This document shows, one piece after another, positions 1 through 64,000 of a stretch of 64,000 nucleotides of DNA. The stretch covers positions 124,001-188,000 of IMG/VR virus record IMGVR_UViG_3300042541_001760; one strand, 5' to 3'. The position numbers were made by a program, and so were the translations under genes. Every line of letters begins with the position of its first letter. Position 1 is the first letter of the stretch. The notes below the pieces were generated by a model. The model saw only the letters and a list, made by a program, of their open reading frames with translations, searched no databases and was not told the DNA's origin.

Positions 1-5
1 GTCAT

Positions 6-473
6 ATGAATATTTTCGTTTTAGATTGGGATATTAAACAGTGCGCAAAAGACCATTGTGATAAACATTGCGTTAAAATGATTCTTGAGACCGCTCAATT
101 ATTGTGTGGTGTTCATTGGTTGTTGGGTAATGACGCTCCATATAAATTGAGTCATAGGAATCACCCGTGTTCTATATGGACAAGAAAATCATTAAGTAAC
201 TATCTTTGGTTATGTGAATTAGGTTTAGAGTTATGTAACGAGTATACTCGTAGGTATGGTAAAACTCATAAGACTAAACAAATACTTGAATGGTGTTTAG
301 ATAATAAACCTCAAATCCCTGATATAGGTTTTACAGAACCATCATTAGCAATGCCTGACGATTATAAAACTAATGATGTTGTTGAATCTTATAGGAGATA
401 CTACGTTAATGATAAGAAAGAAATTGCTAAGTGGAAAGATGGATATGTTCCAAGTTGGTTTAAATTATCCTAA
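6..473 (+). CDS. Pyrimidine-dimer DNA glycosylase / T4 endonuclease V-like protein
   Basis: MNIFVLD...HCDKHCVKMILETAQLL...HRNHPC...W and YRRYY...K...W motifs typical of the phage Pyr_excise/DenV-like family. Confidence 0.75.
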   Translation: MNIFVLDWDIKQCAKDHCDKHCVKMILETAQLLCGVHWLLGNDAPYKLSHRNHPCSIWTRKSLSNYLWLCELGLELCNEYTRRYGKTHKTKQILEWCLDNKPQIPDIGFTEPSLAMPDDYKTNDVVESYRRYYVNDKKEIAKWKDGYVPSWFKLS

Positions 474-1357
474 GCAGTACAACCACCATCTCTACAGAAT
501 AAATTCTTTTCTTTTTCTCTTCTTGTTTTTAATCCTGAAAATCCGGCTTTATCTGAGTTGAATGTGAGTATCCTTTTTGATGCCTCAGCAAATTTACCCG
601 CTCTAACATAATCAATTAAATCGTTTTGGGCTGAATCTCCTCGTATTGATCCACATCCAGCATTAAACGTTAAAGAAGTTAAAGCATCAAACATGCTTTG
701 AGTTATCGTTCTATTAATGTTATTTCTTTTCCACTCACCGAATATTCTTTTAACGCAATCGGATGCGGTTTTAGTATCCTTTTGTAATAATTGCTCCGCC
801 TTTGATTGGTTTATTGTCATATTAGGTTTTACATTTTCACCTGTATGACCAAATCCTACGGTCCATTTATCACCTGGTACTCTATAAGATTTTAACATAG
901 GTTGACAATTAGAACCCGGTTTACCTTCTTCACATTTCAAAAACTTAATAAGTTCTTCGGAAGGTTGTAATGATAAAGGGTCTAGTAATGTTTTTTGTTG
1001 TGATGATGTCTTTTTTTGTGATGGTAATGTATTTTGTTTTTTACCATTTAAAATTAGATTTAAAAGTCCGTTGGTTTTAAAAATATTGTAAATTGTTTTT
1101 TTCTCCTCATCGGTAAACTCATAAGGTTCTAATATTATTTGTTGTAGATTTTGACTATGATTCTTAACTAATATATTATTAACAGAATTTAAAATATTCT
1201 GATTATTTATTAGTTTTAATGCGGAATACATTTTTTCTTCATCCGTACCAACACCACTAACAGACGACCATATAGTGTCGGCAATTTCTTGGGGGTTCGG
1301 GGATTTTAATTGCTCAATTAAAATTTTACACTGACTTTCATTAATTATTAACTTCAT
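470..1357 (-). CDS. Phage lysozyme (GH24) with N-terminal leader and annexin-like repeat
   Basis: C-terminal EEG...Y...WTVGFGH...FDALTSLTFNAG...GLKTRREKE is T4/P21-type muramidase; N-terminal MKLIINESQ leader and SGVGTDEEKMYSAL segment. Confidence 0.85.
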   Translation of the reverse strand: MKLIINESQCKILIEQLKSPNPQEIADTIWSSVSGVGTDEEKMYSALKLINNQNILNSVNNILVKNHSQNLQQIILEPYEFTDEEKKTIYNIFKTNGLLNLILNGKKQNTLPSQKKTSSQQKTLLDPLSLQPSEELIKFLKCEEGKPGSNCQPMLKSYRVPGDKWTVGFGHTGENVKPNMTINQSKAEQLLQKDTKTASDCVKRIFGEWKRNNINRTITQSMFDALTSLTFNAGCGSIRGDSAQNDLIDYVRAGKFAEASKRILTFNSDKAGFSGLKTRREKEKNLFCRDGGCTA

Positions 1358-1430
1358 ACATATAAATATACCGAAGTTGTATTGATATTAAGGATTTTTA
1401 TATTTATGATTTGAAAAAACAGAAACTATT

Positions 1431-1856
1431 ATGAAAAAAATTCAGAGCGGAGACACCGTAAAAGTAAATTACACAGGTAAATTTGAAGATGGATCAGTAT
1501 TTGACACATCTATGGTTGAAGGTAGAGAACCTTTGACAGTAACTTTGGGTCAAGGACAACTTATCCCAGGTTTTGAAAATGGTCTAATTGATATGACTAT
1601 TGGTGAAACAAAAACTATTGAGATTGAACCGAAAGACGCTTATGGTGAACCTGTTGAGGGTATGCTACAAGAGGTTGATAAATCTCAGCTTCCTGAAGAA
1701 CTTGAGGTTGGTGGTATGTTACAAGCACAAGGACCGGAAGGGGTATTTAATGTTGTTATCAAGGAAATTAAAGAAACTACCGTTATTTTGGATGCTAATC
1801 ACCCATTAGCAGGTAAAAAATTGGTATTTGATTTAGAAGTTGTTGAGGTAATGTAA
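1431..1856 (+). CDS. FKBP-type peptidyl-prolyl isomerase (SlyD/SlpA-like, no His tail)
   Basis: GDTVKVNYTGKFEDGSVFDTS...GQGQLIPGFE...DANHPLAGKKLVFDLEVVEV. Confidence 0.93.
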   Translation: MKKIQSGDTVKVNYTGKFEDGSVFDTSMVEGREPLTVTLGQGQLIPGFENGLIDMTIGETKTIEIEPKDAYGEPVEGMLQEVDKSQLPEELEVGGMLQAQGPEGVFNVVIKEIKETTVILDANHPLAGKKLVFDLEVVEVM

Positions 1857-1862
1857 TAAATT

Positions 1863-1891
1863 AAAACCCCAATCAAAAGTTGGGGTTTTTT
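1863..1891. terminator. Bidirectional intrinsic terminator-like hairpin
   Basis: AAAACCCC-AATCAAAAGTT-GGGGTTTTTT right after the FKBP stop. Confidence 0.7.
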
Positions 1892-2026
1892 AATTATGAA
1901 AGTAACTATTTTAGAATATTTAGGTAAGGGTATGTATTTGGTTATGTCTGATGACGGACAAACCTCAATATGTTCAGAAGAGGATATTGAGAGACTAAGA
2001 GAAATCGGTAATCTCCACGAATAACT

Positions 2027-2524
2027 CTATCTCAATTTAACTTTTAACGAATCAATGGAGGTTAGTATTTTGGAGAAGTCCAATTTAACCTTCTTTTTTT
2101 TGCGTTTCGGCGATGAAACCGATTTCCTCAATGGTTGGACAACCTCACAACTATCATAAACAACGATAGGGGTTACCACAATCTCTTCAGGTTGATATTC
2201 CACAGATTGATACTCCATTGACTTTATTCGGTCTCTAATCTCATCTAATTGATTTGTCATATCTCTTTTATCGGCAATTATTCGATCCTGTAATTCAACA
2301 ATAGTTGTAGTACATTCCGACTTACTATCAATAATTTGTTTATTTAGGGATATAATCTCATCCCTTTGTTCTTTGGTGAGTTCTTTAACATCCTTTTCAT
2401 CAAATATATTAATTACGGACGGTCCTAAAACTATTAAGATAATTGAAAACACAACTATCAGTAATGCCAATATTCTCTGTCCTTGTGTAAAATTTTTTAG
2501 TATCTGAGATATATATTTAAACAT
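2027..2524 (-). CDS. Membrane-anchored coiled-coil protein (possible lysis accessory)
   Basis: One N-terminal hydrophobic helix (ILALLIVVFSIILIVLG) then coiled coil; start moved to Met at 2524 downstream of TATTTATA. Confidence 0.5.
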   Translation of the reverse strand: MFKYISQILKNFTQGQRILALLIVVFSIILIVLGPSVINIFDEKDVKELTKEQRDEIISLNKQIIDSKSECTTTIVELQDRIIADKRDMTNQLDEIRDRIKSMEYQSVEYQPEEIVVTPIVVYDSCEVVQPLRKSVSSPKRKKKKVKLDFSKILTSIDSLKVKLR

Positions 2525-2565
2525 ATATATAAATATCTTACTATTTATATTAAACACACAAAATT

Positions 2566-3726
2566 ATGGTCAAATTTACGAAAGATGTTTTATTGGAGGC
2601 GTTAGGAGTCCCTGAAGGGATATTAAAGTCGGCGGAATCAATGTATAAGAAATTAATTAAATTTATTTCTGAGGAGGGTGATAATGATGTTGATGATGAA
2701 AATTATTATTTTAAGTTGGATGGACCTTTTAAAATTAATGAATATAAAATTAAATCAATAAATTTAAGATTAACATTTATAACAACAGATAATGTTGATA
2801 CCATAACTCTTGTTAGTATGGGATTTTCATCTAAGGTTAGATTTGATGATGTTAATTTAACACTTATTGACACTAACGATAAAAAGAATTTGGATATGTC
2901 TATTAATATAGCAATACCAGATACAATAACTTTCTCTGAATTATATCAATTTATTAAAGTTAAGGATAAAGACATAATATCGTCTTTTGCACACGAACTT
3001 AAACACTCTTACGATTCAGTTAAAAAACCTTTGGAGTCCATTGGAGACAGATCAAAATATGTCGCATACACTTCTTTTGGTATTGGATTAGAATCGATTG
3101 ATAAATTTATTTTTAACCTTTATTATACAACAGTAATAGAATCGTTAGTTAGACCTACGGAAGTTATGTCATTACTAAAACAAAATAAGGTTAAGAGGAA
3201 AAATTTCATAGATTTCCTTTTAAATAATGAGACATACACCACACTTAAAAAAATATATAACTTCTCATTAGAAAATTTAAGAATGGAGTTATCTAAAGAA
3301 ATACCAACCATTAATAAGATTTTAACTCAGTTAAATGAGCGTGGGAGATATAAAACTAACGAAGAAAAGATAGACAGGATATTATACCTAACATATATTA
3401 ATTTAGGTAATGATATGGGTAGAACATTCCAATCCGTCTTAACAACTCACCCATTTGAAGGTATTTTTGGTTTTATGGATAAAAGAAAGGATATGATGTT
3501 CAATGACTTCATTAAGGAAATATCAAAATTTAACGATAACCCTAATGATTTTTTTGAATATGAAGAAAAAAAGTTTAAATTTGTATCAAGTAAGATGATG
3601 AAAAAACTATCCAAACTTTACGCTATGTTACCTGAAGATAAGAAATCAATCAAAAATTGGGATTTACATCAAAAAATAACTAAGAGGGCTCCGCTTGAAT
3701 CAGTATCTATATTTAAAAAGGATTAA
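2566..3726 (+). CDS. Hypothetical protein with zincin-like HExxH motif
   Basis: SFAHELKH motif; TATTTATA at 2542-2549; leader ending LLE. Confidence 0.5.
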   Translation: MVKFTKDVLLEALGVPEGILKSAESMYKKLIKFISEEGDNDVDDENYYFKLDGPFKINEYKIKSINLRLTFITTDNVDTITLVSMGFSSKVRFDDVNLTLIDTNDKKNLDMSINIAIPDTITFSELYQFIKVKDKDIISSFAHELKHSYDSVKKPLESIGDRSKYVAYTSFGIGLESIDKFIFNLYYTTVIESLVRPTEVMSLLKQNKVKRKNFIDFLLNNETYTTLKKIYNFSLENLRMELSKEIPTINKILTQLNERGRYKTNEEKIDRILYLTYINLGNDMGRTFQSVLTTHPFEGIFGFMDKRKDMMFNDFIKEISKFNDNPNDFFEYEEKKFKFVSSKMMKKLSKLYAMLPEDKKSIKNWDLHQKITKRAPLESVSIFKKD

Positions 3727-4061
3727 TCCCAAACACTATCATATACAACCATAACTGAAAACTTTTCTGAGAACCATTTATTTATTGCATCACAAGTAAT
3801 ATCGTAGAAATCTTGCGGAGCCATATCTGAAGGTTTTAACGTCCTTGTTATTTGGTCTATAATTGACCCTTTATATTCCAACACCCTACCCTTTTTATTA
3901 TACAATAGTTCCCAATAATAATCTTCAGAATCATAATCAGCATCCATACTGCTAAATTTTTTTTTATCACAATATATATACTTACCATTCTCCTCAACAT
4001 CTTTACAATAATGTCTATCCATCCACTTACCTATTAATTTATCATATTTACTCATAATCAT
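3723..4061 (-). CDS. Hypothetical protein, distant member of the ~100 aa expanded family
   Basis: KLIGKWMDRHY near the N-terminus and KWFSEKF near the C-terminus resemble the MDIQVN-family pattern. Confidence 0.45.
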   Translation of the reverse strand: MIMSKYDKLIGKWMDRHYCKDVEENGKYIYCDKKKFSSMDADYDSEDYYWELLYNKKGRVLEYKGSIIDQITRTLKPSDMAPQDFYDITCDAINKWFSEKFSVMVVYDSVWD

Positions 4062-4081
4062 TCTATTTAATTATTCTGGTA

Positions 4082-4093
4082 TATTTATAAATA
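4082..4093. promoter_or_regulatory. Palindromic TATTTATAAATA (divergent late-type promoter motif)
   Basis: Perfect palindrome between divergent genes 3723-4061 and 4112-4426; same palindrome at 54057-54068. Confidence 0.55.
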
Positions 4094-4111
4094 TCAATTT
4101 TTATATAAAAT

Positions 4112-4426
4112 ATGAATCACAGGTTACCAATAATAGAAAAATTTATAATTAAATACTATCCTGATGTTATGGATGTTTATTTTACCGAAACAAGTGTATA
4201 TTTAGCGAGTTCTTTTGAATTACCTGAAGAAGAAAGGACTATTACTCAGACGGTAATAAATATAGTTATTAATAACTTAAAAAATAATTTACGTAATAGA
4301 AGTCAAAAAAATGAACTTATTAGTAATATAAACGATAGATTAAGTGGTTTTGGTGTTGACCAATTTGAATACGGTTCTAAATGGGGTACTCAATATCATA
4401 TTGCTGAGATTAAAAAGTATGAATAA
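4112..4426 (+). CDS. Hypothetical protein
   Basis: ORF 104 aa. Confidence 0.6.
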   Translation: MNHRLPIIEKFIIKYYPDVMDVYFTETSVYLASSFELPEEERTITQTVINIVINNLKNNLRNRSQKNELISNINDRLSGFGVDQFEYGSKWGTQYHIAEIKKYE

Positions 4427-4432
4427 GTTATT

Positions 4433-6013
4433 ATGAAAAAAAGATTAGACGAACAGATTAATAAAATAAAAAACATAATGGGTATTTCTGAATTAATAAC
4501 GGAAGTATCCAAAAAAGACATTTTAATTAATAAATTAGGTTTTAATGAGGGTAATGCAAATTATTTAGATAAATTGTGTGGTCCGTTATCTGTAATAATC
4601 GGCAAAAAACTTATTGATAGATTTGAAGATACTCAATCGGGGTTAAAACGTTTGAACGATTTCGGAATTAATAGATTATTTATGGGTGATATAACATCAA
4701 TAATGGATTGGATTAGAGTCGGTTTAAATGGTAATTTTACTTCATATAAAAATTTAACATTTGACGAACTTTATAATAAATCAATAGAATGGCATGACTC
4801 ACTTCAAATTGGTCAAGGAGAAATTAACTATGTTGAGAACCATCCAATTGCGGTAGATTTCAGGAAAGAGGATGGTACCGGTTTTTATTGGGTTGATTTG
4901 GAAACCAATGAGTCGGATGAAGAATGTGATAGAATGGGTCATTGTGGAAGAACAGATAAGGGTAATAACCTATTCTCATTAAGAGAAACGATTAAACTAC
5001 CAGGTGGAAAATACACATTGAATAGGAGTCATTTAACCGCATCTATAAGTGATGAGGGTATTCTATATCAATTAAAAGGTTCAAAAAACTCAAAACCTAA
5101 AGCTGAATTTCACCAATATATAGTTCCGTTATTTTTTATGATAGGTGGTGGGGGAGAAGAACACGATTATTATATTAATGGTTTTGGATCTGAATACGCA
5201 TCAAACTTAGATTTTAAATTATCCGATTTACCTGAAGAAAGTATTAAAGTATTATATAGAGATAGACCTGAATTATTTTCTGGTTATGGAATGCAGAAAT
5301 TATTAATTAAGATGGGTATAATTGAAAACAAAATATCTAGTGTTTTTGAACTTGAATTAGATACTGATGAAATTAGTGAATATGTTAATGGTGACTATGC
5401 CATATCCACAAGGAAATGGGTGGATGATAACGGTAATAAAAGAACGTCATCAAATTACCTATTTAAAGCCATTATGGAAGACCCTTGGGATTTGTGGAAT
5501 AATTATGATGTTGATTGGGAAAGTTCCTTACAATATCATGTTAACGATAAAAACGAAGCAAAGATAAGAGAAATTTTATCTAAGGATACGGAAGAAGACA
5601 CGTCAGAATATTCAATAGAGGATTTGATTGAAGAATTTGATGGTGGTGATATTGTTACGGCAATATCAATTGTGACAAGTGAAGCCGAACGTGATAGTTA
5701 CGGAAATATGTTAAGAAATACTTTAAAATCTTGTTTAGAAGAATATGGTAAAGTAACTAAATTTGATGATGAGGGTGTGAAAGTTACAATAGATTTGGAT
5801 AACTTCACAGATAACGTTGATGAGGAAGATTTAAATGAGTTTTTTGAAAATTGTAAAGATGAGCCCTCTTGCGTTTTTTATGATATAATGAATGGTAGTG
5901 GTTATGGTGGTTATGTAGACAAACCAAAATTTAGTGTTGATGAAAGATGGTATCCTGATATTAACGAGACGTATTTTAACGAATATTTAAGTGAAAGATT
6001 ATCTGAAATATAA
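4433..6013 (+). CDS. PcfJ-like domain protein with acidic C-terminal region
   Basis: EECDRMGHCG...FSLRE...HLTASI...LYQLKGSKNSKP matches the PcfJ-like pattern; leader MKKRLDEQINKIKNIM. Confidence 0.55.
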   Translation: MKKRLDEQINKIKNIMGISELITEVSKKDILINKLGFNEGNANYLDKLCGPLSVIIGKKLIDRFEDTQSGLKRLNDFGINRLFMGDITSIMDWIRVGLNGNFTSYKNLTFDELYNKSIEWHDSLQIGQGEINYVENHPIAVDFRKEDGTGFYWVDLETNESDEECDRMGHCGRTDKGNNLFSLRETIKLPGGKYTLNRSHLTASISDEGILYQLKGSKNSKPKAEFHQYIVPLFFMIGGGGEEHDYYINGFGSEYASNLDFKLSDLPEESIKVLYRDRPELFSGYGMQKLLIKMGIIENKISSVFELELDTDEISEYVNGDYAISTRKWVDDNGNKRTSSNYLFKAIMEDPWDLWNNYDVDWESSLQYHVNDKNEAKIREILSKDTEEDTSEYSIEDLIEEFDGGDIVTAISIVTSEAERDSYGNMLRNTLKSCLEEYGKVTKFDDEGVKVTIDLDNFTDNVDEEDLNEFFENCKDEPSCVFYDIMNGSGYGGYVDKPKFSVDERWYPDINETYFNEYLSERLSEI

Positions 6014-6541
6014 TTATAGGTAATCTACACTAATATTAAAACTTAAACCATTGTAGGGTTTATGTATCTTAGAATATATTGCCGATACTATATCACCTAT
6101 TTCATCACTTATTTCCCATAAGATATCTTCATACTCTTTATCACCCAAATTATTAAAATCAATACGATGTCCAGAATCAATTAAAGTCAGTTCTCCATCC
6201 ATTATTTGAGCCAAGACAGTTATATCTTCACCCCAATCACTACCATCTAATATTTCCATCATAAACCTAAATGAATACGACCCCATATTAACCACATCCG
6301 CATAGTCGTCTGTATTGAAAACTTTATTTTTAGTAATTCTGGTAAGATTACTTATTACATTATCCATACCACCAAAATACTCAATAAAAATCATTCTAAT
6401 AACCGCTTCATCAAATCCTGTAAGGATGGCTTTAACCACGGGATCATCAACTCTAGGTTTTTTACCTTGTAGTTTTATCTTATCGTAATAATTAAAAACT
6501 ACTTTTTTTAAAGGTTCGTATTCTTCCATACTAAAAATCAT
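6014..6541 (-). CDS. Hypothetical protein
   Basis: ORF 175 aa. Confidence 0.6.
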   Translation of the reverse strand: MIFSMEEYEPLKKVVFNYYDKIKLQGKKPRVDDPVVKAILTGFDEAVIRMIFIEYFGGMDNVISNLTRITKNKVFNTDDYADVVNMGSYSFRFMMEILDGSDWGEDITVLAQIMDGELTLIDSGHRIDFNNLGDKEYEDILWEISDEIGDIVSAIYSKIHKPYNGLSFNISVDYL

Positions 6542-7989
6542 ACCCCCCTAAGTATGTAAATTTTTTTCTAAGTTTCATCCCTGATATTTTAGAGAAATAT
6601 TTAGTTACGATCTTATTAATTTCGTCTTCATCAGTCGCTCTAAAAATACTTGATACTCTTTCTAATAATTGTAAAGATATAGACCATTTGTGTCCGGATT
6701 CACCATCCCCAATCTTTAAGTCAACAACAAATACTAATCTTTCCTTATCATCAAAATAAGCGACTCTTGTATTAAGTTGGTTTTTCTCCCCTTCTAATAC
6801 ACCTAAAATATTGTCAATGTATTTAGTTACTAAACTATATAATCTTTCTTCACTTATTACTATATTCATATGAATAAATAGTGTGAATATAATAAAAATT
6901 AACGCATCATTTCGTTAATAATATTCATAAGATAGGTTTGTTTTTCTGATAAAACTCTAATCCGTTTTAATTGGGTTTCATTTAAATCAAATGATTCTGA
7001 TTTAACTTGGGAAATTTGATTTCCTAAGTGGTGATATTCCGACATCAATTGGTCGTATTTTTTTGCTTTGTTCTCGTTGTCCATATTATGAAATATATGT
7101 GGTATGGTGTGTTAGTCAATAGATGTTAAACTGCAAAAAACGTAACATCAACATCATAACTTTTTTCAAACCATACAACTAAATCATTTTTATTAATAAA
7201 AGGAAATGCGGATTTTAACATTTGGTAAAAATCATTATGAATATGTAACTTTTCATCCTTAAAATCGTAATATAATACCAAGTCCTTATTAAGTGTTACC
7301 CAAATACTGGTTTCCTGATGGTCATGACCAAACTTTAAATTATTCATATAGTCATAGAAGATTTCCATCAACCGACCATTCTGAGATTCAGAAATTAGTA
7401 TCTTCATAATCGGCAATATTATCCGAATCTTCAGCCCATTGTGTAAAATAGTCCAATTCCATATTATAGGACATACCTATTGAATCCTTAACATATTGTT
7501 CAAACATATCTTCAATTCTATCTTCACTAACACCCAACTCCATTGCTTTTTCAATAATACTTTCAGGAACTTCCAGTGTAATATATTTTAATTCACCTTC
7601 TAATGGTTGTTCGCTAATAACTCTTTTAACTAAACGAGTTAAATCTTTTTCTGTTAATTTTATAATTTTTTTCATACGCTTGCTTTAGATATTTTAACAC
7701 CTACGGTCCTATATTCAGGAAAATTATCCTTAAACCAATTATAAATATCGTCTTGATCAATAAACACAAATATGGATGTTATTCTTTCATAGAATTTCAA
7801 CGATATGTAAAGATAATATTCACCTTCATAATCTTGTTTTAGTAAAAAAACAAAATCTTTACCGGACTCAAATGCTGGTATGCCGAGACCCAACCAATTA
7901 TCATTCACTTTTAAATTAAGTTTGGACATATAATCCTCAAAGTGTTTATATAACCTGTCTTTACGTTCTTGTGATATTATTATTTTCAT
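6531..7989 (-). CDS. Cluster of short leader-bearing hypothetical genes (6531-6869, 6899-7084, 7126-7407, 7388-7675, 7672-7989)
   Basis: Contiguous ORFs starting MNIVISEE, MKILISES, MKKIIKLTEKDL, MKIIISQE; 6899-7084 lacks a leader. Confidence 0.65.
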
Positions 7990-8833
7990 TTTATTCTAAA
8001 GTATGGATTACCATATGGTTTTAATTCCCTTGTTAAAAATTCAGTAATGGTTGGTATCCAATATTCCTCAACATCTTTACGATACCATTTAACATCTATT
8101 GGTACCAACATTCTATTATCAACCAGTACGGGTGTACCCAAAACAATAATTTTATCAACATTAGAAAAAATACTTAGATACCAATTTTCAGATGATATCT
8201 CTTGCTCTTTATATTTTTGTTTCAAGTTAGATAATGTCTTATCTAATAAGTTTTGATACATGTTTTTTATGACAATATCTTTTGATTGTTCAGTTAATAT
8301 GTTTTTAATAATCTCTCTCATAATTAGTAACTATATTCTTCTCTATATAAATATAAATATTCCAATAATAGACCATACACTTCATTTAAATATGTGGTAT
8401 TAAACCAATGAACTAATTCACTAACACTATTAAATGGGTCTAGATTATCTAACTTGATTGTGGTATTATCCAAATCATATACGGAATCATTATTACGATA
8501 AGTATATTCTGTCATATCTATTGGTATATATTTCCCACCATCCCAAAATGGGGTACACATAGCATCCATATTCTCACCAGGTAGATTAAGTGTCCAATGG
8601 ACAATACCATCTATTTCACTAAATCTCAACTTAGCATATCCGATTTTATCGTGTAATAAATTAGTATTTTTCTTTAATTCAAATAATAATTGATATGCGG
8701 TTTCAGAATCTATCTTAATTTTATCTTCAAGAGCCATAAAAAGTTCAAGTATGCTATACCCTGTAATATCTAATGTTTTTTGGACTCCACTCTTATTAAC
8801 GAGTTTCGCTAATACCTCTGATTTTGATTTCAT
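7986..8833 (-). CDS. Two hypothetical proteins (7986-8321, 8324-8833)
   Basis: Abutting ORFs; TATTTATA upstream of 8833; MREIIKNILTE leader on the downstream gene. Confidence 0.6.
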
Positions 8834-8866
8834 ATTACTTATAAATATAAAATATTTTGAAATTGT

Positions 8867-8896
8867 TTTGTAGTGTTGTTTTTTTGCCTATCTTTG
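8867..8896 (+). promoter_or_regulatory. Bacteroidota housekeeping-sigma promoter
   Basis: TTTG (8867-70), 18 nt spacer, TATCTTTG (8889-96), matching the established -33/-7 consensus. Confidence 0.7.
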
Positions 8897-8919
8897 TAAA
8901 ACCAAAAACTAAACGACCT

Positions 8920-9672
8920 ATGATGACTCACGAAATGATTAAACAAGTTGCTCCCTCAGTGTTCGCAACATCTCCATCTCCAAAAGTATCTAGCAGATAC
9001 GTATTCGTTCCGACTATGGACATTATTGAAAACTTTGAACGCGAAGGTTGGAATGTCGCCTCAGCAAAACAAACAGGTCGTGGCATACACGGACTCCACG
9101 AGATTAAATTCCGAAATGGTGACTTACCAAATGTTGGTGACACATTAATTGAAGCAATTATTAAGAACTCCCACAACGGGGTGGCAACATTAAACATTAG
9201 TTCAGGATTACACCGATTAGTATGTTCAAATGGTCTAACGGTACCGACATCAGTATCGGATTCATTTAAAGTTAGACACTCAGGATTTGAATTTGAGGAT
9301 GTGAAACGATTAACAGAAGATTTCTCAAAGCGTCTTCCTATCATCCAAGGTTCTGTAAACAGAATGATGGAACACCAATTAACAATGGACGAGAAATTAA
9401 AATTCGCAAAGAAGTCCGCTGAGGTTCGTTGGGGTATTGGATCAGTTCCCGTAACTTTAAATTACGATAGTATCTTAAATCCTCTCCGTGATGAGGACAA
9501 AGGTGACTCACTATGGCAAGTATTCAATGTCGTTCAAGAGAAGTTTATTCGTGGTGGTGTGGAATATACAACAAACTCAGGAAGAAAGACAGGGTTGAGA
9601 ACAATGAACGACATTTATAATGTCAATAGAATTAACACCAAACTTTGGGAATTAGCTGAAGATATGTTTTAA
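8920..9672 (+). CDS. DUF932 / DUF945 family phage protein
   Basis: APSVFA...SSRYVFVPT...NSHNG...GLHRLVCSNGL...LWQVFNVVQE...N..LWELA; start moved to Met at 8920. Confidence 0.8.
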   Translation: MMTHEMIKQVAPSVFATSPSPKVSSRYVFVPTMDIIENFEREGWNVASAKQTGRGIHGLHEIKFRNGDLPNVGDTLIEAIIKNSHNGVATLNISSGLHRLVCSNGLTVPTSVSDSFKVRHSGFEFEDVKRLTEDFSKRLPIIQGSVNRMMEHQLTMDEKLKFAKKSAEVRWGIGSVPVTLNYDSILNPLRDEDKGDSLWQVFNVVQEKFIRGGVEYTTNSGRKTGLRTMNDIYNVNRINTKLWELAEDMF

Positions 9673-10038
9673 CTAAACGGGGGTGGAAACACCCCCACTT
9701 TCTACTTATATGGACAATATTTCACTCTGCGAATCACATATTTCATTATTTCACAAATTCTTTAAGATTGGTGAAATTAAGATAGGACCTAAGGTTATAA
9801 CCGGAACCGGAATGACATATGGTAGAGTTCAAATTATATCAAGAAAACCAAATCCATTTTTGGATGATTATCGATATATTAGTATATACGATGATGATAT
9901 TTTGGGTTGTAATGTTTTTTCAGTTTTTTTTGATAGGTATCTTTCGGTAACATCAAGTAACCAATTTACATTATATCTACATTTAAAACAAATCTACGCT
10001 AGTGTGGATAAAGAATTTAATAAAAATGTTTTAGATAG

Positions 10039-10833
10039 TTAAATATTTTTATCCTCTTTTAATATTCTGAATCTTAATAGTGGTTTTCCGTTAATTGTAA
10101 TATCACCCTTTTCATTTTTACCAATTGTCTTAACAATAACTTTTTTATTTTTAAACTTACCACCCATAACGACATCACCAACATTAATATCAAGTTTTAT
10201 CATTTCGGATAGGGGGTTATTTTGTGTTTTTAACTTATAGGCAACTATTTCATAAGCCTTTCTAAGGTCGTGACTCCAAGCGTTATCAAGCCATCCTTCA
10301 CTATATTCGTTTGAGTTGGATCTGATAAAATCCATCATTTCACCATCTGAAATTTTTTCAGGTATTTCTATCTCACCTGGACATATAGCACCTTTAAAAT
10401 CATAACTTTCACAATACGAAACTTCTATCTCAGGATGACCCATCTCCTCACCAAATTTAGTGGTATAGTTGTCGTCATACCACTCCGCAATAACATTTAA
10501 GACATAACTTTCTCTAATGGAAAATAACCTTTTAATGTCATCAATAATTTTTTTTGAAAAAACTATGTGTCCTTCATTAAAATTATGAAGTTCAGGACCG
10601 TCATCGTCTTCATCATTATTAAAATAATAAATCGATCTGGCAATTACAACACCGTTCTTACACCAGTGTTCATCAAGGTTACCATAAAATTCTTTAGGGT
10701 CACCGACAATCCTTTTAGCTCCGACCATTTGTTTATTTAGGTAAGATATAATAACCTTTTCCATATTAGCATTTGATCTAACATATTTTTTTTGACTTTC
10801 TTCTCGTAATACTTTTCTAATTAGGTCTTTCAT
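10039..10833 (-). CDS. Hypothetical leader-bearing two-module protein
   Basis: MKDLIRKVLREE leader; internal PLSE followed by a small beta-rich module (DINVGDVVMGGKFKNKK). Confidence 0.55.
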   Translation of the reverse strand: MKDLIRKVLREESQKKYVRSNANMEKVIISYLNKQMVGAKRIVGDPKEFYGNLDEHWCKNGVVIARSIYYFNNDEDDDGPELHNFNEGHIVFSKKIIDDIKRLFSIRESYVLNVIAEWYDDNYTTKFGEEMGHPEIEVSYCESYDFKGAICPGEIEIPEKISDGEMMDFIRSNSNEYSEGWLDNAWSHDLRKAYEIVAYKLKTQNNPLSEMIKLDINVGDVVMGGKFKNKKVIVKTIGKNEKGDITINGKPLLRFRILKEDKNI

Positions 10834-10836
10834 ATT

Positions 10837-11163
10837 TTAAGGGCAGTTATCTGAATATTTATCTCTAATTAAAGTTCCGTATTTCTCTTCAAGATAAGTA
10901 TTAATAATATCATAATACGATTCAAGAATTTCTGTATTTAAATTTTCATCTTCACCAAAATGACTTAAATACTTATGATAAAACATTTCAAAAACATACT
11001 GAAACACAACCTCAAAGAACGTATTTTCATTATCATATTCATCACAATTATATTCTAACATTTTATTGCTATATATTGACTCAAATTTAGTGGTCATAAT
11101 TTCGTCAACATAAGACAATCTCCTTAACACAAAACTTTGATTCTCATTAATTATAATCTTCAT
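10837..11163 (-). CDS. Hypothetical protein (paralog of 12820-13113)
   Basis: Shared VLRRL...CDxYD...YLxxKxG pattern; MKIIINE leader. Confidence 0.55.
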   Translation of the reverse strand: MKIIINENQSFVLRRLSYVDEIMTTKFESIYSNKMLEYNCDEYDNENTFFEVVFQYVFEMFYHKYLSHFGEDENLNTEILESYYDIINTYLEEKYGTLIRDKYSDNCP

Positions 11164-11238
11164 ATCAATAAATACATAAAAAAGGGGGTAGGGGGAAATT
11201 TTCTGAAAAAAAATTATTAAAATTTATCTTTTTTTAGT

Positions 11239-12354
11239 TCATTTTTCATATAATGGTTTGTCGTTAAACGTGATAAATTTACCACCTCCTGATACAACAT
11301 AATCCTTATTATCAAATATATAGTATTTGTCACCCTTAGTGTTTATGAAAATGAATCTATCCACGGTAGTTCCGTATTTTTTCATACTATGAGTCGGGAT
11401 TAAATATTTACCATCTTCGGTCATTTTCATATCACCCGTCAAAGGTTTAACCTGATAATACATATTCTCCCCATTTATTCTCAAATCCCTCCCGTTTTTA
11501 GTATCCTCAATTGATCCGGGACAGTATTGGGTTATTCCACCCTCATCAACACTATGTAACGGCATTAGAATCCCCAACGCCATTTGTTCTCTGATATAAC
11601 CTGGTCTTAGTGTGCTTAAATTTAACTCTTCAAGTTTCGGTAAATGGTCTGATTTAGGTGCGAATAACTCACGTTTGTTATTTTCCAACCATTTAAAAAA
11701 ATCTTTGGATTTAAATTTATCTGGAGTAATATCACTTTCATTTAAAAATAGATTAACCAAGTATGTTATTACTTTACTATTTGTGTTGAAGTAATTAAGA
11801 ATAGACCAATCAGACACCAACTTATCATTAGGTCCGTATTTAACCCCCATAAAATTGATTACACCACTATTAGTCTTACAATTATCGTCCTTAACTGACT
11901 CCCCATACATCGGCTCGCCCACATCATTAGTTAAATCACCATATAATGATTTCATTATAGAATTCATTTTGGTCATAAAGAAACTTTTACTCTTAATATC
12001 ACTAACAATTGAACCTACGGTAATGTTTAAATCAAAGTCGGGGTTGTATTTTTTAAAATTATCTACAGTGATAAAAAACGCTTTATTATTTGTTGTTGAT
12101 TTTAAAACAGATTTTCCTTTCACATCCATAGAAGGAAATAGGAATGTTCCTCCTTCACCGACCAATTTAAATTCGGGGGTTGGCGCTTCATCATCCTTAT
12201 ACCACCCAAATATTGGATTATCATCTACTAATTCAATATTATTAAAATAAATTATATCCTCTCTTACATTAATGTCGGAAAATTTATAAGTGCCAGAATC
12301 AAAATCCATGGCCTGTTCCAATATTATATCCCTTACTAAATTAACTAATTTCAT
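11239..12354 (-). CDS. Hypothetical protein with possible PD-(D/E)xK nuclease C-terminal domain
   Basis: E...D.KNGRDL...YYQVK spacing is restriction-endonuclease-like; leader MKLVNLVRDIILEQ. Confidence 0.35.
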   Translation of the reverse strand: MKLVNLVRDIILEQAMDFDSGTYKFSDINVREDIIYFNNIELVDDNPIFGWYKDDEAPTPEFKLVGEGGTFLFPSMDVKGKSVLKSTTNNKAFFITVDNFKKYNPDFDLNITVGSIVSDIKSKSFFMTKMNSIMKSLYGDLTNDVGEPMYGESVKDDNCKTNSGVINFMGVKYGPNDKLVSDWSILNYFNTNSKVITYLVNLFLNESDITPDKFKSKDFFKWLENNKRELFAPKSDHLPKLEELNLSTLRPGYIREQMALGILMPLHSVDEGGITQYCPGSIEDTKNGRDLRINGENMYYQVKPLTGDMKMTEDGKYLIPTHSMKKYGTTVDRFIFINTKGDKYYIFDNKDYVVSGGGKFITFNDKPLYEK

Positions 12355-12393
12355 TTAAATTGTGTTATATAACTATAAATATACAAAAAATTT

Positions 12394-13415
12394 TTATTGT
12401 TCGTCTTCTTCAAAATAGATATCAATTATCTCATTCATAGACAAACCCAATTTATCAATACCACACATCTTCATAAACTCACGATCGGTAAGCCAACCGT
12501 CCTCATCAAACATCAGGTGGTCATCACCATTTATATGTTGTTGATATATATAAACCGCATCCTTATTCATAGTAATTAGATACATGGGACCATGATTATT
12601 TAAAAGATAATTAACTCTGTCAGTTGGAATTATGCCGTCAAAAGAGGATGGAACTTGATACCTATTTGTAATCATTTTAATTTTTCCTGTAAGGTCAAAA
12701 TTAAATTTGTTCCTCAAAAACTCTTTGAACTTAGATTGGTTAACTATATATTTCATTTATAGTAAATATATACTTAAAAGGTAATTTAATCTATTTATAT
12801 ATAAATAACTAACACAATTATGGATTATAGAGATAAACTTGATAGTAGAGTTCTTAGAAGGCTTAACGATGATGATTTGGAGTACGAATTTAATTTCCTA
12901 TTGGATGAAGATATGTCGGGGGTGGGATTCAACCCCTGTGATTATGATTACGTCGGTTATTTTGTTGAGGACGTATGTGAGGAACTAAGGGGTAGTTATC
13001 TTGATAATATTGAAATAAAGACAGACCCCAAGACAAGTGACTTTTTATATTCTTATCTTATTGATAAATTTGGGGATACCCTAGCGGAGATTTATTATAA
13101 GAGGAAATGTTAATTTGGTATGGTTGGATACATACTAAAATCGTAATTAAGTTTCTCGGATAAGTATTCCCTAAATATATCGGATAGGTCTCCGTAACTA
13201 ACACCGAAGAAAGAATGCATCTTAGCAAATAGTTCGTGGCTGACCAATATCCTATCCCTACGTAAAGTAATGTGAATTATGTACTCCTTATCATCACTAC
13301 TAATAACTAGATAATTTTCTTCTCTAAGTAAATCCTTATCAAATCCGCTAGCATCAAAATTGGTGTCCAACCACCTAAACAAAAACCCCTTAAATTTATC
13401 CGTTATTTCATTCAT
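12394..13415. CDS. Three short hypothetical genes (12394-12756 -, 12820-13113 +, 13110-13415 -)
   Basis: ORFs each preceded by TATTTA-type motifs. Confidence 0.6.
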
Positions 13416-13478
13416 AATTTATAAATACTCAGTAAAACAAAAAACCCCACCTTTGTGGGATGGGGTTTAAAATATATA

Positions 13479-14636
13479 TTAATATGTTATTTTTACATCG
13501 GGGAAAGCTTCTTTGGCACATCCAAATAGTAATTTCGCATCTTTACCTAAGTCAACCGCACATTTACCTGTATCCCACATAGATGGCACTTCACCCTTTT
13601 TTGCGGAATTAATAACCGATGTACAAGATTCCGTCATTTTTTTATTGGGGAAATTTTTCTGGTAACAAGCGTTAAATTTTTTAATGGTGTCCGATGGTTT
13701 TCCTTGTGTTTGTTGTTCATTAATCTTACTTTTAACCATCTTTTTATTCTCAAGTATTATTGTCATGTTTCCACCAACAGTACTCACAATTGTAGGTTTA
13801 CCACTTCTTTTTGCTATCATATTTAAATGATTAACAATTTTATACTTTTCCGCCGAGTCGTCAAATAATTGGTCATTTAAGAAATTTTGTAAACTACCCA
13901 TTCTAGCGTCTACCATTGCTCTATTTAAATCTTTAATATCAGAATATGTTTGTAGTTTTAAAATTCCCGCAAGTATATCTTGTTCATCGACATTATCCAC
14001 CAACCAATTATTAACAATTGAACTAGCATCAATTAACTTACCACTAATATTACCAATTTGTACGTCATTAAGACCTTTGGTTGTTATTGGTTCAATAACT
14101 ATTGAACATATTCTTTCCTCGGAATCTGGTTTAACTTTAGCAGGATCATAAAAATCTCTATCAATTTTAGATGGGGTGTATGATTTATTGCTTTGGACTA
14201 ATAGTTTATAAGCAACGTCATCTCTAATACCCAATTCGCTCATTACCTGAAGGTAAAGATTGGTTAAATATGACATTCTCTTCTCAGCAACCCTTTTATT
14301 AGTACCGAAATCACCAGTTGATGATGTACCAACATAAAAAGTCACCAATTGAGGTAAATCAAATTTATTACTATTATGGAATTTTTGTATTGTAGGTATG
14401 GAACTTGTAATACGTTCTTTAATAAATTCTTTAACTTTGTTAGATGTTTCAGGTTTAAATTGATACTGACCTTCACCAAATAAAAACATACCTACACTAG
14501 TATCTCCACCATCGGTAGGTACCGGCTCAGGTTCAGGCATTGGGCTAGCCTCATTAATCTTAGATTTCAATATTCTATTTTCAAGAATCATATTAGATTC
14601 CTGCATGTGTCTTATTTTACTGTAACTTTTTCTCAT
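13479..14636 (-). CDS. Multi-module protein with OmpA-like domain, degenerate annexin-like segment and duplicated leader
   Basis: F.EG...YVGTSSTGDFGTNKRVAEKRM resembles the OmpA C-terminal domain; ILEN..KSKINE occurs twice. Confidence 0.45.
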   Translation of the reverse strand: MRKSYSKIRHMQESNMILENRILKSKINEASPMPEPEPVPTDGGDTSVGMFLFGEGQYQFKPETSNKVKEFIKERITSSIPTIQKFHNSNKFDLPQLVTFYVGTSSTGDFGTNKRVAEKRMSYLTNLYLQVMSELGIRDDVAYKLLVQSNKSYTPSKIDRDFYDPAKVKPDSEERICSIVIEPITTKGLNDVQIGNISGKLIDASSIVNNWLVDNVDEQDILAGILKLQTYSDIKDLNRAMVDARMGSLQNFLNDQLFDDSAEKYKIVNHLNMIAKRSGKPTIVSTVGGNMTIILENKKMVKSKINEQQTQGKPSDTIKKFNACYQKNFPNKKMTESCTSVINSAKKGEVPSMWDTGKCAVDLGKDAKLLFGCAKEAFPDVKITY

Positions 14637-14649
14637 AATATATTAATTA

Positions 14650-15018
14650 TTAAACGTAACTACTATCGTTTGACTTTGATTTATTTTGTGTAAACTCCTC
14701 ACAAAAAGATTGAAAGTATTTATCACCTTCAGGGGTAAATTTGTATCTATAAAAATCTCTAAAATCGTCTTTTACTTTATGTCCTGGACAACTGTACCAA
14801 AATTCATGAACTTCTTCCCCTCCACTAGCTTTAAAGTATATATCAATACCTTTAGGTTCGGTACTATATACCGTAATGTTACTGAACAAGGCTCCTGTCA
14901 CATCATTTAACAATTTTAATTTTTTTCCAGATCCACCTTCATTATTGGATTGTTCACTTAGAACTCTTTTTACTAATCTAACTAGATCGTTTTCTGTTAA
15001 TCTTACAATTTTTCTCAT
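14650..15018 (-). CDS. Leader-bearing hypothetical protein
   Basis: MRKIVRLTENDLVRLVKRVLSEQ. Confidence 0.65.
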   Translation of the reverse strand: MRKIVRLTENDLVRLVKRVLSEQSNNEGGSGKKLKLLNDVTGALFSNITVYSTEPKGIDIYFKASGGEEVHEFWYSCPGHKVKDDFRDFYRYKFTPEGDKYFQSFCEEFTQNKSKSNDSSYV

Positions 15019-15058
15019 AATATATTTTTAATTATAAATACTCAGATTTTCTAAAAAA

Positions 15059-16330
15059 TTATGCAGTTGGGTTGGTGGGTGATGTATTATTTTGTTTTAG
15101 TGCCAATTGATTAATATTTTGCCACATTTGATTTACATCAGTAAAACCTCTTTGGGCCCAACATAAAAATAACCAATAGATATCTACACTAGATTTCTCT
15201 CTAGTAATATATGGTTTTATCATATCTAAAGTTATGTTCTGACCTGGTTTTATCCCTAGAAGCCGTCTAATACCGGTAATATTTGACATTTTTTCAGTTT
15301 CTCTACAAATATATCCAGGGTCATGGGCGTAGTCCTTAATGATTTCATTTTTTCTTGCATCTATAATTGATATATATTTTGGATCCACATTTAATTTTTT
15401 CGCCGCCGCGGTAATTTCTGGTGAATACGTTGTGGTTTTATTGGAAGGGTTATAAAGGAAACTACTTTTGATTTGTTCTTTTGATTTTTTTTCGGAATCA
15501 TTTTTACCAAAAACAGAAGATATTTTCTCTTCAGGATTAAGTGGTTTTATGTCATAAATCATATGTTGAATTTCATGTATCAATATTTCATCAATTTCTT
15601 CTTCGTACGAAGACGAAAAAGAACAATTTACATATATGTTCCCATCAGGTCCATTAACAAATGCTATAGCATCATCGTGATCCGGATGAATACCATTAAT
15701 TTTTATTGTTCTATCATTATAAAAATTTAATTTTATTTTATTAAGTAATTCAAAGTATTTTGGATAGTATAAGGTGACCGCATACGGTTTATCGATATAA
15801 TTTGACAAAAACTTCTTTTTAGTTATTGGATCTGAGAGCCAATCTCTCCACCATTTTATAGCTCCAGGTAATGACTTACTCCAAAGTGATTTACATGATG
15901 CCATATCTGTAGTTGTAACGGAGTATCCATCACCCCCTGATAGTCGGAAACCCTCCATAAAGGTAGTCATACCACCATTATTTTTCCCAAAATTTGCCGT
16001 AGTGAAAACATTTATGTTATGAAGCGTAGCGATTAGAGACTCAACATCTTCCGCATTATCCCTTTCATATTCTTCGTTAATCATCTCAAAAAAATCGGAA
16101 TATCCCGTTTTTTTGTCTTTAAATAATGTTAATAAATATTTGAACTCATTTTGGTTCTTCAATTTTTTTATGGCTGAGAGTACTCCATCCGGATCGGTTC
16201 CCCAACCCTCAACCGCATCAATTATTTCGTTATAAATGGTAATTACAGAACTATTTGATTGGTCTTCCATAATAACCCTTTTAACAATACGAGTTAAATC
16301 AGATTCCGTTAATTTTATAACTTTTTTCAT
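15059..16330 (-). CDS. Putative metallopeptidase with annexin-like repeat and N-terminal leader
   Basis: MKKVIKLTESDL leader; AVEGWGTDPDGVLSAI; ILIHEIQH zincin motif with downstream E. Confidence 0.55.
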   Translation of the reverse strand: MKKVIKLTESDLTRIVKRVIMEDQSNSSVITIYNEIIDAVEGWGTDPDGVLSAIKKLKNQNEFKYLLTLFKDKKTGYSDFFEMINEEYERDNAEDVESLIATLHNINVFTTANFGKNNGGMTTFMEGFRLSGGDGYSVTTTDMASCKSLWSKSLPGAIKWWRDWLSDPITKKKFLSNYIDKPYAVTLYYPKYFELLNKIKLNFYNDRTIKINGIHPDHDDAIAFVNGPDGNIYVNCSFSSSYEEEIDEILIHEIQHMIYDIKPLNPEEKISSVFGKNDSEKKSKEQIKSSFLYNPSNKTTTYSPEITAAAKKLNVDPKYISIIDARKNEIIKDYAHDPGYICRETEKMSNITGIRRLLGIKPGQNITLDMIKPYITREKSSVDIYWLFLCWAQRGFTDVNQMWQNINQLALKQNNTSPTNPTA

Positions 16331-16361
16331 AATATAATTTTAATTATAAATACTAAGGGGG

Positions 16362-17981
16362 TTAAAAATATTGATTCATAAAAAATTCTTTCGCTAATTC
16401 TCTTGCCTTACGTTCAAAATACTTGTTCACTTCGGGGTTATTACCAAGATAACTAAATATTCCACCTTCAAGTTCAATTAGACTATTTCCCGATTCATAA
16501 GAAACATCTTTCTTATTAAGATTAAAAGTATAACAATGATATTGTTCATAATTCTTTCTACCTTTATAATGAGCGGTTATCAATACACAAATACTTTGAC
16601 CGTCTTTTGTGTAGTATATATTACTTGCTCTTTTAATTTCTAATCGTATACCCAACCGATCAATAAATTTTTCAATAGCTCTATCCATATAAATAAATAC
16701 TCAGGATTACTTATTAAGTTCTTCATCCAATATCCTTCTTGATTCATTCACCACCCACATATCCAATTCATTATGTGAATGAAAAAATCTTAACAAAGGC
16801 ATTTCATCTTCAGTTATAAACCATATATCGCTAAGTTTAATTTGGTCGTCTGAATAAACGTTAAAATCCGCCAATGAGGACGTTTCTTCAGGAGTTAGGT
16901 AATATATTGTCTTAGGTTCAAATGATATTAAAATACTATAAACTGTTTTATCCCACTTTTCAACTACCATTATGGAGTGTGAGATATTATAATGTTTGAA
17001 AATTAAGGTTAATAAAGATCCCATATAATTAAATATAATAAAACGGTTATCCCCACTTAACAATCTCCCAACGAATCTCAGGTCGGCTCTTTGTGCCCTT
17101 CTTAACTTGTTTAAGGTCAACTAACGCCTCGGCCCTTGTCTCATATGATTTTGGTGGAGTGTCCATCTCGTCATCCATCCTTCTTCTAAATTCAGAAGAT
17201 GTGGGTATCATACTATAACCATCATCACCTGTATATATAAACATACCATTTCCATTAAGATGTCTAGGGTGAGCAACAATATAATATCGTTCTTCCATTT
17301 CATTAATAACCCTTTCAACAATCCTTGTTAAATCGGATTCCGTTAATCTTATAACTTTTTTCATAATATATAAATACCCAAAATCATACTTTTTTATTTA
17401 ATAAACACAACACCAACATACTTCATGTTAATACCAAGATATTCAAACATTTTTTTAAATTCGGACCTGATTACAGAGATGTGAACACCATCAGAGGTTA
17501 TATTTTTTTCTTCCTTTACTTCAGGTCTATAATATAATGACTCCGGCATTGGTGGTTTAGAGTAAACCTCAATTACGTAATCATAAATTTGATTATTTCT
17601 ATCATACCTAATTTTTACCTCAAATTCAAATGGTTCGGTAATGAAGTTTTTGGTAAGATATCTATTGCCCAACTTATTATAAAGTTTTTCTACCGTTGCG
17701 GATAATTCATTCAGATTCATAACAGATAAATATATTGTAAAATAAAAAACCCCATACAAAGATGGGGAATTTAATTAACCATTCATTTCGGTTAAGAACT
17801 CACTAACGATTTGGTGACACTCATCATCGGTTAAATCTTGATCATAAAAATCAATCTCATCAGGGGTTACGTTCCATTCATCCCAATTGGCCATAATTGT
17901 AAACTCCTTACCTTGTTCGGTCTCACCTTTAAACCAAACCGTCTTTGATTGTAGTTTTCCGTTTTCGTAATCTATATTCAT
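16362..17981 (-). CDS. Run of short hypothetical genes (16362-16688, ~16707-17030, 17047-17364, 17394-17759, 17775-17981)
   Basis: ORF track; 17047-17364 carries the MKKVIRLTESDL leader. Confidence 0.55.
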
Positions 17982-17992
17982 AATTATTATTT

Positions 17993-18388
17993 TTAATAAT
18001 TACCACTAACTGTGGCAATTGTATATGCCCCATATCCTGTATTTGTGGCAACAACAACATTGTTTCTATAAATTTTAACTGTCACATCACCCGAAGAATT
18101 ATTATTCTGAGCGGATACGTACAACCATCTAGTTTGGTTTTCTAGTGGAGTTCCATCCCCATCAACAGTTAATTTTTGAGTCCACGAATAAACCCATCCA
18201 TTACCAACACTAGACCATTGTTGTGTATTATCACTAGTGTTTTGTATTGTCATAGAATAATCACCGCCAGATCCACTAACTTCATACTTATAATTATAGG
18301 TTACTTCTTTTGTTAAATCCTCTTTTGAACAAGAACTTAATACTAAGCACATCATTAGTGCCATCATCGTCATCTTAATTGTTTTCAT
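17993..18388 (-). CDS. Putative lipoprotein
   Basis: Signal peptide with lipobox LSSC followed by a beta-rich domain. Confidence 0.65.
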   Translation of the reverse strand: MKTIKMTMMALMMCLVLSSCSKEDLTKEVTYNYKYEVSGSGGDYSMTIQNTSDNTQQWSSVGNGWVYSWTQKLTVDGDGTPLENQTRWLYVSAQNNNSSGDVTVKIYRNNVVVATNTGYGAYTIATVSGNY

Positions 18389-18390
18389 AA

Positions 18391-18924
18391 TTATTTAATG
18401 AATTTAGATAGTTCAGATTTATTTGAATCAAATTCCTCCTGAGTAATTAAACCAAGTTCAAGTTTATCTTTACATTTCTTTAATTCGGATAAGGCCTCAT
18501 CACTTGTCATACCTAACCCTTTAACTTCACCTGTTTCAATTGCATTCTCTAATAGTATTCTATAACTACCTGACAAAGCGTAAGGACCTTTACAAACTAA
18601 TAAGGCCGAGAAACCGACTCTCCTACTCCCACTATATGTAATACTTTTAATCTCCACAATTTGTCCCATTGCGGTAGCACCAGCATTTGTCATAGGGGTT
18701 AAAACATTATCACCAATAAAGATAAAGGCAAAAGTTTTATTTGATGAGGTAACCCCTATTTTGATTTTATCACCCACTTTATATAGATAACCATCCTTAC
18801 TTTCATACTGTTCAAATTTCCATTGAGATGGTTTTTCTGATAAGTCACTATATTTAAGGGTTTCTTGTCCAAAAGACACAATAGTTGAGTACATCATTAG
18901 TACCATCATCATAAGTTGTTTCAT
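18391..18924 (-). CDS. Secreted protein with C-terminal SHOCT-like domain
   Basis: Signal peptide ending SFGQ; DEALSELKKCKDKLELGLITQEEFD; TAnnTTTG promoter upstream (~18990). Confidence 0.65.
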   Translation of the reverse strand: MKQLMMMVLMMYSTIVSFGQETLKYSDLSEKPSQWKFEQYESKDGYLYKVGDKIKIGVTSSNKTFAFIFIGDNVLTPMTNAGATAMGQIVEIKSITYSGSRRVGFSALLVCKGPYALSGSYRILLENAIETGEVKGLGMTSDEALSELKKCKDKLELGLITQEEFDSNKSELSKFIK

Positions 18925-19189
18925 AAAAATACATTAATATAATTTCCTACTCTAATCGGTTTTCGGATACCCCGTTCTTATAACACAACAAAGATATAAT
19001 AATAATCCCATAAAATCCAAAAATTTTTCAGAAATTTTATTTCGTATATTAGGTCTTAAATTAAAACGGGGGTCAATGTTATGGAACGAAGGTAATTGTC
19101 ACCCTCATTCAGAATACAAAGGCAAATATTACCCTTAATAAAAAACCCCTCTTTATGGGAGGGGATTAGTATTGATGTTATTAAAAACC

Positions 19190-19444
19190 TCAATTTGTAT
19201 CACTTTCATAAGAACTAAATATTCTATCACCGAAATATTTATTATACTCTTTTGGCCTGTAATGTCTTAAAAGATTTAAACCTTCTAAAACGGCCTCAAT
19301 ATTCAGATTATTTAAATCGTGTTTAAAGTCTTCGGCACCCCCAAAATACTCATTAATATTTGAGGAATCAAATTTATCTTCTTTAATGACCCTCTTTACC
19401 AATCTAACAAGATCGGACTCTGTTAATCTTATAACTTTTTTCAT
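19190..19444 (-). CDS. Leader-bearing small protein
   Basis: MKKVIRLTESDLVRLVKRVIKED. Confidence 0.6.
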   Translation of the reverse strand: MKKVIRLTESDLVRLVKRVIKEDKFDSSNINEYFGGAEDFKHDLNNLNIEAVLEGLNLLRHYRPKEYNKYFGDRIFSSYESDTN

Positions 19445-19567
19445 AATATATTTTTAATTATAAATACTCGGATTTTCTAAAAAATTTTCCAGAAAACTTT
19501 TTTTGACACCCTTATTTGTGAGAGGGGATTATCCCCCCTAAAACAGGTCAAAATGTCACTATACGGA

Positions 19568-19591
19568 GGGGGGATACGGGGAGGGGAGGGG
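19568..19591 (+). other. Putative G-quadruplex motif
   Basis: GGGGGG-ATAC-GGGG-A-GGGG-A-GGGG in an intergenic region of an AT-rich genome. Confidence 0.65.
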
Positions 19592-19942
19592 TATCACCCC
19601 ATACAGGGGGGTAGTACCACACCCATACCACCCCCTCATTACTGTTTTACCCCTCCCACCATAATATGATTCATCTAATGTGACCTATTAAAGTTCTGAC
19701 ATAACCTAATTAAGTTATCAACTGACGATGTGACATTGTTAATAACTATCGCTTGTATATGTGGGGGAAAAGAATTATCTTTGTAGTGTGATAATGATTA
19801 AGTTCAGTCAAGGGTTGGGGACGTTGATGTTCGCTGGAGCGTATACTCCGTTACGTACTAACGTAAGTAACGTCGGTAGATGTTACGCTCCAACCTGCTT
19901 TATTATATATAATAAATCCCCATCGTTTATTATGTACGGATG

Positions 19943-19974
19943 TTTGGCAGTGTCAGATATTAATTGTATCTTTG
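19943..19974 (+). promoter_or_regulatory. Bacteroidota-type promoter driving a tRNA-like RNA
   Basis: TTTG-N20-TATCTTTG ending 7 nt before the tRNA-like 5' end. Confidence 0.7.
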
Positions 19975-19981
19975 TGGTGTT

Positions 19982-20050
19982 AGTTAGGTGGTGTAATTGG
20001 TAACACGGGAACTTATAGGCCAATCACAGGTTCGAGTCCTGTTCTGACTA
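19982..20050 (+). ncRNA. tRNA-like RNA with shortened, non-pairing anticodon region
   Basis: Acceptor AGTTAGG/TCTGACT plus A; D arm GTGT-AATTGGTA-ACAC; T arm ACAGG-TTCGAGT-CCTGT; only 19 nt between D and T arms, no anticodon stem; no encoded CCA. Confidence 0.7.
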
Positions 20051-20146
20051 CATCTGTATAACAGATTGGTGGAGCGACCTTTACGGTCCCAACTATTTGT
20101 GGGGGTTAAATTCCCCCACATTTAGTTTGTATATGTCAATATCTTT

Positions 20147-20563
20147 TTGTATATTAGCAATATGAAAGACGGACACATACTTCAGAGAGACATACACGTT
20201 AAGGCAATGAATAAACTTCTCCCCAAGTTTACCGTTGAACATAGCAGGATGTATAATATGGGTGAGACCGTTGTATCCTGTAAGATTAAGGTTAAGAGGG
20301 TTCGTAAGTATCACTATAACTATCTTCTTAATCCCCCTGATAAGATAAAGGCCATATACGAACTTGATGTTATTATTAGTGATGTTGTATTTAATGATGT
20401 CACAGGTCGTACTCGTGACCCCAAGTTATTCATTATTAATAACAAGAGATCCTTTAATAGGGGGTTGAAATGGTTTGGTGTGGAAAAGATTGAGAAGTAT
20501 ATTAATATGATTGACTCTGACCCTATGTCAATTAGAATATCAAAAATTGAATATAACCTCTAA
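20147..20563 (+). CDS. Hypothetical protein
   Basis: ORF, probable start at Met 20162. Confidence 0.5.
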   Translation: MYISNMKDGHILQRDIHVKAMNKLLPKFTVEHSRMYNMGETVVSCKIKVKRVRKYHYNYLLNPPDKIKAIYELDVIISDVVFNDVTGRTRDPKLFIINNKRSFNRGLKWFGVEKIEKYINMIDSDPMSIRISKIEYNL

Positions 20564-20732
20564 TTAATTATCATATTGATAATTGAACCTATTACCTTTT
20601 GATTATTATTCGTAATTATTCCCCACTTTTATTATCAATATGATAATATGGGGAATAATATAGGTAAAATATGGGGACTTTTTACATTATAAATAATTAA
20701 TCCCCCATTTCATTAACACATCTGTAATTAAA

Positions 20733-21047
20733 CTACGTGGTTTGATTATCATAATGATAATTTTCCACCATCTTCTTTGAGTGATCCATAATTGCCACCC
20801 TGACATCATTGTAATCTTCCTCTGACAGTGGGGACATATCGTTGAAGTATGATATAATGTCAGTCATATCCGATGACAATAATATAAAGAACTCCTGTCT
20901 AATTGGTTTATTCACCCCAATCATCTTGGTCATCTCATAATGTACCTGTCCTTTTAGTCCATTAACTTCATAATTGGTGGTAAAAAGTGGGAACTCACTT
21001 TCAGTGTTAATAAATACGTGATTTAAGTGTTCGTAAAATTTATTCAT
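20733..21047 (-). CDS. Hypothetical protein
   Basis: ORF 104 aa. Confidence 0.5.
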   Translation of the reverse strand: MNKFYEHLNHVFINTESEFPLFTTNYEVNGLKGQVHYEMTKMIGVNKPIRQEFFILLSSDMTDIISYFNDMSPLSEEDYNDVRVAIMDHSKKMVENYHYDNQTT

Positions 21048-21915
21048 TGTTGATAACTTTATATGTCTGACACTATGTCAGGGGGTCATTTTGTTGATAA
21101 CTATATCTAAAATAACTTGTTTATGTCATAATGTCAGTCGGGGTTGAGATAGGGGATAATCCCCACGACAACGCTTCACAAGGTTTTTGTCTCCCACTTT
21201 CTACCACAAATATAGTAGAAATGGTTACTACATATCCGTGAAGGGTATTTTTCCCCTCTGACGCTATCTGTATGACCACTTTTTTAACTACATACATTTC
21301 CCAGCAAAAAAATACACCCTTACAGGAGTATCGGCGGGAAGACACATTTATGTGTTGTTGTAATAATTACTATATAATCTTCAACGGATATCGTCAGATC
21401 CACCCATTAATAACACCTCAATAATACACCATTCATTCGTCCTTGTCAATAAATCCCCCCTTATTAATTTACTATATCCTTTAACATATAAAAAACCATT
21501 TATGGTTACCATTATATCCATTCACATATAAATTACTTAATTGATTATCTTATACCCCTTCATCATTAAATCCCCTCAAATGGGTCGATTCACACCCCTT
21601 TGGGTATAGTGGAAAATATTTTCCAAAAACAACGTTTTAGTGGAAAAAAAGTGTATTATATGACACTTTTATATGTTTATATAAGTTTATTTTTATAAAA
21701 ACCACTTGAAAGTGCAATTAAATACACTATTCGATGGGTATATTAATAACCCACCATAATGATTTACAAGAGTCCTTAATATGGACAACTTAATTGGTGT
21801 GGTAATATGTGGGGGTTTTAAGGTAAAGTATGAACGAACTTAAACGAGGTTTTGTGACCCCTTTTTTGGGGGAACAACTACCGAAGATGGGGTGAGTGAA
21901 TGATTTACCTTAAAA

Positions 21916-22926
21916 TCAAACAGCCCTAAGAGCCTCTGCGGTATCAGGTCCTACAAATCCATCAATAACTAAATCGTTTGCATCTTGGAACTCCTTAACC
22001 GCCGCAAGTGTTTTTTTGCCGAATGTTCCGTGACATTGTTTGTAGTCTTGTTTACACGCCTCGTTATCTTTTGCCAACTGAAATGCGGTGGTAAGTTGTC
22101 CACTGTTTAAAAGTGCTGATTGGATTCGTCTTACAATATCTCCTTTCATTCCATATTTAACGTATTTGTTACTATACGTTAAATCCTGTAAATCTAAATC
22201 AGTGGTACCTCTTCCTGTGGTTTTGGTTGATTTTCTATCTTTTTCGAAGGTAATTTTATTACCATCTAATACGTATTCTTTACTAAATGAACCATTTCCA
22301 TATGAAACGAATACTTCATAGCCAACTATATCTATACGTTTAACTTTGTTATCGGGATTTTTACTCTTAAAAACTAATTCGGGTAGGATTTCTTTGATTT
22401 GGTTACCACCTTCTAAATATATATTTAAATTAATTAAATAAGCATCATATCCCTCTAAACTATTATTTTCATAGAACTCGTAAAATTTAGGGTAGTTCCC
22501 GTCTCCTTTGGATACAAGGTTTTTATCAAGTTTTCCGTTAACGACACTTTGAACTATAGTTTTAATGGTTTCAATCTTTGTTGTATTATTTATATTGTTA
22601 ATACTAAAAAAGGTATTATCATCTTTAAGATAGTTATTGGGTAATTTTGAATCTATCTTATCGATGAATATCTCCACCTCATTAGTATCTCTTCTTAATA
22701 AAAGATTATAGTTACTACCATTACCCCCAAATAATTGATTACCGTTTTTTATATTATAATTAGATTCATCTAATTTTTCTAAATCTAATCCCAAGTTAGT
22801 TACAATCTGATTAAATTCAGGAGTACCTGTTACGGTTTCATCTTCTGTAATTAATGGTCTAACATCACCCATTGTTGACTCCAATAGGTTATAAAATCTG
22901 TTTTTGTATTCATTAATAATATCCAT
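21916..22926 (-). CDS. Peptidoglycan-binding domain protein with leader
   Basis: C-terminal VKYGMKGDIVRRIQ...G.FGKKTLAAVKEFQ...DGFVGPDT (PG_binding_1); leader ending PLITE. Confidence 0.8.
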   Translation of the reverse strand: MDIINEYKNRFYNLLESTMGDVRPLITEDETVTGTPEFNQIVTNLGLDLEKLDESNYNIKNGNQLFGGNGSNYNLLLRRDTNEVEIFIDKIDSKLPNNYLKDDNTFFSINNINNTTKIETIKTIVQSVVNGKLDKNLVSKGDGNYPKFYEFYENNSLEGYDAYLINLNIYLEGGNQIKEILPELVFKSKNPDNKVKRIDIVGYEVFVSYGNGSFSKEYVLDGNKITFEKDRKSTKTTGRGTTDLDLQDLTYSNKYVKYGMKGDIVRRIQSALLNSGQLTTAFQLAKDNEACKQDYKQCHGTFGKKTLAAVKEFQDANDLVIDGFVGPDTAEALRAV

Positions 22927-22989
22927 AATATTGTTTTATATATAAATATAATGATTCATATTAAACAACACCACGATATATTTATTGTT

Positions 22990-23298
22990 ATGATTGAAAA
23001 ATATGATAATATAATCCGTAAAGTTATCTTGAGAAAGTACCCCTTAATAACTGATGTTAAAGTTAATGACGAATATGAAGGATGGGGTTATCCATTTATT
23101 GGTAATTCTTATGTTGTATTATATAAAACGGAAGAATGTTTACCTGATGAAATGATGCGGAAGATTGATAAGGACACCAAATCATTGGTAAAATATTTTC
23201 CTAATGGTAGTCCCCTAAATATTACTCACGACGCAAAATGTTATTTTGATTGTGGGAATGGTTATGAATTCCGTGGGGGTTTAGGTTATAAACATTAA
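22990..23298 (+). CDS. Hypothetical protein
   Basis: ORF; TATTTATT immediately upstream of Met 22990. Confidence 0.55.
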   Translation: MIEKYDNIIRKVILRKYPLITDVKVNDEYEGWGYPFIGNSYVVLYKTEECLPDEMMRKIDKDTKSLVKYFPNGSPLNITHDAKCYFDCGNGYEFRGGLGYKH

Positions 23299-23329
23299 AT
23301 AACCCCACCATCTGTATAGTCGCAATGTT

Positions 23330-23701
23330 TTATCGGGTATCACGTAATTTAACACACATTTCATAGTTTTCATTATCTATACATTCTTGAAGTGCTTTTT
23401 CACGTTGTTTTTTTATTATAAATTGCTCTAAATCATTTTCGTACTCTTTTATTTGATTTTCTTTAAAAATTGATAAATACTCATCAAAATATTCTATCAT
23501 AGTATTATCAGAGATAAAAAAATTTGAACAAACAATAGCAAAATCATGTTTAACTGAATCTATTGAATATGATTCTGATGGTTCTTCCCATAAATCAAAT
23601 TCAGTTCTGTCATAATTTTCTTTAATATGTTTGATTAATAATGATAACTTATCAATAAAATATTTAGGTGCGTTTGGACAAAATTCATTCATATACTCCA
23701 T
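23330..23701 (-). CDS. Hypothetical protein with C-terminal UVR-like motif
   Basis: ALQECIDNENYEMCVKLRD. Confidence 0.5.
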   Translation of the reverse strand: MEYMNEFCPNAPKYFIDKLSLLIKHIKENYDRTEFDLWEEPSESYSIDSVKHDFAIVCSNFFISDNTMIEYFDEYLSIFKENQIKEYENDLEQFIIKKQREKALQECIDNENYEMCVKLRDTR

Positions 23702-23945
23702 ACTTTAAATATGATATTATTAATTGGTAATGTCAAATTTCAACCGCACCAGTATCGTCATATCTCAAGGTCGGCTCCACTATTGCACCCGTAGATGTGT
23801 TTCTCAGCCTCTGACGTATCCTGATATACTGTAGTTGTGCAGTATAGATGGTTTTTGTCACGGTACCACCAACCTCATCACCCTTCTTTAGGGGGTCTGC
23901 GCAGTCTCACCTATTTCAGAGGATAATACACCTCACCTGCCGTTG

Positions 23946-24071
23946 TAGTCAGGACAGGATTCGAACCTGCATCGCTTCCGCACTTCTGCGTTGATACCCT
24001 TTTTATTTAATGTGAGGGTTGGAAATACCTCATTACAGTTTTTCATCGTCTTCCATTTCCGCCACCTGACT
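23946..24071 (-). ncRNA. tRNA-like RNA (Leu-type D arm) with 76 nt expanded anticodon/variable region
   Basis: AGTCAGG/CCTGACT plus A; TG-GCGG-AAATGGAA-GACG; T arm GCAGG-TTCGAAT-CCTGT; the insert has hairpins TGAGG/CCTCA and CGCA-GAAG-TGCG but no canonical 7 nt anticodon loop. Confidence 0.75.
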
Positions 24072-24426
24072 ATAATCCTTTTCTCATTATTTCACTGTGG
24101 TAATTCTTTAATTTACTAATTCTATTTATTAACGTAGTACAAACGAATCTACCAAAACTTCTTTTAGTATAGTCAAACTTAATTTGTGTTCCCGTACTAG
24201 TCCCTGCGAATTTTGTATAACCTTTACCCCAATTCATTCCATTATCCACAACATCATACACTGAGAAAATGACATTTGTTTTTGTAACCTTATGGAGGGT
24301 AACAATTACTTCGTGTAATGGGCTATATAACGATTGCTTACTATTAACCTCTCTTGGATTACTAACATATCCGTAAATGTTTCTTAGTTCGTCAAGAATA
24401 TTATCTACCATTTCTGTCTCGTTCAT
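24070..24426 (-). CDS. Hypothetical protein whose TAG stop overlaps the tRNA-like 5' end
   Basis: ORF behind promoter 24451-24482; start moved to Met 24426. Confidence 0.6.
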   Translation of the reverse strand: MNETEMVDNILDELRNIYGYVSNPREVNSKQSLYSPLHEVIVTLHKVTKTNVIFSVYDVVDNGMNWGKGYTKFAGTSTGTQIKFDYTKRSFGRFVCTTLINRISKLKNYHSEIMRKGL

Positions 24427-24450
24427 AGTGTCGTCGTTTTTAGTACACAT

Positions 24451-24482
24451 CAAAGATACAATTAATATTTGAATCCACCAAA
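24451..24482 (-). promoter_or_regulatory. Bacteroidota-type promoter (repeat copy)
   Basis: TTTG-N20-TATCTTTG; near-identical to 19943-19974 and 24964-24995. Confidence 0.7.
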
Positions 24483-24501
24483 CATCCGTATAAAATAAAT
24501 G

Positions 24502-24716
24502 TAGTCAGGACAGGATTCGAACCTGCATGAGATGAGGAGTCAACTTAACTATCTCCTACGCTTCCCTTGTATATTTCTACAGACATTACTGTCGGGCATC
24601 TCTAACCTAGATAATGTAGCGTCTACCAAGAAATAACATTGACCTCGTTGTGGATTTTCACCACTATTAGTTAATCTTCCGATACGAGGTTAATTAAATC
24701 ATTCCGCCACCTGACT
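24502..24716 (-). ncRNA. tRNA-like RNA with 73 nt insertion in the D loop and 92 nt anticodon/variable region
   Basis: Same acceptor and T arms as 23946-24071; GGCGGAA and TGGTAGACGC halves of the D arm are separated by a structured insert (AACCTCGT/ACGAGGT stem, GGAA tetraloop). Confidence 0.7.
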
Positions 24717-24719
24717 ATT

Positions 24720-24941
24720 TTATTCTAACTCTTTTATCATTTTCAATATCTTATCAATACTCTCAATGACTTTGAAACCACCGTTATTGTGGGTTGTTAC
24801 ACCAACCAAAGTATGAGCGACTGTCTGTTCAAGTCGGCCGTATTTGTACTTTTCAGTTACTTCGTATATATGCCCGATAAATGCAGGATTAATGAAGATT
24901 GTTGATTTGTCCTGTAAACTCGTGAGTTTAATGAATTTCAT
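24720..24941 (-). CDS. FlbD-like small protein
   Basis: MKFIKLT...FINP..I..I...KVIESIDKI; a similar protein lies at 27587-27784. Confidence 0.5.
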   Translation of the reverse strand: MKFIKLTSLQDKSTIFINPAFIGHIYEVTEKYKYGRLEQTVAHTLVGVTTHNNGGFKVIESIDKILKMIKELE

Positions 24942-24963
24942 ATCTATCGTTTTTAGTACACAC

Positions 24964-24995
24964 CAAAGATACAATTAATATTTGAATCTGCCAAA
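24964..24995 (-). promoter_or_regulatory. Bacteroidota-type promoter (repeat copy)
   Basis: TTTG-N20-TATCTTTG. Confidence 0.7.
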
Positions 24996-25409
24996 CACCA
25001 AAGTTTTAATATCCCGTCTCTTTTCCCCAACTTTCTGAATTATTTATTTCTTTTCCTATCATCGCAGCCATATATCCCTTGATATAGAAATACTTATCAT
25101 TCTCTGTACATCCATCACATCCCTCCCAAGAATTTTCCGCCATCTTTTGGTAATCGGATGTCTTTACTTCTTTATCACTTTTGTCAGGTATTATGTTTAC
25201 TAACTTAGCATAGGGAACTCTATTACTTAGGTATTCCTTAACTACCACATCTACATGGATGATTTCAAACTCAATATCTCTTGTGAATGATGAAGTGAAG
25301 ACTGACTTCACCATTTCCACATCTTTTGGATGGAGTGGTAATCTACTATTATTAAATGCTTGGGGGTAATCCACCATCCATCCTTCTTCTGTTTTATGTA
25401 AAAATCCTT

Positions 25410-26471
25410 TCATTTGTTGTAAGTTTTGTTATAATAGTCGTTTCCATCTTCATAGGTAATATCAGTCCATTCAGATTCACCGATCTCATAAGCCTCAATT
25501 ATCTGACCCTTCTCCATTATTTTGGCAAAGTCAAACGCAACTGTATTCTTAATATCTATGTGGGTGTGGTAGGTTTCTAATTCCTCCACCAACCATTCTA
25601 CTGCGGTTCGTTTTTCCATTCTTTCCATTTTTCAAAATCTTTTAATTCTTCCATCTGAGCCTTCTCCATTTCTTTAGCCTTTTCAAAGTATGGATTTAAG
25701 TCCACTGTTTCTCTAAATGAAGACCATCTTTGCCCAAACCCATCGTCATATGTTATTTCTTCTAATAACCACTCAACTGCCGTTTGCTTTTTAGTTTCCA
25801 TAAATGTAGTCGTAGTATTCTTCTTCTGATGTGTTTCCACCTCTGAAAATATAAGAATCGTATTCCTCTAAAAAATTCATTACGTGTTGTTTCTCCATTG
25901 CTTTGGCTTGCTGAATTTCATCATCTGTTACTACTTGAGAAAATCCTTGCTTGTTTAATTGGCTAACCAACCACTCAACTGCCGTTTGCTTATTTTCCAT
26001 ATTAGTATTTTTCAAAACTGTCTTCTAATTCTTTGAGTTCTTGAGTTAAATTTTTGTGATGTGATTTTAATATTTTATTAGTTAATTCTTTATCGTAAAA
26101 TTCATATTCTCTTTTGTTAAATGAACCACGAGAAGTTCCTGATATTTTACAACTAACTCCACAACTTTTGGAAAGTGAATCAATCACATTTAATTTTATT
26201 TTTATATTCTCAATTTTTGATTCGAGTTCCTTCAACTCCTTTAATTTTTCCTGTGTCATTTGGATTTTATATATTTAATGTAATTTTCTAAATGATTTGG
26301 GTTATTATCAAGACCTCTATTATATCCCGCCATATAAGCGAATCTAATTTTACTTTCTTCTATGTTTTCTTCCATCTTTTTGGCTTGTTCAAATAATGAT
26401 GTGGGAATAAAATCAATCCCCTCCTCAATTTTCAATTGTTCAACCAACCACTCAACTGCCGTTTGTTTCAT
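25410..26471 (-). repeat. Tandem family of four small KQTAVEWL proteins (25410-25628, 25598-25801, 25791-26000, 26256-26471)
   Basis: Shared TAVEWL start and AKxME motif; 20 nt repeat AACCACTCAACTGCCGTTTG at 25767, 25969, 26446 and a variant at 25591. Confidence 0.8.
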
Positions 26472-26478
26472 ATTTTTT

Positions 26479-27237
26479 CTATTTCTTTTTAAATTGTTCA
26501 AACCATTCATTAAAATCAGAAGAGTTTTTTGCAGCCATCCAAGCAGCTCTTAAATCTTCCTTACTATAACTTCTTTCTTGTTGCCATTTAATTATTTCTT
26601 TACAAACAGCAATCATTAACATTCCATTTGGAGTAGTAGTTTCAAATGATTTTGTATCTGCTCTTGTTTCATAACCAAAATTTGGTGCTAAATTCTCATA
26701 AGTATTATGAAATAAAATAGCTAATTGAACTTCTTCAAGTGTTTCTTGTTTAGGCTCTTCATATATCCCCAATTCTTCATCTCCTCTCATCATGTCAATA
26801 AGATGTTGCTTTTGCTCTTCTTGTGGAATGATTCTTAATTTATATTCCCAACTTTTATCTAATGGGTAATTCCAATTTTTGTCAACCTTAACCTTCTCAC
26901 AACTTGGATTCTTAACAAACCACTCTAAGAACTCATTATCGATATCTTGTACACCATCTTTGATTAAGTCTTGGTCTGTTGTTAGGATGATTTTTTTACT
27001 TAAATGAAAAAGTTCATTATCACCTCTTCCTATCTTAAAAACTTTATTATTATAAATAACCCAATCTCCTTCTTTAATATCTTCATCAGAAGTGATGTAG
27101 ATGTGTCGGTTTGTGTAAGAATCATTTTTACTTACAATATAACTTTGTACTAATCCTAATACAAAGTTAAAATTGGATCCAATTCTTAACCTACTTGGTT
27201 TATCTGTTGGCAATACATATATGTTTTTCATATCCAC
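26479..27237 (-). CDS. Modular hypothetical protein (MKNIYVLPTDKPSRL type) with ETLEE...FNEWFEQFKKK tail
   Basis: C-terminal module shared with 29473-29751 at protein and DNA level. Confidence 0.6.
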   Translation of the reverse strand: MDMKNIYVLPTDKPSRLRIGSNFNFVLGLVQSYIVSKNDSYTNRHIYITSDEDIKEGDWVIYNNKVFKIGRGDNELFHLSKKIILTTDQDLIKDGVQDIDNEFLEWFVKNPSCEKVKVDKNWNYPLDKSWEYKLRIIPQEEQKQHLIDMMRGDEELGIYEEPKQETLEEVQLAILFHNTYENLAPNFGYETRADTKSFETTTPNGMLMIAVCKEIIKWQQERSYSKEDLRAAWMAAKNSSDFNEWFEQFKKK

Positions 27238-28400
27238 TCCTTATCTTTTAAGTATTGTAAAAACGCCATTAAGAATTTAATATCTTCACTTCCCAAATCA
27301 GGTAATTCTTTCCACGATCCAGAATCGTATTCTAAAATACCTCTCATCCAATTGTTATTATCCCAATTATCTTCCTTCCAAGGTTTGCTTCTTTTATCGG
27401 TAACTTTAATATCAACACCCTCATAAAAACCACCTTTATCATTACCAATTCTTGTTGCTTCATAAGAAAAGTTGGTGTTTTCCACATGACATCCATGCGT
27501 TTCCATAACATCCAATTTAATTGGTTCATCGTTTTGGTTGTCCTCTTTGACATACCAAACTCCGTCTATTTGAATCCTATCTTTAATCATAACCATCGTT
27601 GTTGTTCTTTGTTAATAATTTGCATTACTTCTTCTTGCGATTCTTTTACGTTATAAGTTCCTCTTACGGTTTGTATTCTTACGGTTTGTATTGTTGCGGT
27701 ACCACCAATATCAACAATATTTCTTATATTGATGTATACAGGAAGGTCTGTACTTGTAGTTAATTTAATGAATATTTCTTTCATTGTTGTTTCGTTTTTA
27801 CAATTTCTATTAATTTTTTAAGACAAGCAAGTTCTGCTTCTTCGTATGTATCTAACCCAGGTCGAGATGGATGCCATTTACCATTAATACTATAAACGTA
27901 ATATCTTTTGTGGTCATATCCTTTTCCTTCTACAACGCCAAATAAATCATACTTCTCTCTAAACCATCTAAATGCTTGTGAGAATGTTGGTGCAGTTACA
28001 ACTATTTTATTTGGATTATCAATATCATGATTACTAAGAGTATGAAAACCAAATCTTTGATAGTATGGTTCAACACCACCTAATTCTTCCATACCTAAAT
28101 TAATACCCCTGAGTTCACCATCAACATAATATCCAAAACAAGGTTCATCAAATCCTAATTCTTTTAAAGCAAATGCTTGTTCGTACGGGATGAAGTCTTT
28201 CATAGTTATTTAATATCTTCGTTAATTGATTCCACAGGTTGTTCCCAAGTTCTACAAAAGAAGTATTCACCCAAGTTGTCTATTTCTTTTTGTGGATATC
28301 CTTCTTCCACAAGCCACTTCAATTGGTCATTAATTCTATCATCAGGAATTGGTTTAGGAAATCCGTATTTCCATCCTGAAGGGGGATCTATCATTTTCAT
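27228..28400 (-). CDS. Four short hypothetical genes (27228-27596, 27587-27784, 27781-28203, 28206-28400)
   Basis: Overlapping stop/start operon-like ORFs. Confidence 0.6.
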
Positions 28401-28468
28401 ATGTCAAAGATATACAAAATATTTGACATAAAAAAACCCCATCATTATTTTGTGGGGTTTTAATTGTA

Positions 28469-29002
28469 TTATTCTCCGATCCAAGCCTTTATTTTAACTT
28501 TTCTCCATTTCTTATAGTTATTCGTACCATCCGAACCTAAAGAAAGTATTGACATTGTTCTATGCCAACCCTCCATTAAATCATATCCCTTATTTGTTTT
28601 TATTAAGATGACAGGTTCGTTATTACCTTCACCATATTTATCCATAAGTTCTTTTTGTTTCTCATTTCTTTGGATATCGTTCGGAACTCCTTCCTCTTCC
28701 TTTTGTCCCATTTTTCTTCTAACCATATCTCTCTGTGATGACTTAGTGAAGTCGGATATGTTAACCGTAATAACTTTCTTGCTCCATTGTAGGTCTATGA
28801 AATCCTCAAATTGCTCGTAAATATCATCGTCATCCGCACCTTCATTAGATAACCTCTCAAACTCTGTCTTGAAGAATCCATCCTTTACATAAAATAACTC
28901 CTTGAAAACATATTCTGGTGTTGAGTCAAAGAAGGGTCTCATCTCGGAGTATGTACCCTTATCTCTTATCTCTTTTAATACTTTCTTTATTAAACCTCTC
29001 AT
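28469..29002 (-). CDS. ParB/Srx-like domain protein with leader
   Basis: EPVILI...YDLMEGWHRT motif; MRGLIKKVLKE leader; TATTTATT upstream. Confidence 0.6.
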   Translation of the reverse strand: MRGLIKKVLKEIRDKGTYSEMRPFFDSTPEYVFKELFYVKDGFFKTEFERLSNEGADDDDIYEQFEDFIDLQWSKKVITVNISDFTKSSQRDMVRRKMGQKEEEGVPNDIQRNEKQKELMDKYGEGNNEPVILIKTNKGYDLMEGWHRTMSILSLGSDGTNNYKKWRKVKIKAWIGE

Positions 29003-29758
29003 AATGTAATAAATACCCACATATCATTAATTACTTCTTTATGTGATGGTATATCCATTAATTTTTTTCGTTAATTCGTTTCAACAACTTTGATATGATA
29101 TCATCATTGAATTTTATTACCTTTGTATTCTTATTTATGTTCTCTTTGTTACCTCTTGGTTTCTGTGGATTCTTAGATTTTCCCATGATTAGTGTTTTAC
29201 CATAAATATTACAACTTACAGTAATTAACTAATAATTTCAATTTCGTCCATCTTATATCTTACACCACTACTAGAAATTACGCAGTATATATCCTCTTTA
29301 TCGTATTCTCTATGAAATGGTATTGTCCCTTTGTGAGTTTCTATGAATTTTATTGGTTCTCCAAGACCTTTTACACGTACGTGACTCTTTACCACATCAG
29401 CAATTTCATCGGTCCAATCGGATAATCCTGAATATTTGGACTTGTATTTGAATTTACAACCTATGAGATGTTTCATTTATTTTTAAATTGTTCAAACCAT
29501 TGATTGAATTCTTCTTCAAATGTTTCTTCTATATTAGGATTGTTACCTTGGGCGTACTCTCCATTCCAACCTTCTCCTGTTGATTTGATTGCTGAGAAAT
29601 AAGCAGTTTTTAAATCTTCCTCACTATACATTCTTTCTTCTTGCCATTTAGCACCATTGAAGAAATCATTTGCCGAACCTACATAACCATAAGGTATTGG
29701 ATAATCTATATTACCATAAGATGCCGCTGCTTCTTCAAGTGTTTCTTTCATAACTTTT

Positions 29759-29977
29759 TTATTTTAAACTACGGATGATGTCAAATATTTGTGAGTCGGC
29801 CTTCATAAGCAAACTCTTATTAAAATCAAATGGAACTTCATATGTGTATGTTCGGGTTAAGATTCTTCCCGTCCCATTACACTTACCACAAACATTATTA
29901 TCAAACTCATTTGTAATACGTTCTCTGACGATTAACTCACCATTACCACTACAATTAGGACATATCTTGATTTCCAT
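29759..29977 (-). CDS. Small DnaJ-type zinc-finger protein
   Basis: CPNCSGNG and CGKCNGTG. Confidence 0.65.
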   Translation of the reverse strand: MEIKICPNCSGNGELIVRERITNEFDNNVCGKCNGTGRILTRTYTYEVPFDFNKSLLMKADSQIFDIIRSLK

Positions 29978-30021
29978 AGGTTAGTTTTTTAGTTTGTGTT
30001 TCACAAAGGTAATGATAATTT

Positions 30022-30550
30022 TTAACTTTTCCTATGTAAGACAAAAGTTTTTATTCCGAACATATTTAGGTAATGGGTCAGAACTTCTCTGAGATTACCA
30101 CTATATTTATACCCTGGTTGTATAACATAAATCACCCTAAGAGCGTTTTTAGATTGGATCATATCATCCAATTTTATTTCGTAATTACCACTATAACCAT
30201 CAACTTTAATGACTTTACCGATTAGTGATTTTTTAGCCAACTCTATGTTCATAACTTTATTTTTTGTAAACCTACAAAAAATAATTGACATTACCAAATT
30301 ATTCAGAAGAGTCAACGTATATAATAAAATTAACAATACCAAACATATTTAAATGGTATTTTAGTACTTCACGAATATAACTCGCACTTGAGAATTTATC
30401 TTTTTCAAATCGTATTATGATTTCATACTTGTCGTCATGCGGTAATTTTATTATCGCCATTATTAATAAATAATATTCGCCAAATATCTTATCATTTATC
30501 TTAAAGACCTTATCTTTGACGTATTTCTTGGCAATATCAACATTTGTCAT
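30022..30550 (-). CDS. Tandem paralog pair of small proteins
   Basis: Both have AKK...KV.K...REVL..xLNMFGI. Confidence 0.6.
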
Positions 30551-30853
30551 AACTTTTTTCTATTGGCGATAAGAAGTATTGCGTATATAACCGAAACTAC
30601 ACCCCAAATATATAGTAATACCTCCATCTTAGTTTCAGAATATTAACTTAGCCTTACCATCAATAACATCGTAGGAGAAGAATTTAAACTCGTGGTCTTT
30701 TTGATTAATCTTATCAATACTCTCAGGATGTAATGGAAGTTCCAAATCGTATTTCACATTCTCATCTATCCAATAATTTTGACTCTTTAATATCTTCCAA
30801 GTAAATTCATTTCCCTTCTTAATTTTTCTTAATACTCCCTTCATAATACGTTT

Positions 30854-31726
30854 TTAAAATTTTTTAAAGTTATAATCTTTTATATGTTCCTTCACTGATT
30901 TATAGTGTTCAATAATTTCTTCACTAACGTAAGCATTTTCTAAAGCCGTAAGTATTTCGTCAGCAACTTTTGTTGACATAATTACTATATCCATCTGTGA
31001 TATATGGAAACGATAATTCTTAAAGTAACTCACTATTCTTTCCGCATCTTCATATGGTGTTGAATAAACCCGAATATTCTCATATGCTCCATCAGGACCA
31101 ATTTGAAAGTCATCACTCACATAAGGTGGTTTAGCGTCAAGCATCGCCTCGTATTTTTCCTTGGCAGATATCAATGCTTCGTTTGGTTCGGGGGATTCAT
31201 ATTCCACCTCATTAAGGTAATAGGAGAATCCTTTACTATCGTAATCACCATACTCTTTGTTATCGGTTAAGTCCTTACCATCATATGTAAAATCTGTAAT
31301 TATTTCAAGATTCTCACATAAATCAAGTACAACGGGTTTTAGTTTTCCAATGTCAAACTCATCCTCAATATCAATTTCATAATTCAGGATATTACCCTTA
31401 ACTTGGTCACTAATGATTAGGTAATTATCGTCACGATAAATTGACGTATAATCATAATCATCAAAATAGTATTCTATGAGCTCTAATGTTTTATTATCAT
31501 CAACATATCTAATCGTTATATTATAGTTTTCAGAGTCATTATAGAACCCCGTATGGACTAAATCAGTGTCAAATACATCATCAATTGATAAGATATTGGC
31601 AACATCGTCAATTGAATCAACATTCATTTCAATCTCATTGTCAATTAAATCATTTTTTTGGAACTCAGTTATCTTATGGACATAACAATCCACACCGCGA
31701 CCTGTTATTTCTATTTTATATTTCAT
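30854..31726 (-). CDS. Hypothetical acidic protein
   Basis: ORF 290 aa. Confidence 0.6.
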   Translation of the reverse strand: MKYKIEITGRGVDCYVHKITEFQKNDLIDNEIEMNVDSIDDVANILSIDDVFDTDLVHTGFYNDSENYNITIRYVDDNKTLELIEYYFDDYDYTSIYRDDNYLIISDQVKGNILNYEIDIEDEFDIGKLKPVVLDLCENLEIITDFTYDGKDLTDNKEYGDYDSKGFSYYLNEVEYESPEPNEALISAKEKYEAMLDAKPPYVSDDFQIGPDGAYENIRVYSTPYEDAERIVSYFKNYRFHISQMDIVIMSTKVADEILTALENAYVSEEIIEHYKSVKEHIKDYNFKKF

Positions 31727-31749
31727 AGTTAAATGATAATTATAATTTT

Positions 31750-32391
31750 TTACACTTTCAATCTGTTCTCAATAATTTTACAATAAGTCCCATCAACTTC
31801 ATAACCGATCGTATCATAACCCAAATCCTGAGCAACCTTTAATGTTGTTCCACTACCGGCAAAGATATCAATAATGGTTTCACCCTCCTTTGCGGTTGTT
31901 AAGATTATTTTCCTAATAACTTCTTCGGGTATCTGACAAGGATGTTCAGTTTTTTCCTTACTTACATTCTTAACTTGGTTAATCTCCCACCAATCATATA
32001 ACTTAGCACCCGTCTTACCCTCAGATATTCTCTGTTGTATTCTTTTATCTTTAAGGTTTTTATATGGTTGTAGAACTTTCTTAAAGTCAGGTTTACATCC
32101 CCACCAAGAGATTAATCTGCTCTGTTTCCCTGTGTTTGAATTATATACCCAACAAACAACTTGGTCACACTTTTCCTTGATTGCTCTCGGTAATAAATTA
32201 ATTGTTTCTTCGGGGTAATGAATGATAACACAAGGCGTTGGAATGTGTGATAACAACTCCACATAATCCTCCTCGGACATTCTATCTTTATATTCGTTAT
32301 ATGCGTAACCTTGATTGTATGGTGGGTCGGTTATTACTAAACCATCAGGTATTTCACACTCTCTAAAATCTTCATTAATTATTTTAACCAT
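31750..32391 (-). CDS. DNA methyltransferase (N6-A/N4-C, beta class)
   Basis: TDPPYN catalytic motif; HPCQIPE; DIFAGSGTT SAM-binding motif. Confidence 0.9.
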   Translation of the reverse strand: MVKIINEDFRECEIPDGLVITDPPYNQGYAYNEYKDRMSEEDYVELLSHIPTPCVIIHYPEETINLLPRAIKEKCDQVVCWVYNSNTGKQSRLISWWGCKPDFKKVLQPYKNLKDKRIQQRISEGKTGAKLYDWWEINQVKNVSKEKTEHPCQIPEEVIRKIILTTAKEGETIIDIFAGSGTTLKVAQDLGYDTIGYEVDGTYCKIIENRLKV

Positions 32392-32414
32392 TGGATAATG
32401 ATAATGATTATCCT

Positions 32415-34486
32415 CTAATAAGTCAAACCTCCCATTACTGGTGTTACATTATCTAAGTTATAAGTTTCTTTCAACCACCCCTTCAAAATTAATCTCTCAT
32501 CATCCTGACTAAGATGGAAAATAGATTCAACTTTTGACCAAATATGTTTATAACTAATAAAAATAAATCCATTTTTTTCATTGTGTTCCATTACTAACTC
32601 ATGATCGGAATTCAAATAAAATACTTTATTAGAAAAATTATTATATTTGTTTGGTGTTAAATTACCGTAGTGTTGTTTTAACCACTTGATAGCCACCCTA
32701 TATAACTGATCCTTATTTACCTGTATGTCCATAATCTATAAATACCTTAATTAAGGACTATAAGGTCTAAAACCACCCAATTTGTAAGTCTCTTTCAACC
32801 ATTTATGAATAATTGATTCGCTATCTTCATAACTAAGATTAAAAATAGTTTTTATTTGTTCAAAAATTAAATCGTCAATATAAATATATTTACCATATTT
32901 AGCTTTAAGGTGGGACATCATAATCTCATCACTTGAATTTACATAAAACATTTCGTCAGGATGATCATCAAACTCCTTTTGTTTTAAATCACCATAGTAT
33001 ATGTTTAACCACTTTATAGCCACTCTCTCTAACTGATCCTTATTTACTTGTATGTCCATAATATATAAATACCTTAACTATCCCAATCCGTAATCTCATC
33101 AAACCCCCAATTATTCTTTAGTGGTGTTACATCATCATCCAATCCGTATGTTTCTTTTAACCAAACGTTAATAATTGATTGTACTTCCAAATATTTAAGA
33201 TGAAAAATGGAGTGAAGTTTTGACCATATACGGTCATTATCAATAAGAATATCTTTACGATGTCTAAGAATGTAATCGTATTCCATTATTATTTCATTTT
33301 TGTTATTAACAAAAAAGATAGTATATGGCACGTTTGTATGTTTTTTTGGTGTTAGATTACCATAGTGTTGATTTAACCACTTTATAACTACTCTCTCTAA
33401 CTGATGTCTATTTACCTGTATGTCCATAATATCTTATTCAAAACCAAAATTTAATGCTAAACGAGTCTGGCTTACCGTTATTCCCTCTAAGTTATATGTT
33501 TCTTTCAACCATACCTCTAATATTGATTGGATTTCATTATACTTAATATGGAAGATGTCTGTTATTTTTGACCAAAGGATATCACTATCAACCCAAACAG
33601 TGGGTTCATATTTATTATCCTTTTCATATTCTAATACGGTTACCCCTCGTTTATCTACGTAAAATACTTTACCAGGGATATTCAAATACGTTTTTGTTGT
33701 TAAGTCACCATAGTATATGTTTAACCACTTGATAACTACCCTAAACATTTGTTCTTTATTTACCTGTATGTCCATTATTTATTAGTTTTTTTTATTAAGG
33801 CTATCCGCAACCTTCCTCCAACGGAACTCGTAAAACCCTGAATCACTGGAAGGTCTAACATCTTTTAATCCGTAAGTATCTCTCAACCATACCTGCATAA
33901 TTGATTGAGTATCCATTTCATTAAGGTGAAAGATAGATTCTATCATTAACCAAATATCAGTATCAACCCAAACATCTTCATGTTCTGGAACCCACTCCAT
34001 TATAACTTTATTTTTGGGATCAACATAAAATAACGATTCAGAATAAGTATTATGTTCTACAGGTCTTAAATTACCAAAGTATTTATTTAACCACTTGATA
34101 ACTACCCTATATACTTGTTCTTCATTTACCTCTATATCCATAATTTATCCTAAATATTATATTGTATGACCTTGCCAACTTGTATCCTCTAACGGCATCA
34201 CACCCTCCAATTTGTATGTTTCTTCCAACCAAGCACTCATAATCGCTCTATTTTCACGAAGGCTAAGATGAAAAATGGATTCAACTTTTGACCAAATACC
34301 TTCTCTATCAATCCAAACACGATTGGTTTCTTGATTGTGCTCTATCATAATATAACTACCCGAATTTACATAAAATACTTTATTGGGGTAATCTTTATGC
34401 GTCTTTGGTGTTAAGTTTCCGTAGTGTTTGTTTAACCACTTGATAACTACCCTAAATACTTGTTCTCTATTTACCTGTATGTCCAT
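32415..34486 (-). repeat. Tandem array of six MDIQVN paralogs (32415-32732, 32751-33059, 33074-33427, 33434-33775, 33782-34141, 34157-34486)
   Basis: All start MDI[QE]VN..Q..RV.IKWL..xxGxL and contain IFxL...WLxxTYxL; the 5' nucleotide block ATGGAYATACARGTAAATA is conserved. Confidence 0.9.
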
Positions 34487-34541
34487 TATCCAATAAATAT
34501 ATAATAAAACAAAAAACCCCAATTAAAGTTGGGGTTTTATA

Positions 34542-35248
34542 TTAATCTTCGGGTACATTTAGATATATCCAAGATATATCAGTATACTCTATTAAGAGAT
34601 ACAATGTATTAGTTTCCAAATTATGACCTACATAAGTGAAGCATCTTTTACCATCGGGATCAACACATAAAAACTTTGTGGACTCAGATAGTTTTTCACT
34701 ACCACCGATTGTTCTGTAAACTTGTTCGTCTTTTGAATATATTGTTATTGTGTTATTAAGATATTTTATTAATACATTTGTCTTGATAGATTCACTCCAA
34801 TCAACTTTACCTGTTGAGTCATTTTTAATTCCGTAACTGAAACTATAAGACCTCACATATGTTGGTTGTGAGAATCCGTAGGTTGTTAATAAAAGTAATA
34901 GTAATATTGTTAGTATTTTTTTCATAATATGTATTAGTTATTTATTTTCCATTTTGTTTCCTCTTTATTGGTTGTCCAATATATTTTTAGGTCAGCCTCA
35001 TTTGGATCAGTAACAAAAAATACTTTACGACCCCTTGAATATGTGATGGGGGCAAGGTAAATACATCCAGGTCTTGTACATTCAAGTTCTGACTTTACTT
35101 TAACACCAATGATGTCAGCCTCTGACTTTACTTTTGTTTCATATACAAGGTAGTCAGCCTGTAATCTGTTCTTAATAGGTTTCCAAATCTGACCAAAAGA
35201 TGTTATGGTGATTAACATTAATACCACAGAAAAAATCGCTTTAGACAT
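34542..35248 (-). CDS. Two secreted Bacteroidota-like proteins
   Basis: Signal peptides ending GFSQ and SFGQ; the second has repeated EAD motifs. Confidence 0.6.
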
Positions 35249-36304
35249 AGTTAAGTTGTTTTTATATGTTAAAATCCTTCTTCGTCAAATTCTTCACCAA
35301 TACCCATAAAATAATCTTGTGCCTTATCATTGACGTATTTCTCAAGTTCGTTCGCGGCTTTAAGGTATTTTTTTCGTAGTTCGTGGAATTTTTCGTCGTT
35401 AACTTCGGGGAATGAACTATAGTTTGCGAAACAATAGTGAAACCCCTCTTGATTCATTTTAGCCCTTACATATTCAAAATTTTCTCCGTCCATAGTATTA
35501 TATGTTATGTTTTTTTCGTAAGTAATCAAAATATAAGTTCGATCCTTTATATACAAGGTAAAAACTCATACAAGTTGCGCCGAATATTATCAACTCAATA
35601 AAGTTTGACAATACAAAATAAATCGCAAATACGATTATGAATATGGCGAACCAAACAGATGTTCGTACAATTGAACCTAAGAATCTACCGAATTGATTGA
35701 ATATTTCCATATGAAAGTTTATTGATATACAAATATACTTACTATATTTGACATATCAAAATTTATTTTATGACTTAACCTCCCTGTTTGTAAGTAAAAT
35801 CTACATCTATATCAAATAATCCTTTCGGTAATAATCCATATAATCTGTCCGTTATTTGGCTAAATAGTTCCAACTCACCACCTGAAGGTACATCACGTCT
35901 CACAGGATTAATGTTAGTATCAGTTAATCCATCCATATCATAGGTTTCAATTTTTACAATTCTAACATACACAGTTCCATAATATTTTACACCTTCTTGA
36001 ATTCTATCTAAACCTCTGTGAGTTTTATTATGATTCTCAATATATTCCTCATCAATTTCAACTATATCTGTTTTAGGATCATACATAACGGTAACGATAT
36101 CTAAGTAATCGTCACCCATTGGTGATCCATATTGTATTTCATAACGATTAACTATGTTAACCATTTTTTCAATCACTCTTTCAATCCTTTTTTGTGTTGG
36201 TGTTTTTCCCATATTAATAAATATAGTTATATTTGCGTTTATCTACACCATTTCCCATTGAGTATTTACTTAATTTGTTTTATTTTTAATTAAAATTTAT
36301 AGAA

Positions 36305-36655
36305 ATGCATCCAATTATACACGCAAAATCAAACGCAAAGAAGTTCGGAGGTAAGTGGGAGGATTATATTCACCTACACGAATGGATGGACTCAACTAAA
36401 TCTTGGGTTTGTCATTCCATACATAGAATGTTCAGACATCATGCAGAGGGTATTTTTGATGGTGAAAAGGTATTTGGATCCCACTTTACAAATTCCGATG
36501 GTAAAGTGGTATATACTCGTTATTGTTTGGAACAACACGTAAAGGAGGATTGTAATAATTATGTTCCAACGGCAAAGGAATGGTTGGATGCTATTGACTC
36601 CAAAGAAAAACCATTATGGATGTTAAAAACAATGAAACTAAACATAGAAGATTGA
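36305..36655 (+). CDS. DUF6915-like (HD-like) protein
   Basis: MHPIIHAKSNAKKFGG...HEWMDSTK...HR..RHH..GI...EQHVKEDC; family name from recollection. Confidence 0.55.
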   Translation: MHPIIHAKSNAKKFGGKWEDYIHLHEWMDSTKSWVCHSIHRMFRHHAEGIFDGEKVFGSHFTNSDGKVVYTRYCLEQHVKEDCNNYVPTAKEWLDAIDSKEKPLWMLKTMKLNIED

Positions 36656-36668
36656 TATTTATTAAATT

Positions 36669-37403
36669 ATGGAATTTAATTTTACAGACGAGGACAAAAA
36701 AACCCTAAATGTTCTAAGAGCGAGATGTAAAGTCGCTGGGTTAGGTGATGGGATTATTAGAGAATTTAGAATAGATGAAAATGGTAATCTTGACGACTCT
36801 TGGTATACGGATGATTTTACATCTATAACTAACGAGTTGACTATAGATTCATATCCCGAAATTAACAAATTATTTTATCAGATATATGAAGATAATCAAT
36901 CTTATTTTTTATCACCATTTGATGAATATTCAGAGGAAACAAGGGGTAGGTTTATGTTTTACATAAACTTTAAAGATAAGATTATCTCATTCTCATCAGT
37001 AATAAATTACTATACAACAAACGAATCCGAAACTGAGGGTATTGTTTCAGAATTATTTAATACAAAGCCTCAAGCTTATGATGAGTTTATTGAGATATAT
37101 CAAAACACAACACCTGAATATAGGAAGTTAACATTCACATTTGATGGTGGTGGTGATAGTGGTTATGTTGAGAATCAAGGTGAGAATGAAGATGGTGATT
37201 CTGTTGAACTAACGGGTCCGATTGAAGATGTTTGTTATGAAATATTAAATAAAGAATTTAGTGGTTGGGAAATTAACGAGGGATCAAATGGAAGAATAGT
37301 TTTTGATTTTAGTGATGTTAATAATGTAACATACTATGTTGATTTTCATATGAATGTTGAGGCCGCTGATGACCACGAATATGAAGAAGTGTTAAAGTTT
37401 TAA
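36669..37403 (+). CDS. DUF6878-like protein
   Basis: FDGGGDSG and GWEINEGSNG motifs; adjacent to the DUF6915-like gene. Confidence 0.5.
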   Translation: MEFNFTDEDKKTLNVLRARCKVAGLGDGIIREFRIDENGNLDDSWYTDDFTSITNELTIDSYPEINKLFYQIYEDNQSYFLSPFDEYSEETRGRFMFYINFKDKIISFSSVINYYTTNESETEGIVSELFNTKPQAYDEFIEIYQNTTPEYRKLTFTFDGGGDSGYVENQGENEDGDSVELTGPIEDVCYEILNKEFSGWEINEGSNGRIVFDFSDVNNVTYYVDFHMNVEAADDHEYEEVLKF

Positions 37404-37459
37404 TAAAAAACCCCACCTTAAATTAATAGAGTGGGGTTATTTTTTGCCAGGTCGGGGTA

Positions 37460-37903
37460 TTATTTTAAGTTTTCCAACTTATATATTGTGGATTGGATTA
37501 ACTCAACCGCACCATCAATTTGATTTTGAATGTAACTTTCCTGTATTGATTGACGAAGATTCTCAATATCCTCAGATAATCCTTTTAGAAACCCAATAAC
37601 CTCATCAGATGTCGTATAATCAGCAACCTGATATGATTTATAACCTTTAAGGATTCCGTACTTACCTTGATATGATTCAACCAACCCATCGGTAATATCA
37701 GGAACTCCATCATAATAAGTATTCAAAGCCATATGTTCTGAAAATGATTGACTTTGCCAGTGATATACGTGAGTTTGGTCTCTTGAGAATACTAATTTAG
37801 ATATCATCTCAACGAATGGATTTGTATCCATTATCTCTTGCTCTTTAAGAAGTCCTCTTTTTTTCATTTCTTGTTCTACTTGCTTTAATGTATTATCTTC
37901 CAT
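37460..37903 (-). CDS. Ferritin/Dps-like protein (DUF5856-like)
   Basis: HVYHWQ...EHMALNTYYD...DGLVESYQGKYG four-helix pattern. Confidence 0.75.
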   Translation of the reverse strand: MEDNTLKQVEQEMKKRGLLKEQEIMDTNPFVEMISKLVFSRDQTHVYHWQSQSFSEHMALNTYYDGVPDITDGLVESYQGKYGILKGYKSYQVADYTTSDEVIGFLKGLSEDIENLRQSIQESYIQNQIDGAVELIQSTIYKLENLK

Positions 37904-37939
37904 AATGTTTTTTATTAATAAATATATCAACTAACCTGT

Positions 37940-38749
37940 TTATTCTTGTAATAACTTATACGCTCTTGCTAATCTTGTGAGACCTATTCCTGCACCAAAT
38001 CTGCTAAAGAAATTTAATGACAGGAACTCATCCAATTCTTTCTCAACTCTTTCTTTTCCGAACAGTTCAAAAAGTTTATCCGAGTATTTACCATCCTCAA
38101 TTGTATAAAACAACTCTCTCATTTCTTTCACATCACAACTTCTCTCAGCGCTTCCGATTGTTTCTTGTCCGAACAATATAACATCAACCTTATTAAATGT
38201 TCCATCCTCGTTTCTTTTCATATTCCAAAATGGATTGGTTCTTAATGGGAACTTTTGAAGTGATATTGACGATCCTAAACTTCCCCACATCATTGTCTCT
38301 TGTTCATCCTCTAAAATAGATACATTATATTTTCTACACATATCTTCATATGTAATTTCCAATGGTGGTTTAAACCCTAAGAATTCCAATAACTCTTTTT
38401 CTAATTGTTTTAAATCCTCAAAAGTTCCTTTACTCTCCACCTCAAACATTGGGAATATTAATTCGTGTCTACCAGGGATTGGATTCTTCTCTTGTCTGTA
38501 TGATGTTGATATACAAAATACACCTTCCCATTCAGGATTCTTCAATAATTCATACTCCAACCACATCTGTCCTGTTTGTGGTAATGGCCAAACCTCACCA
38601 TTGTAATCAAATGTTGTGATTGAATGTGGATTCTCGCATGCCGCCAAAATTGATAATCTTGATTGTGTTGGTACCTCAACATACCCTTTACGAAGAAAAA
38701 ATGTTCTCATTCGCTGAACTAACTCATTGTAAATTTTTGTGTCTTTCAT
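37940..38749 (-). CDS. Class II aaRS catalytic core without anticodon-binding domain (archaeal-type asparagine synthetase A-like)
   Basis: Motif 1 FF..GYVEVPT, motif 2 YRQE...RH..IFPMFE, motif 3 GAGIGLTRL; only 269 aa, no OB fold. Confidence 0.8.
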   Translation of the reverse strand: MKDTKIYNELVQRMRTFFLRKGYVEVPTQSRLSILAACENPHSITTFDYNGEVWPLPQTGQMWLEYELLKNPEWEGVFCISTSYRQEKNPIPGRHELIFPMFEVESKGTFEDLKQLEKELLEFLGFKPPLEITYEDMCRKYNVSILEDEQETMMWGSLGSSISLQKFPLRTNPFWNMKRNEDGTFNKVDVILFGQETIGSAERSCDVKEMRELFYTIEDGKYSDKLFELFGKERVEKELDEFLSLNFFSRFGAGIGLTRLARAYKLLQE

Positions 38750-38809
38750 TTTTTATTTTTATTTTAGTTTATAGGCAAAAAAAATCCCCAAATAAGATGG
38801 GGATTAATA

Positions 38810-39175
38810 TTACTTAATTAATTTTATGTATTCTTTTCGGTCAGAATAAAAACTGAAACAAGTTAATGCTACAAGTAAAAGTCCGATGCCAGGTGCTCCA
38901 ACCATTAAAAGTTCAAACAATAGAATGTTAATCACAATTGGGGTTAACATAATAAGTGATATTTTTTTAAATCGTGGAATTAGTAATGTGATTCCCAATA
39001 CAATCTCTAACACTTTAATTACGGATAGATATCCTGTTGAGTATAGAACTCCCATAAATGTTGCGGGGTCTCCTTCCATTGGTGGAAGCGGCATAAAGTT
39101 CAGAAAGAAATTTAATCCGAATACGATAAAGATTAATGATAGTAAGTAGTTTGGTAAGTTTTTTAAGTATTTCAT
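38810..39175 (-). CDS. DoxX-family membrane protein
   Basis: Four hydrophobic segments, FGLNFF, LE..LG..LL, PI.INI..F. Confidence 0.75.
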   Translation of the reverse strand: MKYLKNLPNYLLSLIFIVFGLNFFLNFMPLPPMEGDPATFMGVLYSTGYLSVIKVLEIVLGITLLIPRFKKISLIMLTPIVINILLFELLMVGAPGIGLLLVALTCFSFYSDRKEYIKLIK

Positions 39176-39224
39176 AAGATATATTTTTTTATTAAACTTA
39201 TGAAAAATAGTTGTATTGTAAACT

Positions 39225-40280
39225 CTACTTCTTGATTTTTATATCCGTATGACTATCGTAATACTCGGTATCTCTATGAATTCTATCTACTTCGTAGTCA
39301 TATTTGTTAATACCATCCGCACTATCATCATCTAAATAATATTCAATAATATCTCTTTCACCTTCAGAGTATGTTTCAATTTCAATATAATAACTAGTAT
39401 CAACTATCTCATGATGAGTTTCGGTATATGTGACCATTGCCGTTTTCAATTCGGGGATAATAATATTATCAACACTTAAAGTTCCATTTTTTAAATGTTC
39501 TTTATTCTTCTTTATTAAGGCATAAACATAATCGGCATCGGCCGTATATTCAGTTTTAATACCTAACTTTTTACTTGCATTATTTAAATCACGATGAGTA
39601 AACCCATAATAATATTCCGCACTTAAAGTAGGATATACTTGTTTTAAAAAAAACACCAAAAAACGATTGTCAAATTCTGTAATTCTTACCATTTTATTTT
39701 AATTAAACTCACAAATACCAAAATACTCAATATTAATCTTTCCTAATATACCTGACAATACACTACTAAATAAAGAACCCTCCTCACCATATTTACCTCT
39801 TAAATGATTTTGTACCTCTAATACAATTTCAGTTGCTAGTGGGGTTTCGTCGGGGACTAAACTACCAATTAATTTTATTATCCCTTGAAACATCGGAGCG
39901 TTAAATGAGTTATAAAGGATTTTTATCGCCTCATTAACCGTACTAACCTTTAAATCTGTTTTAAGATTTACAAAAAAGTCATCTATTACTCCAAAAATTG
40001 GTGTTAGTTTTGATTTAAGATACGGATCTAACTTAGCTTTATTCTCGCCACAATATTGGGTTGTCCATTCCTTATAATCACTCATATGATTTGCGGGAAA
40101 AACGCTAACAAGTAGTTTAACTATGTTTTGTATTTGGTCTCTATATTTCCAAATTATCCCTATGCCGCCCTTTTCATCCGCTCCTTTAGTTGGGGTTTGT
40201 TTTGTTGTTCCTGAAGTTGTTTGTTCATACAGGCTCAATATTCTTTTTTTCTCTTCTTCGGTGATTACAAATTTTTTCAT
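39225..40280 (-). CDS. Two hypothetical proteins (39225-39692, 39699-40280)
   Basis: 39699-40280 has the MKKFVITEEEKKRIL leader and TATTTATA upstream. Confidence 0.6.
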
Positions 40281-40294
40281 ATATATAAATATAC

Positions 40295-41023
40295 CTATCT
40301 TCCCATTTTAACATTTGATCTTGGTCTGACATTCATATTATTTTTATGAGATGGTTGTGGTGAATGTCTTGGTTGTTGTTTAACAGGTTGTTGATATTGT
40401 CTAACGTCTTGTCTTGGTTGTTGTCTAACAGGTTGTTGATACTCTTGTCTTTGTTGAACCTGTCTATCGGGTTGTTTGTATTGTCTGATATCCTGTCTTG
40501 GTTGTTCCTTTACAGGTTGGGTATATTGTCTTACAGGATTATTATCAGAATATGTTTTATAGTTTGTTTGTTTTACCGAACTATAATTGTTTTGTTTTAC
40601 AGAATTATAATTATTTTGTTGTACGGGTTTCCAACAATTATTTGCCGATTGATAAAAAGGATTGTAGTAATTGTGGTGGTGATGATGGTTGTGATAATTC
40701 CAATTATTATATCCGTATGTTGGATAAGGATTATACCAATTATAGTAATTATTATAACCATAAAATTGATAAGGATTCCAATTAAAATTCCAACTATTAG
40801 CGTAGTAATTATAATTCACAAAATAGTATCTATAAAATGGTAGATAATAGTCGATCGAGTAGAAGGATGTGAACGAATATGTCGGAACATATGTTATCGT
40901 TGGGTAATCCTGAACTATAATTTCTTGTACTGGTGTATATGAACTCAGTGATTGACTCTTCACATAGTATCTTGAACAAGACGATAATAATACAATTAAT
41001 AGGATGTAGAATAAATTTTTCAT
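40295..41023 (-). CDS. Low-complexity lipoprotein (Y/N-rich then Q/P/R repeats)
   Basis: Lipobox LSSC; repeated YQQPVRQQPRQD units. Confidence 0.65.
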   Translation of the reverse strand: MKNLFYILLIVLLSSCSRYYVKSQSLSSYTPVQEIIVQDYPTITYVPTYSFTSFYSIDYYLPFYRYYFVNYNYYANSWNFNWNPYQFYGYNNYYNWYNPYPTYGYNNWNYHNHHHHHNYYNPFYQSANNCWKPVQQNNYNSVKQNNYSSVKQTNYKTYSDNNPVRQYTQPVKEQPRQDIRQYKQPDRQVQQRQEYQQPVRQQPRQDVRQYQQPVKQQPRHSPQPSHKNNMNVRPRSNVKMGR

Positions 41024-44000
41024 TTTTTGTTCTTAATTAGTTCCTTAATAATTAACAATTCTTGTTCCAAATATTTTACCTTTGAGAAGGTGGCGGCATT
41101 TACTAAAATTGATGTAATGCTAATTAACGATAAAGATATCAATGACATTATCGTTATGTTTTTCCATTTTGCTAGAGTTTGTCCGATTGTTTTCATAGTT
41201 AGTCGTTTAAAGGTATAAAGAACCAAATCTCTTGGGAAACTTTGTCCGATAATATTTGACTATGAAATAGGTCATCAATGTCAAACTTTAGTTTCTTGAA
41301 ACTTGTCTTGGTTGATCTCTCAAAATCATCAATAAACATTTTATACTTATCTTGGGGTATATCAATACCCATATCATATATATGTTTATTTAAATGAACA
41401 TTTATATAATAGATTACCGTTCCATTACTTAAAGTGTAATGGTAAGGAATGACAATGCGGTCAATCCACTCGTACTTGTGTTTTAGAATTATATTCAAGA
41501 GTTTATCTAAATTAGAGTAATCCATATTTGTTATAAATATCTAAGGATTACGTAATTTAGATATTAAATATAATCAATAACAAAACATTCTTCAATCTCC
41601 GCAATCATCGTTCCACTTCCATCGTCAACAAATATAGTTCCATCAATAATATCAGTTCCGATGTATGTTCCCATTTTTTGTTCTTTTTCGTCATATAACG
41701 TGACTCCTATTGGGTTAGGTTGATAATACGCCATATAGGTGTACAAAGGTATTTTATCCATAATTTAATTTTTTATTTACCTAGTAAGTGATATAGGATT
41801 ATAAATTGTATAATCAATACTACAACACCAATACTAGTCCTGACCAACTCCATCCTATTTTTATATGGAACTAATCTTTCCTCAAAACTTTTTATTTTCT
41901 TCATTTCTTTTTATCGGTTCTTTTTTAAATGTATATCCTGATATATCAACATACTTTAATAGTTCCCTATCTCCTTGAATTGATATAATTCCGTTGCCTG
42001 TCTTAATCATCGCGATTTTAAATCCGAATCGGTTTGCCAACCATTTAACCAAGTTAATTTTTATTTTATTCATTTGTTGTCCTCCAAGAATTTTTCAATT
42101 TCTTCTCTTGTTATTTTCATTGGGTCAGAACCTATTTCTTCCACAAATTTATCACGAAGTTCAATTGGGATTTGAATGGTTCTTAAGACCAAAGATACTT
42201 CACCTTCTTTTGAGTTTTTTTCATCTTTTTCAAAAAAGTAAGCCGTCATATGTGTTTGTTTTTCAGGATTTATCCCTACTAAATCAGGTAACTCAACACC
42301 AGATGTGGAATGAACTTCCTCAAAATATCCTCTAACCAAAAGTCCTCTTTCACCTTTGACTTGATAATTTTCAGGGTTATCTAAAATTTTATCAAGTGTT
42401 TCGTGTAATTGTTTTCTTATAATTTTTTCTCCGTTTTTTTCGGCGTCTTCAATCATAGATGGACTACCTAACCCATAAATGTATTGGTCTTGTAAGGCTT
42501 CAGGTGAGAATTCCAATACAATTTTCTTTTTTGGTTCAAATGTCGTTGGGTCATACATAGTCGGTGTAATACAAGCACCATCTAAAACGGGTGTGTGCAT
42601 CATCTTGGGGTCAAACATTTGGGGTGTTAAAGATAATGACAACAAATAACATTTACCTTTAAATTTTTGACCTTCTTTGTGTTTATATGTAACATTATGA
42701 ACAGTTTTACCATCTTCTAATTTGGTTACAGGATATTTCATAATGATTAATTCTTCACATTCTGAGAATTCCTCTGTTTGTAATATTCTTTCTTTATATT
42801 GTTCCAAATCTTCACCATATAGGTATTCAAATGATGATGTAATTTCTGCTACTAATTCTCGTAATTTCATAATTTAATCTAATTCATTTTCATTTATTTC
42901 ATCTTCTCCGAATAAATCTTCTCCTTTATAGTTTGGGTGATTGTTCTTCATGTTATCAATTCCTGTCGCCCAAAAATATCCGATGACCGACGATAACATT
43001 AAACATACTGATAATAAAATAAAACCCTTCATATCTTTTTAATATCCCAATTGTAATGAGAATCTGTATGACCATCTTAACCAAGCAAGTTGTATACCAA
43101 ATGCCGGTGTTCCAACTCCCGTTTCTAAGAAAGTATATTTATCATACCATATACTAATACAAGGTATGATCCAAATCCTCCCTTTAAAAGTAGAGAATTT
43201 ATTTTGACTTATAAACCATTTTTTCATAATTTATTGTTTAATATTTAATACCCAACGCATTATAGCATTCATCTGATGTTGAGCGTTTTGCTCACAAATC
43301 ATTACTTCAATTTGGTGATTTGTTAAGTCAGGCTCATTTTCTATATTACGCATTACGTGTTCAGTATGTTTTAACATCTCATCATACTTTTTTAATATTT
43401 CTTCTTCTGTTCTCATAGTTTAATTTTTTAAACGTCCATTTCATGTTCTTTACATAAACTATATTCCACACAATCAGGGTTTGAGGTATCAACAGGATTT
43501 CCACAATAACATAATTCATTATCACTATCAATCTCAAACCATTGTCCGTTTAATGAATATGCAGTATCTTTTACTTTTTCACGTTCTTCTATACAGTGTT
43601 TACATTCCAAATCTTCCGATGAATGAACACATACCACCCTTTCGTGAAGTGGATTCCATCTAACATATACTTTCATAATTTAATTTTTTCAATTACCCTT
43701 TTGGCTTGTTCAAGATTATGCTGACAATCTTTTTTATATCTTTCTAATCTATCTAATATGTAAACTTGCTCAGGTTTATCTGTAATCAAATTTTCATCTG
43801 TGGTTGGATATTCACTATGGACTGTCCAATAATCTTTATGGATGTAAATTGGGTTTAATTTACTATGTGGCGGTCTAATTAACATAATCGTACCACCATC
43901 CCTAATAGTTGACATACGGTCTATTGACCATAATATACCACCTTCTTTAATGTACTCATTAATATACTCTTTTTTTTCAAAAATATCAACCTCTGGAAAT

Positions 44001-44497
44001 ATAAGTTTGGCTGAGTTAGTTGGAGTGTAATTTGTTTCATCATAACCGGTCGTTACCATTTCAAATTCAATATTTAAACCTTCTTCTAATGGTTTAACCA
44101 TAATCAGATTATCCTTTATGTATCGTATTGAATTTGAGTCAGATGATAACTCGGTATACATCCAATGTGTTCCGTGTCCGAATGAATGTAAATCTGACCA
44201 TTTTACATTCCAAATACCTTGTTCGTCTCTTGTTAATATTCCTTTCATAATTTAATGTGTTCCGTTGGTTAAACTTACTCCGTGTCTAAATCCACTTATA
44301 AAGTCACTTATCTCTTCTTGTGTCATATTTTCAATAACAAAACCAACCGCAATTCCGATCTCATTTCCAATATCTGAGATGTCTCCCTCATCATATGGAA
44401 TTGCCGGTAATTTCATATAAATTTCATTCATTGCTTTTTTAAAATCTATTTGTCGTTCCATAGGTTTAAAATTAATCTTTATATCTGTAATTGCCAA
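41020..44497 (-). CDS. Run of hypothetical genes including 42070-42870 and 43673-44248
   Basis: Co-oriented ORFs with no recognisable motifs. Confidence 0.55.
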
Positions 44498-44511
44498 CTC
44501 TAATTTTAAAT

Positions 44512-45720
44512 TTAATTAGAGAGGGGCGCTTTAATTGTTGGGTGTGATTGATAGTTCTCCAAAATAACATCATTGACTGAACTACAGAATATACCATCTC
44601 TAACGTGTACTGTTGGTAGTGGATATGGTTCTCTTGTTCGTATTGGGACTTTTAACTCATCCAAAAGTAGTGAAGAGATAACCTCCGGTTCATTTAAATC
44701 TTGTGATAATAATGATTTTGCGTCTTTGTTTGTTTCAAATAATTTTTCTATTCTTTCTATGTGAGTTAATTCTCTTCCAATCTGCTCCTTGGCTTGTTCA
44801 ATATGATTCAAATACAAATGTGTATCACCTAAGTTTCCAATCAATTCATCAGGTACCATATTTACTTCATCAGCAATCATCATTAGTAACAATCCATAAG
44901 AAGCAATGTTGAATGGTAAACCTAAGAATGTATCACAACTTCTCATATTAAACATTAAAGATATTGCTCTACGAGGTACCCCTCTTTTATCTAATGTAAT
45001 ATGATGGTCTGGGTATTCACCAATTAAACTATCAAAATGATTATCATACTTCTGTCTTTCTTGAACTGACATTTCTCTTGTATAAACTTGAAAACTATAA
45101 TGACAAGGCGGTAACACTTGATGTGGTAAATCTGCAGGATTCCACGCTGAGACCATTAATCGTCTTGAGTCTGGATTTGTTTTAAGGTCGTTGATTAGAT
45201 TTGCGATTTGGTCTATTGGATTTCTTTCCCAACTCCCCCACTCCGTACCAATACCATTTTCTATTTTTCCTTTCTCTATTGTTAGTATTTTAGGTACATC
45301 CCAACTTCTCCATTGTTTACCATACACGGGCCCGAGTTCCCCAATTCTCCAACCATTTGCGTCTACTCTACTCTCTTCACCGTTCTTTATCATTTCAATA
45401 AATCTTTCTTTGGTTGCGGGTTCTAATCCATCACCAACCCGTTTAAGGTAACCTTGATAAGCATCACCATCCCAAATATGACAATCATTATCAACAAGGT
45501 ATTTGATATTGGTATCACCTCGTAAAAACCATAATAATTCAGTTACCATTGTTTTGAACGCCATTTTCTTAGTAGTCAAGAGTGGAAATCCAGTTTTCAT
45601 ATCGTGACGGATTTGTCTACCAAACACTGAGATTGTTCCGCCATTTCTTGTTTCTTTCTTTACTCCATTATCAAGAATGTCTTGAAGGAGTGATGTGTAT
45701 GTTTTATCTATGTTATTCAT
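44512..45720 (-). CDS. thyA: Thymidylate synthase with insertions
   Basis: FPLLTTKK, ELLWFLRG, LGPVYGKQWR, LPPCH, RSCDTFLGLPFNIASY, GDTHLY.NH, YQSHPTIKAPLS. Confidence 0.97.
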   Translation of the reverse strand: MNNIDKTYTSLLQDILDNGVKKETRNGGTISVFGRQIRHDMKTGFPLLTTKKMAFKTMVTELLWFLRGDTNIKYLVDNDCHIWDGDAYQGYLKRVGDGLEPATKERFIEMIKNGEESRVDANGWRIGELGPVYGKQWRSWDVPKILTIEKGKIENGIGTEWGSWERNPIDQIANLINDLKTNPDSRRLMVSAWNPADLPHQVLPPCHYSFQVYTREMSVQERQKYDNHFDSLIGEYPDHHITLDKRGVPRRAISLMFNMRSCDTFLGLPFNIASYGLLLMMIADEVNMVPDELIGNLGDTHLYLNHIEQAKEQIGRELTHIERIEKLFETNKDAKSLLSQDLNEPEVISSLLLDELKVPIRTREPYPLPTVHVRDGIFCSSVNDVILENYQSHPTIKAPLSN

Positions 45721-46096
45721 AACTTTCTATTATAGTGTCTTTGTATGTTATTGTGATTTGTTTGGTTGGGGTGTTATTATCGTCCAAATTTTTATGTAAT
45801 GTATGGTCTTCATCGATACCAGTAAACATCTTTATGTTCTGAGATACTTCATTATGGTTTGAACCTGCAATAATACTCCTCTCTTCTAAACTCAACTCTC
45901 TTTCCTCAATGGTTAATCCCCACTTTTCAGAGAACTCTGTATCGGTTTTGATTTTGTTGATGAATTCACCTCTAGTTAATATCCCTTCCCCATTTAATAT
46001 AGGCTTACCGCTAACAGATGGTGCCGCATTATCATAAAACCATTTAGTATATTCTTGACCAACCAACTCAATAAGACCTTCTTGTTCTTTACTCAT
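45713..46096 (-). CDS. Hypothetical protein resembling phage ThyA insertion segments
   Basis: EFINKIKTD..F..KWG and RELSLEER motifs. Confidence 0.45.
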   Translation of the reverse strand: MSKEQEGLIELVGQEYTKWFYDNAAPSVSGKPILNGEGILTRGEFINKIKTDTEFSEKWGLTIEERELSLEERSIIAGSNHNEVSQNIKMFTGIDEDHTLHKNLDDNNTPTKQITITYKDTIIESYE

Positions 46097-46816
46097 AACC
46101 TTCTATTTTAGTTCCTCTAATGACATATCTAATTTCGTTCATTACTCCATAATCACCAACAAAGGACGCTAATCTCTCCTCAATAACTTGGTAGATATGG
46201 GTGAAGTTATCATTTATAAAATCCTCCAACTCTTTTTTTATTTGAGAATTATCCGCAAGATTTGAAAAGTTCTCATCTAAATTATGGATTCTTAATAAAG
46301 GTGCTTTTCTAATTCGACATTGGAATGACCGTCCATTGTATTCAAACACAGATTGTTCTACTTTTGTTATATTAATGTTTAATTCATTTAATGGAATGTT
46401 GTAGTTCCACGGGTCATTTCCTTCACCTATTTGAGATGTTTTTTCCTCAATGAATTTATTAAAACCTTCGGGAAATCCTGGTTGATTCCACACGGATTCA
46501 TCACCAAATTTAGTCTTTATTATTTCGCTATTCATAACTTTTTATTAATTTCATTATATCTCTAGTAAGAGAACCCGCAGTTTTAGTTCCGTCAATAGTC
46601 CATCGGATAATAAGATGTTCAATTTCTGAGTAGAGTGTTTCGTTGGATGGTCTAACTTCTTCCCACTCCTTATGTTCGTCATCACCAACTAACTTATAGT
46701 GTTTACCGTCCTTTTCCCAAATACAATCCCAATTTTCTTTTATGTGTGGATTGTCGGGATATGCTCTACCTGATTGGTCAAAATTAAGATTTCCTTTTTT
46801 GATTTCTTTTTCCATA

Positions 46817-47245
46817 TCAATCAATTATTGTTTCTATTGTGTGAGGTACAATCCATCTAACACAATCTTGTGGTAATCGGTGAATGTGTTTATAATTATT
46901 AATGTAACCCATCATATTGGCGGATCCCACGGCATTTGCCGAATGAACCATTACCTTACAAACAGGTGACCCATCTAACCATTTTTCAACTAACCACTTG
47001 GTACAATCCATTCCCGTTTTTTCGGTGATGTTTTCGTAGTTTAAAGTATAGTTGTGATAGACATTTGTATGCCATTCCTTCATCGCCGAATCACCTAAAT
47101 CGTGGTCTAAGGAAATCAATTCAATGTTTTCCAATCCGATTTCGGTAATCTTCTCTACGAACTCATCGTAGTTTCTTACAACAACCCAATCACCTGTTTC
47201 AGGTTTTGGTGTTCTAAGGTCATCTAGGTAAATGCTCTGTCCCAT
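46817..47245 (-). CDS. Cyclic-phosphate-processing receiver-like domain protein
   Basis: IYLDDLRTP...ISLDHDLG...TGMD..KWL...VHSANAVG..NM. Confidence 0.75.
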   Translation of the reverse strand: MGQSIYLDDLRTPKPETGDWVVVRNYDEFVEKITEIGLENIELISLDHDLGDSAMKEWHTNVYHNYTLNYENITEKTGMDCTKWLVEKWLDGSPVCKVMVHSANAVGSANMMGYINNYKHIHRLPQDCVRWIVPHTIETIID

Positions 47246-47497
47246 AATTAATCTACTAAATTTAAATTGTGTGTATTGAGTATGTCTCGTAATTCTTCAC
47301 GGATTTTCTCAGCGAAATCTATCTCTTCACTTGTTGCTTCTTGACCAGGATTGGATAAACTCACTGCGTATTTGGTTACGGTACGTAGTTTTTGGTCTAA
47401 GTCCCACATTGCCATTTTCCATTTCCAACCATCTAAGGCGGTTGCCGCCTCTTGTGATTCTTCAACCGAATCAAATTCCAATATTATCTTTCCCATA

Positions 47498-47761
47498 TTA
47501 ATCTACTTGAATTATTGTTTGGTTTACTGTTGCTTTACCTTGTTTTTGAGAATAATTTATGACTTGTGGTTGTTTGTCCGCACTATCTTTAGGATACATA
47601 ATCCATATACCACTACAACCATCACAAGGTATAACATTCATTAGTTTATAGATTTTACCGTGAATTTCTATAAAATCTATAGGTTGTTGAGTAACTTTAC
47701 CTCTATCTTCACAAGAGATTAATGTTGTAAGTAACCCCATTACTATTAGTATCTTTTTCAT
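47498..47761 (-). CDS. Small lipoprotein
   Basis: Lipobox LISC. Confidence 0.55.
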   Translation of the reverse strand: MKKILIVMGLLTTLISCEDRGKVTQQPIDFIEIHGKIYKLMNVIPCDGCSGIWIMYPKDSADKQPQVINYSQKQGKATVNQTIIQVD

Positions 47762-47762
47762 A

Positions 47763-48054
47763 TTATTGTTTTATAAAAAGTTCGTAAACACTATTTGATG
47801 TTCTGAATTTAATGTAATCCTCTCTCTGTTCAATGATTTCGGTAATCGTGGTAGTCATCCAAGTGTAACTACCTAAGTAAGGATCTAAAATTAATGACCT
47901 TTCTAACTTTGGTTCGTCATGAGATGAATTAAATGTTCCATCTGTTTCCCAATCAATCCTTAGTTAAACCATCACTTTCTCGCACTAGTTTATACTTTTC
48001 CGTATTTACATCCTCAATGGATAATGAAATTATTGGTTGGTTGTCTATCTTCAT
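47763..48054 (-). pseudogene. Frameshifted gene (not in ORF track)
   Basis: MKIDNQ...KYKLVRESDGLTK stops at TGA; after a 1 nt shift near 47960 it continues IDWETDGTF...RSLILDP...YTWMTTTITEIIEQREDYIKFRTSNSVYELF to TAA. Confidence 0.65.
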
Positions 48055-48111
48055 TGTAATAGTTTTTTACAAAGATAAGACAAATTAAGTTAACATACAA
48101 TATTATTAACC

Positions 48112-49125
48112 TTATCTTTTTAACAATTTACCATCAATACCATAATAATATTGAGTTTGTTTATCAATAGGTATTATTGGATATAGATGTGGTACACTTA
48201 AAGGATTATATATTGTTATCACTTCTTGTATTGTCTTGGAACATCCATTTCTTGTTATCGTAAGCTTTAATATAAAAATCCCTGTCTCTGTATACCCGTG
48301 AACAGGATTAACATCGTTATAAAGGATTGGTGTTCCGTCTCCAAAATCCCAAGATATTTCATCATAAGGTTGTGCTGGTACTAAATAAGGGATGATATAT
48401 GGATCTTGTATGGCTAATAAAGTATATGGAACGACTAACTCATCTTCAAATATTGTATTTGATACTCCGAATTGGACTTGTTCAAATATGGTATCATTCA
48501 GGGTTAATAGGTAATCCCCATTCGGTAGATTAAATATTGTGTCCGTATTTGGTGGTAACTCATAGTATGTGGATGGATCATTATAAGGTGTTAGTTCGTA
48601 AGATGATGATGATTCGTCATTGTTAATAATGACATAACCCTCCTCACAACCGCCAACCACATCCACAGTTAAGGGATATTCAAAAAAAACACTAAATCTT
48701 CCATTGGAGACAGGTCCTTGACAAGTGTATGGCATTTGATGGTAACCAGGATTTTGTGTATCTAATAATCTGTATGGGGGTATATCACCGATTATAAAAT
48801 CCTGACCTATAACGAATGTTCCCGTGTCAGGTGAGATAATAATATTTAACGGGATTATCTTATCTTCGGTTAAGTTGGGAAAGCAATTAAAGACGTATGA
48901 AGTGTTTCCTATGGTTGTTGTTATGGAATTTAAATTGGATCCGAATTGTATTGCGTCATAATCCCAATCCAAACCATCGGTACAAGAATCTGAAAAGATT
49001 AATATGGTATTACTTCCATTCCAAACATTTGGTTTATTAATAAAAATTCGTATGTATTTCGCATCTGATTGTCCATAACCAAATAGACAAGTAATAATTA
49101 ATAGTATCGTTAATAAGTTTTTCAT
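48112..49125 (-). CDS. Secreted protein with PKD domain
   Basis: Signal peptide ending GYGQ; WDFGDGT...HGYTETGIF.LKLT. Confidence 0.7.
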   Translation of the reverse strand: MKNLLTILLIITCLFGYGQSDAKYIRIFINKPNVWNGSNTILIFSDSCTDGLDWDYDAIQFGSNLNSITTTIGNTSYVFNCFPNLTEDKIIPLNIIISPDTGTFVIGQDFIIGDIPPYRLLDTQNPGYHQMPYTCQGPVSNGRFSVFFEYPLTVDVVGGCEEGYVIINNDESSSSYELTPYNDPSTYYELPPNTDTIFNLPNGDYLLTLNDTIFEQVQFGVSNTIFEDELVVPYTLLAIQDPYIIPYLVPAQPYDEISWDFGDGTPILYNDVNPVHGYTETGIFILKLTITRNGCSKTIQEVITIYNPLSVPHLYPIIPIDKQTQYYYGIDGKLLKR

Positions 49126-49147
49126 ATAACGATAAATATATGAAAAA

Positions 49148-49603
49148 TTATCTATAAGTCCGCATCAATCTTAAGTATTGGAAGTGAAAATAACTTATTA
49201 ATAACACTGAAACCAACTCAAAATGATAAATTGATAGTATTAGAAGAGGTAATGAACCCAAAATACAATAAGAGACCCATTTGAATCTCTTATCCGTGTA
49301 AATTAAAAATGTACTGTGTGTGAAGAATATAAACGCCGATAAATTATGGATTAAGGCGAAATCGGTACAATTAAAATAGGTAAGTAATAACAGAGTTATT
49401 GATGGGATAATCCACTTTCTGTTTATAGTTACGAAACTAATTGCGATGATGGTAAGTGATACTATAAAAACTAACTTGGCATCGGTGAAGTAATACCTTG
49501 AAAAGGATTTCTCATTAAATCCCCCAATTAAACCTAACAATATTGGCAACAAAAACCCTAATATATTCCCTATTGTACTGAATACTCTCAGGAGGGTTTT
49601 CAT
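49148..49603 (-). CDS. Multi-pass membrane protein
   Basis: About five hydrophobic segments. Confidence 0.55.
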   Translation of the reverse strand: MKTLLRVFSTIGNILGFLLPILLGLIGGFNEKSFSRYYFTDAKLVFIVSLTIIAISFVTINRKWIIPSITLLLLTYFNCTDFALIHNLSAFIFFTHSTFLIYTDKRFKWVSYCILGSLPLLILSIYHFELVSVLLISYFHFQYLRLMRTYR

Positions 49604-49624
49604 CCCTTTAATGTTATTTAAGGT

Positions 49625-49930
49625 TTATTGTCCAATTACCAAATCATCAAAATTTAATTTACCCATTCCTTTGTCACCCTCAACAAACTCATCATAAAAA
49701 TAGGCTTTAACAACGGAAGTAATACTTTGTTCGGCTTGAGCGATTTTACTTTCCATCCAATCGTCCATATCACCATTCTCTTCAAGGCTCTCCCACATTT
49801 TATAAGCCAATGTAGCGATGGTGAATAATTGTTGTTTCGCCATTTTATTTCCATCAGCATCTTCATTAATAGGTTTCAATTTATTAATGATTCTTTGTAG
49901 TTGATCCTCCGTTAATACGATATTTGCCAT
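49625..49930 (-). CDS. Leader-bearing hypothetical protein
   Basis: MANIVLTEDQL; KMAKQQL...DDWMESKIAQA. Confidence 0.6.
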   Translation of the reverse strand: MANIVLTEDQLQRIINKLKPINEDADGNKMAKQQLFTIATLAYKMWESLEENGDMDDWMESKIAQAEQSITSVVKAYFYDEFVEGDKGMGKLNFDDLVIGQ

Positions 49931-49976
49931 AATAGTTTCTTTATTAATAAATAGTCGTGTATGAGTAAAAATATTT

Positions 49977-50414
49977 TTAGATTTTTCTCATCCAAATTAT
50001 CCATTTTTGGTTTCTATTATAGACATTAATAAATTCTTGTTGTAATAGTTCCCCATAATTTATTGGACCTTCACTAACAAATGAATTAACACTACCGACA
50101 AATCTTGGTGTCTGTTTCAATTCAAAATACCACAAGTATCCACTTGGGTAAAACGAATATTCACATTGAATCCCATTATAAAACAGTTCTGAATTATTAA
50201 CAAACATCAATGTATCTGAAACCAATTCAGGTTCGGTGATAAAATTAAGTGATTGGAATTTATATATCACCCAAGTCGTATTAACAAAAGACGGAATATC
50301 GGATGTTGGTGGTTGAGTAATTTGTTTGTATATTGGTGGTTCAATTGGGTCTTTTTCCTGACAAGATGTCATAAGACCCAAAATAAGTGATAAAATAACA
50401 ATTACGTTTTTCAT
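49977..50414 (-). CDS. Putative lipoprotein
   Basis: Lipobox MTSC. Confidence 0.6.
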   Translation of the reverse strand: MKNVIVILSLILGLMTSCQEKDPIEPPIYKQITQPPTSDIPSFVNTTWVIYKFQSLNFITEPELVSDTLMFVNNSELFYNGIQCEYSFYPSGYLWYFELKQTPRFVGSVNSFVSEGPINYGELLQQEFINVYNRNQKWIIWMRKI

Positions 50415-52297
50415 TTAATTTAATGATATTTCAAGTTCCTCAATTAACTTTTTAACCAATTTATTTGAGTTTTTATTCTCAACTTCTTCGGTCATTTCCT
50501 CTTCTTGTGGTCTTTCGTCCGTGAGAGCGAATCTACTTTGACACGCCCAACGAATGCCTCTACCCGGTATGGGATGGTCATTTCCATCACAATGACAAGT
50601 TGTATATTTATCATCAAGAGGTTCTCCTGAATTTCTAATTGATAATCCAACATCGTAAGCCACGGTATCACAACAAGGTGTTCTTATCACATCCAACACT
50701 TTATAGACCTTACCATATACAACACAATGTTCCCTATCGTCAATACACTTAACAAATTCACCGGGTTTTGCATATCTCGGCTCATTACTTTTAATATCTT
50801 CGGTTTTTTTCTCTCCGAACCAATTTTTAAACATACTATTGTGCTTTAATTTTTTCGCAGTTTGAATAAATCTGATTAATCATCTCCTTCTCGTCAGATA
50901 TTAAATCTTTAAGTTTATTTACAATTTCACTAACAATTTCAATTTTTGTTTGCGCATCATCGTAATTGGTGCGAGACATAATTTCAAGTTGAGTCATCTT
51001 GTCATCACAAAACGACAAGGCTTTTTGGATAGGTGTTTCCATATTAGTTACAGGTTAGGATTTTAGAGAAACCTTTAACGAATTCATTTCCAATGAAATA
51101 ATTAACGCAAAGGACTTCTGATTGATGTGATAATTGATTATAAAGATTTTCGGATTTTAGGACATCACCCCTTCGGGAAACATCAAAGTCAAAAAACTCA
51201 GATTCGTCTTTGTCCTTGAATGTACATAGGATTGTGATTTGAGTATTTTTCTCTATCGTTATCATCGTTTAGGTTTTTGGTTATACAAATGTAGTTCTTT
51301 TAAACGACAATCACAAATTTATTGTCTATCAAATGTGGTTTAAAGTTAGCGTCGGAGAATTCATGACAATTACAATTAGCGCAAGAAGCTCCATCACACT
51401 CATTATTAATCTCTCGTATCTGACAGGACATAAAATTCTTTACAATCATATTGAGATGTGTCACAGAGAAAGGATATATTTGATTCTCCTTTACATTATA
51501 AAACCAAGCAATCTGTTCAGGTAAAACATAAACCCTTTTCTGATTGGTATTAAATTTACCTTTGGTCAGTACATGATCTATCTCGGTATTAAACTTAACT
51601 TGGGGTTTCTTATCAAAGTCAATGTAATACTTGTTTTGAGTTATAGGTTCGTTGTCAATCAAGTATGGTGTGACTGGTGTAAGTTTTATTGTATTGTCAT
51701 TCATAAGGGGTTCGGTAACAACTAATACCTCACCCGTTTCATCTATCGCGTATGATCCTTGGGATAACTTATCTCCCTCTATTAATATTAAATTTACTTG
51801 TTTGTTCATTTCCTGTATCTATATGCGAAATTTATCCTTATCATAAGGGTTAAATAAGCAACTACTAATATTATATCTAACATTAAATTATCTTGTTACT
51901 AAGGCTTCAACCTTGCTCTTCATTTGTTCAACCAAGTCGTATTGACCGACTGAGGTAATGATAATTGATTCGCAAAGAAATTTATAGGGAATATTAAATA
52001 AAAAGTCATCTCCGTTGAAGAATGTCATATTATTTTTAAGTTCCAAACATCCGTGAATGGTCTTTAAGAAAATTTTGAACTGTATGCTATCAACGAATAC
52101 TTCGTCAATCAATACACCAAATTTTTCGTGTTCTATTTTGATTCTATGTGTCGTTTTCATCATTTTACAATTTTTCCGTCGTTAAAAATCATTACGTAAA
52201 TTAGGTAGAGACATATACATCCCATCACAACTGCTCTTACAATTTCGCTTGTAGCCATAGTTTATGTCTTTAGTTTTACAAAGATATATAAAATATT

Positions 52298-52732
52298 TTA
52301 ATCCACCAAATTTAATTGTCGGGTAATATCTCTCTCCTTGATTGTGTTGCGTTTATCATACTCTTTCTTACCCTTACAAACAGAAATCTCCATCTTTAAG
52401 AATCCCCTCTCATTTAAGTATAATCTTGTTGGTATGATTGTTACCCCCTTTATAAGTTCTTTCTTTAACTTATCCAACTCTTTGCGTTTGAGTAATAACT
52501 TACGATGTCTTAACGGATCGTGTGAGTATGCGGTGTTGTTACCGGGTATGTTCATCCCAACAACGAATAGTTCATCACCTTGAAACATACAATAACTATC
52601 TACGAGTGATACCTGACCCGCTCTGATTGCCTTTACTTCGGATCCCACCAATTGGATACCCGCATGTTCCTGACGAAGAAAGTGATAATCAAATTTTGCC
52701 TTTTTATTAACAATATTTATTGTCTGTTTCAT
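52298..52732 (-). CDS. smpB: SsrA-binding protein SmpB
   Basis: NKKAKFDY...AGIQLVGSEVKAIR...HDPLRHRKLLL..KEL..L...G.TIIP..LY...KGKKEYDKR..IKERD. Confidence 0.95.
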   Translation of the reverse strand: MKQTINIVNKKAKFDYHFLRQEHAGIQLVGSEVKAIRAGQVSLVDSYCMFQGDELFVVGMNIPGNNTAYSHDPLRHRKLLLKRKELDKLKKELIKGVTIIPTRLYLNERGFLKMEISVCKGKKEYDKRNTIKERDITRQLNLVD

Positions 52733-52929
52733 TCTCCAAATTTACGAAAAATATTTGAAATAAAAAACCCCACCTTACAAAAACTAATCTGATGGCGGGG
52801 TTTAAAGTATAAACCAACTAAATGTGGGGGGTTTGTTGGCTAATATTATGATAAGATAAATATATGATAATTATGTAAAAGTCAACAATAACTCAAATAA
52901 ATTTAATTCTACCTTTGGGGGCTTGTGAT

Positions 52930-53624
52930 TTATCGTCCTTTGGGATAAACAAAATCACCTTCAAATTTTTTTACTCTTAGATTAAACAGATCCATTTTGT
53001 AAGTTTCTTTCAACCACACAGGAATAATTGATTTAACATCATCATTATGAAGGTGAAAAAAGTTTACTAAATGTGACCAAATATAATTATCACTAACAAA
53101 AACTTCCCAATAAGGTGTGGAAAATTGTAATAAAATTTGATTTTCGGAATCAATAAAAAATGTGTCGTTGGGATAATCCTCGTGTTTCCTTAGCGTTAAA
53201 TCACCATAGTGTTTATCTAACCACTTGATAACTACTCTTTCTAACTGATGTTTATTTACCTGTATGTCCATAATATATAAATACCTTAATCATTTTCCAA
53301 CCATGCGGTTGGAATGTCCTTGATACTTACAGGTCTTACTCCCTCTAAGTTGTAATCCTCCTCCATCCATACTCTCATAACTGATTGAGTGTCATCATAG
53401 TTAATGTGAAATAATGATTCAATTTTTGACCAAATTTCGTCATAATGAACATAAACATTATTATATTTTTTATCGTATTCCATCATAACATAATTGTTTG
53501 AATTTATGTAAAATACTGAGTTAGGGTCATTCTTATCTTTTTTTGGTATTAAGTTACCGTAGTATTTATTTAACCACTTGATAACTACTCTTTCTAATTG
53601 GTCTTTATTTACCTGTATGTTCAT
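52930..53624 (-). repeat. Two further MDIQVN paralogs (52930-53271, 53286-53624)
   Basis: Same N-terminal and C-terminal motifs as the 32.4-34.5 kb array. Confidence 0.9.
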
Positions 53625-54046
53625 TGTCTTACACTCAACACTTTTAATATTATCTCCTTCATTTCATTACCCAACGGACTAGGAAGATTATCCGCAGTAA
53701 AATAACCACAATCGGTATGTTCCTCACCATCTTTCGCATTATCCAAGTCAGGTGACACCTCCTCATTTACATCATATAGGAATAAACTCATTACCCCCTT
53801 TAATTTTGTGGTGTCTCTGTTATATCTCTTGATACCACCAATATAACTAAGGTCGCCCGGTGATACCTCAATCATCGTTTCTTCATATAACTCACGAACT
53901 GCGCAAGTTAATTTATCTTCATTGGGTTCTTGGTGACCACAAGGAACTGACCATTCGCCAGGTAAACTCTCATAGGCGTTTCTTTTACACAAAAGAACTT
54001 TGTCCTCAAAACGTATTAAAACACCGGAATACTGCTTATATTTCAT
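53621..54046 (-). CDS. NUDIX hydrolase
   Basis: CGHQEPNEDKLTCAVRELYEETMI nudix box. Confidence 0.85.
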   Translation of the reverse strand: MKYKQYSGVLIRFEDKVLLCKRNAYESLPGEWSVPCGHQEPNEDKLTCAVRELYEETMIEVSPGDLSYIGGIKRYNRDTTKLKGVMSLFLYDVNEEVSPDLDNAKDGEEHTDCGYFTADNLPSPLGNEMKEIILKVLSVRQ

Positions 54047-54067
54047 TTCTATCGTATATTTATAAAT

Positions 54068-54415
54068 ATGATTTTAAGTATAAATAGTCAAAAGTTTAAA
54101 GTAAGAATTGTTTCATCCCCCAAAGATACAAAAAATGGTATGATGAAAAAAAAATTTAATGACGAATTTAATGGGATGTTATTTTTGATGGGTGACGGAA
54201 CTCATTCATTTTGGATGAAGAATTGTATTATACCATTGGATATCATCTATATTAAAGACAACAAGATTACAAAGATACATAACAATTGTCCTCCGTGTGA
54301 TACGGACGATTGTGACCATTATCCCGGTACAGGTAACTTAGTATTGGAATTAAAGGGTGGTACTTGTAAAGATTCTGATATATCAGTTGGTGACTCAATT
54401 AAGTTTGAGTGGTAA
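54068..54415 (+). CDS. DUF192 family protein
   Basis: GMLF...FWMKNCIIPLDIIYI...CPPC...VLELKGG...GD. Confidence 0.88.
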   Translation: MILSINSQKFKVRIVSSPKDTKNGMMKKKFNDEFNGMLFLMGDGTHSFWMKNCIIPLDIIYIKDNKITKIHNNCPPCDTDDCDHYPGTGNLVLELKGGTCKDSDISVGDSIKFEW

Positions 54416-54420
54416 TAAGA

Positions 54421-55815
54421 TTAATCTATCTTACTTTGTAACACTCTAACGAACTCAGCTTGTACCATTTTTACGAATTTAACATAAGGAGCGTCATCGT
54501 CATCCCCAAAAGATTTCCTACCTTTTGGTGGTCTTGTTGACCTTCCAAGATAATTTAATCCCGAAATGTTAGTTATACACTTATGACCACCTGAATTAGA
54601 TTCAATAATATCCCAAGCATTTACAGTAACATCATCCAACATCAACTTTTCCTCTTCGGTTAATTCATTAAAGTGTTTTGACATTGCCTTACCGATATCA
54701 GTTAGTACTTCCTTACCATTGTCCATAGTTTTGAACTTACTACCATATAAAGCCGCAAAGTCCTTGAATGTAAACCCTACCGAACCCTCTTTAACGGATG
54801 TCTCAGACACCCACTTAATAGTTGATAATGGTATTTGTCTTTCATTTAATTGTGACTCCCATTTTGATAATACCTCATCCTTAATCTCACCTAAATTAAT
54901 CCCCTTTAACTCTCTATCTTTCTTAAATGGATTACAAGATGCTTGAACTAATCCTAATGGCCAAGCAATAACCAAGAAGTCAGCCTCAGGATTGTTCTTG
55001 AATGGTGTATATCTATCATACGATCCAGGTTTCATCATGTTACCACCACCATACTGAGTAATTATATTACCACTGATTTTAACATTGGGGTTATTTTTCA
55101 TACTACCTACATAAACATCCTTGTTTTTCTGTAAGGTGGGTATGTCAGCATAACCTTTTTCAACCATTATCCTTTTTATGTTTTGTAGGATGTTCATAAT
55201 GGAGGGCGTGGATTTCATAACCAACTCTTCCAAGAATCCAGGTTTGTTTTTAAATGCTAACAATAATTTATTGGTAACCAATCCCAATAACATTTTGTTT
55301 TTCTGTAATGACTTGTCTTTATCTAAGGAGAATAAATAGTTAATAACTTCTTCGGGTGATATGTCGTTTGTTGCGTAATTTGCCGAATCTACCGTTGAGA
55401 TTAGGTTAATATCCTCAGATGTGAATATGTCTTTTGGTGACAATACTTGTGATATTGTTTCAACATTGGATCTTGATGATCTAAAACTCTTTGACTTTGT
55501 GTCCTCGGCTCCGGCTTGGGTATCGTGGTGGTCTGTATGTATAACAAACATTGGTTTTCCGTGGGCAAAGTCAACTAAAACCGGCATAACCTCGCCAGTC
55601 GCATCCGCCTTCTTTACCGAAAATTCTTTATCCCCATATTGGATTATCTCACAATCAACAACCTTAATACCATTATCTTCAAGATAATTTTTCATCGCCA
55701 ATGCGGTTGTGACCCCATCTAAATCTTGGTGAAAATATATTTTTGCTTTCTTGTATCTTTGGGATAACTTATTGATATCCCTTATCCCTGACTCTTTGAT
55801 TAACCTTTTTTTCAT
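54421..55815 (-). CDS. DHH-like phosphoesterase-fold protein with leader
   Basis: YFHQDLDGV, LVDFAH, HTDHH, GGH motifs; MKKRLIKE leader. Confidence 0.65.
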   Translation of the reverse strand: MKKRLIKESGIRDINKLSQRYKKAKIYFHQDLDGVTTALAMKNYLEDNGIKVVDCEIIQYGDKEFSVKKADATGEVMPVLVDFAHGKPMFVIHTDHHDTQAGAEDTKSKSFRSSRSNVETISQVLSPKDIFTSEDINLISTVDSANYATNDISPEEVINYLFSLDKDKSLQKNKMLLGLVTNKLLLAFKNKPGFLEELVMKSTPSIMNILQNIKRIMVEKGYADIPTLQKNKDVYVGSMKNNPNVKISGNIITQYGGGNMMKPGSYDRYTPFKNNPEADFLVIAWPLGLVQASCNPFKKDRELKGINLGEIKDEVLSKWESQLNERQIPLSTIKWVSETSVKEGSVGFTFKDFAALYGSKFKTMDNGKEVLTDIGKAMSKHFNELTEEEKLMLDDVTVNAWDIIESNSGGHKCITNISGLNYLGRSTRPPKGRKSFGDDDDAPYVKFVKMVQAEFVRVLQSKID

Positions 55816-55931
55816 AATAAATAAATACAATGAAAAACAAAAAAGGAGGTTAAACTACCTCCTCTTTTTTGATAAAACTATTTATTCTATATAAAGTAGG
55901 ATTTTACTTACTTTACTGATATTTATAATAT

Positions 55932-56087
55932 ATGAAAGAATTAAAAAAATTAGAAGAAAAAAAAGTTAAAATATCAATAACTTTAAGTCCTGACTTAAAT
56001 AAAAGAATGGAATACGAATTAACTAATAAATCTAAATTGATTGAGAAATTATTGAGAACATATTATGGAAACAAAAATTTGTTGTAG
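55932..56087 (+). CDS. Small ribbon-helix-helix-like protein (not in ORF track)
   Basis: 51 aa: KVKISITLSPDLNKRM...NKSKLIEKLL; overlaps the HNH start. Confidence 0.5.
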   Translation: MKELKKLEEKKVKISITLSPDLNKRMEYELTNKSKLIEKLLRTYYGNKNLL

Positions 56088-56739
56088 ATGTAAGGAAGAA
56101 AAGGAGTTATGTGAATTTGGTAATTTAAAATCATCAAAAGATGGTCTAATGTATCATTGTAGGGTTTGTAATAGTAATAAAATGAAAAACTACCGTGTAG
56201 AACACCAAGAAACATATAAAAAATCTTTAGAAGAAAATAAAGAAAAAATATCTAAATACCTGAAGGAATATAATAAAACTAATAAAGACAAAATAGTAAA
56301 ATTACGGAAAGAAAATTATATAACTAATCGTGATGAAATTTTATTAAAAAATAAAGAATATCATAAGAATAATAAAGAAAGTGTTAGAATACGCAAAAAT
56401 AATTACACCAAATATAAAAGAAATACGGATATTTTATATTACATAATACATATATCAAGAAAGAGGATTTATAATTTTTTAAAATCAAAAGAATTAAAAA
56501 AAAATAATAAAACATTTGATATTATAGGATGTTCTCCCGAATTTCTTAGAGAATATATTGAAAATCAATTCAGTAATGGAATGTCTTGGGAATTAATGGG
56601 TAAAGGTATTCATATTGACCATATTATTCCATTATCTTCCGCAAATACCGAAGAGGATATATATAAACTTTGTCATTACACTAACCTACAACCATTGTGG
56701 GCGATAGATAATATTAAAAAGGGTAATAAAATATTATAA
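56065..56739 (+). CDS. HNH (homing-type) endonuclease
   Basis: N-terminal CxxC...CxxC; HIDHIIPL...HYTNLQPLWA.DN.KK. Confidence 0.85.
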   Translation: METKICCRCKEEKELCEFGNLKSSKDGLMYHCRVCNSNKMKNYRVEHQETYKKSLEENKEKISKYLKEYNKTNKDKIVKLRKENYITNRDEILLKNKEYHKNNKESVRIRKNNYTKYKRNTDILYYIIHISRKRIYNFLKSKELKKNNKTFDIIGCSPEFLREYIENQFSNGMSWELMGKGIHIDHIIPLSSANTEEDIYKLCHYTNLQPLWAIDNIKKGNKIL

Positions 56740-57582
56740 ATCAAAATTTAATTCTTTTTTACTTTCTATAAAAGAACTTATTCTCTTAGTCGCAACCTCT
56801 ATGTAGTTTGGAGATAGTTCAATTCCTATCCATTTGCGTCCAAGAATTTGTGCTGCCACCAAACTTGTTCCGCTACCAGCGAATGGATCCAATACCACAT
56901 CATTCTTATAGGATAATATCTTAATCGCCTTACTTGGAATATCAAGACTGAAAGTCGCCTTGGTCATTGGTCTTGAATCATTCAGGTATTTCCATTGTCC
57001 GAATACCAACTCCATAAACTCTTTCTTATCTTCGTCCTGATAAACCACTTTGTTTTTGAATGTTCCATCCTCTTGTTCTATTTGGGTTGGAACTCCCTTC
57101 CATTGTGGTTCTCCTTTAACTTTCTTAATGTGTTTGTGTTTGTATGCCAGTATTACACACTCCTTCGGATTATATATGTAGGGGCTCGACGGACTCATCC
57201 ACGAACCCCATGCGGTGGTCTTACTTCGGTGGGGGGAATCTTCTTCTAAGTCAACAATACCAAAAAACTTAAACCCAATTTTTTTCATCAATTGATATAT
57301 CTCTGACACAAAGAAAATCCGTCCACCTTTATCTTGGCGATTGATTTCATATGGAATGTTAATGGCTACTCTACCATCATCTTTTAACACTCTAAATGCT
57401 TGGGTTAACCAATTCTCCGAGAACTTTAAATACTCCTCAAAATAAACATCATCGTCGTGAACATCGTATGCGATACCCACGCCGTAGGGGGGACTACTCA
57501 CAATTAAATCAATTGATGATTCAGGTAATGTTTTCATTACCTCAACACAGTCCCCATTTATAATTCTATTTGTCTCTAACAT
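56734..57582 (-). CDS. DNA methyltransferase (N4-C/N6-A, beta class)
   Basis: IINGDC, SSPPY, VLDPFAGSGTS; start moved to Met 57582. Confidence 0.92.
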   Translation of the reverse strand: MLETNRIINGDCVEVMKTLPESSIDLIVSSPPYGVGIAYDVHDDDVYFEEYLKFSENWLTQAFRVLKDDGRVAINIPYEINRQDKGGRIFFVSEIYQLMKKIGFKFFGIVDLEEDSPHRSKTTAWGSWMSPSSPYIYNPKECVILAYKHKHIKKVKGEPQWKGVPTQIEQEDGTFKNKVVYQDEDKKEFMELVFGQWKYLNDSRPMTKATFSLDIPSKAIKILSYKNDVVLDPFAGSGTSLVAAQILGRKWIGIELSPNYIEVATKRISSFIESKKELNFDL

Positions 57583-57583
57583 A

Positions 57584-58375
57584 TTAATAATTTTTCCAAA
57601 GTGTCTCCACCTTTGTTTTAGGTTTTCTATTTCCGCTAACGGTATTAACATCAAAGTTAATTTTTGTAAATCCGTTTTCAGTTAATCTATCGTATAACGG
57701 ACAATCATATCCGCTAATTAGTATTTTTGAATTGGCGTTGATAACACTATCCAAAAATTGATTATGCATTTCATCATCCATATCAACAATGTATCTTGTC
57801 TCACCCCTCGTTGATTGGACATATGGTGGGTCACAATATATAAACGCATTTGGTAGGTTATATCTATTGATTATGTCAATACCACTCCTATTTAATACGA
57901 TTACTTTTGATAATCTTTGATGTAGTTCGGGTAATCTATCTATTGCTGATAAGAAGTCGGATACCGATTTACCCATCTTTCTTCTGATTACCGTATTAAT
58001 ACTGATACCACCAATTCCGTTATGTGATGTTCTATTAACATAGAAAAAATAAAACGCTCTGTCAAGTACTGATATCTCTTGTTTTAATTTTTCCTTAAAT
58101 TCTTTTCGTAGATCCTCAGAGTAATGAACGAGGTCACACTTAGATTTAAATTGTTCAAATAGTTCGGTATCGGATATTACCTTATATAATGAATATACAT
58201 TCTGTTCAAGGTCATTATATATTTCAATTGGTGTTTCAGGTTTCTTTAACCCTATTGAAAACGAACCCCCAAATGGTTCAATGTATGTATCGTATGTATC
58301 TGACTGGGGGAAGTGTTCTAAAATATTGTTAAACATTGTTGATTTTCCTCCGAAATATTTGATTGGGGTGTTCAT
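57584..58375 (-). CDS. Dam-like (D12 class) DNA adenine methyltransferase
   Basis: PIKYFGGK, YIEPFGG, YNDL, YCDPPY. Confidence 0.92.
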   Translation of the reverse strand: MNTPIKYFGGKSTMFNNILEHFPQSDTYDTYIEPFGGSFSIGLKKPETPIEIYNDLEQNVYSLYKVISDTELFEQFKSKCDLVHYSEDLRKEFKEKLKQEISVLDRAFYFFYVNRTSHNGIGGISINTVIRRKMGKSVSDFLSAIDRLPELHQRLSKVIVLNRSGIDIINRYNLPNAFIYCDPPYVQSTRGETRYIVDMDDEMHNQFLDSVINANSKILISGYDCPLYDRLTENGFTKINFDVNTVSGNRKPKTKVETLWKNY

Positions 58376-58599
58376 TTCTTTTCTAAGTTTTCAATTTTTC
58401 TGTTGAGGTACCATAACGCTTTCTTTAAATCTTGTAGTTCTTTGTCGGTATCTTTTTTCCCTGCCCTTGCCACATATTTAACTACATTGAATAGATATGC
58501 GTCCTTATCTAAATCCCAAGCCTCACACACCTTCACAACTTCATATTGATTCTCCTTTCCCCCGTAATGATTGGGGTGATTTACCATTTCTTTTTCCAT
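58372..58599 (-). CDS. DUF3310-like protein
   Basis: VNHPNHY...NVVKYVARAGKK...DLKKALWYL. Confidence 0.85.
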   Translation of the reverse strand: MEKEMVNHPNHYGGKENQYEVVKVCEAWDLDKDAYLFNVVKYVARAGKKDTDKELQDLKKALWYLNRKIENLEKK

Positions 58600-58602
58600 C
58601 TG

Positions 58603-58983
58603 TTAACTATTTTGATTAATTAAACTAATGGTTTTAGTATTAATTACAAACTGAAAATATATCGTTGATAGGCTATCATCAGCGTAATCATTCTTAAATG
58701 ATATGTTTGAACCCTGAACATCAAAACTTAATCCATTTACTACTTCACCAATTGGATCTAAATATTCAATTTTAACGTCAGTGATTTTAAATATATCCGA
58801 GGGGTTAAATGAATAATCAACGGTTTGAAATATTTTGGTTTTAAATATTAAATTATCACCTTCATTATATATTTTAAAACTCCTAAATAGATATTCAGGT
58901 ACTTTAACCTCGTCGTTAAATTTAATTAAGAACCTATTTGATTTTAATGGTTCAACAGGTGTGAAATCTGTAATTTTGCTCAT
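58603..58983 (-). CDS. Tail-tube (gp19)-like derived protein
   Basis: EPLKSNRFLI.F...P.Y and IEYLDP.GEVV resemble myovirus tube proteins. Confidence 0.4.
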   Translation of the reverse strand: MSKITDFTPVEPLKSNRFLIKFNDEVKVPEYLFRSFKIYNEGDNLIFKTKIFQTVDYSFNPSDIFKITDVKIEYLDPIGEVVNGLSFDVQGSNISFKNDYADDSLSTIYFQFVINTKTISLINQNS

Positions 58984-59629
58984 ACTAATTTTGTTTTTTT
59001 AATCCGAAATAATTCTTCGCCAATGGACTTTCTTCTATAATATCATCTTCAATGTATGGTGCGAGTATTTCCTTTGCCTCAAACTCTTTACACTTTAAAA
59101 GGTATTTAGCGATATAGGAAATATGGACAGGTTGTCTTAACTTACTTAGAAGTTTTTGTTCTTGTTTTGGATCCATTGGTTGATTCAACATTAGTTTCAG
59201 TTTTTGGTTGACGTGTCGCTTTTTTCCATTCTGTCTTTGAGGTGTAATCCCATCCAAATTTAACCTTTGCTTCGGCTTCTTTGTCTTTAACTCGTTCTAA
59301 TTTCCCGTTGTGTTTGTTTTTCAGTGTTTTCATATATCCCAATTTTTAATTTGTTTTTTAACTTCAATTTCACTTACACCATTTTGATACATCTTATAAA
59401 CATCACTGGCTAATTTATCTAAGAATATTAAAGCATCCGCCTTAAATATGTCTTTGAATGCGAACCCTGTATTAAGTTTGTCCTTAATGGCTTCTATTGA
59501 GAGGTATCTCTTATTCATTTTTTTGAATCTTCTATTTGATTAATTAACGCTCTAATAAGTTTTCCCAAAACATAGTCATTTGGATTTTCTTTGACAAGCT
59601 TTATAATCATTTCGTATATGTTTTTATCC

Positions 59630-60400
59630 TCATTCATATTTTTTAACGTTTGTTATACTTAAAGATTGATTACAATAATTCAAGATTCTTCTTTTGAAGA
59701 GTGGTAGTAGTGTTTCTTGTAGGGGATATTCCTCACTACCCATAACCTCAAATATTGAGTATTTGGTGGTTTCGTTTGGTTTTAACCATTTACTAAAATT
59801 AGTAATAATTTCCTGTAATGTCAAATCCTCTTTCTTTCCTGTGTAGATTAAGTTTGATGTGTTTTTGCTATCCTTATCATTTTTATTTTTCTTTATCCTA
59901 TACTCCCAAACATATAGAAGTTTCTCAGTTTTATTATAAAAATAAAAATATCCACATTTTTTATATAACTCACCCTTATTTTTCTTTAATGTTACGGACA
60001 CACTTTCATTGACCAATCCCCATATTGATTTGGCAATGTTAAAGTAATCATATATTTTTGGTGCTGAATATTTTAAAGTTCTTTGGTATTCATCTAACTC
60101 TACTTCCGTTAATGTTGGTATTGGTTTTGTTACCAAATCAGATATCAGTAACTCATCGTCACAATATTCAAACCTCTTCTCGGTGGTCATCATTCTACCC
60201 TCTTTAATTAGAGTTTGTATGTTGGCAAAATGTAATGATAACTCAATGAATGAGGGATATACCTCGTATTTATCAAACCTTTCGTTTAGTTTTTGAAAGT
60301 AACTCAATAAAATATACTCCTTATGCTCTGCATCTATCGGCTCTTGGAACAACCAATTGGTATCCAATAAAAATTCAAACCCTTTCTTTTTTCTTGTCAT
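59630..60400 (-). CDS. Conserved hypothetical protein
   Basis: W..EPID.EHKEYILL.Y; 256 aa. Confidence 0.6.
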   Translation of the reverse strand: MTRKKKGFEFLLDTNWLFQEPIDAEHKEYILLSYFQKLNERFDKYEVYPSFIELSLHFANIQTLIKEGRMMTTEKRFEYCDDELLISDLVTKPIPTLTEVELDEYQRTLKYSAPKIYDYFNIAKSIWGLVNESVSVTLKKNKGELYKKCGYFYFYNKTEKLLYVWEYRIKKNKNDKDSKNTSNLIYTGKKEDLTLQEIITNFSKWLKPNETTKYSIFEVMGSEEYPLQETLLPLFKRRILNYCNQSLSITNVKKYE

Positions 60401-60448
60401 TTCACTTCTTTTTTAAAATATAGTGAAAATAATTTAGGTTTAAAGTGA

Positions 60449-61801
60449 TTAATTATTTCTAATAATGATATATTGTTTTTCTAAAACATATTCAGAATCA
60501 TACGAACCATCATAACCATTCATAATTCCGTATCCATCAGAATCGACTAATCCTTGAGCCATAGCATCAACATCAACCCAATCTTTAACAGGCATCTCCC
60601 ACTCTTTTAACTTATCAAGAGGGTCATTCATTATATCACGCATTATTTCATCAACTTTTTCTTCAATCTGCGCTGGTGTTGGTTCTCTTACTCTATTTTG
60701 GATTTCCTCAATTTCTTCGTTCATTGCGTCAATCTGCTCTTCGTAATTATTCCATTCGTCAGAATTTATATCAGTTTCAGATTGTAGGTCTTCCATTTGA
60801 CTTATTTTATTTTCAAGTTCTTCAATATGTTCTTCTTCTTCATCGGTAGGTCCAAAATCGTTTTCATCAAAATATACATCTGTGTTGTTCATAACATCAT
60901 CCTCATAATGACTTCTAAAGAAGTATTCAATTCCACTCTCATCCAAATAATCTTCAACAAACCCCGTATTATAATTGTCAACACCAAGATCATCTATTGA
61001 GTCTTTTGCATATCGTAAAGCCTCGGCGTCCGCTTCTTCCTCACTACCCACACGATATTCTCTACCTGAAAGATCACCAGTGATAATATCAAAATTTAAC
61101 ATACTATTTCTATACCTACCCCCCGGTATTAATGAATATACATCCATTTTATTTTCTAAGGCTTCAATATCCTCCTCAATTGCGTCTATATTTCCTTGTA
61201 ATTCACCGGTATCGTTTCCTTGTTCTTGGTCATAAAGTAATCCACCTAACATTTCTTTAAGTTGTCTTAATTCAACTTCTTCTTCTTCCGTTATAAACAT
61301 ATCAGATTCTTCCGAAGATAGGTATTGAAATAAGGCTTGAGCTCTCAATCCATCGTAGTCCTCATTTTCAATTGCCCATTCATTTCTCTCCCTTCTTAGC
61401 TGAGCATCCGCCAACAATCCATTTATTCTAATACGTTCTCTCTTTCTCGCTATTGGTGTTCCTCCATCCCATATACTTCCCGTTACGGTAACTCCATCAA
61501 TAGATGATATTTCAGATCTGGATATATCCAACCTTCCATCAACATATTTTATTGGACCCATACTTTTAAACGAATCGTTATTTAAATTTAAACCCCCATT
61601 TATCTTAACCTTTTTACCTCTAAACATTTTTGTTTTAGCCAAAAAGTCCAAATTATTATTTGCTCTCTCAGCGTATTTTTTAAATTCATCTCCGGTCATC
61701 TCAATCCACTGCTCTTCATTTTGAACATCTTCTGTTTGTTCAATAACTAACTTAACTATATTCTCAAGGTCAGATTCCTTTAATTTAATAATTCTTGCCA
61801 T
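60449..61801 (-). CDS. Leader-bearing protein with LRR-like segment and acidic coiled coil
   Basis: MARIIKLKESDL leader; GGLNLNN...DGRLDISRS.ISSI. Confidence 0.55.
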   Translation of the reverse strand: MARIIKLKESDLENIVKLVIEQTEDVQNEEQWIEMTGDEFKKYAERANNNLDFLAKTKMFRGKKVKINGGLNLNNDSFKSMGPIKYVDGRLDISRSEISSIDGVTVTGSIWDGGTPIARKRERIRINGLLADAQLRRERNEWAIENEDYDGLRAQALFQYLSSEESDMFITEEEEVELRQLKEMLGGLLYDQEQGNDTGELQGNIDAIEEDIEALENKMDVYSLIPGGRYRNSMLNFDIITGDLSGREYRVGSEEEADAEALRYAKDSIDDLGVDNYNTGFVEDYLDESGIEYFFRSHYEDDVMNNTDVYFDENDFGPTDEEEEHIEELENKISQMEDLQSETDINSDEWNNYEEQIDAMNEEIEEIQNRVREPTPAQIEEKVDEIMRDIMNDPLDKLKEWEMPVKDWVDVDAMAQGLVDSDGYGIMNGYDGSYDSEYVLEKQYIIIRNN

Positions 61802-61904
61802 ATAACTTAAATATTACTTATTTTATAAATATCAGAATATTATTTACATTAAACCACAATAGTTAAATATTTATGTAAAATAAACTTTTAATAATTATAA
61901 CAAC

Positions 61905-62045
61905 ATGGGATGCGGATGCAAAGGTAAACAAGAACCTGTACAACAACCAGTACAACAACCAGTACAACAACCTGCTACACCACCTCAGAATAATGCTATT
62001 CAAGAGGCGGTTAGAAAAACGGTGGAGAAATACTACAAAAAATAA
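61905..62045 (+). CDS. 46 aa MGCGCK peptide with PVQQ repeats (not in ORF track)
   Basis: ATG 61905 to TAA 62045; TATTTAT upstream, terminator-like hairpin at ~62082; 12 bp unit GTACAACAACC[A/T] x3. Confidence 0.65.
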   Translation: MGCGCKGKQEPVQQPVQQPVQQPATPPQNNAIQEAVRKTVEKYYKK

Positions 62046-62131
62046 AACTATTTGTTAGGGGTTGACAGGTATGAAATTAAGAGAGGGGAAATTTTTTCCC
62101 CTTTTTTTGTATTTATAAGTAAAATATTACT

Positions 62132-63175
62132 ATGAATTTAGATAAAATGATTCAGAATTTTAATAATGGTGATGATGAATTCTTGTTGTTATTTGGTACT
62201 AAGCATGACGAAATAATACATAGATTCTTATCACTAGTTAAACATAAGGGTAAATTAGACCAAATTTTGTGGAAAGATAATGATAATTTAGAGTATGGGG
62301 TTAATAACGTACTACATTTTTTATTTAAAGAACCTGAATATAGAGAGAAGATAATTGATAACGCTATTGATTATTATAGTCGTGATGTGACTAAAGTTGG
62401 TGATATAATTTATTTAAATTTTAATGATATTCGTGATTTGTCTGATTTTTTTTGTAATGAAGAATTCAGAAGAGGAGAGATGACTAGTGGTGAAATAGCG
62501 AACTCCGTTTTATCTGATGATTTTTGGGAGCCTTATGATGACACGGTTAATGATTTATACGATGATGTCATTGAGGAATTGAGTCCTGAAAATCTTGATA
62601 AATTAGGTAATATATTATTAAGACAAATTGGTAATACAAAAATAGAATCTGATGATGACGATTTAATATCAACTATTGCCGATGAACAAGGTCATCCCGA
62701 ATATGTTATATTGGAAAAAGATGATATTACCAGAATATTAAAAGACAAATCGGCAACCAAAACGCTTTTTAGAAATGGTTATGTTGAAGGTGATTTAGAA
62801 ACCGATTTGTATAATCTTCACGGAAATGCTTATAATGGTGCTTATATTAATGAGTTATATAAAATGGTTTGGAATGCTCTTGGGGACTTATTTGGAAAAG
62901 GTGAATATGTTAAAGATGAAAATTCAAGAAGTAAAAACGAATATAGATTTGACATTACAGAATTATTTCCTTTAGTTATTGGTGATTTTATTGAATCTAA
63001 GATGGGTTATAGTGATAATATACAAAATTATTGGAGTTTTAATTCATTAGTAAATGAACTATTTAATTATAGTAGCAAATATGAATGTCTGAAATTAGGT
63101 AGAATACCTGATTACCCTGACCACATTGATGTTAGGAACAACTTAAACTCATCATTTGATGATTACATATACTAA
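62132..63175 (+). CDS. Acidic hypothetical protein
   Basis: ORF 347 aa with TATTTATA upstream; loosely similar to the C-terminal part of 4433-6013. Confidence 0.6.
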   Translation: MNLDKMIQNFNNGDDEFLLLFGTKHDEIIHRFLSLVKHKGKLDQILWKDNDNLEYGVNNVLHFLFKEPEYREKIIDNAIDYYSRDVTKVGDIIYLNFNDIRDLSDFFCNEEFRRGEMTSGEIANSVLSDDFWEPYDDTVNDLYDDVIEELSPENLDKLGNILLRQIGNTKIESDDDDLISTIADEQGHPEYVILEKDDITRILKDKSATKTLFRNGYVEGDLETDLYNLHGNAYNGAYINELYKMVWNALGDLFGKGEYVKDENSRSKNEYRFDITELFPLVIGDFIESKMGYSDNIQNYWSFNSLVNELFNYSSKYECLKLGRIPDYPDHIDVRNNLNSSFDDYIY

Positions 63176-63447
63176 GGATTAACTTTCCCGCAAATATTAA
63201 TTATTAATGACTCTTCTTCTGATGAAAGTTTATATCTATTATTAATTAAAGACATAACTTTCATATTAAAGTCCTCATCAGATTCTTTTGAAACTACATT
63301 GGATAACTTACTTGTTACGTTTGAGTTTTTTAAACACTCCATAATTACTTTATGATCCATATCATCCATTAATGATTCTAGCATTTCTCTTTTCTCTGAA
63401 CGAGTCATACCGTATAACATTTCGTCAACACTTATATCAATATCCAT
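63172..63447 (-). CDS. Hypothetical protein
   Basis: ORF 91 aa. Confidence 0.55.
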   Translation of the reverse strand: MDIDISVDEMLYGMTRSEKREMLESLMDDMDHKVIMECLKNSNVTSKLSNVVSKESDEDFNMKVMSLINNRYKLSSEEESLIINICGKVNP

Positions 63448-63545
63448 ATTTTAGTTTTTAGTTAAACATATAAAATTATAGTTTTATTGTCAAATACTAT
63501 TTATCCCTAATTTTATTTTATCTATTAATTATCAAAACAATAGAT

Positions 63546-64000
63546 ATGAAATATATTAATTTAAATTCAAAAAAAGGTTTAGTAAATTTATTCGCCGATT
63601 ACATAGTTAAAGAGTTTAGTCACAATACTATGATACAAGTTTCAGATTGTGGGGCATTCTTCTTAGTCAAAGGTAAAACAGATAAAGAAGAGTATGTTGA
63701 TTTAAACGAAATAAAGAAAACATTCTTAAGTGACAATAAAAACAATTATCAATTTTTAGGTTTAGAGAATATTAATATCATTGATATTATTGAGTATGAT
63801 ACTGAAATCCTACCTAAAGATAGATGGCATTCGTTTTATCCCACTGAGAGACCTATATACACTCAATCTGTTATAGATAGACACGAAGACCTGATTAACA
63901 CAATAAACTCGTTAAATGAGGTTAATGGTAGGTCTGTTATTGAATCTGAGGAGGAGGTTATCGGTTTTGATTATTATGAATACCCATCTATGATTATAAC
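63546..64000 (+). CDS. Partial ORF, possibly a degenerate MetK-like N-terminal domain
   Basis: Open to the window end; NLFADYI...QV...FFLVKG...YVDLNEI loosely parallels the MetK N-domain but lacks GHPD. Confidence 0.35.
   Translation, partial: MKYINLNSKKGLVNLFADYIVKEFSHNTMIQVSDCGAFFLVKGKTDKEEYVDLNEIKKTFLSDNKNNYQFLGLENINIIDIIEYDTEILPKDRWHSFYPTERPIYTQSVIDRHEDLINTINSLNEVNGRSVIESEEEVIGFDYYEYPSMII

What the first reader, a model, noticed from the sequence alone, without database searches (positions are those of the whole stretch)
470..61801. Shared N-terminal leader ending in [ILV]-x-E on ~20 unrelated proteins: candidate capsid-targeting/ejection system
Seen: otherwise unrelated proteins begin with a short basic amphipathic leader containing [ILV]-x-E. 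Examples are MKKVIRLTESDL..VKRVI (7388, 14650, 15059, 17047, 19190, 60449), MKxIINE/ISE (470, 6531, 7126, 10837), MxxLIxKVLxE-like (7986, 10039, 11239, 28469), MKKFVITE (39699), MANIVLTE (49625), PLITE (21916) and MKKRLIKE (54421). Most have TATTTAT upstream or are co-transcribed with such a gene, whereas genes behind host TAnnTTTG promoters lack the leader. Established: T4 internal proteins carry a 10 aa capsid-targeting sequence (MKTYQEFIAE) removed by prohead protease gp21 after (I/L)-x-E. Inference: a large, modular address tag loads diverse cargo (lysozyme, PG-binding, OmpA-like, metallopeptidases, ParB-like, DHH-like, ferritin-like, possible nuclease) into the head for ejection.
Basis: partly seen in the sequence, partly recalled or inferred. 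Interest (0 to 1): 0.88.

Follow-up and report, generated by a model that had tools for sequence, protein, structure and literature searches.

The report
Capsid-address leader on many phage proteins
About fifteen to twenty otherwise unrelated proteins of this uncultured 261-kb T4-like phage of Bacteroidota start with one family of 10-23-residue leaders ending in [VIL]-[LI]-x-Glu. The same genome encodes a T4 gp21-type head protease, so these leaders are most likely cleavable tags that load cargo into the phage head, and the tag marks more than 9,000 protein clusters in public metagenomes.

Summary
Six window genes start with a near-identical 22-residue leader, MKKVIRLTESDLxR[IL]VKRVIxE.

Orthologues of one cargo protein (window 15059-16330) carry the long, medium and short leader types interchangeably. 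All types align to one invariant boundary, [VIL]-[LI]-x-E followed by Q, so the types are one family.

The leader is conserved as a peptide, because its codons vary synonymously. It marks 9,250 protein clusters. It was found in no cultured phage and in only 7 short MAG contigs among GTDB genomes.

Leader genes sit behind TATTTAT promoters (14 of 19, plus 4 co-transcribed). Outside the window, the same contig holds a T4-ordered head module behind the same motif. That module includes a Peptidase_S77 (T4 gp21-family) prohead protease.

The capsid-protein propeptide and the scaffold carry the same xE motifs. In a relative, two leader genes lie between the protease and scaffold genes.

Best reading: T4-type capsid-targeting propeptides, on a much larger scale than in T4. 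Cleavage, packaging and ejection are inferred, not shown.

The parts
19190..19444 (-). Leader-A gene (84 aa). The leader is residues 1-22, window 19379-19444.
   Evidence: 52.8 bits to the leader profile. TATTTAT lies 15 nt upstream of the ATG.
17047..17364 (-). Leader-A gene (105 aa). The leader is 17299-17364.
   Evidence: 50.8 bits. TATTTAT lies 5 nt upstream.
15059..16330 (-). Leader-A gene (423 aa). The leader is 16265-16330. The cargo is one annexin-like repeat plus an HExxH zinc-peptidase-like domain.
   Evidence: 48.2 bits. It has 317 homologues whose leaders are of different types. The AF2 model has pLDDT 81.6, with residues 1-30 at only 63-71. Weak fold matches to annexin repeats and to the minigluzincin selecase; no match reaches E <= 0.001.
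14650..15018 (-). Leader-A gene (122 aa). The leader is 14953-15018.
   Evidence: 46.7 bits. TATTTAT lies 15 nt upstream.
7388..7675 (-). Leader-A gene (95 aa, acidic cargo). The leader is 7610-7675. It is co-transcribed from the TATTTAT promoter of 7986-8321.
   Evidence: 51.6 bits. Operon chain shown.
60449..61801 (-). Divergent leader-A gene (450 aa) with very acidic, coiled-coil-like cargo.
   Evidence: 34.5 bits. Weak phrog_530 'head maturation protease' hit on residues 306-387.
49625..49930 (-). Leader-A-like gene (MANIVLTEDQLQRII...).
   Evidence: 9.3 bits to the narrow profile. 15.6 bits to the independent general profile. TATTTAT lies 16 nt upstream.
470..1357 (-). Medium (B-type) leader, MKLIINESQ..ILIEQ, on a protein with a C-terminal phage lysozyme domain.
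   Evidence: PF00959 at 3e-25. 12.6 bits to the general profile. TATTTAT lies 4 nt upstream.
10837..11163 (-). B-type leader gene (MKIIINENQSFVLRRL).
   Evidence: 10.8 bits. Near-identical leaders of the form MKIIITENQ.[YD][IL][IL]RR occur in other contigs (L109, L123).
7126..7407 (-). B-type leader gene. It is a full-length paralogue of 7672-7989 and 6531-6869.
   Evidence: 11.6 bits. Paralogy shown.
28469..29002 (-). Helix-only (C-type) leader gene (MRGLIKKVLKE).
   Evidence: 9.2 bits. TATTTAT lies 6 nt upstream.
11239..12354 (-). C-type leader gene (..LVRDIILEQ).
   Evidence: 7.5 bits. TATTTAT lies 20 nt upstream.
10039..10833 (-). C-type leader gene (MKDLIRKVLREE), co-transcribed behind 10837-11163.
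   Evidence: 6.8 bits. Operon chain shown.
54421..55815 (-). Short leader (MKKRLIKES) on a protein with a weak DHH hit.
   Evidence: 7.8 bits. The DHH hit scores 19 bits, below the Pfam cutoff of 28.
39699..40280 (-). E-type leader gene (MKKFVITEEEKKRILSLYEQ).
   Evidence: 47 confirmed IMG/VR loci start with this leader on diverse proteins behind TATTTAT. Only 3.8 bits to the general profile.
2566..3726 (+).
   Evidence: 8.3 bits. TATTTAT lies 17 nt upstream. This is a weak call.
19460..19466 (-). Example of the TATTTAT promoter-like motif. 40 of 134 window ORFs have it within 45 nt upstream, usually 4-7 or about 15 nt before the ATG.
   Evidence: no -35-like block. The same motif precedes the portal, core-protein, protease and scaffold genes of this contig.

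Best explanation
The leaders are most likely T4-type capsid-targeting propeptides. The proposed sequence of events is as follows.

1. A phage sigma factor, or another late-transcription device, turns on the TATTTAT promoters. These drive both the head-assembly genes and the leader genes.
2. The leader is a short extended segment (M-K-K-Phi-Phi-x-[IL]-T-E) followed by an amphipathic helix that ends in [VIL]-[LI]-x-E. It docks each cargo protein onto the scaffolding core while the prohead is built.
3. The gp21-family serine protease then cuts after the Glu of the terminal [LI]-x-E, and probably also after the [IL]-T-E near residue 9. This frees the cargo inside the head.
4. Some or all of the cargo then leaves with the DNA at infection.

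Shown: the leader family and its peptide-level conservation; its interchangeability on one cargo; its link to the promoter motif; the presence and context of the protease and head module.

Inferred: docking, cleavage, packaging and ejection.
For: (1) Peptide-level selection. Invariant leader residues are encoded by many synonymous codons (Ser by TCN and AGT, Leu by TTR and CTN, Arg by AGR and CGN) in 113 genes.

(2) Scale and position. 9,250 clusters at 50% identity match the profile at E <= 1e-3, almost always at residues 1 to about 25. More than 427 loci were confirmed in IMG/VR.

(3) Cargo is unrelated and mostly unknown. Only a handful of 216 leader proteins have any Pfam hit.

(4) Natural swap experiment. 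112 orthologues of the 15059-16330 cargo carry A-type (15), B/E-type (50), C-type (12-16) or short (29) leaders. All align to one boundary: P1 is E in 52 of 56, P3 is L in 41 and I in 14, P1' is Q in 36 of 56. The boundary lies 9-10 residues before the conserved cargo start.

(5) The same contig has a T4-ordered head module: TerL, a gp20-like portal (PF07230, 3e-74), two small core-like proteins, Peptidase_S77 (83 bits against a cutoff of 27; phrog_207 at 1.5e-43; PDB 5JBL T4 gp21 at 2e-14), an acidic scaffold-like protein and a gp23-like MCP.

(6) That module's own proteins carry the motif near their N-termini: ALLE-S, KVIKE-D and LINE-A in the capsid-protein propeptide, LVKE-S and IVSE-Q in the scaffold, and LLLE-S in the 242-aa protein. 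KVIKED is also how the leader of 19190 ends.

(7) T4 gp21 removes 10-20-residue CTS propeptides and cuts Alt at ITE-6 and LTE-619. Multiple sites per propeptide are usual (PMC5694885). T-even internal proteins share only the CTS (PMC3012670).

(8) TATTTAT precedes the portal, core-protein, protease and scaffold genes, and 14 of 19 leader genes.

(9) In IMGVR_UViG_3300008117_000212, two leader-A genes lie between the protease and scaffold genes. In total, 15 of 80 protease loci hold a leader-A gene within about 10 kb.
Against: There is no direct evidence. No cultured relative exists, so there is no virion proteome, no mapped N-termini and no expression timing.

In 72 of 72 other protease loci, no leader gene lies between the protease and the scaffold, so the L069 arrangement is an exception.

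The whole 22-residue A-type leader is far more conserved than a cleavage site needs, and what it binds is unknown.

Cargo is not basic as T4 internal proteins are: the mean is -2.8 charges per 100 aa, similar to the -2.1 of all called genes in the 138-kb region.

Some proteins carry a second, internal leader copy. This has no T4 CTS precedent, although internal gp21 sites do.

The similarity between the leader and the capsid-protein propeptide is only a 6-residue match with no statistical weight.

The Phi-Phi-x-E[QESDN] statistic was defined after looking at the data.
Confidence: 0.62

Rival explanations
1. The leaders are propeptides cut by the head protease, but the proteins are structural or scaffolding parts of the prohead or virion, or zymogens held inactive until assembly. 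In this reading the cargo is not ejected into the host.
For: The same evidence for the protease and the motif applies. 60449-61801 is acidic, coiled-coil-like and scaffold-like. A conserved ~160-aa leader-A family sits near the head module in many relatives. The HExxH peptidase cargo could be a zymogen.
Against: The cargo is extremely diverse and turns over fast: 9,250 clusters, almost none annotated. That fits accessory proteins better than structural parts. This reading is not exclusive with the best explanation, because T4 has both kinds.
Confidence: 0.17
2. The leader is an uncleaved docking or sorting helix read by something other than the prohead. Candidates are the phage's own ClpA/B-like AAA+ protein or other chaperones, acting as a degron or timer, or another phage assembly or compartment.
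For: The contig encodes a 680-aa ClpA/B-like AAA+ protein, DnaJ and HSP20. All 22 residues are conserved, which suggests a specific binding partner. Internal copies exist.
Against: The invariant feature across interchangeable leader types is the [LI]-x-E-Q boundary, not the helix body. The same motif occurs in the capsid-protein propeptide and the scaffold, and the promoter is shared with head genes. Leader genes lie inside a head module in a relative.
Confidence: 0.1
3. The leader is an export or processing leader of the bacteriocin (double-glycine) kind, or another secretion signal.
For: From my own recollection, not a tool result: it superficially resembles amphipathic M-K-K..L-T-E..[ML]..I-I bacteriocin leaders.
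Against: There is no Gly-Gly; the final positions are x-E. No C39 peptidase or ABC exporter appears in the Pfam tables of the roughly 164 kb that carry them. The leader has no hydrophobic core, whereas ordinary signal and lipoprotein peptides do occur on other proteins of this window, such as 17993-18388, 34542-34925 and 48112-49125.
Confidence: 0.03
4. The conserved 5' end is a nucleic-acid feature, either a promoter plus translation-initiation cassette or a recombination hot spot. In that case the peptide has no function of its own.
For: The promoter and the short 5' UTR are also similar among some copies. AAA-rich codons after the ATG may help initiation in Bacteroidota, which is my own knowledge rather than a tool result.
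Against: Synonymous codons vary freely while the amino acids stay fixed. Internal copies without a promoter or a Met keep the peptide. Leader types that differ in length keep the same E-Q boundary.
Confidence: 0.03

Closest known systems
Capsid-targeting sequences (CTS) of phage T4 internal proteins IPI-III and Alt, removed by prohead protease gp21
   Same: A short N-terminal tag (10-20 aa in T4, 10-23 aa here) on otherwise unrelated, fast-evolving proteins. The tag ends in [IL]-x-Glu, and T4 Alt is cut at ITE-6 and LTE-619 (PMC5694885). The genome has a Peptidase_S77 protease in a gp20 / core proteins / gp21 / scaffold / gp23 gene order. The promoter is a single AT-rich block with no -35 element.
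   Different: There is no evident sequence similarity to the T4 CTS beyond the terminal motif. The A-type tag is longer and has two parts (strand plus helix, with two candidate sites). Numbers are far larger: at least 8 strong and about 12 weaker leader genes in the parts of the contig scanned (138-174 kb), and more than 9,000 clusters overall. Internal second copies exist. The host phylum is Bacteroidota. Nothing has been tested biochemically.
Long propeptides of head and ejection proteins in phiKZ and SPN3US giant phages, cut by S80 proteases
   Same: Jumbo phages load many proteins into the head through N-terminal propeptides that are cut after Glu. Paralogues can share identical N-termini (PMC5694885).
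   Different: Those propeptides are mostly longer than 100 residues, and the motif is (S/A/G)-x-E. Here P3 is L or I, and the protease scores as S77 (83 bits) rather than S80 (17 bits, below the cutoff).
'Moraphages', aquatic jumbo phages of Bacteroidota (PMC12619734)
   Same: Aquatic phages of 200-300 kb with predicted Bacteroidota hosts. They have T4-like gp19, gp25, gp6 and gp13, portal and 'prohead core protein protease' VOGs, plus a sigma factor, ClpA-like protein, glutaredoxin and DnaJ. This contig has a sigma factor, ClpA/B-like protein, glutaredoxin, DnaJ, portal and S77 protease.
   Different: Membership of this contig was not tested, because no shared marker tree was built. In a term search of the main text, that paper contains no occurrence of 'N-terminal' and no description of a leader.
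MuF-domain polymorphic toxins and other head-packaged phage proteins such as P1 Dar and P22 ejection proteins
   Same: The idea of a constant N-terminal part that brings variable cargo into the capsid.
   Different: These use whole domains or specific assembly partners, not a 10-23-residue cleavable tag. No MuF domain was seen here.

Membership tests
T4-type capsid-targeting propeptide (CTS) system | A short tag (about 10-20 aa) at the extreme N-terminus | tested here: met
   The leader starts at Met1 in about 150 ORFs of 80 loci and in nearly all of the top 150 clusters. Its length is 10-23 aa across the types.
T4-type capsid-targeting propeptide (CTS) system | The tag ends in the gp21 cleavage motif (L/I)-x-Glu | tested here: met
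   In the A-type leader, position 20 is I/V/L and position 22 is E in 115 of 117. Across leader types, P3 is L or I in 55 of 56 and P1 is E in 52 of 56.
T4-type capsid-targeting propeptide (CTS) system | The same phage encodes a gp21-family (Peptidase_S77) prohead protease | tested here: met
   L155:17076-17807 matches PF03420 at 2.3e-23 (83 bits, cutoff 27), phrog_207 at 1.5e-43 and PDB 5JBL at 1.9e-14.
T4-type capsid-targeting propeptide (CTS) system | A T4-like prohead core: portal, core proteins, scaffold and a gp23-like capsid protein with a cleavable propeptide | tested here: met
   The capsid-protein propeptide, with its xE motifs, is conserved in relatives. The scaffold and core proteins are assigned by position and composition only.
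T4-type capsid-targeting propeptide (CTS) system | The tag is shared by otherwise unrelated, variable cargo and is transferable between cargoes | tested here: met
   Window proteins share only the leader. Cargo is mostly unannotated. Leader types swap on orthologous cargo.
T4-type capsid-targeting propeptide (CTS) system | Late expression together with head genes | tested here: inconclusive
   The TATTTAT motif is shared with the portal, protease and scaffold genes. There are no transcript data.
T4-type capsid-targeting propeptide (CTS) system | The tag is cleaved in the prohead, and the cargo is found in virions and ejected | not testable with these tools
   There is no cultured relative. Proteomics or biochemistry is needed.
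T4-type capsid-targeting propeptide (CTS) system | Sequence homology of the tag to the T4 CTS | not tested
   No alignment to T4 sequences was made. Only the published cut motifs (ITE-6, LTE-619; PMC5694885) were compared with the [IL]-T-E core.
phiKZ/SPN3US-type propeptides (S80 protease) | An S80-family protease and an (S/A/G)-x-E motif | tested here: not met
   S80 scores 16.8 bits, below its cutoff of 23.4, whereas S77 scores 83 bits. P3 is L or I.
Double-glycine (bacteriocin-type) export leaders | Gly-Gly at the cleavage site, and a C39-peptidase ABC exporter nearby | tested here: not met
   There is no GG. No such exporter appears in the Pfam tables of about 164 kb of the contig.
Sec or lipoprotein signal peptides | A hydrophobic core of 10 or more residues after a basic N-region | tested here: not met
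   The leader is charged throughout and is predicted to be an amphipathic helix over residues 9-29. True signal peptides occur on other window proteins.

The most novel reading that the evidence does not exclude
The leader may not be, or not only be, a capsid tag. It could be a general phage-encoded sorting code. Its graded forms (short, medium and long leaders, and internal copies in two-cargo polyproteins) would be read by a conserved partner such as the phage's ClpA/B-like unfoldase or an unknown assembly. That partner would set the place, amount or lifetime of dozens of phage proteins. This would be a new kind of viral protein-addressing system.
Probability: 0.1. Interest if true: 0.85.

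Novelty: new member of a known kind. Interest (0 to 1): 0.62.

Why it matters
If the leader works as in T4, it is a sequence-readable label for proteins that a large, abundant and uncultured clade of aquatic Bacteroidota phages packs into its heads and probably injects. More than 9,000 mostly unannotated protein clusters carry it.

In T-even phages such internal proteins counter host defences. The tag would therefore point straight to a large pool of candidate early-acting effectors, including anti-defence proteins and cell-wall enzymes.

It also shows that the T4 CTS principle is old and widespread. It offers a natural series of tag lengths for studying how proheads select cargo, and a possible tool for loading foreign proteins into phage heads.

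Tried and rejected
- A narrow leader-A HMM and a consensus score made the looser groups look like chance. I dropped that conclusion after the orthologue comparison.
- A search with 14650-15018, residues 1-40, in the word-indexed protein collection found only its own cluster and one near-identical cluster, because that leader is atypical.
- tblastn of a leader protein and of two large proteins against cultured phages gave nothing useful. There was one weak hit to Salicola phage SCTP-2.
- megablast of two 6-kb pieces found no match.
- The GTDB genome scan gave 7 hits, all on short MAG contigs. So the leader is not a prophage or cellular feature.
- The N-terminal type KK.L.E..N.I...MG (4433-6013 and L101:2020-4206) had 242 pattern matches, but only the query itself was confirmed. 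It is left open.
- Walking the contig used all 12 look-ups through 70-224 kb without finding a head gene. One of them returned a related 148-kb contig instead.
- The head module was reached only by a further IMG/VR scan.
- DNA-search loci have flanks of only 1.5 kb and are useless for walking.
- PHROG and Pfam scans of ten large proteins in 77-215 kb found nothing structural.
- The leader HMM does not significantly match the capsid-protein propeptide.
- The linker after the leader is only mildly enriched in Q, P, E and D, and cargo charge is ordinary.

Full report
**Source and layout.** The window is bases 124,001-188,000 of IMGVR_UViG_3300042541_001760, a 261,052-bp metagenomic viral contig. 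It has about 31% G+C, and nearly all genes are on the minus strand. The coordinates in the finding are the stop ends of minus-strand ORFs, and the quoted N-termini are all present.

**The strong leader.** Six ORFs begin with MKKVIRLTESDLxR[IL]VKRVIxE: 7388-7675, 14650-15018, 15059-16330, 17047-17364, 19190-19444 and 60449-61801.
- A profile of this leader scores these six at 34-53 bits in a six-frame scan. The next hit scores 9 bits.
- BLASTP shows that the six share only their first 22-40 residues.
In the 80 loci kept, about 150 ORFs of 80-360 aa start with the leader.
- A profile search of 1.84 billion cluster representatives found 9,250 proteins at E <= 1e-3 and 1,249 at E <= 1e-10. The match is almost always at residues 1 to about 25.
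- Some proteins carry a second, internal copy with no Met in front of it.
- Nothing was found in cultured phages. Species-representative genomes gave only 7 hits, all on short MAG contigs. No paper in the library contains the core hexapeptide.
- Pfam and PHROGs do not model the leader, and almost none of 216 leader proteins has any domain hit. The exceptions are thioredoxin, PG_binding_1, YkuD/Tlde1, LysM, annexin, GNAT and ParB-C.

**Peptide, not nucleic acid.** Across 113 leader genes the invariant residues are encoded by many synonymous codons. Ser10 uses TCN and AGT, Leu7 and Leu12 use TTR and CTN, and Arg14 and Arg18 use AGR and CGN. AlphaFold on the leader alignment gives an unstructured segment at residues 1-8 and a helix at residues 9-29, with mean pLDDT 86.

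**One family, several lengths.** Three of them (6531, 7126, 7672) are simply paralogues. The cargo of 15059-16330 settled the question.
- It has 317 homologues over its full length.
- Among 112 homologues with a recognisable cargo start, 15 carry the long A-type leader. Twenty-nine carry a short ..LL...LQEQ or MIRLKHILEQ.
- In the alignment these types are insertion-deletion variants of one another, with one fixed boundary. P4 is V, I or L. P3 is L in 41 and I in 14. P1 is E in 52 of 56. P1' is Q in 36 of 56. The boundary lies 9-10 residues before the conserved start of the cargo.
- A profile built only from those foreign leaders scores 19 of 223 N-termini in 138 kb of this contig at 6 bits or more, against 1 of 787 internal segments.
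- The MKKF[IV]ITEEEK.RIL type (39699-40280) is separately confirmed on diverse proteins in 47 IMG/VR loci. B-type leaders recur in the flanks of those loci.

**Promoter.**
- TATTTAT lies within 45 nt upstream of 40 of 134 window ORFs, mostly 4-7 or about 15 nt before the ATG.
- It lies within 60 nt upstream of 85 of 113 leader genes elsewhere.
- There is no -35-like block.
- Fourteen of 19 leader genes have the motif directly, against 51 of 204 other genes (p = 3e-5). Four more are co-transcribed behind such a gene. Genes with only the host-type TAnnTTTG motif essentially lack leaders.
- The contig encodes its own sigma-70-family factor. That gene follows a gene with a host-type promoter motif.

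**Head module and protease.** Walking the contig from 70 to 224 kb found auxiliary, cell-wall, chaperone and replication genes but no head genes. The next step left, L155 (contig 50,370-71,158), holds a module in T4 gene order:
- a T4-type large terminase;
- a gp20-like portal (PF07230, 3e-74);
- proteins of 242 aa and 150 aa;
- a Peptidase_S77 prohead core protease (83 bits against a cutoff of 27; phrog_207 at 1.5e-43; PDB 5JBL T4 gp21 at 2e-14);
- a very acidic 493-aa scaffold-like protein;
- a gp23-like major capsid protein.

TATTTAT precedes the portal, the 242-aa protein, the protease and the scaffold. The capsid-protein propeptide is almost identical in relatives and contains ALLE-S, KVIKE-D and LINE-A. 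The scaffold has LVKE-S and IVSE-Q, and the 242-aa protein has LLLE-S.

Published work on T4 is consistent with this picture. gp21 removes 10-20-residue CTS propeptides from the internal proteins and Alt. It cuts Alt at ITE-6 and LTE-619, and it often cuts propeptides at several sites (PMC5694885; also PMC9958956). T-even internal proteins are diverse defence proteins that share only the CTS (PMC3012670).

**Context in relatives.**
- In IMGVR_UViG_3300008117_000212 the order is: core protein, S77 protease, small ORF, a protein with an M-N-K-S-F-S-K-I-R-H N-terminus, a leader-A protein of 346 aa, a leader-A protein of 125 aa, scaffold, capsid protein.
- More than 573 IMG/VR contigs encode a related protease, and the 80 best-matching loci kept are 78-99% identical to it. 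Fifteen of those 80 loci contain a leader-A gene. It is usually a conserved ~160-aa family 8-9 kb away on the other strand.
- None of 72 further loci has a leader gene between the protease and the scaffold.
- In the 174 kb of this contig that I could read, eight genes carry the strong leader.

**Interpretation.** The leader family has the position, length, terminal motif, cargo diversity, promoter class and protease partner of T4 capsid-targeting propeptides. I therefore read it as a large new member of that kind, in a T4-like jumbo phage of Bacteroidota.

The Bacteroidota host is suggested by TAnnTTTG promoter motifs and by CHU_C, SprB and PKD proteins. The phage resembles the 'moraphages' of PMC12619734.

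Docking to the core, cleavage after Glu, packaging and ejection are all inferences. The rival readings are listed separately. The peptide-level conservation and the invariant E-Q boundary argue against a purely nucleic-acid or export-signal explanation.

**Cargo.**
- Confirmed: lysozyme (470-1357) and a PG-binding domain (21916-22926).
- The 15059-16330 cargo models well (pLDDT 81.6, with the leader at lower confidence). It weakly resembles one annexin repeat plus a minigluzincin-type HExxH peptidase, and no fold match reaches E <= 0.001.

Noticed in passing
window 32415-34486 and 52930-53624; L088:12208-13272 and 16619-16930: There are twelve paralogues of 100-120 aa that begin M[DN][IV][QE]VN..Q..RV.IKWL, 40-54% identical over their full length. 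Six of them are in tandem. Their N-terminus weakly resembles the leader pattern.
   Followed up: partly
window 25410-26510: There are four small (67-84 aa) paralogous ORFs that share a ..TAVEWL..[EQ]L motif near the N-terminus. They lie in a block of tiny genes with no TATTTAT motif.
   Followed up: no
window 52298-52732: The phage encodes an SmpB homologue (PF01668) behind a host-type TAnnTTTG motif. The contig also carries at least 7 tRNA genes at L101:10705-19665. No tmRNA was seen in the parts scanned.
   Followed up: partly
window 19982-20050 (+) and 18944-18976 (-): Rfam finds a tRNA-like element that ARAGORN missed, and a DUF805b RNA motif just upstream of 18391-18924. The stretch from 19.4 to 24.7 kb has few convincing ORFs.
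   Followed up: no
L102:4887-5687 (contig about 209.7-210.5 kb): This is a phage sigma-70-family factor with regions 2 and 4. It follows a gene that has a host-type promoter motif. It is a candidate reader of the TATTTAT promoters.
   Followed up: partly
window 13479-14636; L069:1482-1931: There is another shared N-terminus, M[RN]KS[YF]SKIRH[MI]QESN. The window protein repeats I[IL]LEN..[LM].KSKINE near both ends. Its homologues P0005 and P0033 carry leader A instead.
   Followed up: partly
window 4433-6013; L101:2020-4206: A further N-terminal type, KK.L.E..N.I...MG, is followed by L[IL].E. It had 242 pattern matches in IMG/VR, but only the query was confirmed by tblastn.
   Followed up: partly
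P0003, P0005, P0007, P0020, P0057 (public proteins): These proteins carry two leader copies, the second internal and without a Met. Each copy precedes a separate cargo segment, so they may be polyproteins meant to be cut.
   Followed up: partly
L088:13269-15811; L098:1219-3795: These phage proteins have signal peptides plus PKD, SprB and CHU_C (type IX secretion C-terminal) domains. They could be surface or secreted proteins made in a Bacteroidota host.
   Followed up: no
window 470-1357 (residues 11-92) and 15059-16330 (residues 18-106): The two proteins share an annexin-like G.GT[DN] repeat region just after their different leaders (26% identity, E 0.003).
   Followed up: partly
L154:12714-14756, L154:14910-15281, L099:4090-5034: The contig carries a ClpA/B-like AAA+ protein, HSP20 and DnaJ. 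A leader-A gene (L154:15328-15717) lies next to HSP20.
   Followed up: no
upstream of L020:525, L025:1091, L155:8177 and several loci: The gene that precedes several leader genes ends in a conserved ..[LI]GG..NGL[NY].. C-terminus. The identity of that gene family was not determined.
   Followed up: no

What the first reader, a model, noticed from the sequence alone, without database searches (positions are those of the whole stretch)
470..16330. Annexin-like GTDE repeats fused to a lysozyme, a metallopeptidase and an OmpA-like protein
Seen: IWSSVSGVGTDEEKMYSAL (470-1357), IIDAVEGWGTDPDGVLSAI (15059-16330) and a degenerate VDNVDEQDILAGI (13479-14636), each followed by similar helical spacing. 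Established: GxGTDE..I is the annexin repeat signature for Ca2+-dependent phospholipid binding, and prokaryotic annexin-like domains are sparse. Inference: a membrane-docking module on leader-tagged envelope enzymes.
Basis: partly seen in the sequence, partly recalled or inferred. Interest (0 to 1): 0.65.

Follow-up and report, generated by a model that had tools for sequence, protein, structure and literature searches.

The report
Annexin-like repeat on phage wall proteins
A freshwater jumbo phage puts a single annexin-type repeat (the calcium- and membrane-binding unit of eukaryotic annexins) on three cell-wall-directed proteins, a combination I could not find reported for any virus, and each protein also carries an N-terminal tag that resembles a T4-style capsid-targeting propeptide.

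Summary
Three minus-strand genes of a 261-kb lake-water jumbo phage each carry one five-helix annexin-type repeat. It is fused to a GH24 lysozyme (470-1357), to an invariant-HExxH zincin-like domain (15059-16330), or to an OmpA-like peptidoglycan-binding fold (13479-14636, where the GxGT loop is lost).

Sequence profiles, profile-profile links, two confident AlphaFold models and two independent structure searches all point to annexins and giardins. A profile built only from the phage modules retrieves Pfam-verified annexins from 1.8 billion proteins. Pfam's own annexin model misses the phage modules, so this is a divergent subfamily.

G44, T45 and the D/E-turn Glu (E87) are 93-97% conserved across 96 representative proteins. 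Fusion partners are almost always peptidoglycan-binding or peptidoglycan-degrading domains.

The "leader" is not a secretion signal. It ends in hydrophobic-x-Glu-Gln. The phage has a T4-ordered head module with a gp21-type protease. The tagged genes share an upstream motif with the head genes. I therefore read the leader as a capsid-targeting propeptide (inferred).

Ca2+/lipid binding, cleavage and packaging are all untested. I rate this a new variant of a known kind.

The parts
470..1357 (-). P0001, 295 aa: short leader + annexin-type repeat + Q/K/S-rich linker + GH24 lysozyme
1310..1357 (-). P0001 leader, residues 1-16, ending L-I-E-Q
1049..1303 (-). P0001 annexin-type repeat, residues 19-103. 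G35-V-G37-T38, with E77 at T+39 (canonical annexin spacing)
509..895 (-). P0001 GH24 lysozyme domain, residues 155-283 (the family-invariant Glu E144 lies just upstream). It is the only PF00959 match in the genome
1361..1368 (-). TATTTATA promoter-like motif, 11 nt upstream of the P0001 start
15059..16330 (-). P0003, 423 aa: long leader + annexin-type repeat + HExxH zincin-like domain
16265..16330 (-). P0003 leader, residues 1-22, containing K-L-T-E and V-I-M-E
15986..16264 (-). P0003 annexin-type repeat, residues 23-115. G42-W-G44-T45, with E87 at the D/E turn
15062..15913 (-). P0003 C-terminal domain, residues 140-423, with invariant HEIQH (252-256, nt 15563-15577). A zincin-like domain of no named family
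16345..16352 (-). TATTTATA promoter-like motif, 22 nt upstream of the P0003 start
14650..15018 (-). Leader-tagged 122-aa ORF between P0003 and P0002. The gaps of 40 and 13 nt suggest one transcription unit
13479..14636 (-). P0002, 385 aa: diverged leader + OmpA-like domain + degenerate annexin-type repeat + Cys-rich helical tail
14076..14534 (-). P0002 OmpA-like peptidoglycan-binding fold, residues 35-187, with invariant N113 and R120
13764..14075 (-). P0002 degenerate annexin-type repeat, residues 188-291 (helices 191-277). GxGT is replaced by V-D-N-V-D-E, and an acidic D259/D260 sits at the D/E turn
13482..13691 (-). P0002 C-terminal three-helix domain with four Cys. It follows a degenerate internal copy of the leader

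Best explanation
Three late-class genes of an uncultured T4-like jumbo phage from lake water (host probably Bacteroidota) encode cell-envelope proteins. Each contains one divergent annexin repeat: five helices A-E, a GxGT(D/N) loop between A and B, and a conserved Glu at the D/E turn.

Shown: the module is homologous to annexin repeats. It is fused to a GH24 lysozyme, an HExxH zincin-like domain and an OmpA-like peptidoglycan-binding fold. In metagenomic relatives its partners are again peptidoglycan binders or hydrolases.

Inferred: the module is a Ca2+-bridged docking unit for anionic lipid surfaces (inner membrane, inner leaflet of the outer membrane, or lipid A). It would hold wall-binding or wall-cutting domains at the membrane-wall interface, copying the 'membrane anchor plus peptidoglycan binder' logic of OmpA, Pal and MotB. 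It would be off at cytoplasmic Ca2+ levels and on in the periplasm.

Also inferred: the N-terminal leader, which ends in hydrophobic-x-Glu-Gln, is a T4-type capsid-targeting propeptide removed by the phage's gp21-family prohead protease. If so, these proteins are packed into the head and delivered to the next host's envelope at infection, while a separate leaderless amidase carries out lysis.
For: Homology:
- The P0001 module alone hits annexin VI at 1.9e-6 and annexin A5 at 4.4e-4.
- Its family profile hits only annexins in the PDB: 60 of 60 listed, annexin VI 3.6e-12, A5 1.3e-5.
- Profile links: P0001-P0003 at 97%, 3.9e-11; P0003-P0002 at 80.5%, 1.3e-5.
- The AF2 model of the P0003 module has pLDDT 93 and five helices.
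- About 45 of the 50 best Foldseek hits are annexins.
- The 7 best of 48,161 chains by VIA are annexins or giardins, Z 9.2-6.8. Annexin I domain 1 aligns 73 of 73 residues at 2.4 A.
- P0002 residues 191-274 independently match giardins at Z 8.8/8.7.
- The phage-only profile finds 561 representatives, and all 10 multi-repeat hits tested are PF00191 annexins at 1e-35 to 1e-86.

Calcium site: G44 96%, T45 97% and E87 93% across 96 representatives. P0001 has the exact T+39 Glu spacing.

Partners: GH24; OmpA-like fold, 50 of 50 Foldseek hits and Z 9.7; PG_binding_1 in 16 of 67, plus M23, Hydrolase_2 and PG_binding_3.

Leader:
- Phi-x-E-Q occurs in 52 of 76 non-redundant leaders, versus 4.5 +/- 2 in shuffles, and is about 90-fold denser there than in the rest of the proteins.
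- A Peptidase_S77 protease is present (83 bits) within a T4-ordered head module.
- T4 CTS biology is described in PMC9026906.
- The TATTTAT[AT] motif lies upstream of 77 of 350 genes (about 5 expected). These include head genes and 7 of 9 strict-leader genes, Fisher p 5e-4.
- A leaderless Amidase_3+LysM endolysin candidate exists elsewhere in the genome.
Against: - Pfam's annexin model does not match any of the three proteins, any of 40 family members, or the six-frame genome, even at E<=10.
- Foldseek E-values for the 93-residue module are weak (0.24-1.4). VIA Z values of 7-9 lie in a range where helical folds can match by arrangement alone (note).
- The P0003-type profile also hits designed helical repeats that share a G-T-D/E helix cap.
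- A single repeat offers only one Ca2+ site, whereas annexins bind membranes with four or more. No lipid or Ca2+ binding was or could be tested.
- P0002 lacks GxGT altogether.
- The leader also occurs internally in P0002-family homologues. Its P1' residue is Gln, not the small residue I recall for T4 sites.
- No virion proteomics exists for this uncultured phage, and the leader-core complex prediction gave no answer.
- Late expression fits an endolysin role for P0001 equally well.
Confidence: 0.6

Rival explanations
1. The module is annexin-derived, but it works as a cell-wall (peptidoglycan or polysaccharide) binding domain or a protein-protein adaptor. That would make it the N-terminal targeting domain of modular Gram-negative phage lysins, not a lipid binder.
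For: The architecture of an N-terminal binding module followed by a C-terminal catalytic domain is that of jumbo-phage endolysins such as KZ144 (from memory). All identifiable partners act on peptidoglycan. One repeat gives little avidity for a membrane.
Against: The module very often sits beside a bona fide peptidoglycan binder: PG_binding_1 in 16 of 67, plus OmpA-like and LysM. A second wall binder would be redundant. The residues under strongest selection are exactly the annexin Ca2+-site residues.
Confidence: 0.2
2. The proteins are ordinary late lysis or envelope proteins released through a holin. On this reading the leader is not a capsid-targeting signal but an inhibitory or oligomerising propeptide, or a recombination cassette boundary that eases domain shuffling.
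For: P0001 is the only GH24 in the genome and carries the late-type upstream motif. The leader also occurs between domains in P0002-family fusions, as expected for a module boundary. No packaging data exist.
Against: A separate leaderless Amidase_3+LysM protein fits the endolysin role. The leader is found on many unrelated small proteins, and in a related 321-kb contig on a sigma-70-like protein, which a lysis role does not explain. Its one near-invariant feature is a hydrophobic-x-Glu end, in a phage with a gp21-type protease.
Confidence: 0.25
3. The resemblance to annexins is convergent: a generic helix-loop-helix with a G-T-D/E N-cap, not a homologous annexin repeat.
For: Pfam PF00191 does not match. 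Designed helical repeats top the P0003-profile PDB search. Foldseek E-values are above 0.2.
Against: The P0001-family profile hits annexins exclusively, down to 3.6e-12. The phage profile retrieves Pfam-verified annexins at 1e-10 to 1e-55, with full-repeat alignments. A bridging protein, P0355, carries both a Pfam annexin repeat and a phage-type module. Two independent models have annexins or giardins as their best structural matches over the full 73-76 residues.
Confidence: 0.05

Closest known systems
Eukaryotic annexin repeat (Pfam PF00191; annexins A1-A13, Giardia alpha-giardins)
   Same: Five-helix A-E fold, a GxGT(D/E) loop between A and B, and an acidic residue at the D/E turn with the exact T+39 spacing in P0001. 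These are the best structural matches (Z up to 9.2) and show significant profile similarity.
   Different: One repeat instead of a four- or eight-repeat core. Not detected by the Pfam model. The B-to-D region is 3 residues longer in the P0003 type. Encoded by a phage and fused to peptidoglycan-directed domains. Ca2+ and lipid binding not shown.
Bacterial annexins (Kodavali et al. 2014, PMC3894181; mostly Bacteroidetes)
   Same: Single- or few-repeat annexin domains with a conserved GxGTD, combined with other domains including Zn-metalloproteases. The likely host phylum is the one richest in bacterial annexins.
   Different: That survey found 34 proteins in 17 species and none in viruses. Here the family is viral, large (at least 96 single-module cluster representatives), and paired with lysozyme, OmpA-like, PG_binding_1 and M23 domains rather than toxins or lipase. 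It also carries phage-type leaders.
T4 internal proteins and Alt with capsid-targeting sequences (CTS) cleaved by gp21
   Same: A short N-terminal tag on otherwise unrelated, variable proteins. The tag ends in hydrophobic-x-Glu. The phage has a gp21-family protease and a T4-ordered head module, and the tagged genes share an upstream motif with the head genes.
   Different: No sequence similarity to the T4 CTS. There are several distinct leader types of 15-35 residues. Gln follows the Glu. The cargo is envelope-directed rather than anti-restriction or RNA-polymerase-modifying. Cleavage and packaging are not shown.
OmpA / Pal / MotB-type peptidoglycan anchors
   Same: The P0002 core has their fold (50 of 50 Foldseek hits, Z 9.7) and an invariant Asn-x6-Arg pair. 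The overall logic of a membrane-associating element plus a wall binder is the same.
   Different: There is no beta-barrel, lipid anchor or transmembrane helix; an annexin-type repeat stands in that place. Pfam OmpA is not matched. The Asp of the canonical wall-binding pair appears to be replaced by Ser.
Virion-delivered wall hydrolases (T7 gp16 transglycosylase domain, T4 gp5 lysozyme; from memory)
   Same: A phage-carried muralytic activity used at entry rather than at lysis is an established principle.
   Different: Those enzymes are parts of core or tail structural proteins. Here the enzymes would be free, leader-tagged capsid cargo with a lipid-docking module.

Membership tests
Annexin repeat (PF00191 / annexin superfamily) | Five alpha-helices A-E in the annexin arrangement | tested here: met
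   AF2 of the P0003 module: pLDDT 93, helices 2-18, 25-33, 38-50, 58-65, 68-82. P0002 helices 191-205, 218-225, 231-243, 249-256, 261-277. Best matches are annexins and giardins over 73-76 residues at 2.4-3.0 A.
Annexin repeat (PF00191 / annexin superfamily) | GxGT(D/E) type II Ca2+ loop between helices A and B | tested here: met
   P0001 has GVGTDE and P0003 has GWGTDP. G44 is 96% and T45 97% conserved in 96 representatives. Not met in P0002 (VDNVDE), as in annexin repeats that have lost the site.
Annexin repeat (PF00191 / annexin superfamily) | Acidic ligand at the D/E turn, about 38 residues after GxGT | tested here: met
   P0001 E77 = T38+39. P0003 E87 = T45+42, at the end of helix D, 93% Glu in the family.
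Annexin repeat (PF00191 / annexin superfamily) | Match to the curated Pfam model above its gathering score | tested here: not met
   No PF00191 hit for the three proteins (E<=1), for 40 P0003-family modules (E<=10), or for the six-frame genome (E<=10).
Annexin repeat (PF00191 / annexin superfamily) | Significant profile similarity to proteins that are annexins by the curated model | tested here: met
   The phage-module profile retrieves them at 1e-10 to 1e-55, and 10 of 10 tested are PF00191 at 1e-35 to 1e-86. PDB annexins are hit at 3.6e-12.
Annexin repeat (PF00191 / annexin superfamily) | Ca2+-dependent binding to acidic phospholipids | not testable with these tools
   Needs liposome co-sedimentation or ITC.
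Annexin repeat (PF00191 / annexin superfamily) | Core of four (or eight) repeats | tested here: not met
   There is one repeat per protein. Single-repeat bacterial annexins are accepted in the literature.
GH24 phage lysozyme (PF00959) | Pfam match, and a catalytic Glu followed by the T-x-G-x-G-H segment | tested here: met
   89.4 bits against a cut-off of 22.3. E144 and T166-V-G-F-G-H are invariant in the family. The Asp20-equivalent of T4 lysozyme (from memory) is not at the canonical position in P0001, where D163 lies 3 residues away. It is canonical in the 40%-identical relatives.
OmpA-like peptidoglycan-binding domain (PF00691) | Fold, and a curated model match | tested here: inconclusive
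   The fold is met: 50 of 50 Foldseek hits, best E 9e-4; VIA Z 9.7 over 117 residues. The Pfam model is not matched in any of 40 members at E<=1. N113 and R120 are invariant.
Zincin metallopeptidase | HExxH on a helix plus a third zinc ligand, and the zincin fold | tested here: inconclusive
   H252, E253 and H256 are invariant in 40 sequences. There are only sub-threshold hits to DUF6782, M78, M35 and DUF2268 and no PDB sequence match. The Atlas model is poor (pLDDT 0.58), with TM 0.30-0.38 to SprT, YgjP and DUF2201. The third ligand was not identified and I did not predict the fold.
T4-type capsid-targeting propeptide | N-terminal tag ending in hydrophobic-x-Glu, in a phage with a gp21-family protease | tested here: met
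T4-type capsid-targeting propeptide | Cleavage by the prohead protease and presence of the cargo in the capsid | not testable with these tools
   The phage is uncultured and the complex prediction gave no answer.

The most novel reading that the evidence does not exclude
A widespread clade of freshwater T4-like jumbo phages loads its capsids, through a diversified set of gp21-cleaved targeting leaders, with an arsenal of envelope-remodelling proteins: lysozyme, transglycosylase, zincin, and OmpA-like and PG_binding_1 anchors. These would be switched on by periplasmic Ca2+ through a single annexin repeat. On this reading, the long-'in abeyance' prokaryotic annexin class is largely a phage-borne module that circulates between phages and Bacteroidota.
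Probability: 0.3. Interest if true: 0.8.

Novelty: new variant of a known kind. Interest (0 to 1): 0.62.

Why it matters
Annexins are treated as essentially eukaryotic. The only systematic survey of prokaryotes found 34 proteins and none in viruses, and a 2024 review still lists prokaryotic annexins as a class 'in abeyance'.

A large phage-encoded single-repeat family with its Ca2+-site residues under strong selection has three consequences:
- It gives the simplest natural annexin unit on which to test how one repeat binds Ca2+ and lipid.
- It bears on the origin of the annexin repeat.
- It suggests a new kind of targeting domain for Gram-negative lysins, docking to lipid rather than to the wall, which could be useful for engineered enzybiotics.

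The leader observation, if confirmed, would extend T4's capsid-targeting system to a very different jumbo-phage lineage. It would also provide a sequence rule (leader plus hydrophobic-x-E-Q) for predicting injected proteins in uncultured phages.

Tried and rejected
- Pfam annexin model: no match to the proteins, the family members or the genome. Recorded as a failed membership criterion, not as evidence against homology.
- P0003 module alone against PDB sequences: no annexin. The best hit was 4dwe_A at E 0.039, and the family profile did not reproduce it.
- BLASTP of the P0003 N-terminus against P0002: nothing. The link needed profiles.
- GenBank phages (50,697 records): no tblastn match for P0003, the P0001 module or P0002.
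- Literature: no paper holds the leader peptide string, and none describes a viral or phage annexin.
- Whole-P0003 family profile against the PDB: no peptidase match.
- Complex prediction of the P0003 leader (residues 1-45) with the scaffold-position protein and the prohead protease: 'no answer', score 0.00. This is neither support nor evidence against.
- Peptidase_S78 (HK97-type protease): absent.
- One search was a malformed reference of mine. One search failed because alignment A7 was too diverse for pattern search; I repeated it with A2.
- The residue labels were shifted by 3 and were corrected.
- A secretion-signal reading of the leader was rejected by inspection: the first 25 residues are charged and amphipathic, with no hydrophobic run.
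- Read laying was not used. Only genetic code 11 was used.
- The costly exhaustive protein search was used once. The family scans had left the module unnamed, and the homology claim needed a bridge to curated annexins.


Full report
**Setting.** The window is bases 124001-188000 of a 261-kb IMG/VR viral record with about 31% G+C.
- The record has a T4-ordered head module: large terminase, portal, two small ORFs, a prohead protease, an acidic 493-aa protein in the scaffold position, and a gp23-type major head protein.
- Near-identical DNA is present in at least 23 further lake-water metagenome runs, besides the run that may be the source.
- The closest bacterial relatives of its SmpB homologue are overwhelmingly Bacteroidota. 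This is a weak host hint, consistent with the Bacteroidota-style lipoprotein signal peptides seen in the window.

**Observation.** The three ORFs and the quoted peptides are present on the minus strand.
- P0001 (470-1357): a 16-residue leader, a module at residues 19-103 with G-V-G-T-D-E, a low-complexity linker, and a GH24 lysozyme (PF00959, 3.1e-25).
- P0003 (15059-16330): a 22-residue leader, a module at 23-115 with G-W-G-T-D-P, and a C-terminal domain with HEIQH.
- P0002 (13479-14636): a diverged leader, a core at 35-187, a segment at 188-291 with V-D-N-V-D-E, and a Cys-rich tail.
- In the whole genome, the GxGT motif in this helical context occurs only in P0001 and P0003.

**Is the module an annexin repeat? 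Sequence evidence.**
- The P0001 segment alone hits annexin VI (1.9e-6) and annexin A5 (4.4e-4) among PDB sequences.
- A profile of its family (A6) hits annexins only, 60 of the 60 listed: annexin VI 3.6e-12, A5 1.3e-5, XII 3.2e-5, III 6e-5.
- The P0003 family is large, with 318 word-search hits and no annotation. Its module profile (A2) reaches annexin VI at 1.3e-5 and annexin V at about 0.015 over a whole repeat. It also hits designed helical repeats with a similar G-T-D/E helix cap, so it is not decisive on its own.
- Profile-profile comparison ties the three modules together: A6-A2 at 97.2%, E 3.9e-11; A2-A4 (P0002 family) at 80.5%, E 1.3e-5; A6-A4 at 44.6%, E 2.3e-4.
- Pfam's annexin model itself does not match the proteins, 40 family members or the six-frame genome. 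This is a divergent branch, and one formal membership criterion fails.

**Structural evidence.**
- AlphaFold2 on the P0003-module alignment gives pLDDT 93.3 and pTM 0.85, with five helices.
- Foldseek E-values are weak (0.24-1.4), as expected for 93 helical residues. Still, about 45 of the 50 best hits are annexins, with TM 0.56-0.60 and about 3 A rmsd.
- The search that does not depend on Foldseek puts annexin-family chains in the first seven places of 48,161: alpha-11 giardin Z 9.2, annexin A2 8.4, alpha-14 giardin 8.4, annexin A8 7.5, and annexin I domain 1 Z 7.1 with 73 of 73 residues at 2.4 A.
- The full P0002 model (pLDDT 77) independently gives alpha-14 and alpha-11 giardin at Z 8.8 and 8.7, and annexin I domain 1 at Z 6.9, for residues 191-274. 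Its five helices have nearly the same lengths as in P0003.
- The tool's caveat applies: Z below about 8-13 for helical proteins can reflect a common arrangement. The fold evidence therefore counts only together with the sequence evidence.

**The bridge to curated annexins.** An exhaustive HMMER search of 1.84 billion representatives, using a profile made only of phage modules (A7), gave 561 proteins at E<=0.001 and 111 at E<=1e-10.
- Among them are many long proteins with 4-9 matched stretches. All ten that I tested are annexins by Pfam's own model (1e-35 to 1e-86).
- The alignments cover whole repeats, including the GxGT loop and the downstream acidic position.
- One hit, P0355, has PG_binding_1, a Pfam-recognised annexin repeat and a phage-type module in the same chain.
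- The protein atlas gives the same picture at lead level: the nearest clusters are viral, followed by bacterial 'annexin domain-containing' clusters, mostly Bacteroidota.

**Ca2+-site residues.** The literature defines the repeat by five helices A-E, GxGTD as the type II Ca2+ motif between A and B, and a Glu in the D/E turn (PMC3894181; PMC10882027).
- In 96 representative single-module proteins, the most conserved columns are exactly these: G44 96%, T45 97%, E87 93%, G42 78%.
- In the model, E87 lies at the end of helix D.
- P0001 has the canonical spacing, with E77 at T38+39. The P0003 type has three extra residues before helix D.
- P0002 has lost GxGT and keeps only acidic residues at the D/E turn, like annexin repeats that no longer bind Ca2+.
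- Binding itself was not testable.

**Partners.**
- The P0002 core is OmpA-like at fold level: 50 of 50 Foldseek hits are OmpA, Pal, MotB or YfiB domains, with a best E of 9e-4; VIA Z is 9.7 over 117 residues. N113 and R120 are invariant, but there is no Pfam OmpA match.
- The P0003 C-terminal domain has invariant H252, E253 and H256. It shows only sub-threshold similarity to several zincin families and weak resemblance to SprT, YgjP and DUF2201 models. 'Metallopeptidase' is therefore likely, but the family and substrate are unknown.
- Of 67 other single-module proteins, 16 carry PG_binding_1, and one each carries Peptidase_M23, GH24, Hydrolase_2 and PG_binding_3. P0002 homologues add LysM.
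- The module therefore travels with peptidoglycan binders and hydrolases. Because it so often sits beside a genuine wall binder, a second wall-binding role seems redundant. A membrane-docking role would complete the 'membrane anchor plus wall binder' design of OmpA, Pal and MotB. This is an inference.

**The leader.** A leader HMM finds nine ORFs in the genome, always at the extreme N-terminus.
- In relatives, several unrelated-looking leader types precede the module. What they share is the end: hydrophobic-x-Glu, usually followed by Gln.
- Phi-x-E-Q occurs in 52 of 76 non-redundant leaders, versus 4.5 +/- 2.0 (maximum 13) in shuffles. Its density is 2.64 per 100 residues in leaders and 0.03 in the rest of the same proteins.
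- The leader-terminal Glu is nearly invariant in all the family alignments.
- The leaders are charged and amphipathic, so they are not Sec or Tat signals.
- The phage encodes a gp21-family prohead protease (PF03420, 83 bits; phrog_207, 1.5e-43). Its own capsid protein has L-I-N-E followed by Ala just upstream of the conserved core, and the scaffold-position protein has V-S-E-Q.
- In T4, short N-terminal capsid-targeting sequences deliver unrelated proteins into the prohead core. gp21 removes them by cutting after Glu, and the cargo is injected with the DNA (PMC9026906).
- An upstream element, TATTTAT[AT], lies 8-45 nt before 77 of 350 genes, where about 5 are expected. It marks the protease, the scaffold-position gene, other head-region and large structural-looking genes, P0001, P0003 and 7 of the 9 strict-leader genes (Fisher p 5e-4). 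The thymidylate-synthase-like and methylase genes lack it.
- P0002 follows the preceding leader gene after 13 nt and is probably co-transcribed.
- The genome also has a leaderless Amidase_3+LysM protein, a conventional endolysin candidate. It has further leader-tagged wall proteins as well: GDSL-like + PG_binding_1 + SLT, and a PG_binding_1 protein.
- A related 321-kb contig shows an array of leader-tagged genes around the P0003 homologue, including a sigma-70-like protein and an SLT-like protein.
- Together this favours a capsid-targeting propeptide, at about even odds. The rival is a propeptide or module boundary of late lysis proteins. The internal leader copies in P0002-family fusions fit either view.

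**Known or new.** The 2014 survey found about 34 bacterial annexins in 17 species, most of them Bacteroidetes and some fused to Zn-metalloproteases, with 'no annexins ... in Archaea or viruses'.
- My searches of the held literature found no later report of a viral or phage annexin.
- None of the three proteins has a relative in 50,697 GenBank phage records.
- At least seven other IMG/VR contigs and hundreds of metagenomic clusters do carry relatives.
- I therefore file it as a new variant of a known kind: a bona fide but divergent annexin repeat in a new host (phage), a new copy number (one) and a new partnership (wall enzymes and anchors).

**Limits.**
- Function is inferred throughout.
- Model coordinates could not be inspected.
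- The zincin fold was not predicted.
- The complex job gave no answer.
- The host is only hinted at.

Noticed in passing
window 16345-16352, 1361-1368 and 75 other genes genome-wide: A promoter-like element, TATTTAT[AT], lies 8-45 nt upstream of 77 of 350 genes (about 5 expected). It marks head genes, large structural-looking genes and leader-tagged genes. It is the reverse complement of the T4 late-promoter core as I recall it (TATAAATA).
   Followed up: partly
genome 110815-111549 (+), outside the window (L094): A leaderless Amidase_3 + LysM protein, the conventional endolysin candidate of this phage.
   Followed up: partly
genome 76565-78019 (+) (L095) and 96007-97455 (-) (L096), outside the window: Further leader-tagged wall proteins. 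One combines a GDSL-like acylhydrolase (below cut-off), PG_binding_1 and an SLT transglycosylase. The other carries PG_binding_1.
   Followed up: partly
L011:15394-16014 and L011:19365-20090 (a related 321-kb contig): A sigma-70 region-2 protein and an SLT-like protein both carry the same kind of N-terminal leader. If the leader is a capsid-targeting tag, the sigma factor would be injected.
   Followed up: no
alignment A3 (P0002 family), columns about 600-640: In many homologues a full copy of the leader recurs internally, between the module and extra C-terminal domains such as LysM or DUF5856 fusions. P0002 itself has a degenerate copy at about residues 296-310.
   Followed up: partly
window 32415-34486, 52930-53624 (and genome 192750-193061): A tandem paralogue family of about 100-120-aa proteins that all start M-D-I-Q-V-N-K-x-Q-L-E-R-V. 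There are at least nine copies, several with the TATTTAT motif upstream.
   Followed up: no
window 25410-26510: Four small adjacent ORFs share a T-A-V-E-W-L-V motif near the N-terminus. This is a second tandem paralogue family.
   Followed up: no
window 52298-52732 (-): A phage-encoded SmpB homologue (the tmRNA partner). Its nearest bacterial relatives are Bacteroidota at 45-57% identity. A related contig also has SmpB.
   Followed up: partly
window 60449-61801 (-): A 450-aa leader-tagged coiled-coil protein with a weak match to a 'head maturation protease' PHROG (phrog_530, 2.3e-4). It lies far from the head module.
   Followed up: no
window 6-473 (+), 8920-9672 (+), 1431-1856 (+): A pyrimidine-dimer DNA glycosylase-like protein (PF03013, phrog_624), a DUF932 protein, and an FKBP/SlyD-like N-terminus (by eye) flank the P0001 gene.
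   Followed up: no
P0001 Cys142/151 and 288/293; P0002 Cys324/338/359/373; P0003 Cys342/390 (invariant): Paired cysteines in all three proteins hint at disulfides and therefore at an extracytoplasmic site of action.
   Followed up: no
PDB 4dwe_A residues 274-341 versus P0003 33-97: A weak (E 0.039) but visually suggestive match to a solved Bacteroides 'phage tail component domain protein'. The family profile did not reproduce it.
   Followed up: no

What the first reader, a model, noticed from the sequence alone, without database searches (positions are those of the whole stretch)
15016..19486. Promoter + leader appears to be copied as a DNA cassette in front of new genes
Seen: 15016-15060 and 19442-19486 match at 44 of 45 nt. 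The match covers the start codon, 5' UTR, TATTTATA motif and upstream flank, and similarity continues into the leader codons. Related copies lie at ~16290-16355 and ~17330-17380, but the downstream coding regions are unrelated. Inference: recombination at this cassette recruits new cargo into the late/packaged programme, a gene-capture mechanism.
Basis: partly seen in the sequence, partly recalled or inferred. Interest (0 to 1): 0.7.

Follow-up and report, generated by a model that had tools for sequence, protein, structure and literature searches.

The report
Capsid-targeting leader on swappable phage genes
A large uncultured lake phage related to T4 puts the same promoter and the same 22-residue N-terminal tag, most likely a "pack me into the capsid, then cut me off" signal, in front of many unrelated small genes, and in its relatives the gene bodies behind that tag have been exchanged by recombination.

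Summary
Window 15016-15060 and 19442-19486 match at 44 of 45 nt, with none expected by chance. Related copies lie at about 16275-16378, 17309-17412 and 7620-7723.

All copies sit on the minus strand at gene starts. Each is a TATTTAT promoter-like box, a short AT-rich leader RNA and 22 codons for M-K-K-[VI]-[IV]-[RK]-L-T-E-x-D-L-x-R-[IL]-V-K-R-V-I-x-E. The proteins behind them are unrelated.

The tag is kept by selection on the protein. Third codon positions vary, and conservation stops exactly at I-x-Glu22, the cleavage motif of the T4 prohead protease. The 261-kb genome encodes that protease (Peptidase_S77) and a gp23-type capsid protein, as do all complete carrier genomes checked. The tag heads 8,113 protein clusters in public data and is unannotated.

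Best reading: a T4-style capsid-targeting propeptide, inferred rather than shown.

The gene-capture idea is partly supported. Near-identical relatives carry different cargo behind the same promoter and tag, with the breakpoint at the tag's end. In this window, however, only the promoter is near-identical. The two tags have diverged to background level.

This is a new, much expanded variant of the T4 internal-protein and PeSL cassette theme.

The parts
19445..19486 (-). Promoter-like region and 5' UTR of the 84-aa gene. TATTTAT lies at 19460-19466, followed by a 15-nt AT-rich spacer to the ATG, with an upstream TTTTTAGAAAAT element.
   Evidence: It is 41/42 identical to 15019-15060. The same extended promoter class occurs in relatives L138, L031 and L132.
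19190..19444 (-). 84-aa gene. Codons 1-22 (19379-19444) encode the leader MKKVIRLTESDLVRLVKRVIKE. The cargo is acidic and has no family match.
   Evidence: An ortholog with the same leader lies in L138:1201-1455.
19140..19166 (-). Intrinsic-terminator-like hairpin (CCCCTCC ... GGAGGGG followed by a T run on the minus strand) after the 84-aa gene. Homology with relative L138 ends here.
   Evidence: Sequence. The element is repeated at 13421-13468 and 17726-17768 and in relatives (families D6, D10, D11, D14).
17365..17380 (-). Short promoter version for the 105-aa gene. TATTTAT lies at 17370-17376, only 5 nt from the ATG.
17047..17364 (-). 105-aa gene. The leader occupies 17299-17364 (MKKVIRLTESDLTRIVERVINE). 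The cargo is orthologous to L031:2283-2603, where it sits behind the long promoter version typical of 19444/15018.
16331..16360 (-). Promoter-like region and UTR of the 423-aa gene. TATTTAT lies at 16346-16352.
   Evidence: 33/42 identical to the 15018 copy.
15059..16330 (-). 423-aa gene. The leader occupies 16265-16330. The cargo is a putative zincin-type metallopeptidase: HExxH at residues 252-256 is invariant in 59 homologs, and the N-terminal region is annexin-like.
   Evidence: Distant homologs of the same cargo carry other, shorter N-terminal leaders that also end in [LI]-x-E.
15019..15060 (-). Promoter-like region and UTR of the 122-aa gene. TATTTAT lies at 15034-15040. The region ends at the stop codon of the upstream 423-aa gene.
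14650..15018 (-). 122-aa gene. The leader occupies 14953-15018 (MRKIVRLTENDLVRLVKRVLSE). The cargo has no family match.
7388..7675 (-). 95-aa gene with the leader (7610-7675) but no TATTTAT box upstream. This shows that leader and promoter are separable.
49625..49930 (-). 101-aa gene with a diverged leader (MANIVLTEDQLQRIINKLKPINE) behind a TATTTAT box.
60449..61801 (-). 450-aa gene with a diverged leader (MARIIKLKESDLENIVKLVIE).
   Evidence: 17 bits, E 5.5e-4 in the genome.
6531..6869 (-). 112-aa gene with the short leader type (MNIVISEERLYSLV...) that is common in relatives.

Best explanation
The repeated element is a three-part expression and sorting unit on the minus strand:
1. A phage-specific promoter-like box, (A/G)TATTTAT(A/T).
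2. A short AT-rich untranslated spacer.
3. Twenty-two codons for a basic amphipathic N-terminal peptide, MKK-hh-(R/K)-LTE-x-DL-x-R-(I/L)-VKRVI-x-E.

The peptide is most likely a capsid-targeting propeptide of the kind known from the T4 internal proteins. It would carry whatever protein follows it into the assembling prohead core. The T4-type prohead protease (Peptidase_S77) would then cut it off after Glu22 (motif I-x-E), leaving the mature cargo inside the head to be ejected with the DNA.

Because dozens of genes share the same roughly 100 nt (terminator hairpin, promoter, leader), the unit also works as a portable patch of homology. Homologous recombination there, and at the next intergenic terminator/promoter, swaps or inserts cargo genes that are at once correctly expressed and tagged.

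Shown: the anatomy, protein-level conservation with a sharp end at I-x-E, the unrelated cargo, restriction to T4-like jumbo genomes that encode the protease, and cargo replacement at the leader boundary in relatives.

Inferred: packaging, cleavage, ejection, and late timing of expression.
For: Anatomy and copies.

Genome-wide there are 8 strong leaders plus 2 diverged and 2 short-type ones. Their cargo shows no mutual BLASTP similarity. In the clade, 140 leader proteins fall into 95 cargo clusters.

Selection on the peptide:
- In 124 distinct copies, third codon positions carry 0.3-1.1 bits.
- Codon 20 (I/L/V/M) and codon 22 (Glu, 99%) lay outside the search pattern yet are conserved.
- Information drops to about 0.1-0.3 bits from codon 23 on.
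- In an independent set of 127 database proteins, position 20 is Ile in 121 and position 22 is Glu in 126.

The T4 protease gp21 cuts after L/I-x-E, and internal-protein propeptides of 10-19 residues target proteins to the core (PMC9026906). T4 IpII and IpIII begin MKTYQEFIAE, ending I-A-E.

Head genes:
- This genome encodes Peptidase_S77 (83 bits) and a gp23-family capsid protein (210 bits).
- The capsid protein has SFLINE|A where T4 gp23 has SFLTE65|A.
- The acidic scaffold protein has ...LVKESIVSEQ| near its N-terminus.
- All 6 carrier genomes that are at least 90% complete encode the protease. CheckV estimates suggest the shorter carrier contigs are fragments of jumbo genomes.

Cargo evidence:
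- The HExxH cargo family occurs in other lineages with different short leaders, all ending [LI]-x-E(Q).
- A related genome has long or short leaders on at least 14 of 40 neighbouring genes.
- One tagged protein is a cell-wall hydrolase that matches the PHROG 'internal virion protein with endolysin domain'.

Scale: 8,113 cluster representatives carry the tag at E<=0.001, almost always at residues 1-28.

Promoter:
- TATTTAT lies within 45 nt upstream of 26% of 341 crude gene calls, against 1% inside genes.
- Spacing to the ATG is 4-6 or 13-20 nt.
- The box precedes the protease gene and the scaffold gene; the capsid gene follows the scaffold gene directly and has no box of its own.
- 76% of 118 leader genes in relatives have it.

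Recombination:
- Cargo replaced behind identical promoter and leader in L005/L107 and L069/L074.
- A 115-nt shared tract in L060.
- Chimeric relations with L031 and a variable gene set in L138.
- Promoter copies within a genome share lineage-specific bases.
- Lake metagenome contigs pile up 10-20 fold on the four leader segments and diverge at the leader boundary.
Against: - There are no virion proteomics, N-terminal sequences or expression data for this uncultured phage, so packaging and cleavage are untested.
- The leader has no sequence similarity to the T4 signal and is twice as long.
- The cargo is as often acidic as basic, unlike the basic T4 internal proteins.
- A single-sequence search with T4 gp55 found no late sigma factor, so 'late promoter' is not established. 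A phage RpoD-like sigma factor exists.
- Recombination evidence in this window itself is weak. The two near-identical promoters sit in front of leaders that have diverged to background level.
- Over the whole sample, same-genome pairs are barely more alike than different-genome pairs (upstream 0.48 vs 0.40), whereas orthologs share 0.70. Most units therefore look old and vertically inherited.
Confidence: 0.6

Rival explanations
1. The leader is a conserved N-terminal protein module with some other role and is not removed. Possibilities include docking onto another virion part (portal, tail, baseplate), an oligomerisation or nucleic-acid-binding strand-plus-helix element (it resembles the first half of a ribbon-helix-helix), or a localisation or turnover signal in the infected cell.
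For: The strong protein-level conservation fits any peptide signal. AlphaFold models residues 1-8 as extended and 9-40 as a helix, at modest confidence (pLDDT 64-72). Tagged proteins in relatives include a sigma-factor-like protein, which need not be a virion component.
Against: Conservation ends exactly at hydrophobic-x-Glu, the specificity of the protease family that every complete carrier genome encodes. What follows is often low-complexity linker, and no second helix is conserved. The other leader types on the same cargo family also end in [LI]-x-E. The capsid protein's own predicted maturation site looks the same.
Confidence: 0.22
2. One reading: the similarity is mainly a recently copied DNA cassette (promoter plus leader) that spreads by recombination and captures genes, and the peptide itself has no function.
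For: 44/45 identity upstream. About 115 nt are identical in L060. Cargo swaps occur at the leader boundary.
Against: Across 124 distinct copies the amino acids are fixed while synonymous positions vary. The two window leaders differ at 6 of 22 residues and match at third positions only at background level. One leader copy has no promoter (7675), and one promoter of the same class in L138 drives a gene with a different leader type. 8,113 diverged clusters keep the peptide.
Confidence: 0.05
3. Ordinary gene family: whole-gene duplications whose C-terminal parts diverged beyond recognition while the N-terminus stayed conserved.
For: Four copies lie within 5 kb. Small phage proteins evolve fast.
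Against: The change from near-invariance to no similarity happens within one codon. Cargo lengths range from 72 to 423 aa in the sample and include different recognisable folds: HExxH peptidase, GDSL + PG-binding + SLT hydrolase, and sigma-70 region 2. Near-identical genomes differ only in the cargo, which is replacement, not divergence.
Confidence: 0.08

Closest known systems
T4 / T-even internal proteins (IpI, IpII, IpIII and more than 30 variants) with their capsid targeting sequence (CTS)
   Same: A short N-terminal leader is shared by otherwise unrelated small proteins. The leader ends in the prohead-protease motif L/I-x-E: T4 MKTYQEFIAE, here ...RVI-x-E. The genome encodes the gp21-family protease, a gp23-family capsid protein and an acidic scaffold. 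The tagged genes sit in variable loci flanked by repeated promoter and stem-loop elements (PMC2839356; PMC12373910).
   Different: The leader is 22 rather than 10 residues and shows no sequence similarity. Copies are spread over the genome (at least 10 here) instead of two small loci. The repertoire is far larger (8,113 clusters). Cargo is not predominantly basic and includes enzymes. Packaging and cleavage are proven in T4 and only inferred here.
PeSL cassettes (promoter-early stem-loops) that mediate modular shuffling in T4-type phages (Arbiol et al. 2010, PMC2839356; Comeau et al. 2014, PMC4122927)
   Same: Composite intergenic units of a G/C-run hairpin terminator plus a consensus promoter are repeated many times. 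Insertions and replacements between close relatives are bounded by them.
   Different: The promoter box is TATTTAT close to the ATG, not a sigma-70 -35/-10 pair. There is no Shine-Dalgarno sequence. Here the homology patch extends into the coding region, so that recombination also transfers a protein sorting signal. Mini-circles were not tested.
Propeptides of phiKZ-like / SPN3US giant phage head proteins cut by a gp21-related protease
   Same: Many head and ejection proteins are processed C-terminal to Glu after a three-residue motif (PMC9026906).
   Different: Those phages use S/A-x-E and have no shared targeting leader. The capsid lineage is different.
Integron gene cassettes and phage morons
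   Same: Promoter-supplied, self-contained cassettes are added at preferred sites.
   Different: No integrase or attC-like site is involved. Exchange appears to rely on general homologous recombination at shared sequence.

Membership tests
T4-type capsid targeting sequence / internal protein system | Leader at the extreme N-terminus of otherwise unrelated proteins | tested here: met
   (best match at residues 1-25/28 in nearly all listed hits).
T4-type capsid targeting sequence / internal protein system | Leader ends in the prohead protease motif (L/I-x-E, cut after Glu) | tested here: met
   Sequence level only. Ile20 occurs in 121/127 and Glu22 in 126/127 proteins, and conservation stops there. 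The motif is taken from PMC9026906.
T4-type capsid targeting sequence / internal protein system | Genome encodes a gp21-family prohead protease, a gp23-family capsid protein and a scaffold core | tested here: met
   PF03420 at 83 bits and PF07068 at 210 bits. An acidic scaffold gene lies upstream of the capsid gene. The protease is present in 6/6 complete carrier genomes.
T4-type capsid targeting sequence / internal protein system | Sequence homology of the leader to the T4 CTS (MKTYQEFIAE) | tested here: not met
   The T4 IpII and IpIII N-termini read share only the M-K start and the I-x-E end with the 22-residue leader. This is an analogue, not a homologue.
T4-type capsid targeting sequence / internal protein system | Tagged proteins are found in the head, processed, and ejected into the host | not testable with these tools
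   The phage is an uncultured metagenomic one. Only DNA runs from lake water hold it.
PeSL-type modular shuffling cassettes | Repeated intergenic unit of stem-loop terminator plus consensus promoter | tested here: met
   (families D6, D10, D11, D14, with CCCC/GGGG stems next to TATTTAT).
PeSL-type modular shuffling cassettes | Sigma-70-like early promoter (-35/-10) with a Shine-Dalgarno sequence | tested here: not met
   The box is TATTTAT, 4-6 or 13-20 nt from the ATG, and no conserved -35 or SD is present.
PeSL-type modular shuffling cassettes | Indels and replacements between close relatives bounded by the repeated units | tested here: met
   L005/L107, L069/L074 and L138 versus the window.
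PeSL-type modular shuffling cassettes | Excised mini-circles formed by recombination between flanking units | tested here: inconclusive
   Metagenome contigs show 'goes back' joints between leaders (for example 16324 to 14992 in four runs). The shorter side is only 31 nt at 85% likeness, which is what other genes' leaders would also give.

The most novel reading that the evidence does not exclude
A whole clade of abundant freshwater T4-like jumbo phages, probably infecting Bacteroidota, uses one universal 22-residue 'address label' to load a very large and rapidly exchangeable arsenal of proteins into the capsid for co-injection with the DNA. The cargo includes peptidases, cell-wall hydrolases, possibly sigma factors and thousands of unknowns. 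The label together with its promoter doubles as the recombination site of an integron-like cassette system without an integrase. If so, the 8,113 tagged protein clusters would be the largest catalogue of candidate injected phage effectors (anti-defence or host-takeover proteins) recognisable from sequence alone.
Probability: 0.4. Interest if true: 0.8.

Novelty: new variant of a known kind. Interest (0 to 1): 0.65.

Why it matters
Injected internal proteins are the first phage products to meet host defences. In T4 all three are specific inhibitors of GmrSD restriction enzymes (PMC12373910). Outside the T-even phages such proteins can hardly be recognised from sequence.

A sharply defined, unannotated 22-residue tag that marks more than 8,000 protein clusters in environmental phages would give three things:
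- a simple sequence rule for finding candidate packaged effectors;
- a natural system for studying how cargo repertoires turn over by recombination at a coding and regulatory junction;
- a possible second targeting tag for loading foreign proteins into large capsids.

It also explains a conspicuous repeat in these genomes that annotation pipelines ignore.

Tried and rejected
- Pfam and PHROGs scans of the four leader proteins in the finding and their neighbours gave nothing above cut-off.
- Megablast and tblastn against 50,697 GenBank phage records found no match for the locus, for the 84-aa protein or for the 24-residue leader. The nearest capsid proteins are only 40-43% identical.
- A literature search for the motif LTESDL found no paper.
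- One complex prediction (prohead protease with leader residues 1-30, using own alignments) returned 'no answer' (score 0.00). It counts neither for nor against binding.
- A single-sequence search with T4 gp55 found nothing in the genome, which is uninformative.
- Foldseek of the 423-aa model against the PDB gave only weak hits (E>0.3) to minimal zincins and annexin repeats. 'Metallopeptidase' therefore rests mainly on the invariant HExxH.
- The global MAFFT alignment of the capsid protein with T4 gp23 misplaced the N-terminus. The local alignment was used instead.
- Joints between leaders in metagenome contigs were considered as evidence of circles or rearrangements and rejected as ambiguous.
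- Folding of the GC-rich island at 19505-19654 gave no signal.
- Repoila et al. 1994 (PMC395341) is not held. It is cited only through later papers.

Full report
**1. Observation**

The genes between 13 and 20 kb of the window all read on the minus strand. A search with the 45-nt string at 15016-15060 finds exactly one other site, 19442-19486, with one mismatch. None is expected in 100 dinucleotide-preserving shuffles.

The repeat finder groups five copies of a roughly 104-nt unit: 7620-7723, 14963-15066, 16275-16378, 17309-17412 and 19389-19492 (alignment).

Read on the minus strand, each unit ends the intergenic space and starts an ORF. It consists of upstream flank, (A/G)TATTTAT(A/T), an AT-rich spacer, the ATG, and then 22 codons. 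The five ORFs encode 95, 122, 423, 105 and 84 residues. Once the first 22 residues are removed they show no BLASTP similarity to one another.

**2. What genome this is**

The window is bases 124001-188000 of a 261,052-bp IMG/VR virus record with 32% G+C.

- It encodes a T4 gp21-family prohead protease (Peptidase_S77, 83 bits) and a gp23-family major capsid protein (210 bits).
- A very acidic scaffold gene lies directly upstream of the capsid gene.
- The nearest capsid proteins in GenBank phages are 40-43% identical (uncultured huge phages, a Microcystis phage, Flavobacterium phage immuto). T4 is 25% identical.
- Nothing in GenBank phages matches the locus.
- The sequence is held by many lake-water metagenomes.
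- The only hit in 185,579 species genomes is a 3.3-kb contig binned into a Bacteroidetes MAG. That is a weak hint to the host.

**3. The leader is a peptide signal, not just copied DNA**

Genome-wide, eight ORFs start with M-[KR]-K-[VI]-[IV]-[RK]-L-T-E-x-D-L-x-R-[IL]-V-K-R-[VI]-[IL]-x-E. A profile adds two diverged copies (window 61801 and 49930), and a looser pattern adds two of a shorter type.

In 124 distinct copies:

- Replacement positions are fixed, while third positions of degenerate codons carry only 0.3-1.1 bits.
- Codons 20 and 22 were not part of the search pattern. Yet codon 20 always has T at its second position (a hydrophobic residue), and codon 22 is Glu in 99%.
- From codon 23 onward the information falls to 0.1-0.3 bits.

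An exhaustive profile search of 1.84 billion cluster representatives finds 8,113 proteins at E<=0.001 (1,015 at E<=1e-10), nearly all matching at residues 1-28. Among the 127 best with a canonical start, position 20 is Ile in 121 and position 22 is Glu in 126. None carries a Pfam domain on the leader or a meaningful name, and no paper in the library contains the motif.

**4. Why a capsid-targeting propeptide is the best reading**

The T4 prohead protease cuts after Glu in L/I-x-E. The T4 internal proteins carry N-terminal propeptides of 10-19 residues that target them to the prohead core and are then removed. Fusing the first 10 residues of IpIII to foreign proteins is enough to package them (PMC9026906; PMC3012670). 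T4 IpII and IpIII begin MKTYQEFIAE.

The leader here ends in I-x-E and also contains L-T-E. The hydrophobic residues L12, I15, V16, V19 and I20 fall on one face of a helix, and the peptide has a net charge of about +4 (direct reading). AlphaFold models residues 9-40 as a helix of lower confidence than the cargo body.

Other head proteins show the same kind of site:

- This phage's capsid protein has SFLINE|A where a local alignment places T4's SFLTE65|A maturation site.
- The scaffold has ...LVKESIVSEQ| before its acidic tract.
- The protease has GILIE near its N-terminus.

The leader also tracks the protease:

- Every carrier genome that is at least 90% complete (6 of 6) encodes the protease.
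- CheckV completeness suggests the shorter carrier contigs are fragments of jumbo genomes.

The cargo points the same way:

- The 423-aa cargo belongs to a family of more than 300 proteins with an invariant HExxH. Close members carry the 22-residue leader. Distant members carry other short leaders (MKIIITESQYKLIKEQ, MIRLKHILEQ, MKNLNEQIIKKAITKVLKE and others) that all end in [LI]-x-E.
- In one related 321-kb genome, at least 14 of 40 consecutive genes start with a long or a short leader.
- A short-leader protein in this genome combines GDSL esterase, peptidoglycan-binding and SLT domains and matches the PHROG 'internal virion protein with endolysin domain'.

All of this is circumstantial. No experiment shows packaging or cleavage, and the one complex prediction gave no answer.

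**5. The promoter part**

TATTTAT occurs within 45 nt upstream of 90 of 341 crude gene calls. The same 7-mer occurs in 4 equally long windows inside genes, and its reverse complement in 33 upstream windows. Spacing to the ATG is bimodal, 4-6 nt or 13-20 nt.

The box precedes the protease gene and the scaffold gene. The capsid gene follows the scaffold gene directly and has no box of its own. It is therefore a general phage promoter-like motif that morphogenetic genes also use, not something special to the leader genes.

Leader genes are nevertheless enriched for it. In relatives 90 of 118 have it, mostly with a 14-17 nt spacer. Promoter and leader are separable:

- The copies at window 7675 and genome 46932 lack the box.
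- An L138 gene with the same extended promoter has a different leader type.

The longer similarity upstream of 15018 and 19444 (TTTTTAGAAAATC-N-GAG before TATTTAT) belongs to a promoter subclass that recurs in L138, L031, L132 and L014.

The phage encodes an RpoD-like sigma factor and a weak second candidate. T4 gp55 itself was not detected. 'Late' is thus an inference from the company the motif keeps.

**6. Does the unit capture genes?**

In the sample as a whole, promoter and leader evolve with their cargo:

| Pair type | Upstream identity | Third-position identity in the leader |
|---|---|---|
| Orthologs in different genomes | 0.70 | 0.83 |
| Unrelated cargo, same genome | 0.48 | 0.66 |
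| Unrelated cargo, different genomes | 0.40 | 0.63 |

There are clear exceptions.

- *L060.* Two genes 401 nt apart share -47 to about +70 almost perfectly, from the 3' half of the upstream terminator to the codon after Glu22. Their cargo is unrelated.
- *L005 and L107.* These are 94-98% identical over kilobases on both sides. The similarity stops 59 nt into the leader gene and resumes about 1.1 kb later. The cargoes (207 and 156 aa) are unrelated.
- *L069 and L074.* These are 97% identical up to the I-K-E at the end of the leader, unrelated through the cargo (112 vs 98 aa), and identical again from just before the stop codon through the next terminator/promoter unit.

For the window's own locus:

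- *L138.* It keeps the 84-aa gene and its upstream region (79-90% identity), but the homology ends at the terminator at 19137-19167. A different set of tagged genes follows.
- *L031.* The ortholog of the 105-aa cargo (window 17364) sits behind the long promoter version and directly after the conserved non-coding region. In the window that position is held by the 84-aa gene.
- *Promoter copies.* The 19444 promoter is closer to its paralog at 15018 (41/42) than to its ortholog in L138 (36/42). L138's own copies share their own variants. This suggests gene conversion, although only 3-5 sites are informative.
- *Metagenome contigs.* Contigs from four lakes pile up 10-20 fold on the four leader segments and run on into unlike sequence at the leader boundary.

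Cargo exchange at this unit is therefore real in the clade. In the window itself the 44/45 match reflects a homogenised or strongly constrained promoter in front of two old, diverged leaders (6 of 22 residues differ; third-position identity 0.64).

**7. Comparison with what is known**

The closest systems are two:

- The T-even internal-protein genes, which have a shared CTS, unrelated cargo and variable loci flanked by promoter/stem-loop repeats (Repoila et al. 1994, as described in PMC2839356 and PMC12373910).
- The PeSL cassettes of T4-type phages (PMC2839356, PMC4122927).

The present case works like both at once but is a member of neither by sequence. It differs as follows:

- The leader is unrelated to the T4 CTS and twice as long.
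- The promoter is not sigma-70-like.
- The homology patch spans the regulatory region and the first 22 codons.
- Copies are dispersed over the genome.
- The repertoire is orders of magnitude larger.

I rate it a new variant of a known kind.

**8. Verdict**

- Confidence that the leader is a selected N-terminal peptide signal: about 0.95.
- Confidence that it is a cleavable capsid-targeting propeptide: about 0.6.
- Confidence that the unit serves as a recombination junction for cargo exchange in this clade: about 0.7.

Noticed in passing
window 19982-20050 (+): Rfam tRNA model hit (41.5 bits, above gathering score) in a non-coding stretch on the strand opposite to the surrounding genes. ARAGORN reports no tRNA anywhere in the window. 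The surrounding 19735-20155 is conserved in relatives L031 and L138.
   Followed up: partly
window 19475-19700: G+C-rich island (47-49% in a 32% genome) full of G and C runs, just upstream of the 19444 promoter. It is conserved in L138 and L031. Its predicted folding is no better than that of shuffled sequence. Function unknown.
   Followed up: partly
window 18944-18976 (-): Match to the Rfam DUF805b RNA motif (39.3 bits, gathering score 35.6), directly upstream of the 177-aa signal-peptide protein gene 18391-18924.
   Followed up: no
window 17993-18388 and 18391-18924 (-): Two untagged genes between the leader genes encode secreted-type proteins. One has a lipoprotein-like signal (…LVLSSC…). 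The other has a signal peptide and a SHOCT-like C-terminus. Neither is present at the syntenic place in relative L138.
   Followed up: partly
L132:15394-16014 and L132:19365-20090: In a related 321-kb genome the leader heads a protein with a sigma-70 region 2 domain and a protein with a weak SLT lytic transglycosylase hit. A packaged sigma factor would be unusual.
   Followed up: no
proteins P0368, P0372, P0373, P0378, P0385, P0400: Some database proteins contain two leaders in one reading frame, the second still preceded by its Met. These look like two cassette genes fused in frame, or like natural polyproteins with an internal cleavable leader.
   Followed up: no
L031:1615-2181 (-): In this relative an HNH homing-endonuclease-like gene lies between the conserved non-coding region and the promoter-leader unit. 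It is absent from the window.
   Followed up: no
genome C1:76565-78019 (+), outside the window: 484-aa protein with the short leader type and GDSL esterase, peptidoglycan-binding and SLT domains. It is a candidate packaged cell-wall-degrading enzyme.
   Followed up: partly
whole genome: TATTTAT boxes lie either 4-6 nt or 13-20 nt before the ATG, and no Shine-Dalgarno sequence is present. The close class predicts leaderless or nearly leaderless mRNAs.
   Followed up: partly
window 32446-34490 and 52985-53628: A separate family of 7-8 diverged tandem gene copies about 330-370 nt apart (repeat families D1-D4), unrelated to the leader unit.
   Followed up: no

What the first reader, a model, noticed from the sequence alone, without database searches (positions are those of the whole stretch)
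32415..34486. Tandem array of MDIQVN paralogs with conserved ends and hypervariable middles (6 here, 2 more at 52.9-53.6 kb)
Seen: eight ~105-120 aa genes at ~340 bp periodicity. They share a conserved ~60 nt 5' block (ATGGAYATACARGTAAATA...GTAGTTATCAAGTGGTT), conserved W/F/Y anchors, and divergent loops and tails. Both clusters lie next to enzyme genes (a MTase, NUDIX). Inference: an accordion-like diversified family, such as inhibitors or binders of variable host defence proteins, with the 5' block acting as a recombination anchor.
Basis: partly seen in the sequence, partly recalled or inferred. Interest (0 to 1): 0.7.

Follow-up and report, generated by a model that had tools for sequence, protein, structure and literature searches.

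The report
Shuffled small-protein gene family in lake phage
A large T4-like phage from lakes carries 16 to 20 copies of one small, unannotated protein with no solved-structure match; related phages gain, lose and swap the middle of these genes while every copy keeps the same lineage-specific front end, which fits a kit of interchangeable binding proteins whose targets are unknown.

Summary
Six intact minus-strand genes (102-119 aa) lie head to tail at 32415-34486, and two more at 52930-53624. The 261-kb T4-like lake phage holds 16 close copies at five sites plus four distant ones, its largest gene family. The family is known only from phages. It has no Pfam, PHROG or PDB match, and a confident AF2 model (helix, four strands, two helices, strand) matches no solved fold. 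Only core hydrophobic residues are conserved, so it is probably a binder and not an enzyme.

Copy number differs at all five sites among strains whose flanks are 89-98% identical. Two deletion junctions fall in the conserved leader and 5' block. Between two phage lineages the gene bodies are up to 98-100% identical, while the first ~28 codons stay lineage-specific (about 50-60% identical).

The middles are not hypervariable. Orthologues are under purifying selection (pN/pS 0.09 in the N block, 0.42 in the body), the paralogues are old, and there is no reverse transcriptase. The methyltransferase neighbour is coincidental.

The best reading is a modular binder: a common N-terminal handle joined to an exchangeable specificity body, made with early or middle genes. 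A counter-defence or host-takeover role is inferred, not shown.

The parts
34157..34486 (-). Paralogue m06 (109 aa), first gene of the six-copy array
   Evidence: ORF; profile E 6e-50. The start is taken at the ATG that gives MDIQVN.
33782..34141 (-). Paralogue m05 (119 aa)
   Evidence: A 305-nt metatranscriptome contig spans the m06/m05 junction.
33434..33775 (-). Paralogue m04 (113 aa)
   Evidence: Its body is 83-93% identical to lineage-B copies, while its N block is only 47-67% identical.
33074..33427 (-). Paralogue m03 (117 aa)
   Evidence: The exact protein is found in 11 contigs from other samples; every contig long enough to span the array shows the same six-gene order.
32751..33059 (-). 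Paralogue m02 (102 aa)
   Evidence: It is absent from strain contig L164, with the junction in the leader and 5' block.
32415..32732 (-). Paralogue m01 (105 aa), last gene of the array
53286..53624 (-). Paralogue m08 (112 aa). Its start overlaps the NUDIX stop by 4 nt.
   Evidence: AF2 model with pLDDT 90.4.
52930..53271 (-). Paralogue m07 (113 aa)
   Evidence: In L116 a single m08/m07 recombinant copy replaces the pair.
13110..13415 (-). Distant family member (101 aa)
   Evidence: E 4.8e-4 with the close profile; E 1.4e-8 with the broad profile.
10039..10833 (-). Distant member: a 264-aa protein containing the domain
   Evidence: Broad profile E 5.8e-6; sequence.
6531..6869 (-). Distant family member
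   Evidence: Broad profile E 7.6e-6.
7126..7407 (-). Distant family member (weak)
   Evidence: Broad profile E 3.9e-4.
34513..34538 (-). Terminator-like hairpin, ending 26 nt upstream of the m06 start (its T tail runs closer)
   Evidence: 10-bp stem followed by a T run.
31750..32391 (-). N6/N4 DNA methyltransferase just downstream of the array (context only)
   Evidence: PF01555, E 1.6e-28. None of 80 related loci carries the family.
53621..54046 (-). NUDIX hydrolase just upstream of m08, with overlapping stop and start (context)
   Evidence: PF00293, E 1.4e-16; overlap seen.

Best explanation
Shown. This is a phage-only multigene family encoding a roughly 100-residue alpha/beta domain. The order of elements is N-terminal helix, four-stranded beta meander, two helices, a short last strand, and a free tail. 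The family evolves by birth, death and cassette exchange. Whole units are gained and lost by unequal recombination at the conserved leader and 5' block and at the conserved 3' block (WLEETYKLEGVTP). Gene bodies (about codons 28-100) move between phage lineages, while the first ~28 codons stay the same in every copy of a lineage. Each copy is intact and under purifying selection, strongest in the N block. The only positions conserved across the wide family are hydrophobic or aromatic core positions, so the domain is not an enzyme.

Inferred. The N-terminal helix is a common handle that all paralogues of one phage use to dock to one lineage-specific partner. The exchangeable body is a specificity module that binds different targets by stoichiometric binding. 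The genes sit in, and are translationally coupled to, early/middle-type gene blocks (NUDIX; just upstream of gp32-UvsX-RNaseH). They are therefore probably made inside the infected cell early in infection. The most likely role is host takeover or counter-defence against variable host (probably Bacteroidota) or rival-phage proteins, with the strain-to-strain cassette repertoire tracking local hosts.
For: There are 16 intact copies at five sites, the largest family in about 362 ORFs, and 20 with a broader profile. The family is phage-only. The family profile finds over 248 proteins (all 120 listed unannotated bar one spurious name) and 926 representative clusters at E<=1e-3. A motif scan found none in 185,579 bacterial and archaeal genomes, and the ESM Atlas clusters are 96-100% viral.

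The AF2 model has pLDDT 90.4. No PDB fold matches it: Foldseek best E 0.4 and VIA-align best Z 4.7. Conserved columns across the broad family are core residues only.

Copy number varies at every site among strains with 89-98% identical flanks. Junctions were mapped in the 5' block and at a 3' end. A remnant of the 3' block lies in a spacer.

On the gene body, lineage-B copies interleave with lineage-A copies, and monophyly of lineage B is rejected (p-AU 3e-6). One body is 98-100% identical across lineages while the N block is about 50-60% identical.

Orthologue pN/pS is 0.09 in the N block, 0.42 in the body and 0.47 in the tail. Among paralogues, pS in the N block is 0.46 against 0.52-0.54 elsewhere, so the block is held by selection on the protein.

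Context: the m08 start overlaps the NUDIX stop, and the four-copy array lies directly upstream of gp32, UvsX, RNaseH, ClpP, a DnaB-like helicase and ribonucleotide reductase. Natural fusions with 2-5 domains in one chain, and one with a lysozyme C-terminal half, suit a modular binding domain.
Against: No binding partner, target or phenotype is known, so the function is inferred from evolutionary pattern alone. The six-copy array has the same composition in at least six independent samples, so part of the repertoire is stable. pN/pS is below 1 everywhere, so there is no direct sign of an arms race in the body. AF2 packs the N helix against the domain as part of the fold. Its conservation could therefore be structural, although that would not explain why it differs between lineages while the bodies are interchangeable. 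Expression timing is inferred from gene neighbours. The only RNA evidence is one short metatranscriptome contig, which could be DNA carry-over. Lineage-specific N blocks could also arise from old gene conversion followed by drift.
Confidence: 0.4

Rival explanations
1. These are packaged internal (ejection) proteins like the T-even IPs. The conserved N block would be a capsid-targeting leader recognised by the lineage's own scaffold core. The diverse bodies would be injected with the DNA to block host restriction or defence enzymes.
For: The phage is T4-like: Gp23 major capsid protein and gp21-type prohead protease. [quoted passage not shown] Here the N block is shared by all copies and is lineage-specific, the bodies are exchangeable, the proteins are about 100 aa, and one array follows a NUDIX gene. 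From memory, the T4 ipII/ipIII genes lie near nudE; this is a lead, not a test.
Against: The 28-residue N block is predicted as a fold-integral helix at pLDDT about 97. No conserved L/I-x-E cleavage motif is present: E11 occurs in 69% of the phage's own copies and is V in lineage B. No unrelated ORF in the genome carries the N block. Isoelectric points range from 4.9 to 9.25 and are not uniformly basic. No fold match to any PDB chain, IPI* included, was reported. The arrays sit among early/middle-type genes.
Confidence: 0.15
2. These are accessory regulators or chaperones for the phage's own processes, for example small adaptors for replication or nucleotide-metabolism machinery. Copy number would drift nearly neutrally because the paralogues are partly redundant.
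For: The arrays are embedded in replication and nucleotide-metabolism blocks. Selection is purifying throughout. The six-copy array is stable across samples. The shared N block would fit a shared phage partner.
Against: Complete related jumbo phages (G007, G008) that share the methyltransferase and the Clp ATPase lack the family entirely, so it is not part of a core process. Near-identical bodies shared across lineages whose flanks are about 70% identical point to selection for acquiring new cassettes.
Confidence: 0.15
3. These are immunity-type or superinfection-exclusion proteins. On this view they form an array of antidotes against polymorphic toxins or effectors of competing phages or bacteria, like the tandem immunity-gene arrays of polymorphic toxin systems.
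For: They are tandem arrays of small, diversified, non-catalytic alpha+beta paralogues that turn over by cassette. Secreted or lipoprotein-like accessory genes lie just upstream of the focal array.
Against: No toxin gene or toxin domain was noticed beside any of the arrays examined. No similarity to SUKH or Imm families appears in Pfam at E<1. PADLOC finds nothing beyond one chance-level AbiEii match (E 0.012, 12.6 bits).
Confidence: 0.1
4. These are adaptors that deliver different substrates to the phage-encoded Clp protease (ClpP plus a ClpA/B/C-like ATPase), with the N helix docking to the unfoldase.
For: The genome encodes ClpP and a 684-aa Clp-type ATPase. In another phage contig (L123) family members lie near a Clp-type ATPase and an HSP20 gene.
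Against: The two do not co-occur. Two complete relatives with the ATPase lack the family, and a 215-kb, 73%-complete relative with five family members lacks the ATPase. No ClpS-like or MecA-like fold match was found.
Confidence: 0.05
5. This is repeated DNA without protein function, or an assembly artefact.
For: Short repeat-rich contigs such as L158 and L137 join different arrays and may be chimeric.
Against: All 16 ORFs are intact. pN/pS is 0.09-0.47 between orthologues. The identical six-gene order was assembled independently from at least six samples and is seen in lake metagenomes from 2017 to 2025. The predicted fold is confident.
Confidence: 0.02

Closest known systems
T-even phage internal proteins (IPI, IPII, IPIII and the polymorphic IP loci) with a capsid-targeting sequence
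   Same: Both occur in T4-like phages. Both are several small (~100 aa) genes that share a conserved N-terminal segment while the rest is diverse. In both, the repertoire differs between related phages. The IPs are the precedent that such sets act as dedicated inhibitors of host defence nucleases (PMC3012670).
   Different: Here the bodies are homologous to each other and share one fold, whereas the IPs are unrelated proteins. The N block is 28 residues and is predicted to be part of the fold. No L/I-x-E processing site is conserved. The charge of the copies is mixed. There are 16-20 copies instead of about 3. No fold or sequence similarity was found.
Gene accordions (tandem amplification under selection, as in poxviruses (from memory) and the T4 amplification in 10.1101/2022.04.14.488369, listed)
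   Same: Both are head-to-tail tandem copies, with copy number changing by unequal recombination among close relatives.
   Different: Accordions are recent, near-identical amplifications that act through dosage. Here the copies are old (39-55% aa identity, synonymous sites near saturation), each is separately maintained, and the nearest paralogues are not neighbours. This is birth-and-death evolution with cassette exchange, not dosage amplification.
Phage tail-fibre / receptor-binding-protein cassette exchange (conserved N-terminal anchor, swapped distal part); from general knowledge
   Same: Both have the same two-module logic: a lineage-specific N-terminal part kept by the resident phage, and a horizontally exchanged distal specificity part, with breakpoints at conserved boundaries.
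   Different: These are 100-aa soluble-looking proteins in early/middle gene blocks, present in many copies. They show no similarity to fibre or spike folds.
Tandem immunity-gene arrays of polymorphic toxin systems (SUKH/Imm families); from general knowledge
   Same: Both are arrays of small, non-catalytic, diversified alpha+beta paralogues with rapid turnover.
   Different: No linked toxin was found. No sequence match to those families appears at E<1. No bacterial member was found by the motif scan.

Membership tests
T-even internal proteins (capsid-targeting-sequence proteins) | An N-terminal leader shared by otherwise unrelated packaged proteins | tested here: not met
   The N block occurs only on the 16 homologous paralogues. 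A relaxed motif scan of all six frames found only two other ORFs, and these carry a looser MK[LI]IINE start.
T-even internal proteins (capsid-targeting-sequence proteins) | A prohead-protease cleavage site (L/I-x-E) ending the leader | tested here: not met
   No conserved Glu-containing motif is present. E11 occurs in 69% of the phage's own copies and is replaced by V in lineage B. The helix is predicted to be part of the fold.
T-even internal proteins (capsid-targeting-sequence proteins) | Presence in the virion and ejection with the DNA | not testable with these tools
   No isolate or virion proteome exists for this metagenomic phage.
T-even internal proteins (capsid-targeting-sequence proteins) | Encoded by a T4-like phage with a gp21-type prohead protease | tested here: met
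   Gp23 (PF07068, E 4e-63); Peptidase_S77 (E 2e-24).
Gene accordion (recent tandem amplification) | Head-to-tail copies whose number varies among close relatives | tested here: met
   Copy number ranges 1-2, 2 to at least 5, 1-3, 3-5 and 5-6 at the five sites.
Gene accordion (recent tandem amplification) | Copies nearly identical, reflecting recent amplification for dosage | tested here: not met
   Among paralogues pS is 0.53 and pN 0.31. The closest pair has pN 0.18 and its members are not adjacent.
Diversity-generating retroelement target | A linked reverse transcriptase and template repeat | tested here: not met
   No RVT_1 match anywhere in the 261-kb record.
Any curated protein family (Pfam, PHROGs, NCBIfam, PADLOC) or solved fold | A significant profile or structural match | tested here: not met
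   No hit better than E 0.012. PDB profile search best E 0.066. Foldseek PDB best E 0.4. VIA-align wide best Z 4.7.
Polymorphic-toxin immunity arrays (SUKH/Imm) | Homology to the immunity families and linkage to a toxin gene | tested here: not met
   No Pfam match. The neighbours are a methyltransferase, NUDIX, gp32, CHU_C/PKD proteins and secreted small proteins.

The most novel reading that the evidence does not exclude
This is a previously undescribed two-module specificity system in T4-like phages. A lineage-specific N-terminal helix would plug every paralogue into one common phage or host machine. A library of horizontally traded ~70-residue body cassettes would supply different target specificities. 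It would be a phage-encoded combinatorial repertoire of binders built on a new fold, maintained and reshuffled across lake phage populations to track host defences.
Probability: 0.25. Interest if true: 0.8.

Novelty: new variant of a known kind. Interest (0 to 1): 0.6.

Why it matters
Multicopy families of small proteins with no annotation fill the plastic regions of large phages, and few have any mechanistic handle. This family offers three. First, it has a confident fold with no solved relative. Second, it has a clear two-part gene architecture whose parts have different evolutionary histories. Third, natural strain series show units being added, deleted and swapped. If the bodies prove to be target-specific inhibitors, the family would be a ready-made library of binders against Bacteroidota defence or housekeeping proteins. 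It would also be a second example, after the T-even internal proteins, of a phage keeping a constant handle on a diversified counter-defence payload. The family also needs care in metagenome assembly and in strain-level analysis of lake phages, because the arrays break assemblies and can create chimeras.

Tried and rejected
- Curated family libraries: Pfam, PHROGs, NCBIfam and PADLOC scans of the paralogues and of longer relatives gave nothing significant.
- Isolated phages: tblastn against 50,697 phage records found no match.
- Structure searches: the PDB profile search, Foldseek against PDB and VIA-align wide gave no credible match. The weak MCM N-terminal domain rows (Z up to 4.7) sit in the noise. 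AFDB, BFVD and ESM Atlas matches are only unannotated relatives.
- Homodimer prediction of m08: 'no answer', score 0.00. This is not evidence either way.
- Clp-adaptor idea: rejected for lack of co-occurrence.
- DGR idea: rejected, no reverse transcriptase.
- Methyltransferase linkage: rejected, 0 of 80 related loci carry the family.
- The secreted protein upstream of the array has no relatives in viral contigs, so it could not be used to find diverged versions of the focal array.
- Logan contigs laid on the array are too fragmented, at about 5x depth, to call structural variants. The two roughly 1.14-kb skip joints have sides of 30 nt or less and were not used.
- Sigma-70 promoter scan: no enrichment over shuffles.
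- Tandem Repeats Finder does not detect the array.
- A literature search for a described family gave nothing relevant.
- Contigs L158 and L137 join different arrays. They may be assembly chimeras and were not counted as rearrangements.
Full report
**Observation**

The window is bases 124001-188000 of a 261,052-bp linear IMG/VR virus record. The record has about 31% G+C and is estimated to be 89% complete.

Six intact ORFs of 102-119 aa lie head to tail on the minus strand at 32415-34486. Two more lie at 52930-53624. Starts are 327-368 bp apart, and the gaps between genes are 6-20 bp. A degenerate 18-nt word taken from their 5' ends occurs eight times in the window, against 0.01 expected by chance.

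The eight proteins are 39-52% identical to the first one. They share 17 invariant columns, including W17, L18, F38, F72, W86 and Y91. A profile search of the whole record finds 16 strong, intact copies at five places. In genome coordinates these are 156.4-158.5 kb (six copies), 176.9-177.6 kb (two), 188.3-189.4 kb (three, just past the window's end), 192.8 kb (one) and 256.8-258.1 kb (four). All are on the minus strand.

An all-against-all comparison of about 362 ORFs shows this is by far the largest paralogue family in the genome; the next has seven members. A broader profile adds four distant members inside the window, at 6531-6869, 7126-7407, 10039-10833 and 13110-13415.

**What the phage is**

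The record encodes a T4-type major capsid protein (Gp23) and a gp21-type prohead protease. It also encodes gp32, a RecA/UvsX-like protein, RNaseH, a DnaB-like helicase, ribonucleotide reductase, ClpP and a Clp-type ATPase. It carries seven tRNA genes.

The array sequence is held by lake-water metagenomes from 2017 to 2025. Start codons lack Shine-Dalgarno sequences. A close relative's locus syntenic with this genome has CHU_C (a sorting domain linked, from general knowledge, to type IX secretion) and PKD proteins. The secreted proteins nearby have signal peptides of the Bacteroidota kind. Together these point to a Bacteroidota host; this is an inference.

**The protein**

No curated library recognises the family. 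Pfam, PHROGs, NCBIfam and PADLOC give no hit better than E 0.012. No isolated phage in a 50,697-record collection encodes it.

The family is nevertheless large. A search with the family profile found more than 248 proteins; all 120 listed are unannotated apart from one spurious name. In a library clustered at 50% identity, 926 representative clusters reach E<=1e-3. A motif scan found none in 185,579 bacterial and archaeal genomes. The matching ESM Atlas clusters are 96-100% viral.

AlphaFold2, given a 125-sequence alignment, produced a confident model with pLDDT 90.4 and pTM 0.81. Its elements are helix 7-22, strands 26-30, 36-40, 46-51 and 56-60, helices 61-72 and 76-91, and strand 97-101, followed by a low-confidence tail. 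Foldseek against the PDB found nothing better than E 0.4. An exhaustive VIA-align run against 48,161 chains found nothing above Z 4.7. The only good structural matches are unannotated relatives, including about ten proteins labelled only 'uncultured Caudovirales phage', whose near-consecutive accessions suggest one source.

Across 113 diverse relatives, the conserved positions are L18, G23, L25, F38, Y39, Y50, I64, W65, F72, W86 and Y91. These are core hydrophobic or aromatic residues plus one glycine. No conserved polar constellation exists, so the domain is most likely a non-catalytic scaffold or binder. The 16 copies contain no cysteine, and their isoelectric points range from 4.9 to 9.25.

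Natural fusions exist:
- two to five domains in a single chain (P0174, P0131, P0125);
- a 460-residue unknown N-terminal region followed by the domain (P0205);
- the C-terminal half of a phage lysozyme followed by the domain, in a T4-like context (P0262).

In several relatives the C-terminal motif (EETYKLxGVTP) is repeated in tandem, and it recurs in the tail of the phage's own copy m11.

**Selection**

Among the 16 paralogues, the first 28 codons are much more conserved at the protein level (pN 0.13) than the body (0.31-0.39) or the tail (0.57). Synonymous divergence, however, is almost as high in the N block (pS 0.46) as elsewhere (0.52-0.54). The N block is therefore held by selection on the protein, not by ongoing homogenisation of the DNA. 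The copies are old, and the closest pairs (m09/m14, m08/m16) are not neighbours.

Thirteen comparisons of orthologous copies with related strains (not all independent) give pooled pN/pS of 0.09 for the N block, 0.42 for the body and 0.47 for the tail. Every copy is thus under purifying selection, strongest at the N terminus. Nothing is hypervariable in the strict sense, and there is no reverse transcriptase that could drive targeted hypermutation.

**Copy-number dynamics**

Related contigs whose flanks are mostly 89-98% identical to this genome show unit-level differences at every site.

| Site (genome kb) | Copies here | Copies in related contigs |
|---|---|---|
| 176.9 | 2 | L116 has one |
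| 188-189 | 3 | L025, L033, L034 and L035 have two; L153 has four; L142 has at least five |
| 192.8 | 1 | L033 has two; the more distant lineage-B contig L027 has three |
| 256.8-258.1 | 4 | L023 and L024 have the same four, at 100% identity; L021 has three; L019 and L018 lack m13; L022 has an extra, different copy; L020 has two positions filled by different cassettes; L029 has five |
| 156.4-158.5 (focal) | 6 | Same six-gene order in at least six independent samples; L164 has five |

- At 176.9 kb, the junction of the single copy in L116 lies within the first ~20 nt of the coding 5' block.
- At 188-189 kb, the two-copy contigs have a junction at a short homology at the 3' end of the gene.
- At 192.8 kb, the counts come.
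- At 256.8-258.1 kb, the counts come.
- At the focal array, L164 lacks m02, and its junction lies in the conserved 17-nt leader and 5' block.
- A remnant of the conserved 3' block lies in the 90-nt spacer between m14 and m13, which looks like the scar of a lost unit.

**Two modules with different histories**

A second phage lineage (B: loci L026, L027, L029, L030, L161, L163) has flanking genes mostly about 68-80% identical to this genome. It carries arrays at the same sites, but all its copies begin MDIIVDRPQLVR..LLYLN instead of MDIQVNKxQLERVVIKWLN.

A maximum-likelihood tree was built from the body alone (residues 29-96). In it, lineage-B copies interleave with lineage-A copies in several well-supported pairs, and monophyly of B is rejected (p-AU 3e-6).

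At the DNA level the pattern is sharp.
- L137_1234 (A) and L163_6353 (B) are about 50-60% identical over the first ~85 nt of the gene. They are about 98% identical from there to the end of the GVTP block, and unrelated beyond it.
- L153_255 and L163_6001 are 100% identical over nt 121-270 but about 50-60% identical in the N block.
- The body of m04 in the focal array is 83-93% identical to three lineage-B copies, while its N block is 47-67% identical.

Bodies are therefore exchanged between lineages, with breakpoints at the end of the N block and at the conserved 3' block. Each lineage keeps its own N block on all its copies.

**Context**

The methyltransferase downstream of the focal array has 240 relatives in viral contigs, the 80 best 73-85% identical. 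None of the 80 loci examined carries the family nearby. Two complete jumbo relatives of 326-336 kb that share that methyltransferase and the Clp ATPase have no family member at all. The family is therefore accessory, and the enzyme neighbours carry no signal.

What is consistent is the kind of region the arrays occupy:
- m08 overlaps the stop codon of a NUDIX gene;
- m11 overlaps the stop of the preceding CHU_C-domain gene;
- the four-copy array lies directly upstream of gp32, UvsX and RNaseH on the same strand.

A terminator-like hairpin precedes the focal array. One 305-nt metatranscriptome contig, 97.7% identical, spans the m06/m05 junction. This is weak evidence for transcription across the junction.

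**Interpretation**

Shown:
- a phage-only, non-catalytic domain with no match to a solved structure;
- expansion to 16-20 copies;
- each copy maintained by purifying selection;
- evolution by gain and loss of units and by exchange of the body cassette at conserved boundaries;
- an N-terminal block that is the most constrained part and is specific to the phage lineage.

Inferred: the N helix is a common handle for one lineage-specific partner, and the body carries the specificity. The proteins are probably made with early or middle genes and act by binding. Counter-defence or host takeover is the most plausible use, because accessory status, strain-level turnover and horizontal trading of cassettes are the marks of such genes. 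I put this at about 0.4.

The nearest precedent is the T-even internal proteins. [quoted passage not shown] As a membership claim this fails on the features that could be tested: no cleavage motif, the leader is part of the fold, no unrelated proteins carry the leader, the charge is mixed, and there is no structural similarity. As a functional analogy it remains a live rival, at about 0.15.

A classic gene accordion is the wrong label, because the copies are old and individually maintained. A Clp-adaptor role, an immunity-array role and a housekeeping role are less likely, for the reasons given under the rival explanations.

**Verdict**

'Hypervariable middles' and the significance of the enzyme neighbours are not supported. 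The function remains inferred.

Noticed in passing
window 52298-52732 (-): The phage encodes a full-length SmpB homologue (PF01668, E 8e-47). ARAGORN finds seven tRNA genes but no tmRNA anywhere in the 261-kb record. The phage may use or interfere with the host's trans-translation system.
   Followed up: partly
window 7388-7675, 14650-15018, 15059-16330, 17047-17364, 19190-19444; also genome 46932-47420 and 65958-66347: A second paralogue family with seven members, one of them 423 aa, is concentrated in the same plastic region as the four distant MDIQVN-family members.
   Followed up: no
window 31750-32391 (-): The N6/N4 DNA methyltransferase has 240 relatives in viral contigs; the 80 best are 73-85% identical at the protein level and include complete 326-336-kb genomes. 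It is unusually well conserved and widely shared for a phage accessory gene.
   Followed up: partly
window 34500-34840: In four lake metagenomes the summed contig depth over the terminator and the 3' part of the secreted-protein gene reaches 100-180. The rest of the stretch is at about 5. Loose ends at 34492 lead into a different gene that starts MKIVITEQQ. A much more abundant relative appears to share this short segment.
   Followed up: no
window 34542-34925 and 34934-35248 (-): Two small proteins with signal peptides of the Bacteroidota kind lie just upstream of the array. One is a DUF6150/Septknot protein. They may be secreted or surface accessory proteins.
   Followed up: no
window 30022-30550 (-): Two overlapping ORFs look like another small paralogue pair; both end in a ...REVL.(Y)HLNMFGI... 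motif.
   Followed up: no
window 470-1357 (-) and 10837-11163 (-): The phage lysozyme (PF00959) has an N-terminal extension of about 150 residues that starts MKLIINESQ. A 108-aa ORF starts MKIIINENQ. Distant family members elsewhere begin MK.II(T/N)E as well. A profile comparison found no homology between the lysozyme ORF and the family.
   Followed up: partly
genome 66.9-69 kb and L184:6722-7399 (genome 252721-253398): The phage encodes both a Clp/Hsp100-type ATPase (684-aa ORF) and ClpP. Related 326-336-kb phages also have the ATPase.
   Followed up: partly
L158 (1452 bp) and L137 (2644 bp): These short metagenome contigs join sequence from different arrays: m06-m05 to the flank downstream of m13, and the m12 site to m16-m14-like copies. 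They are either real rearrangements between arrays or assembly chimeras across the repeats.
   Followed up: no
L116:5423-5800 versus window 52930-53271: A one-base indel near the 3' end changes the tail of the m07 orthologue from 113 to 125 aa. This fits tails that are largely unconstrained.
   Followed up: partly
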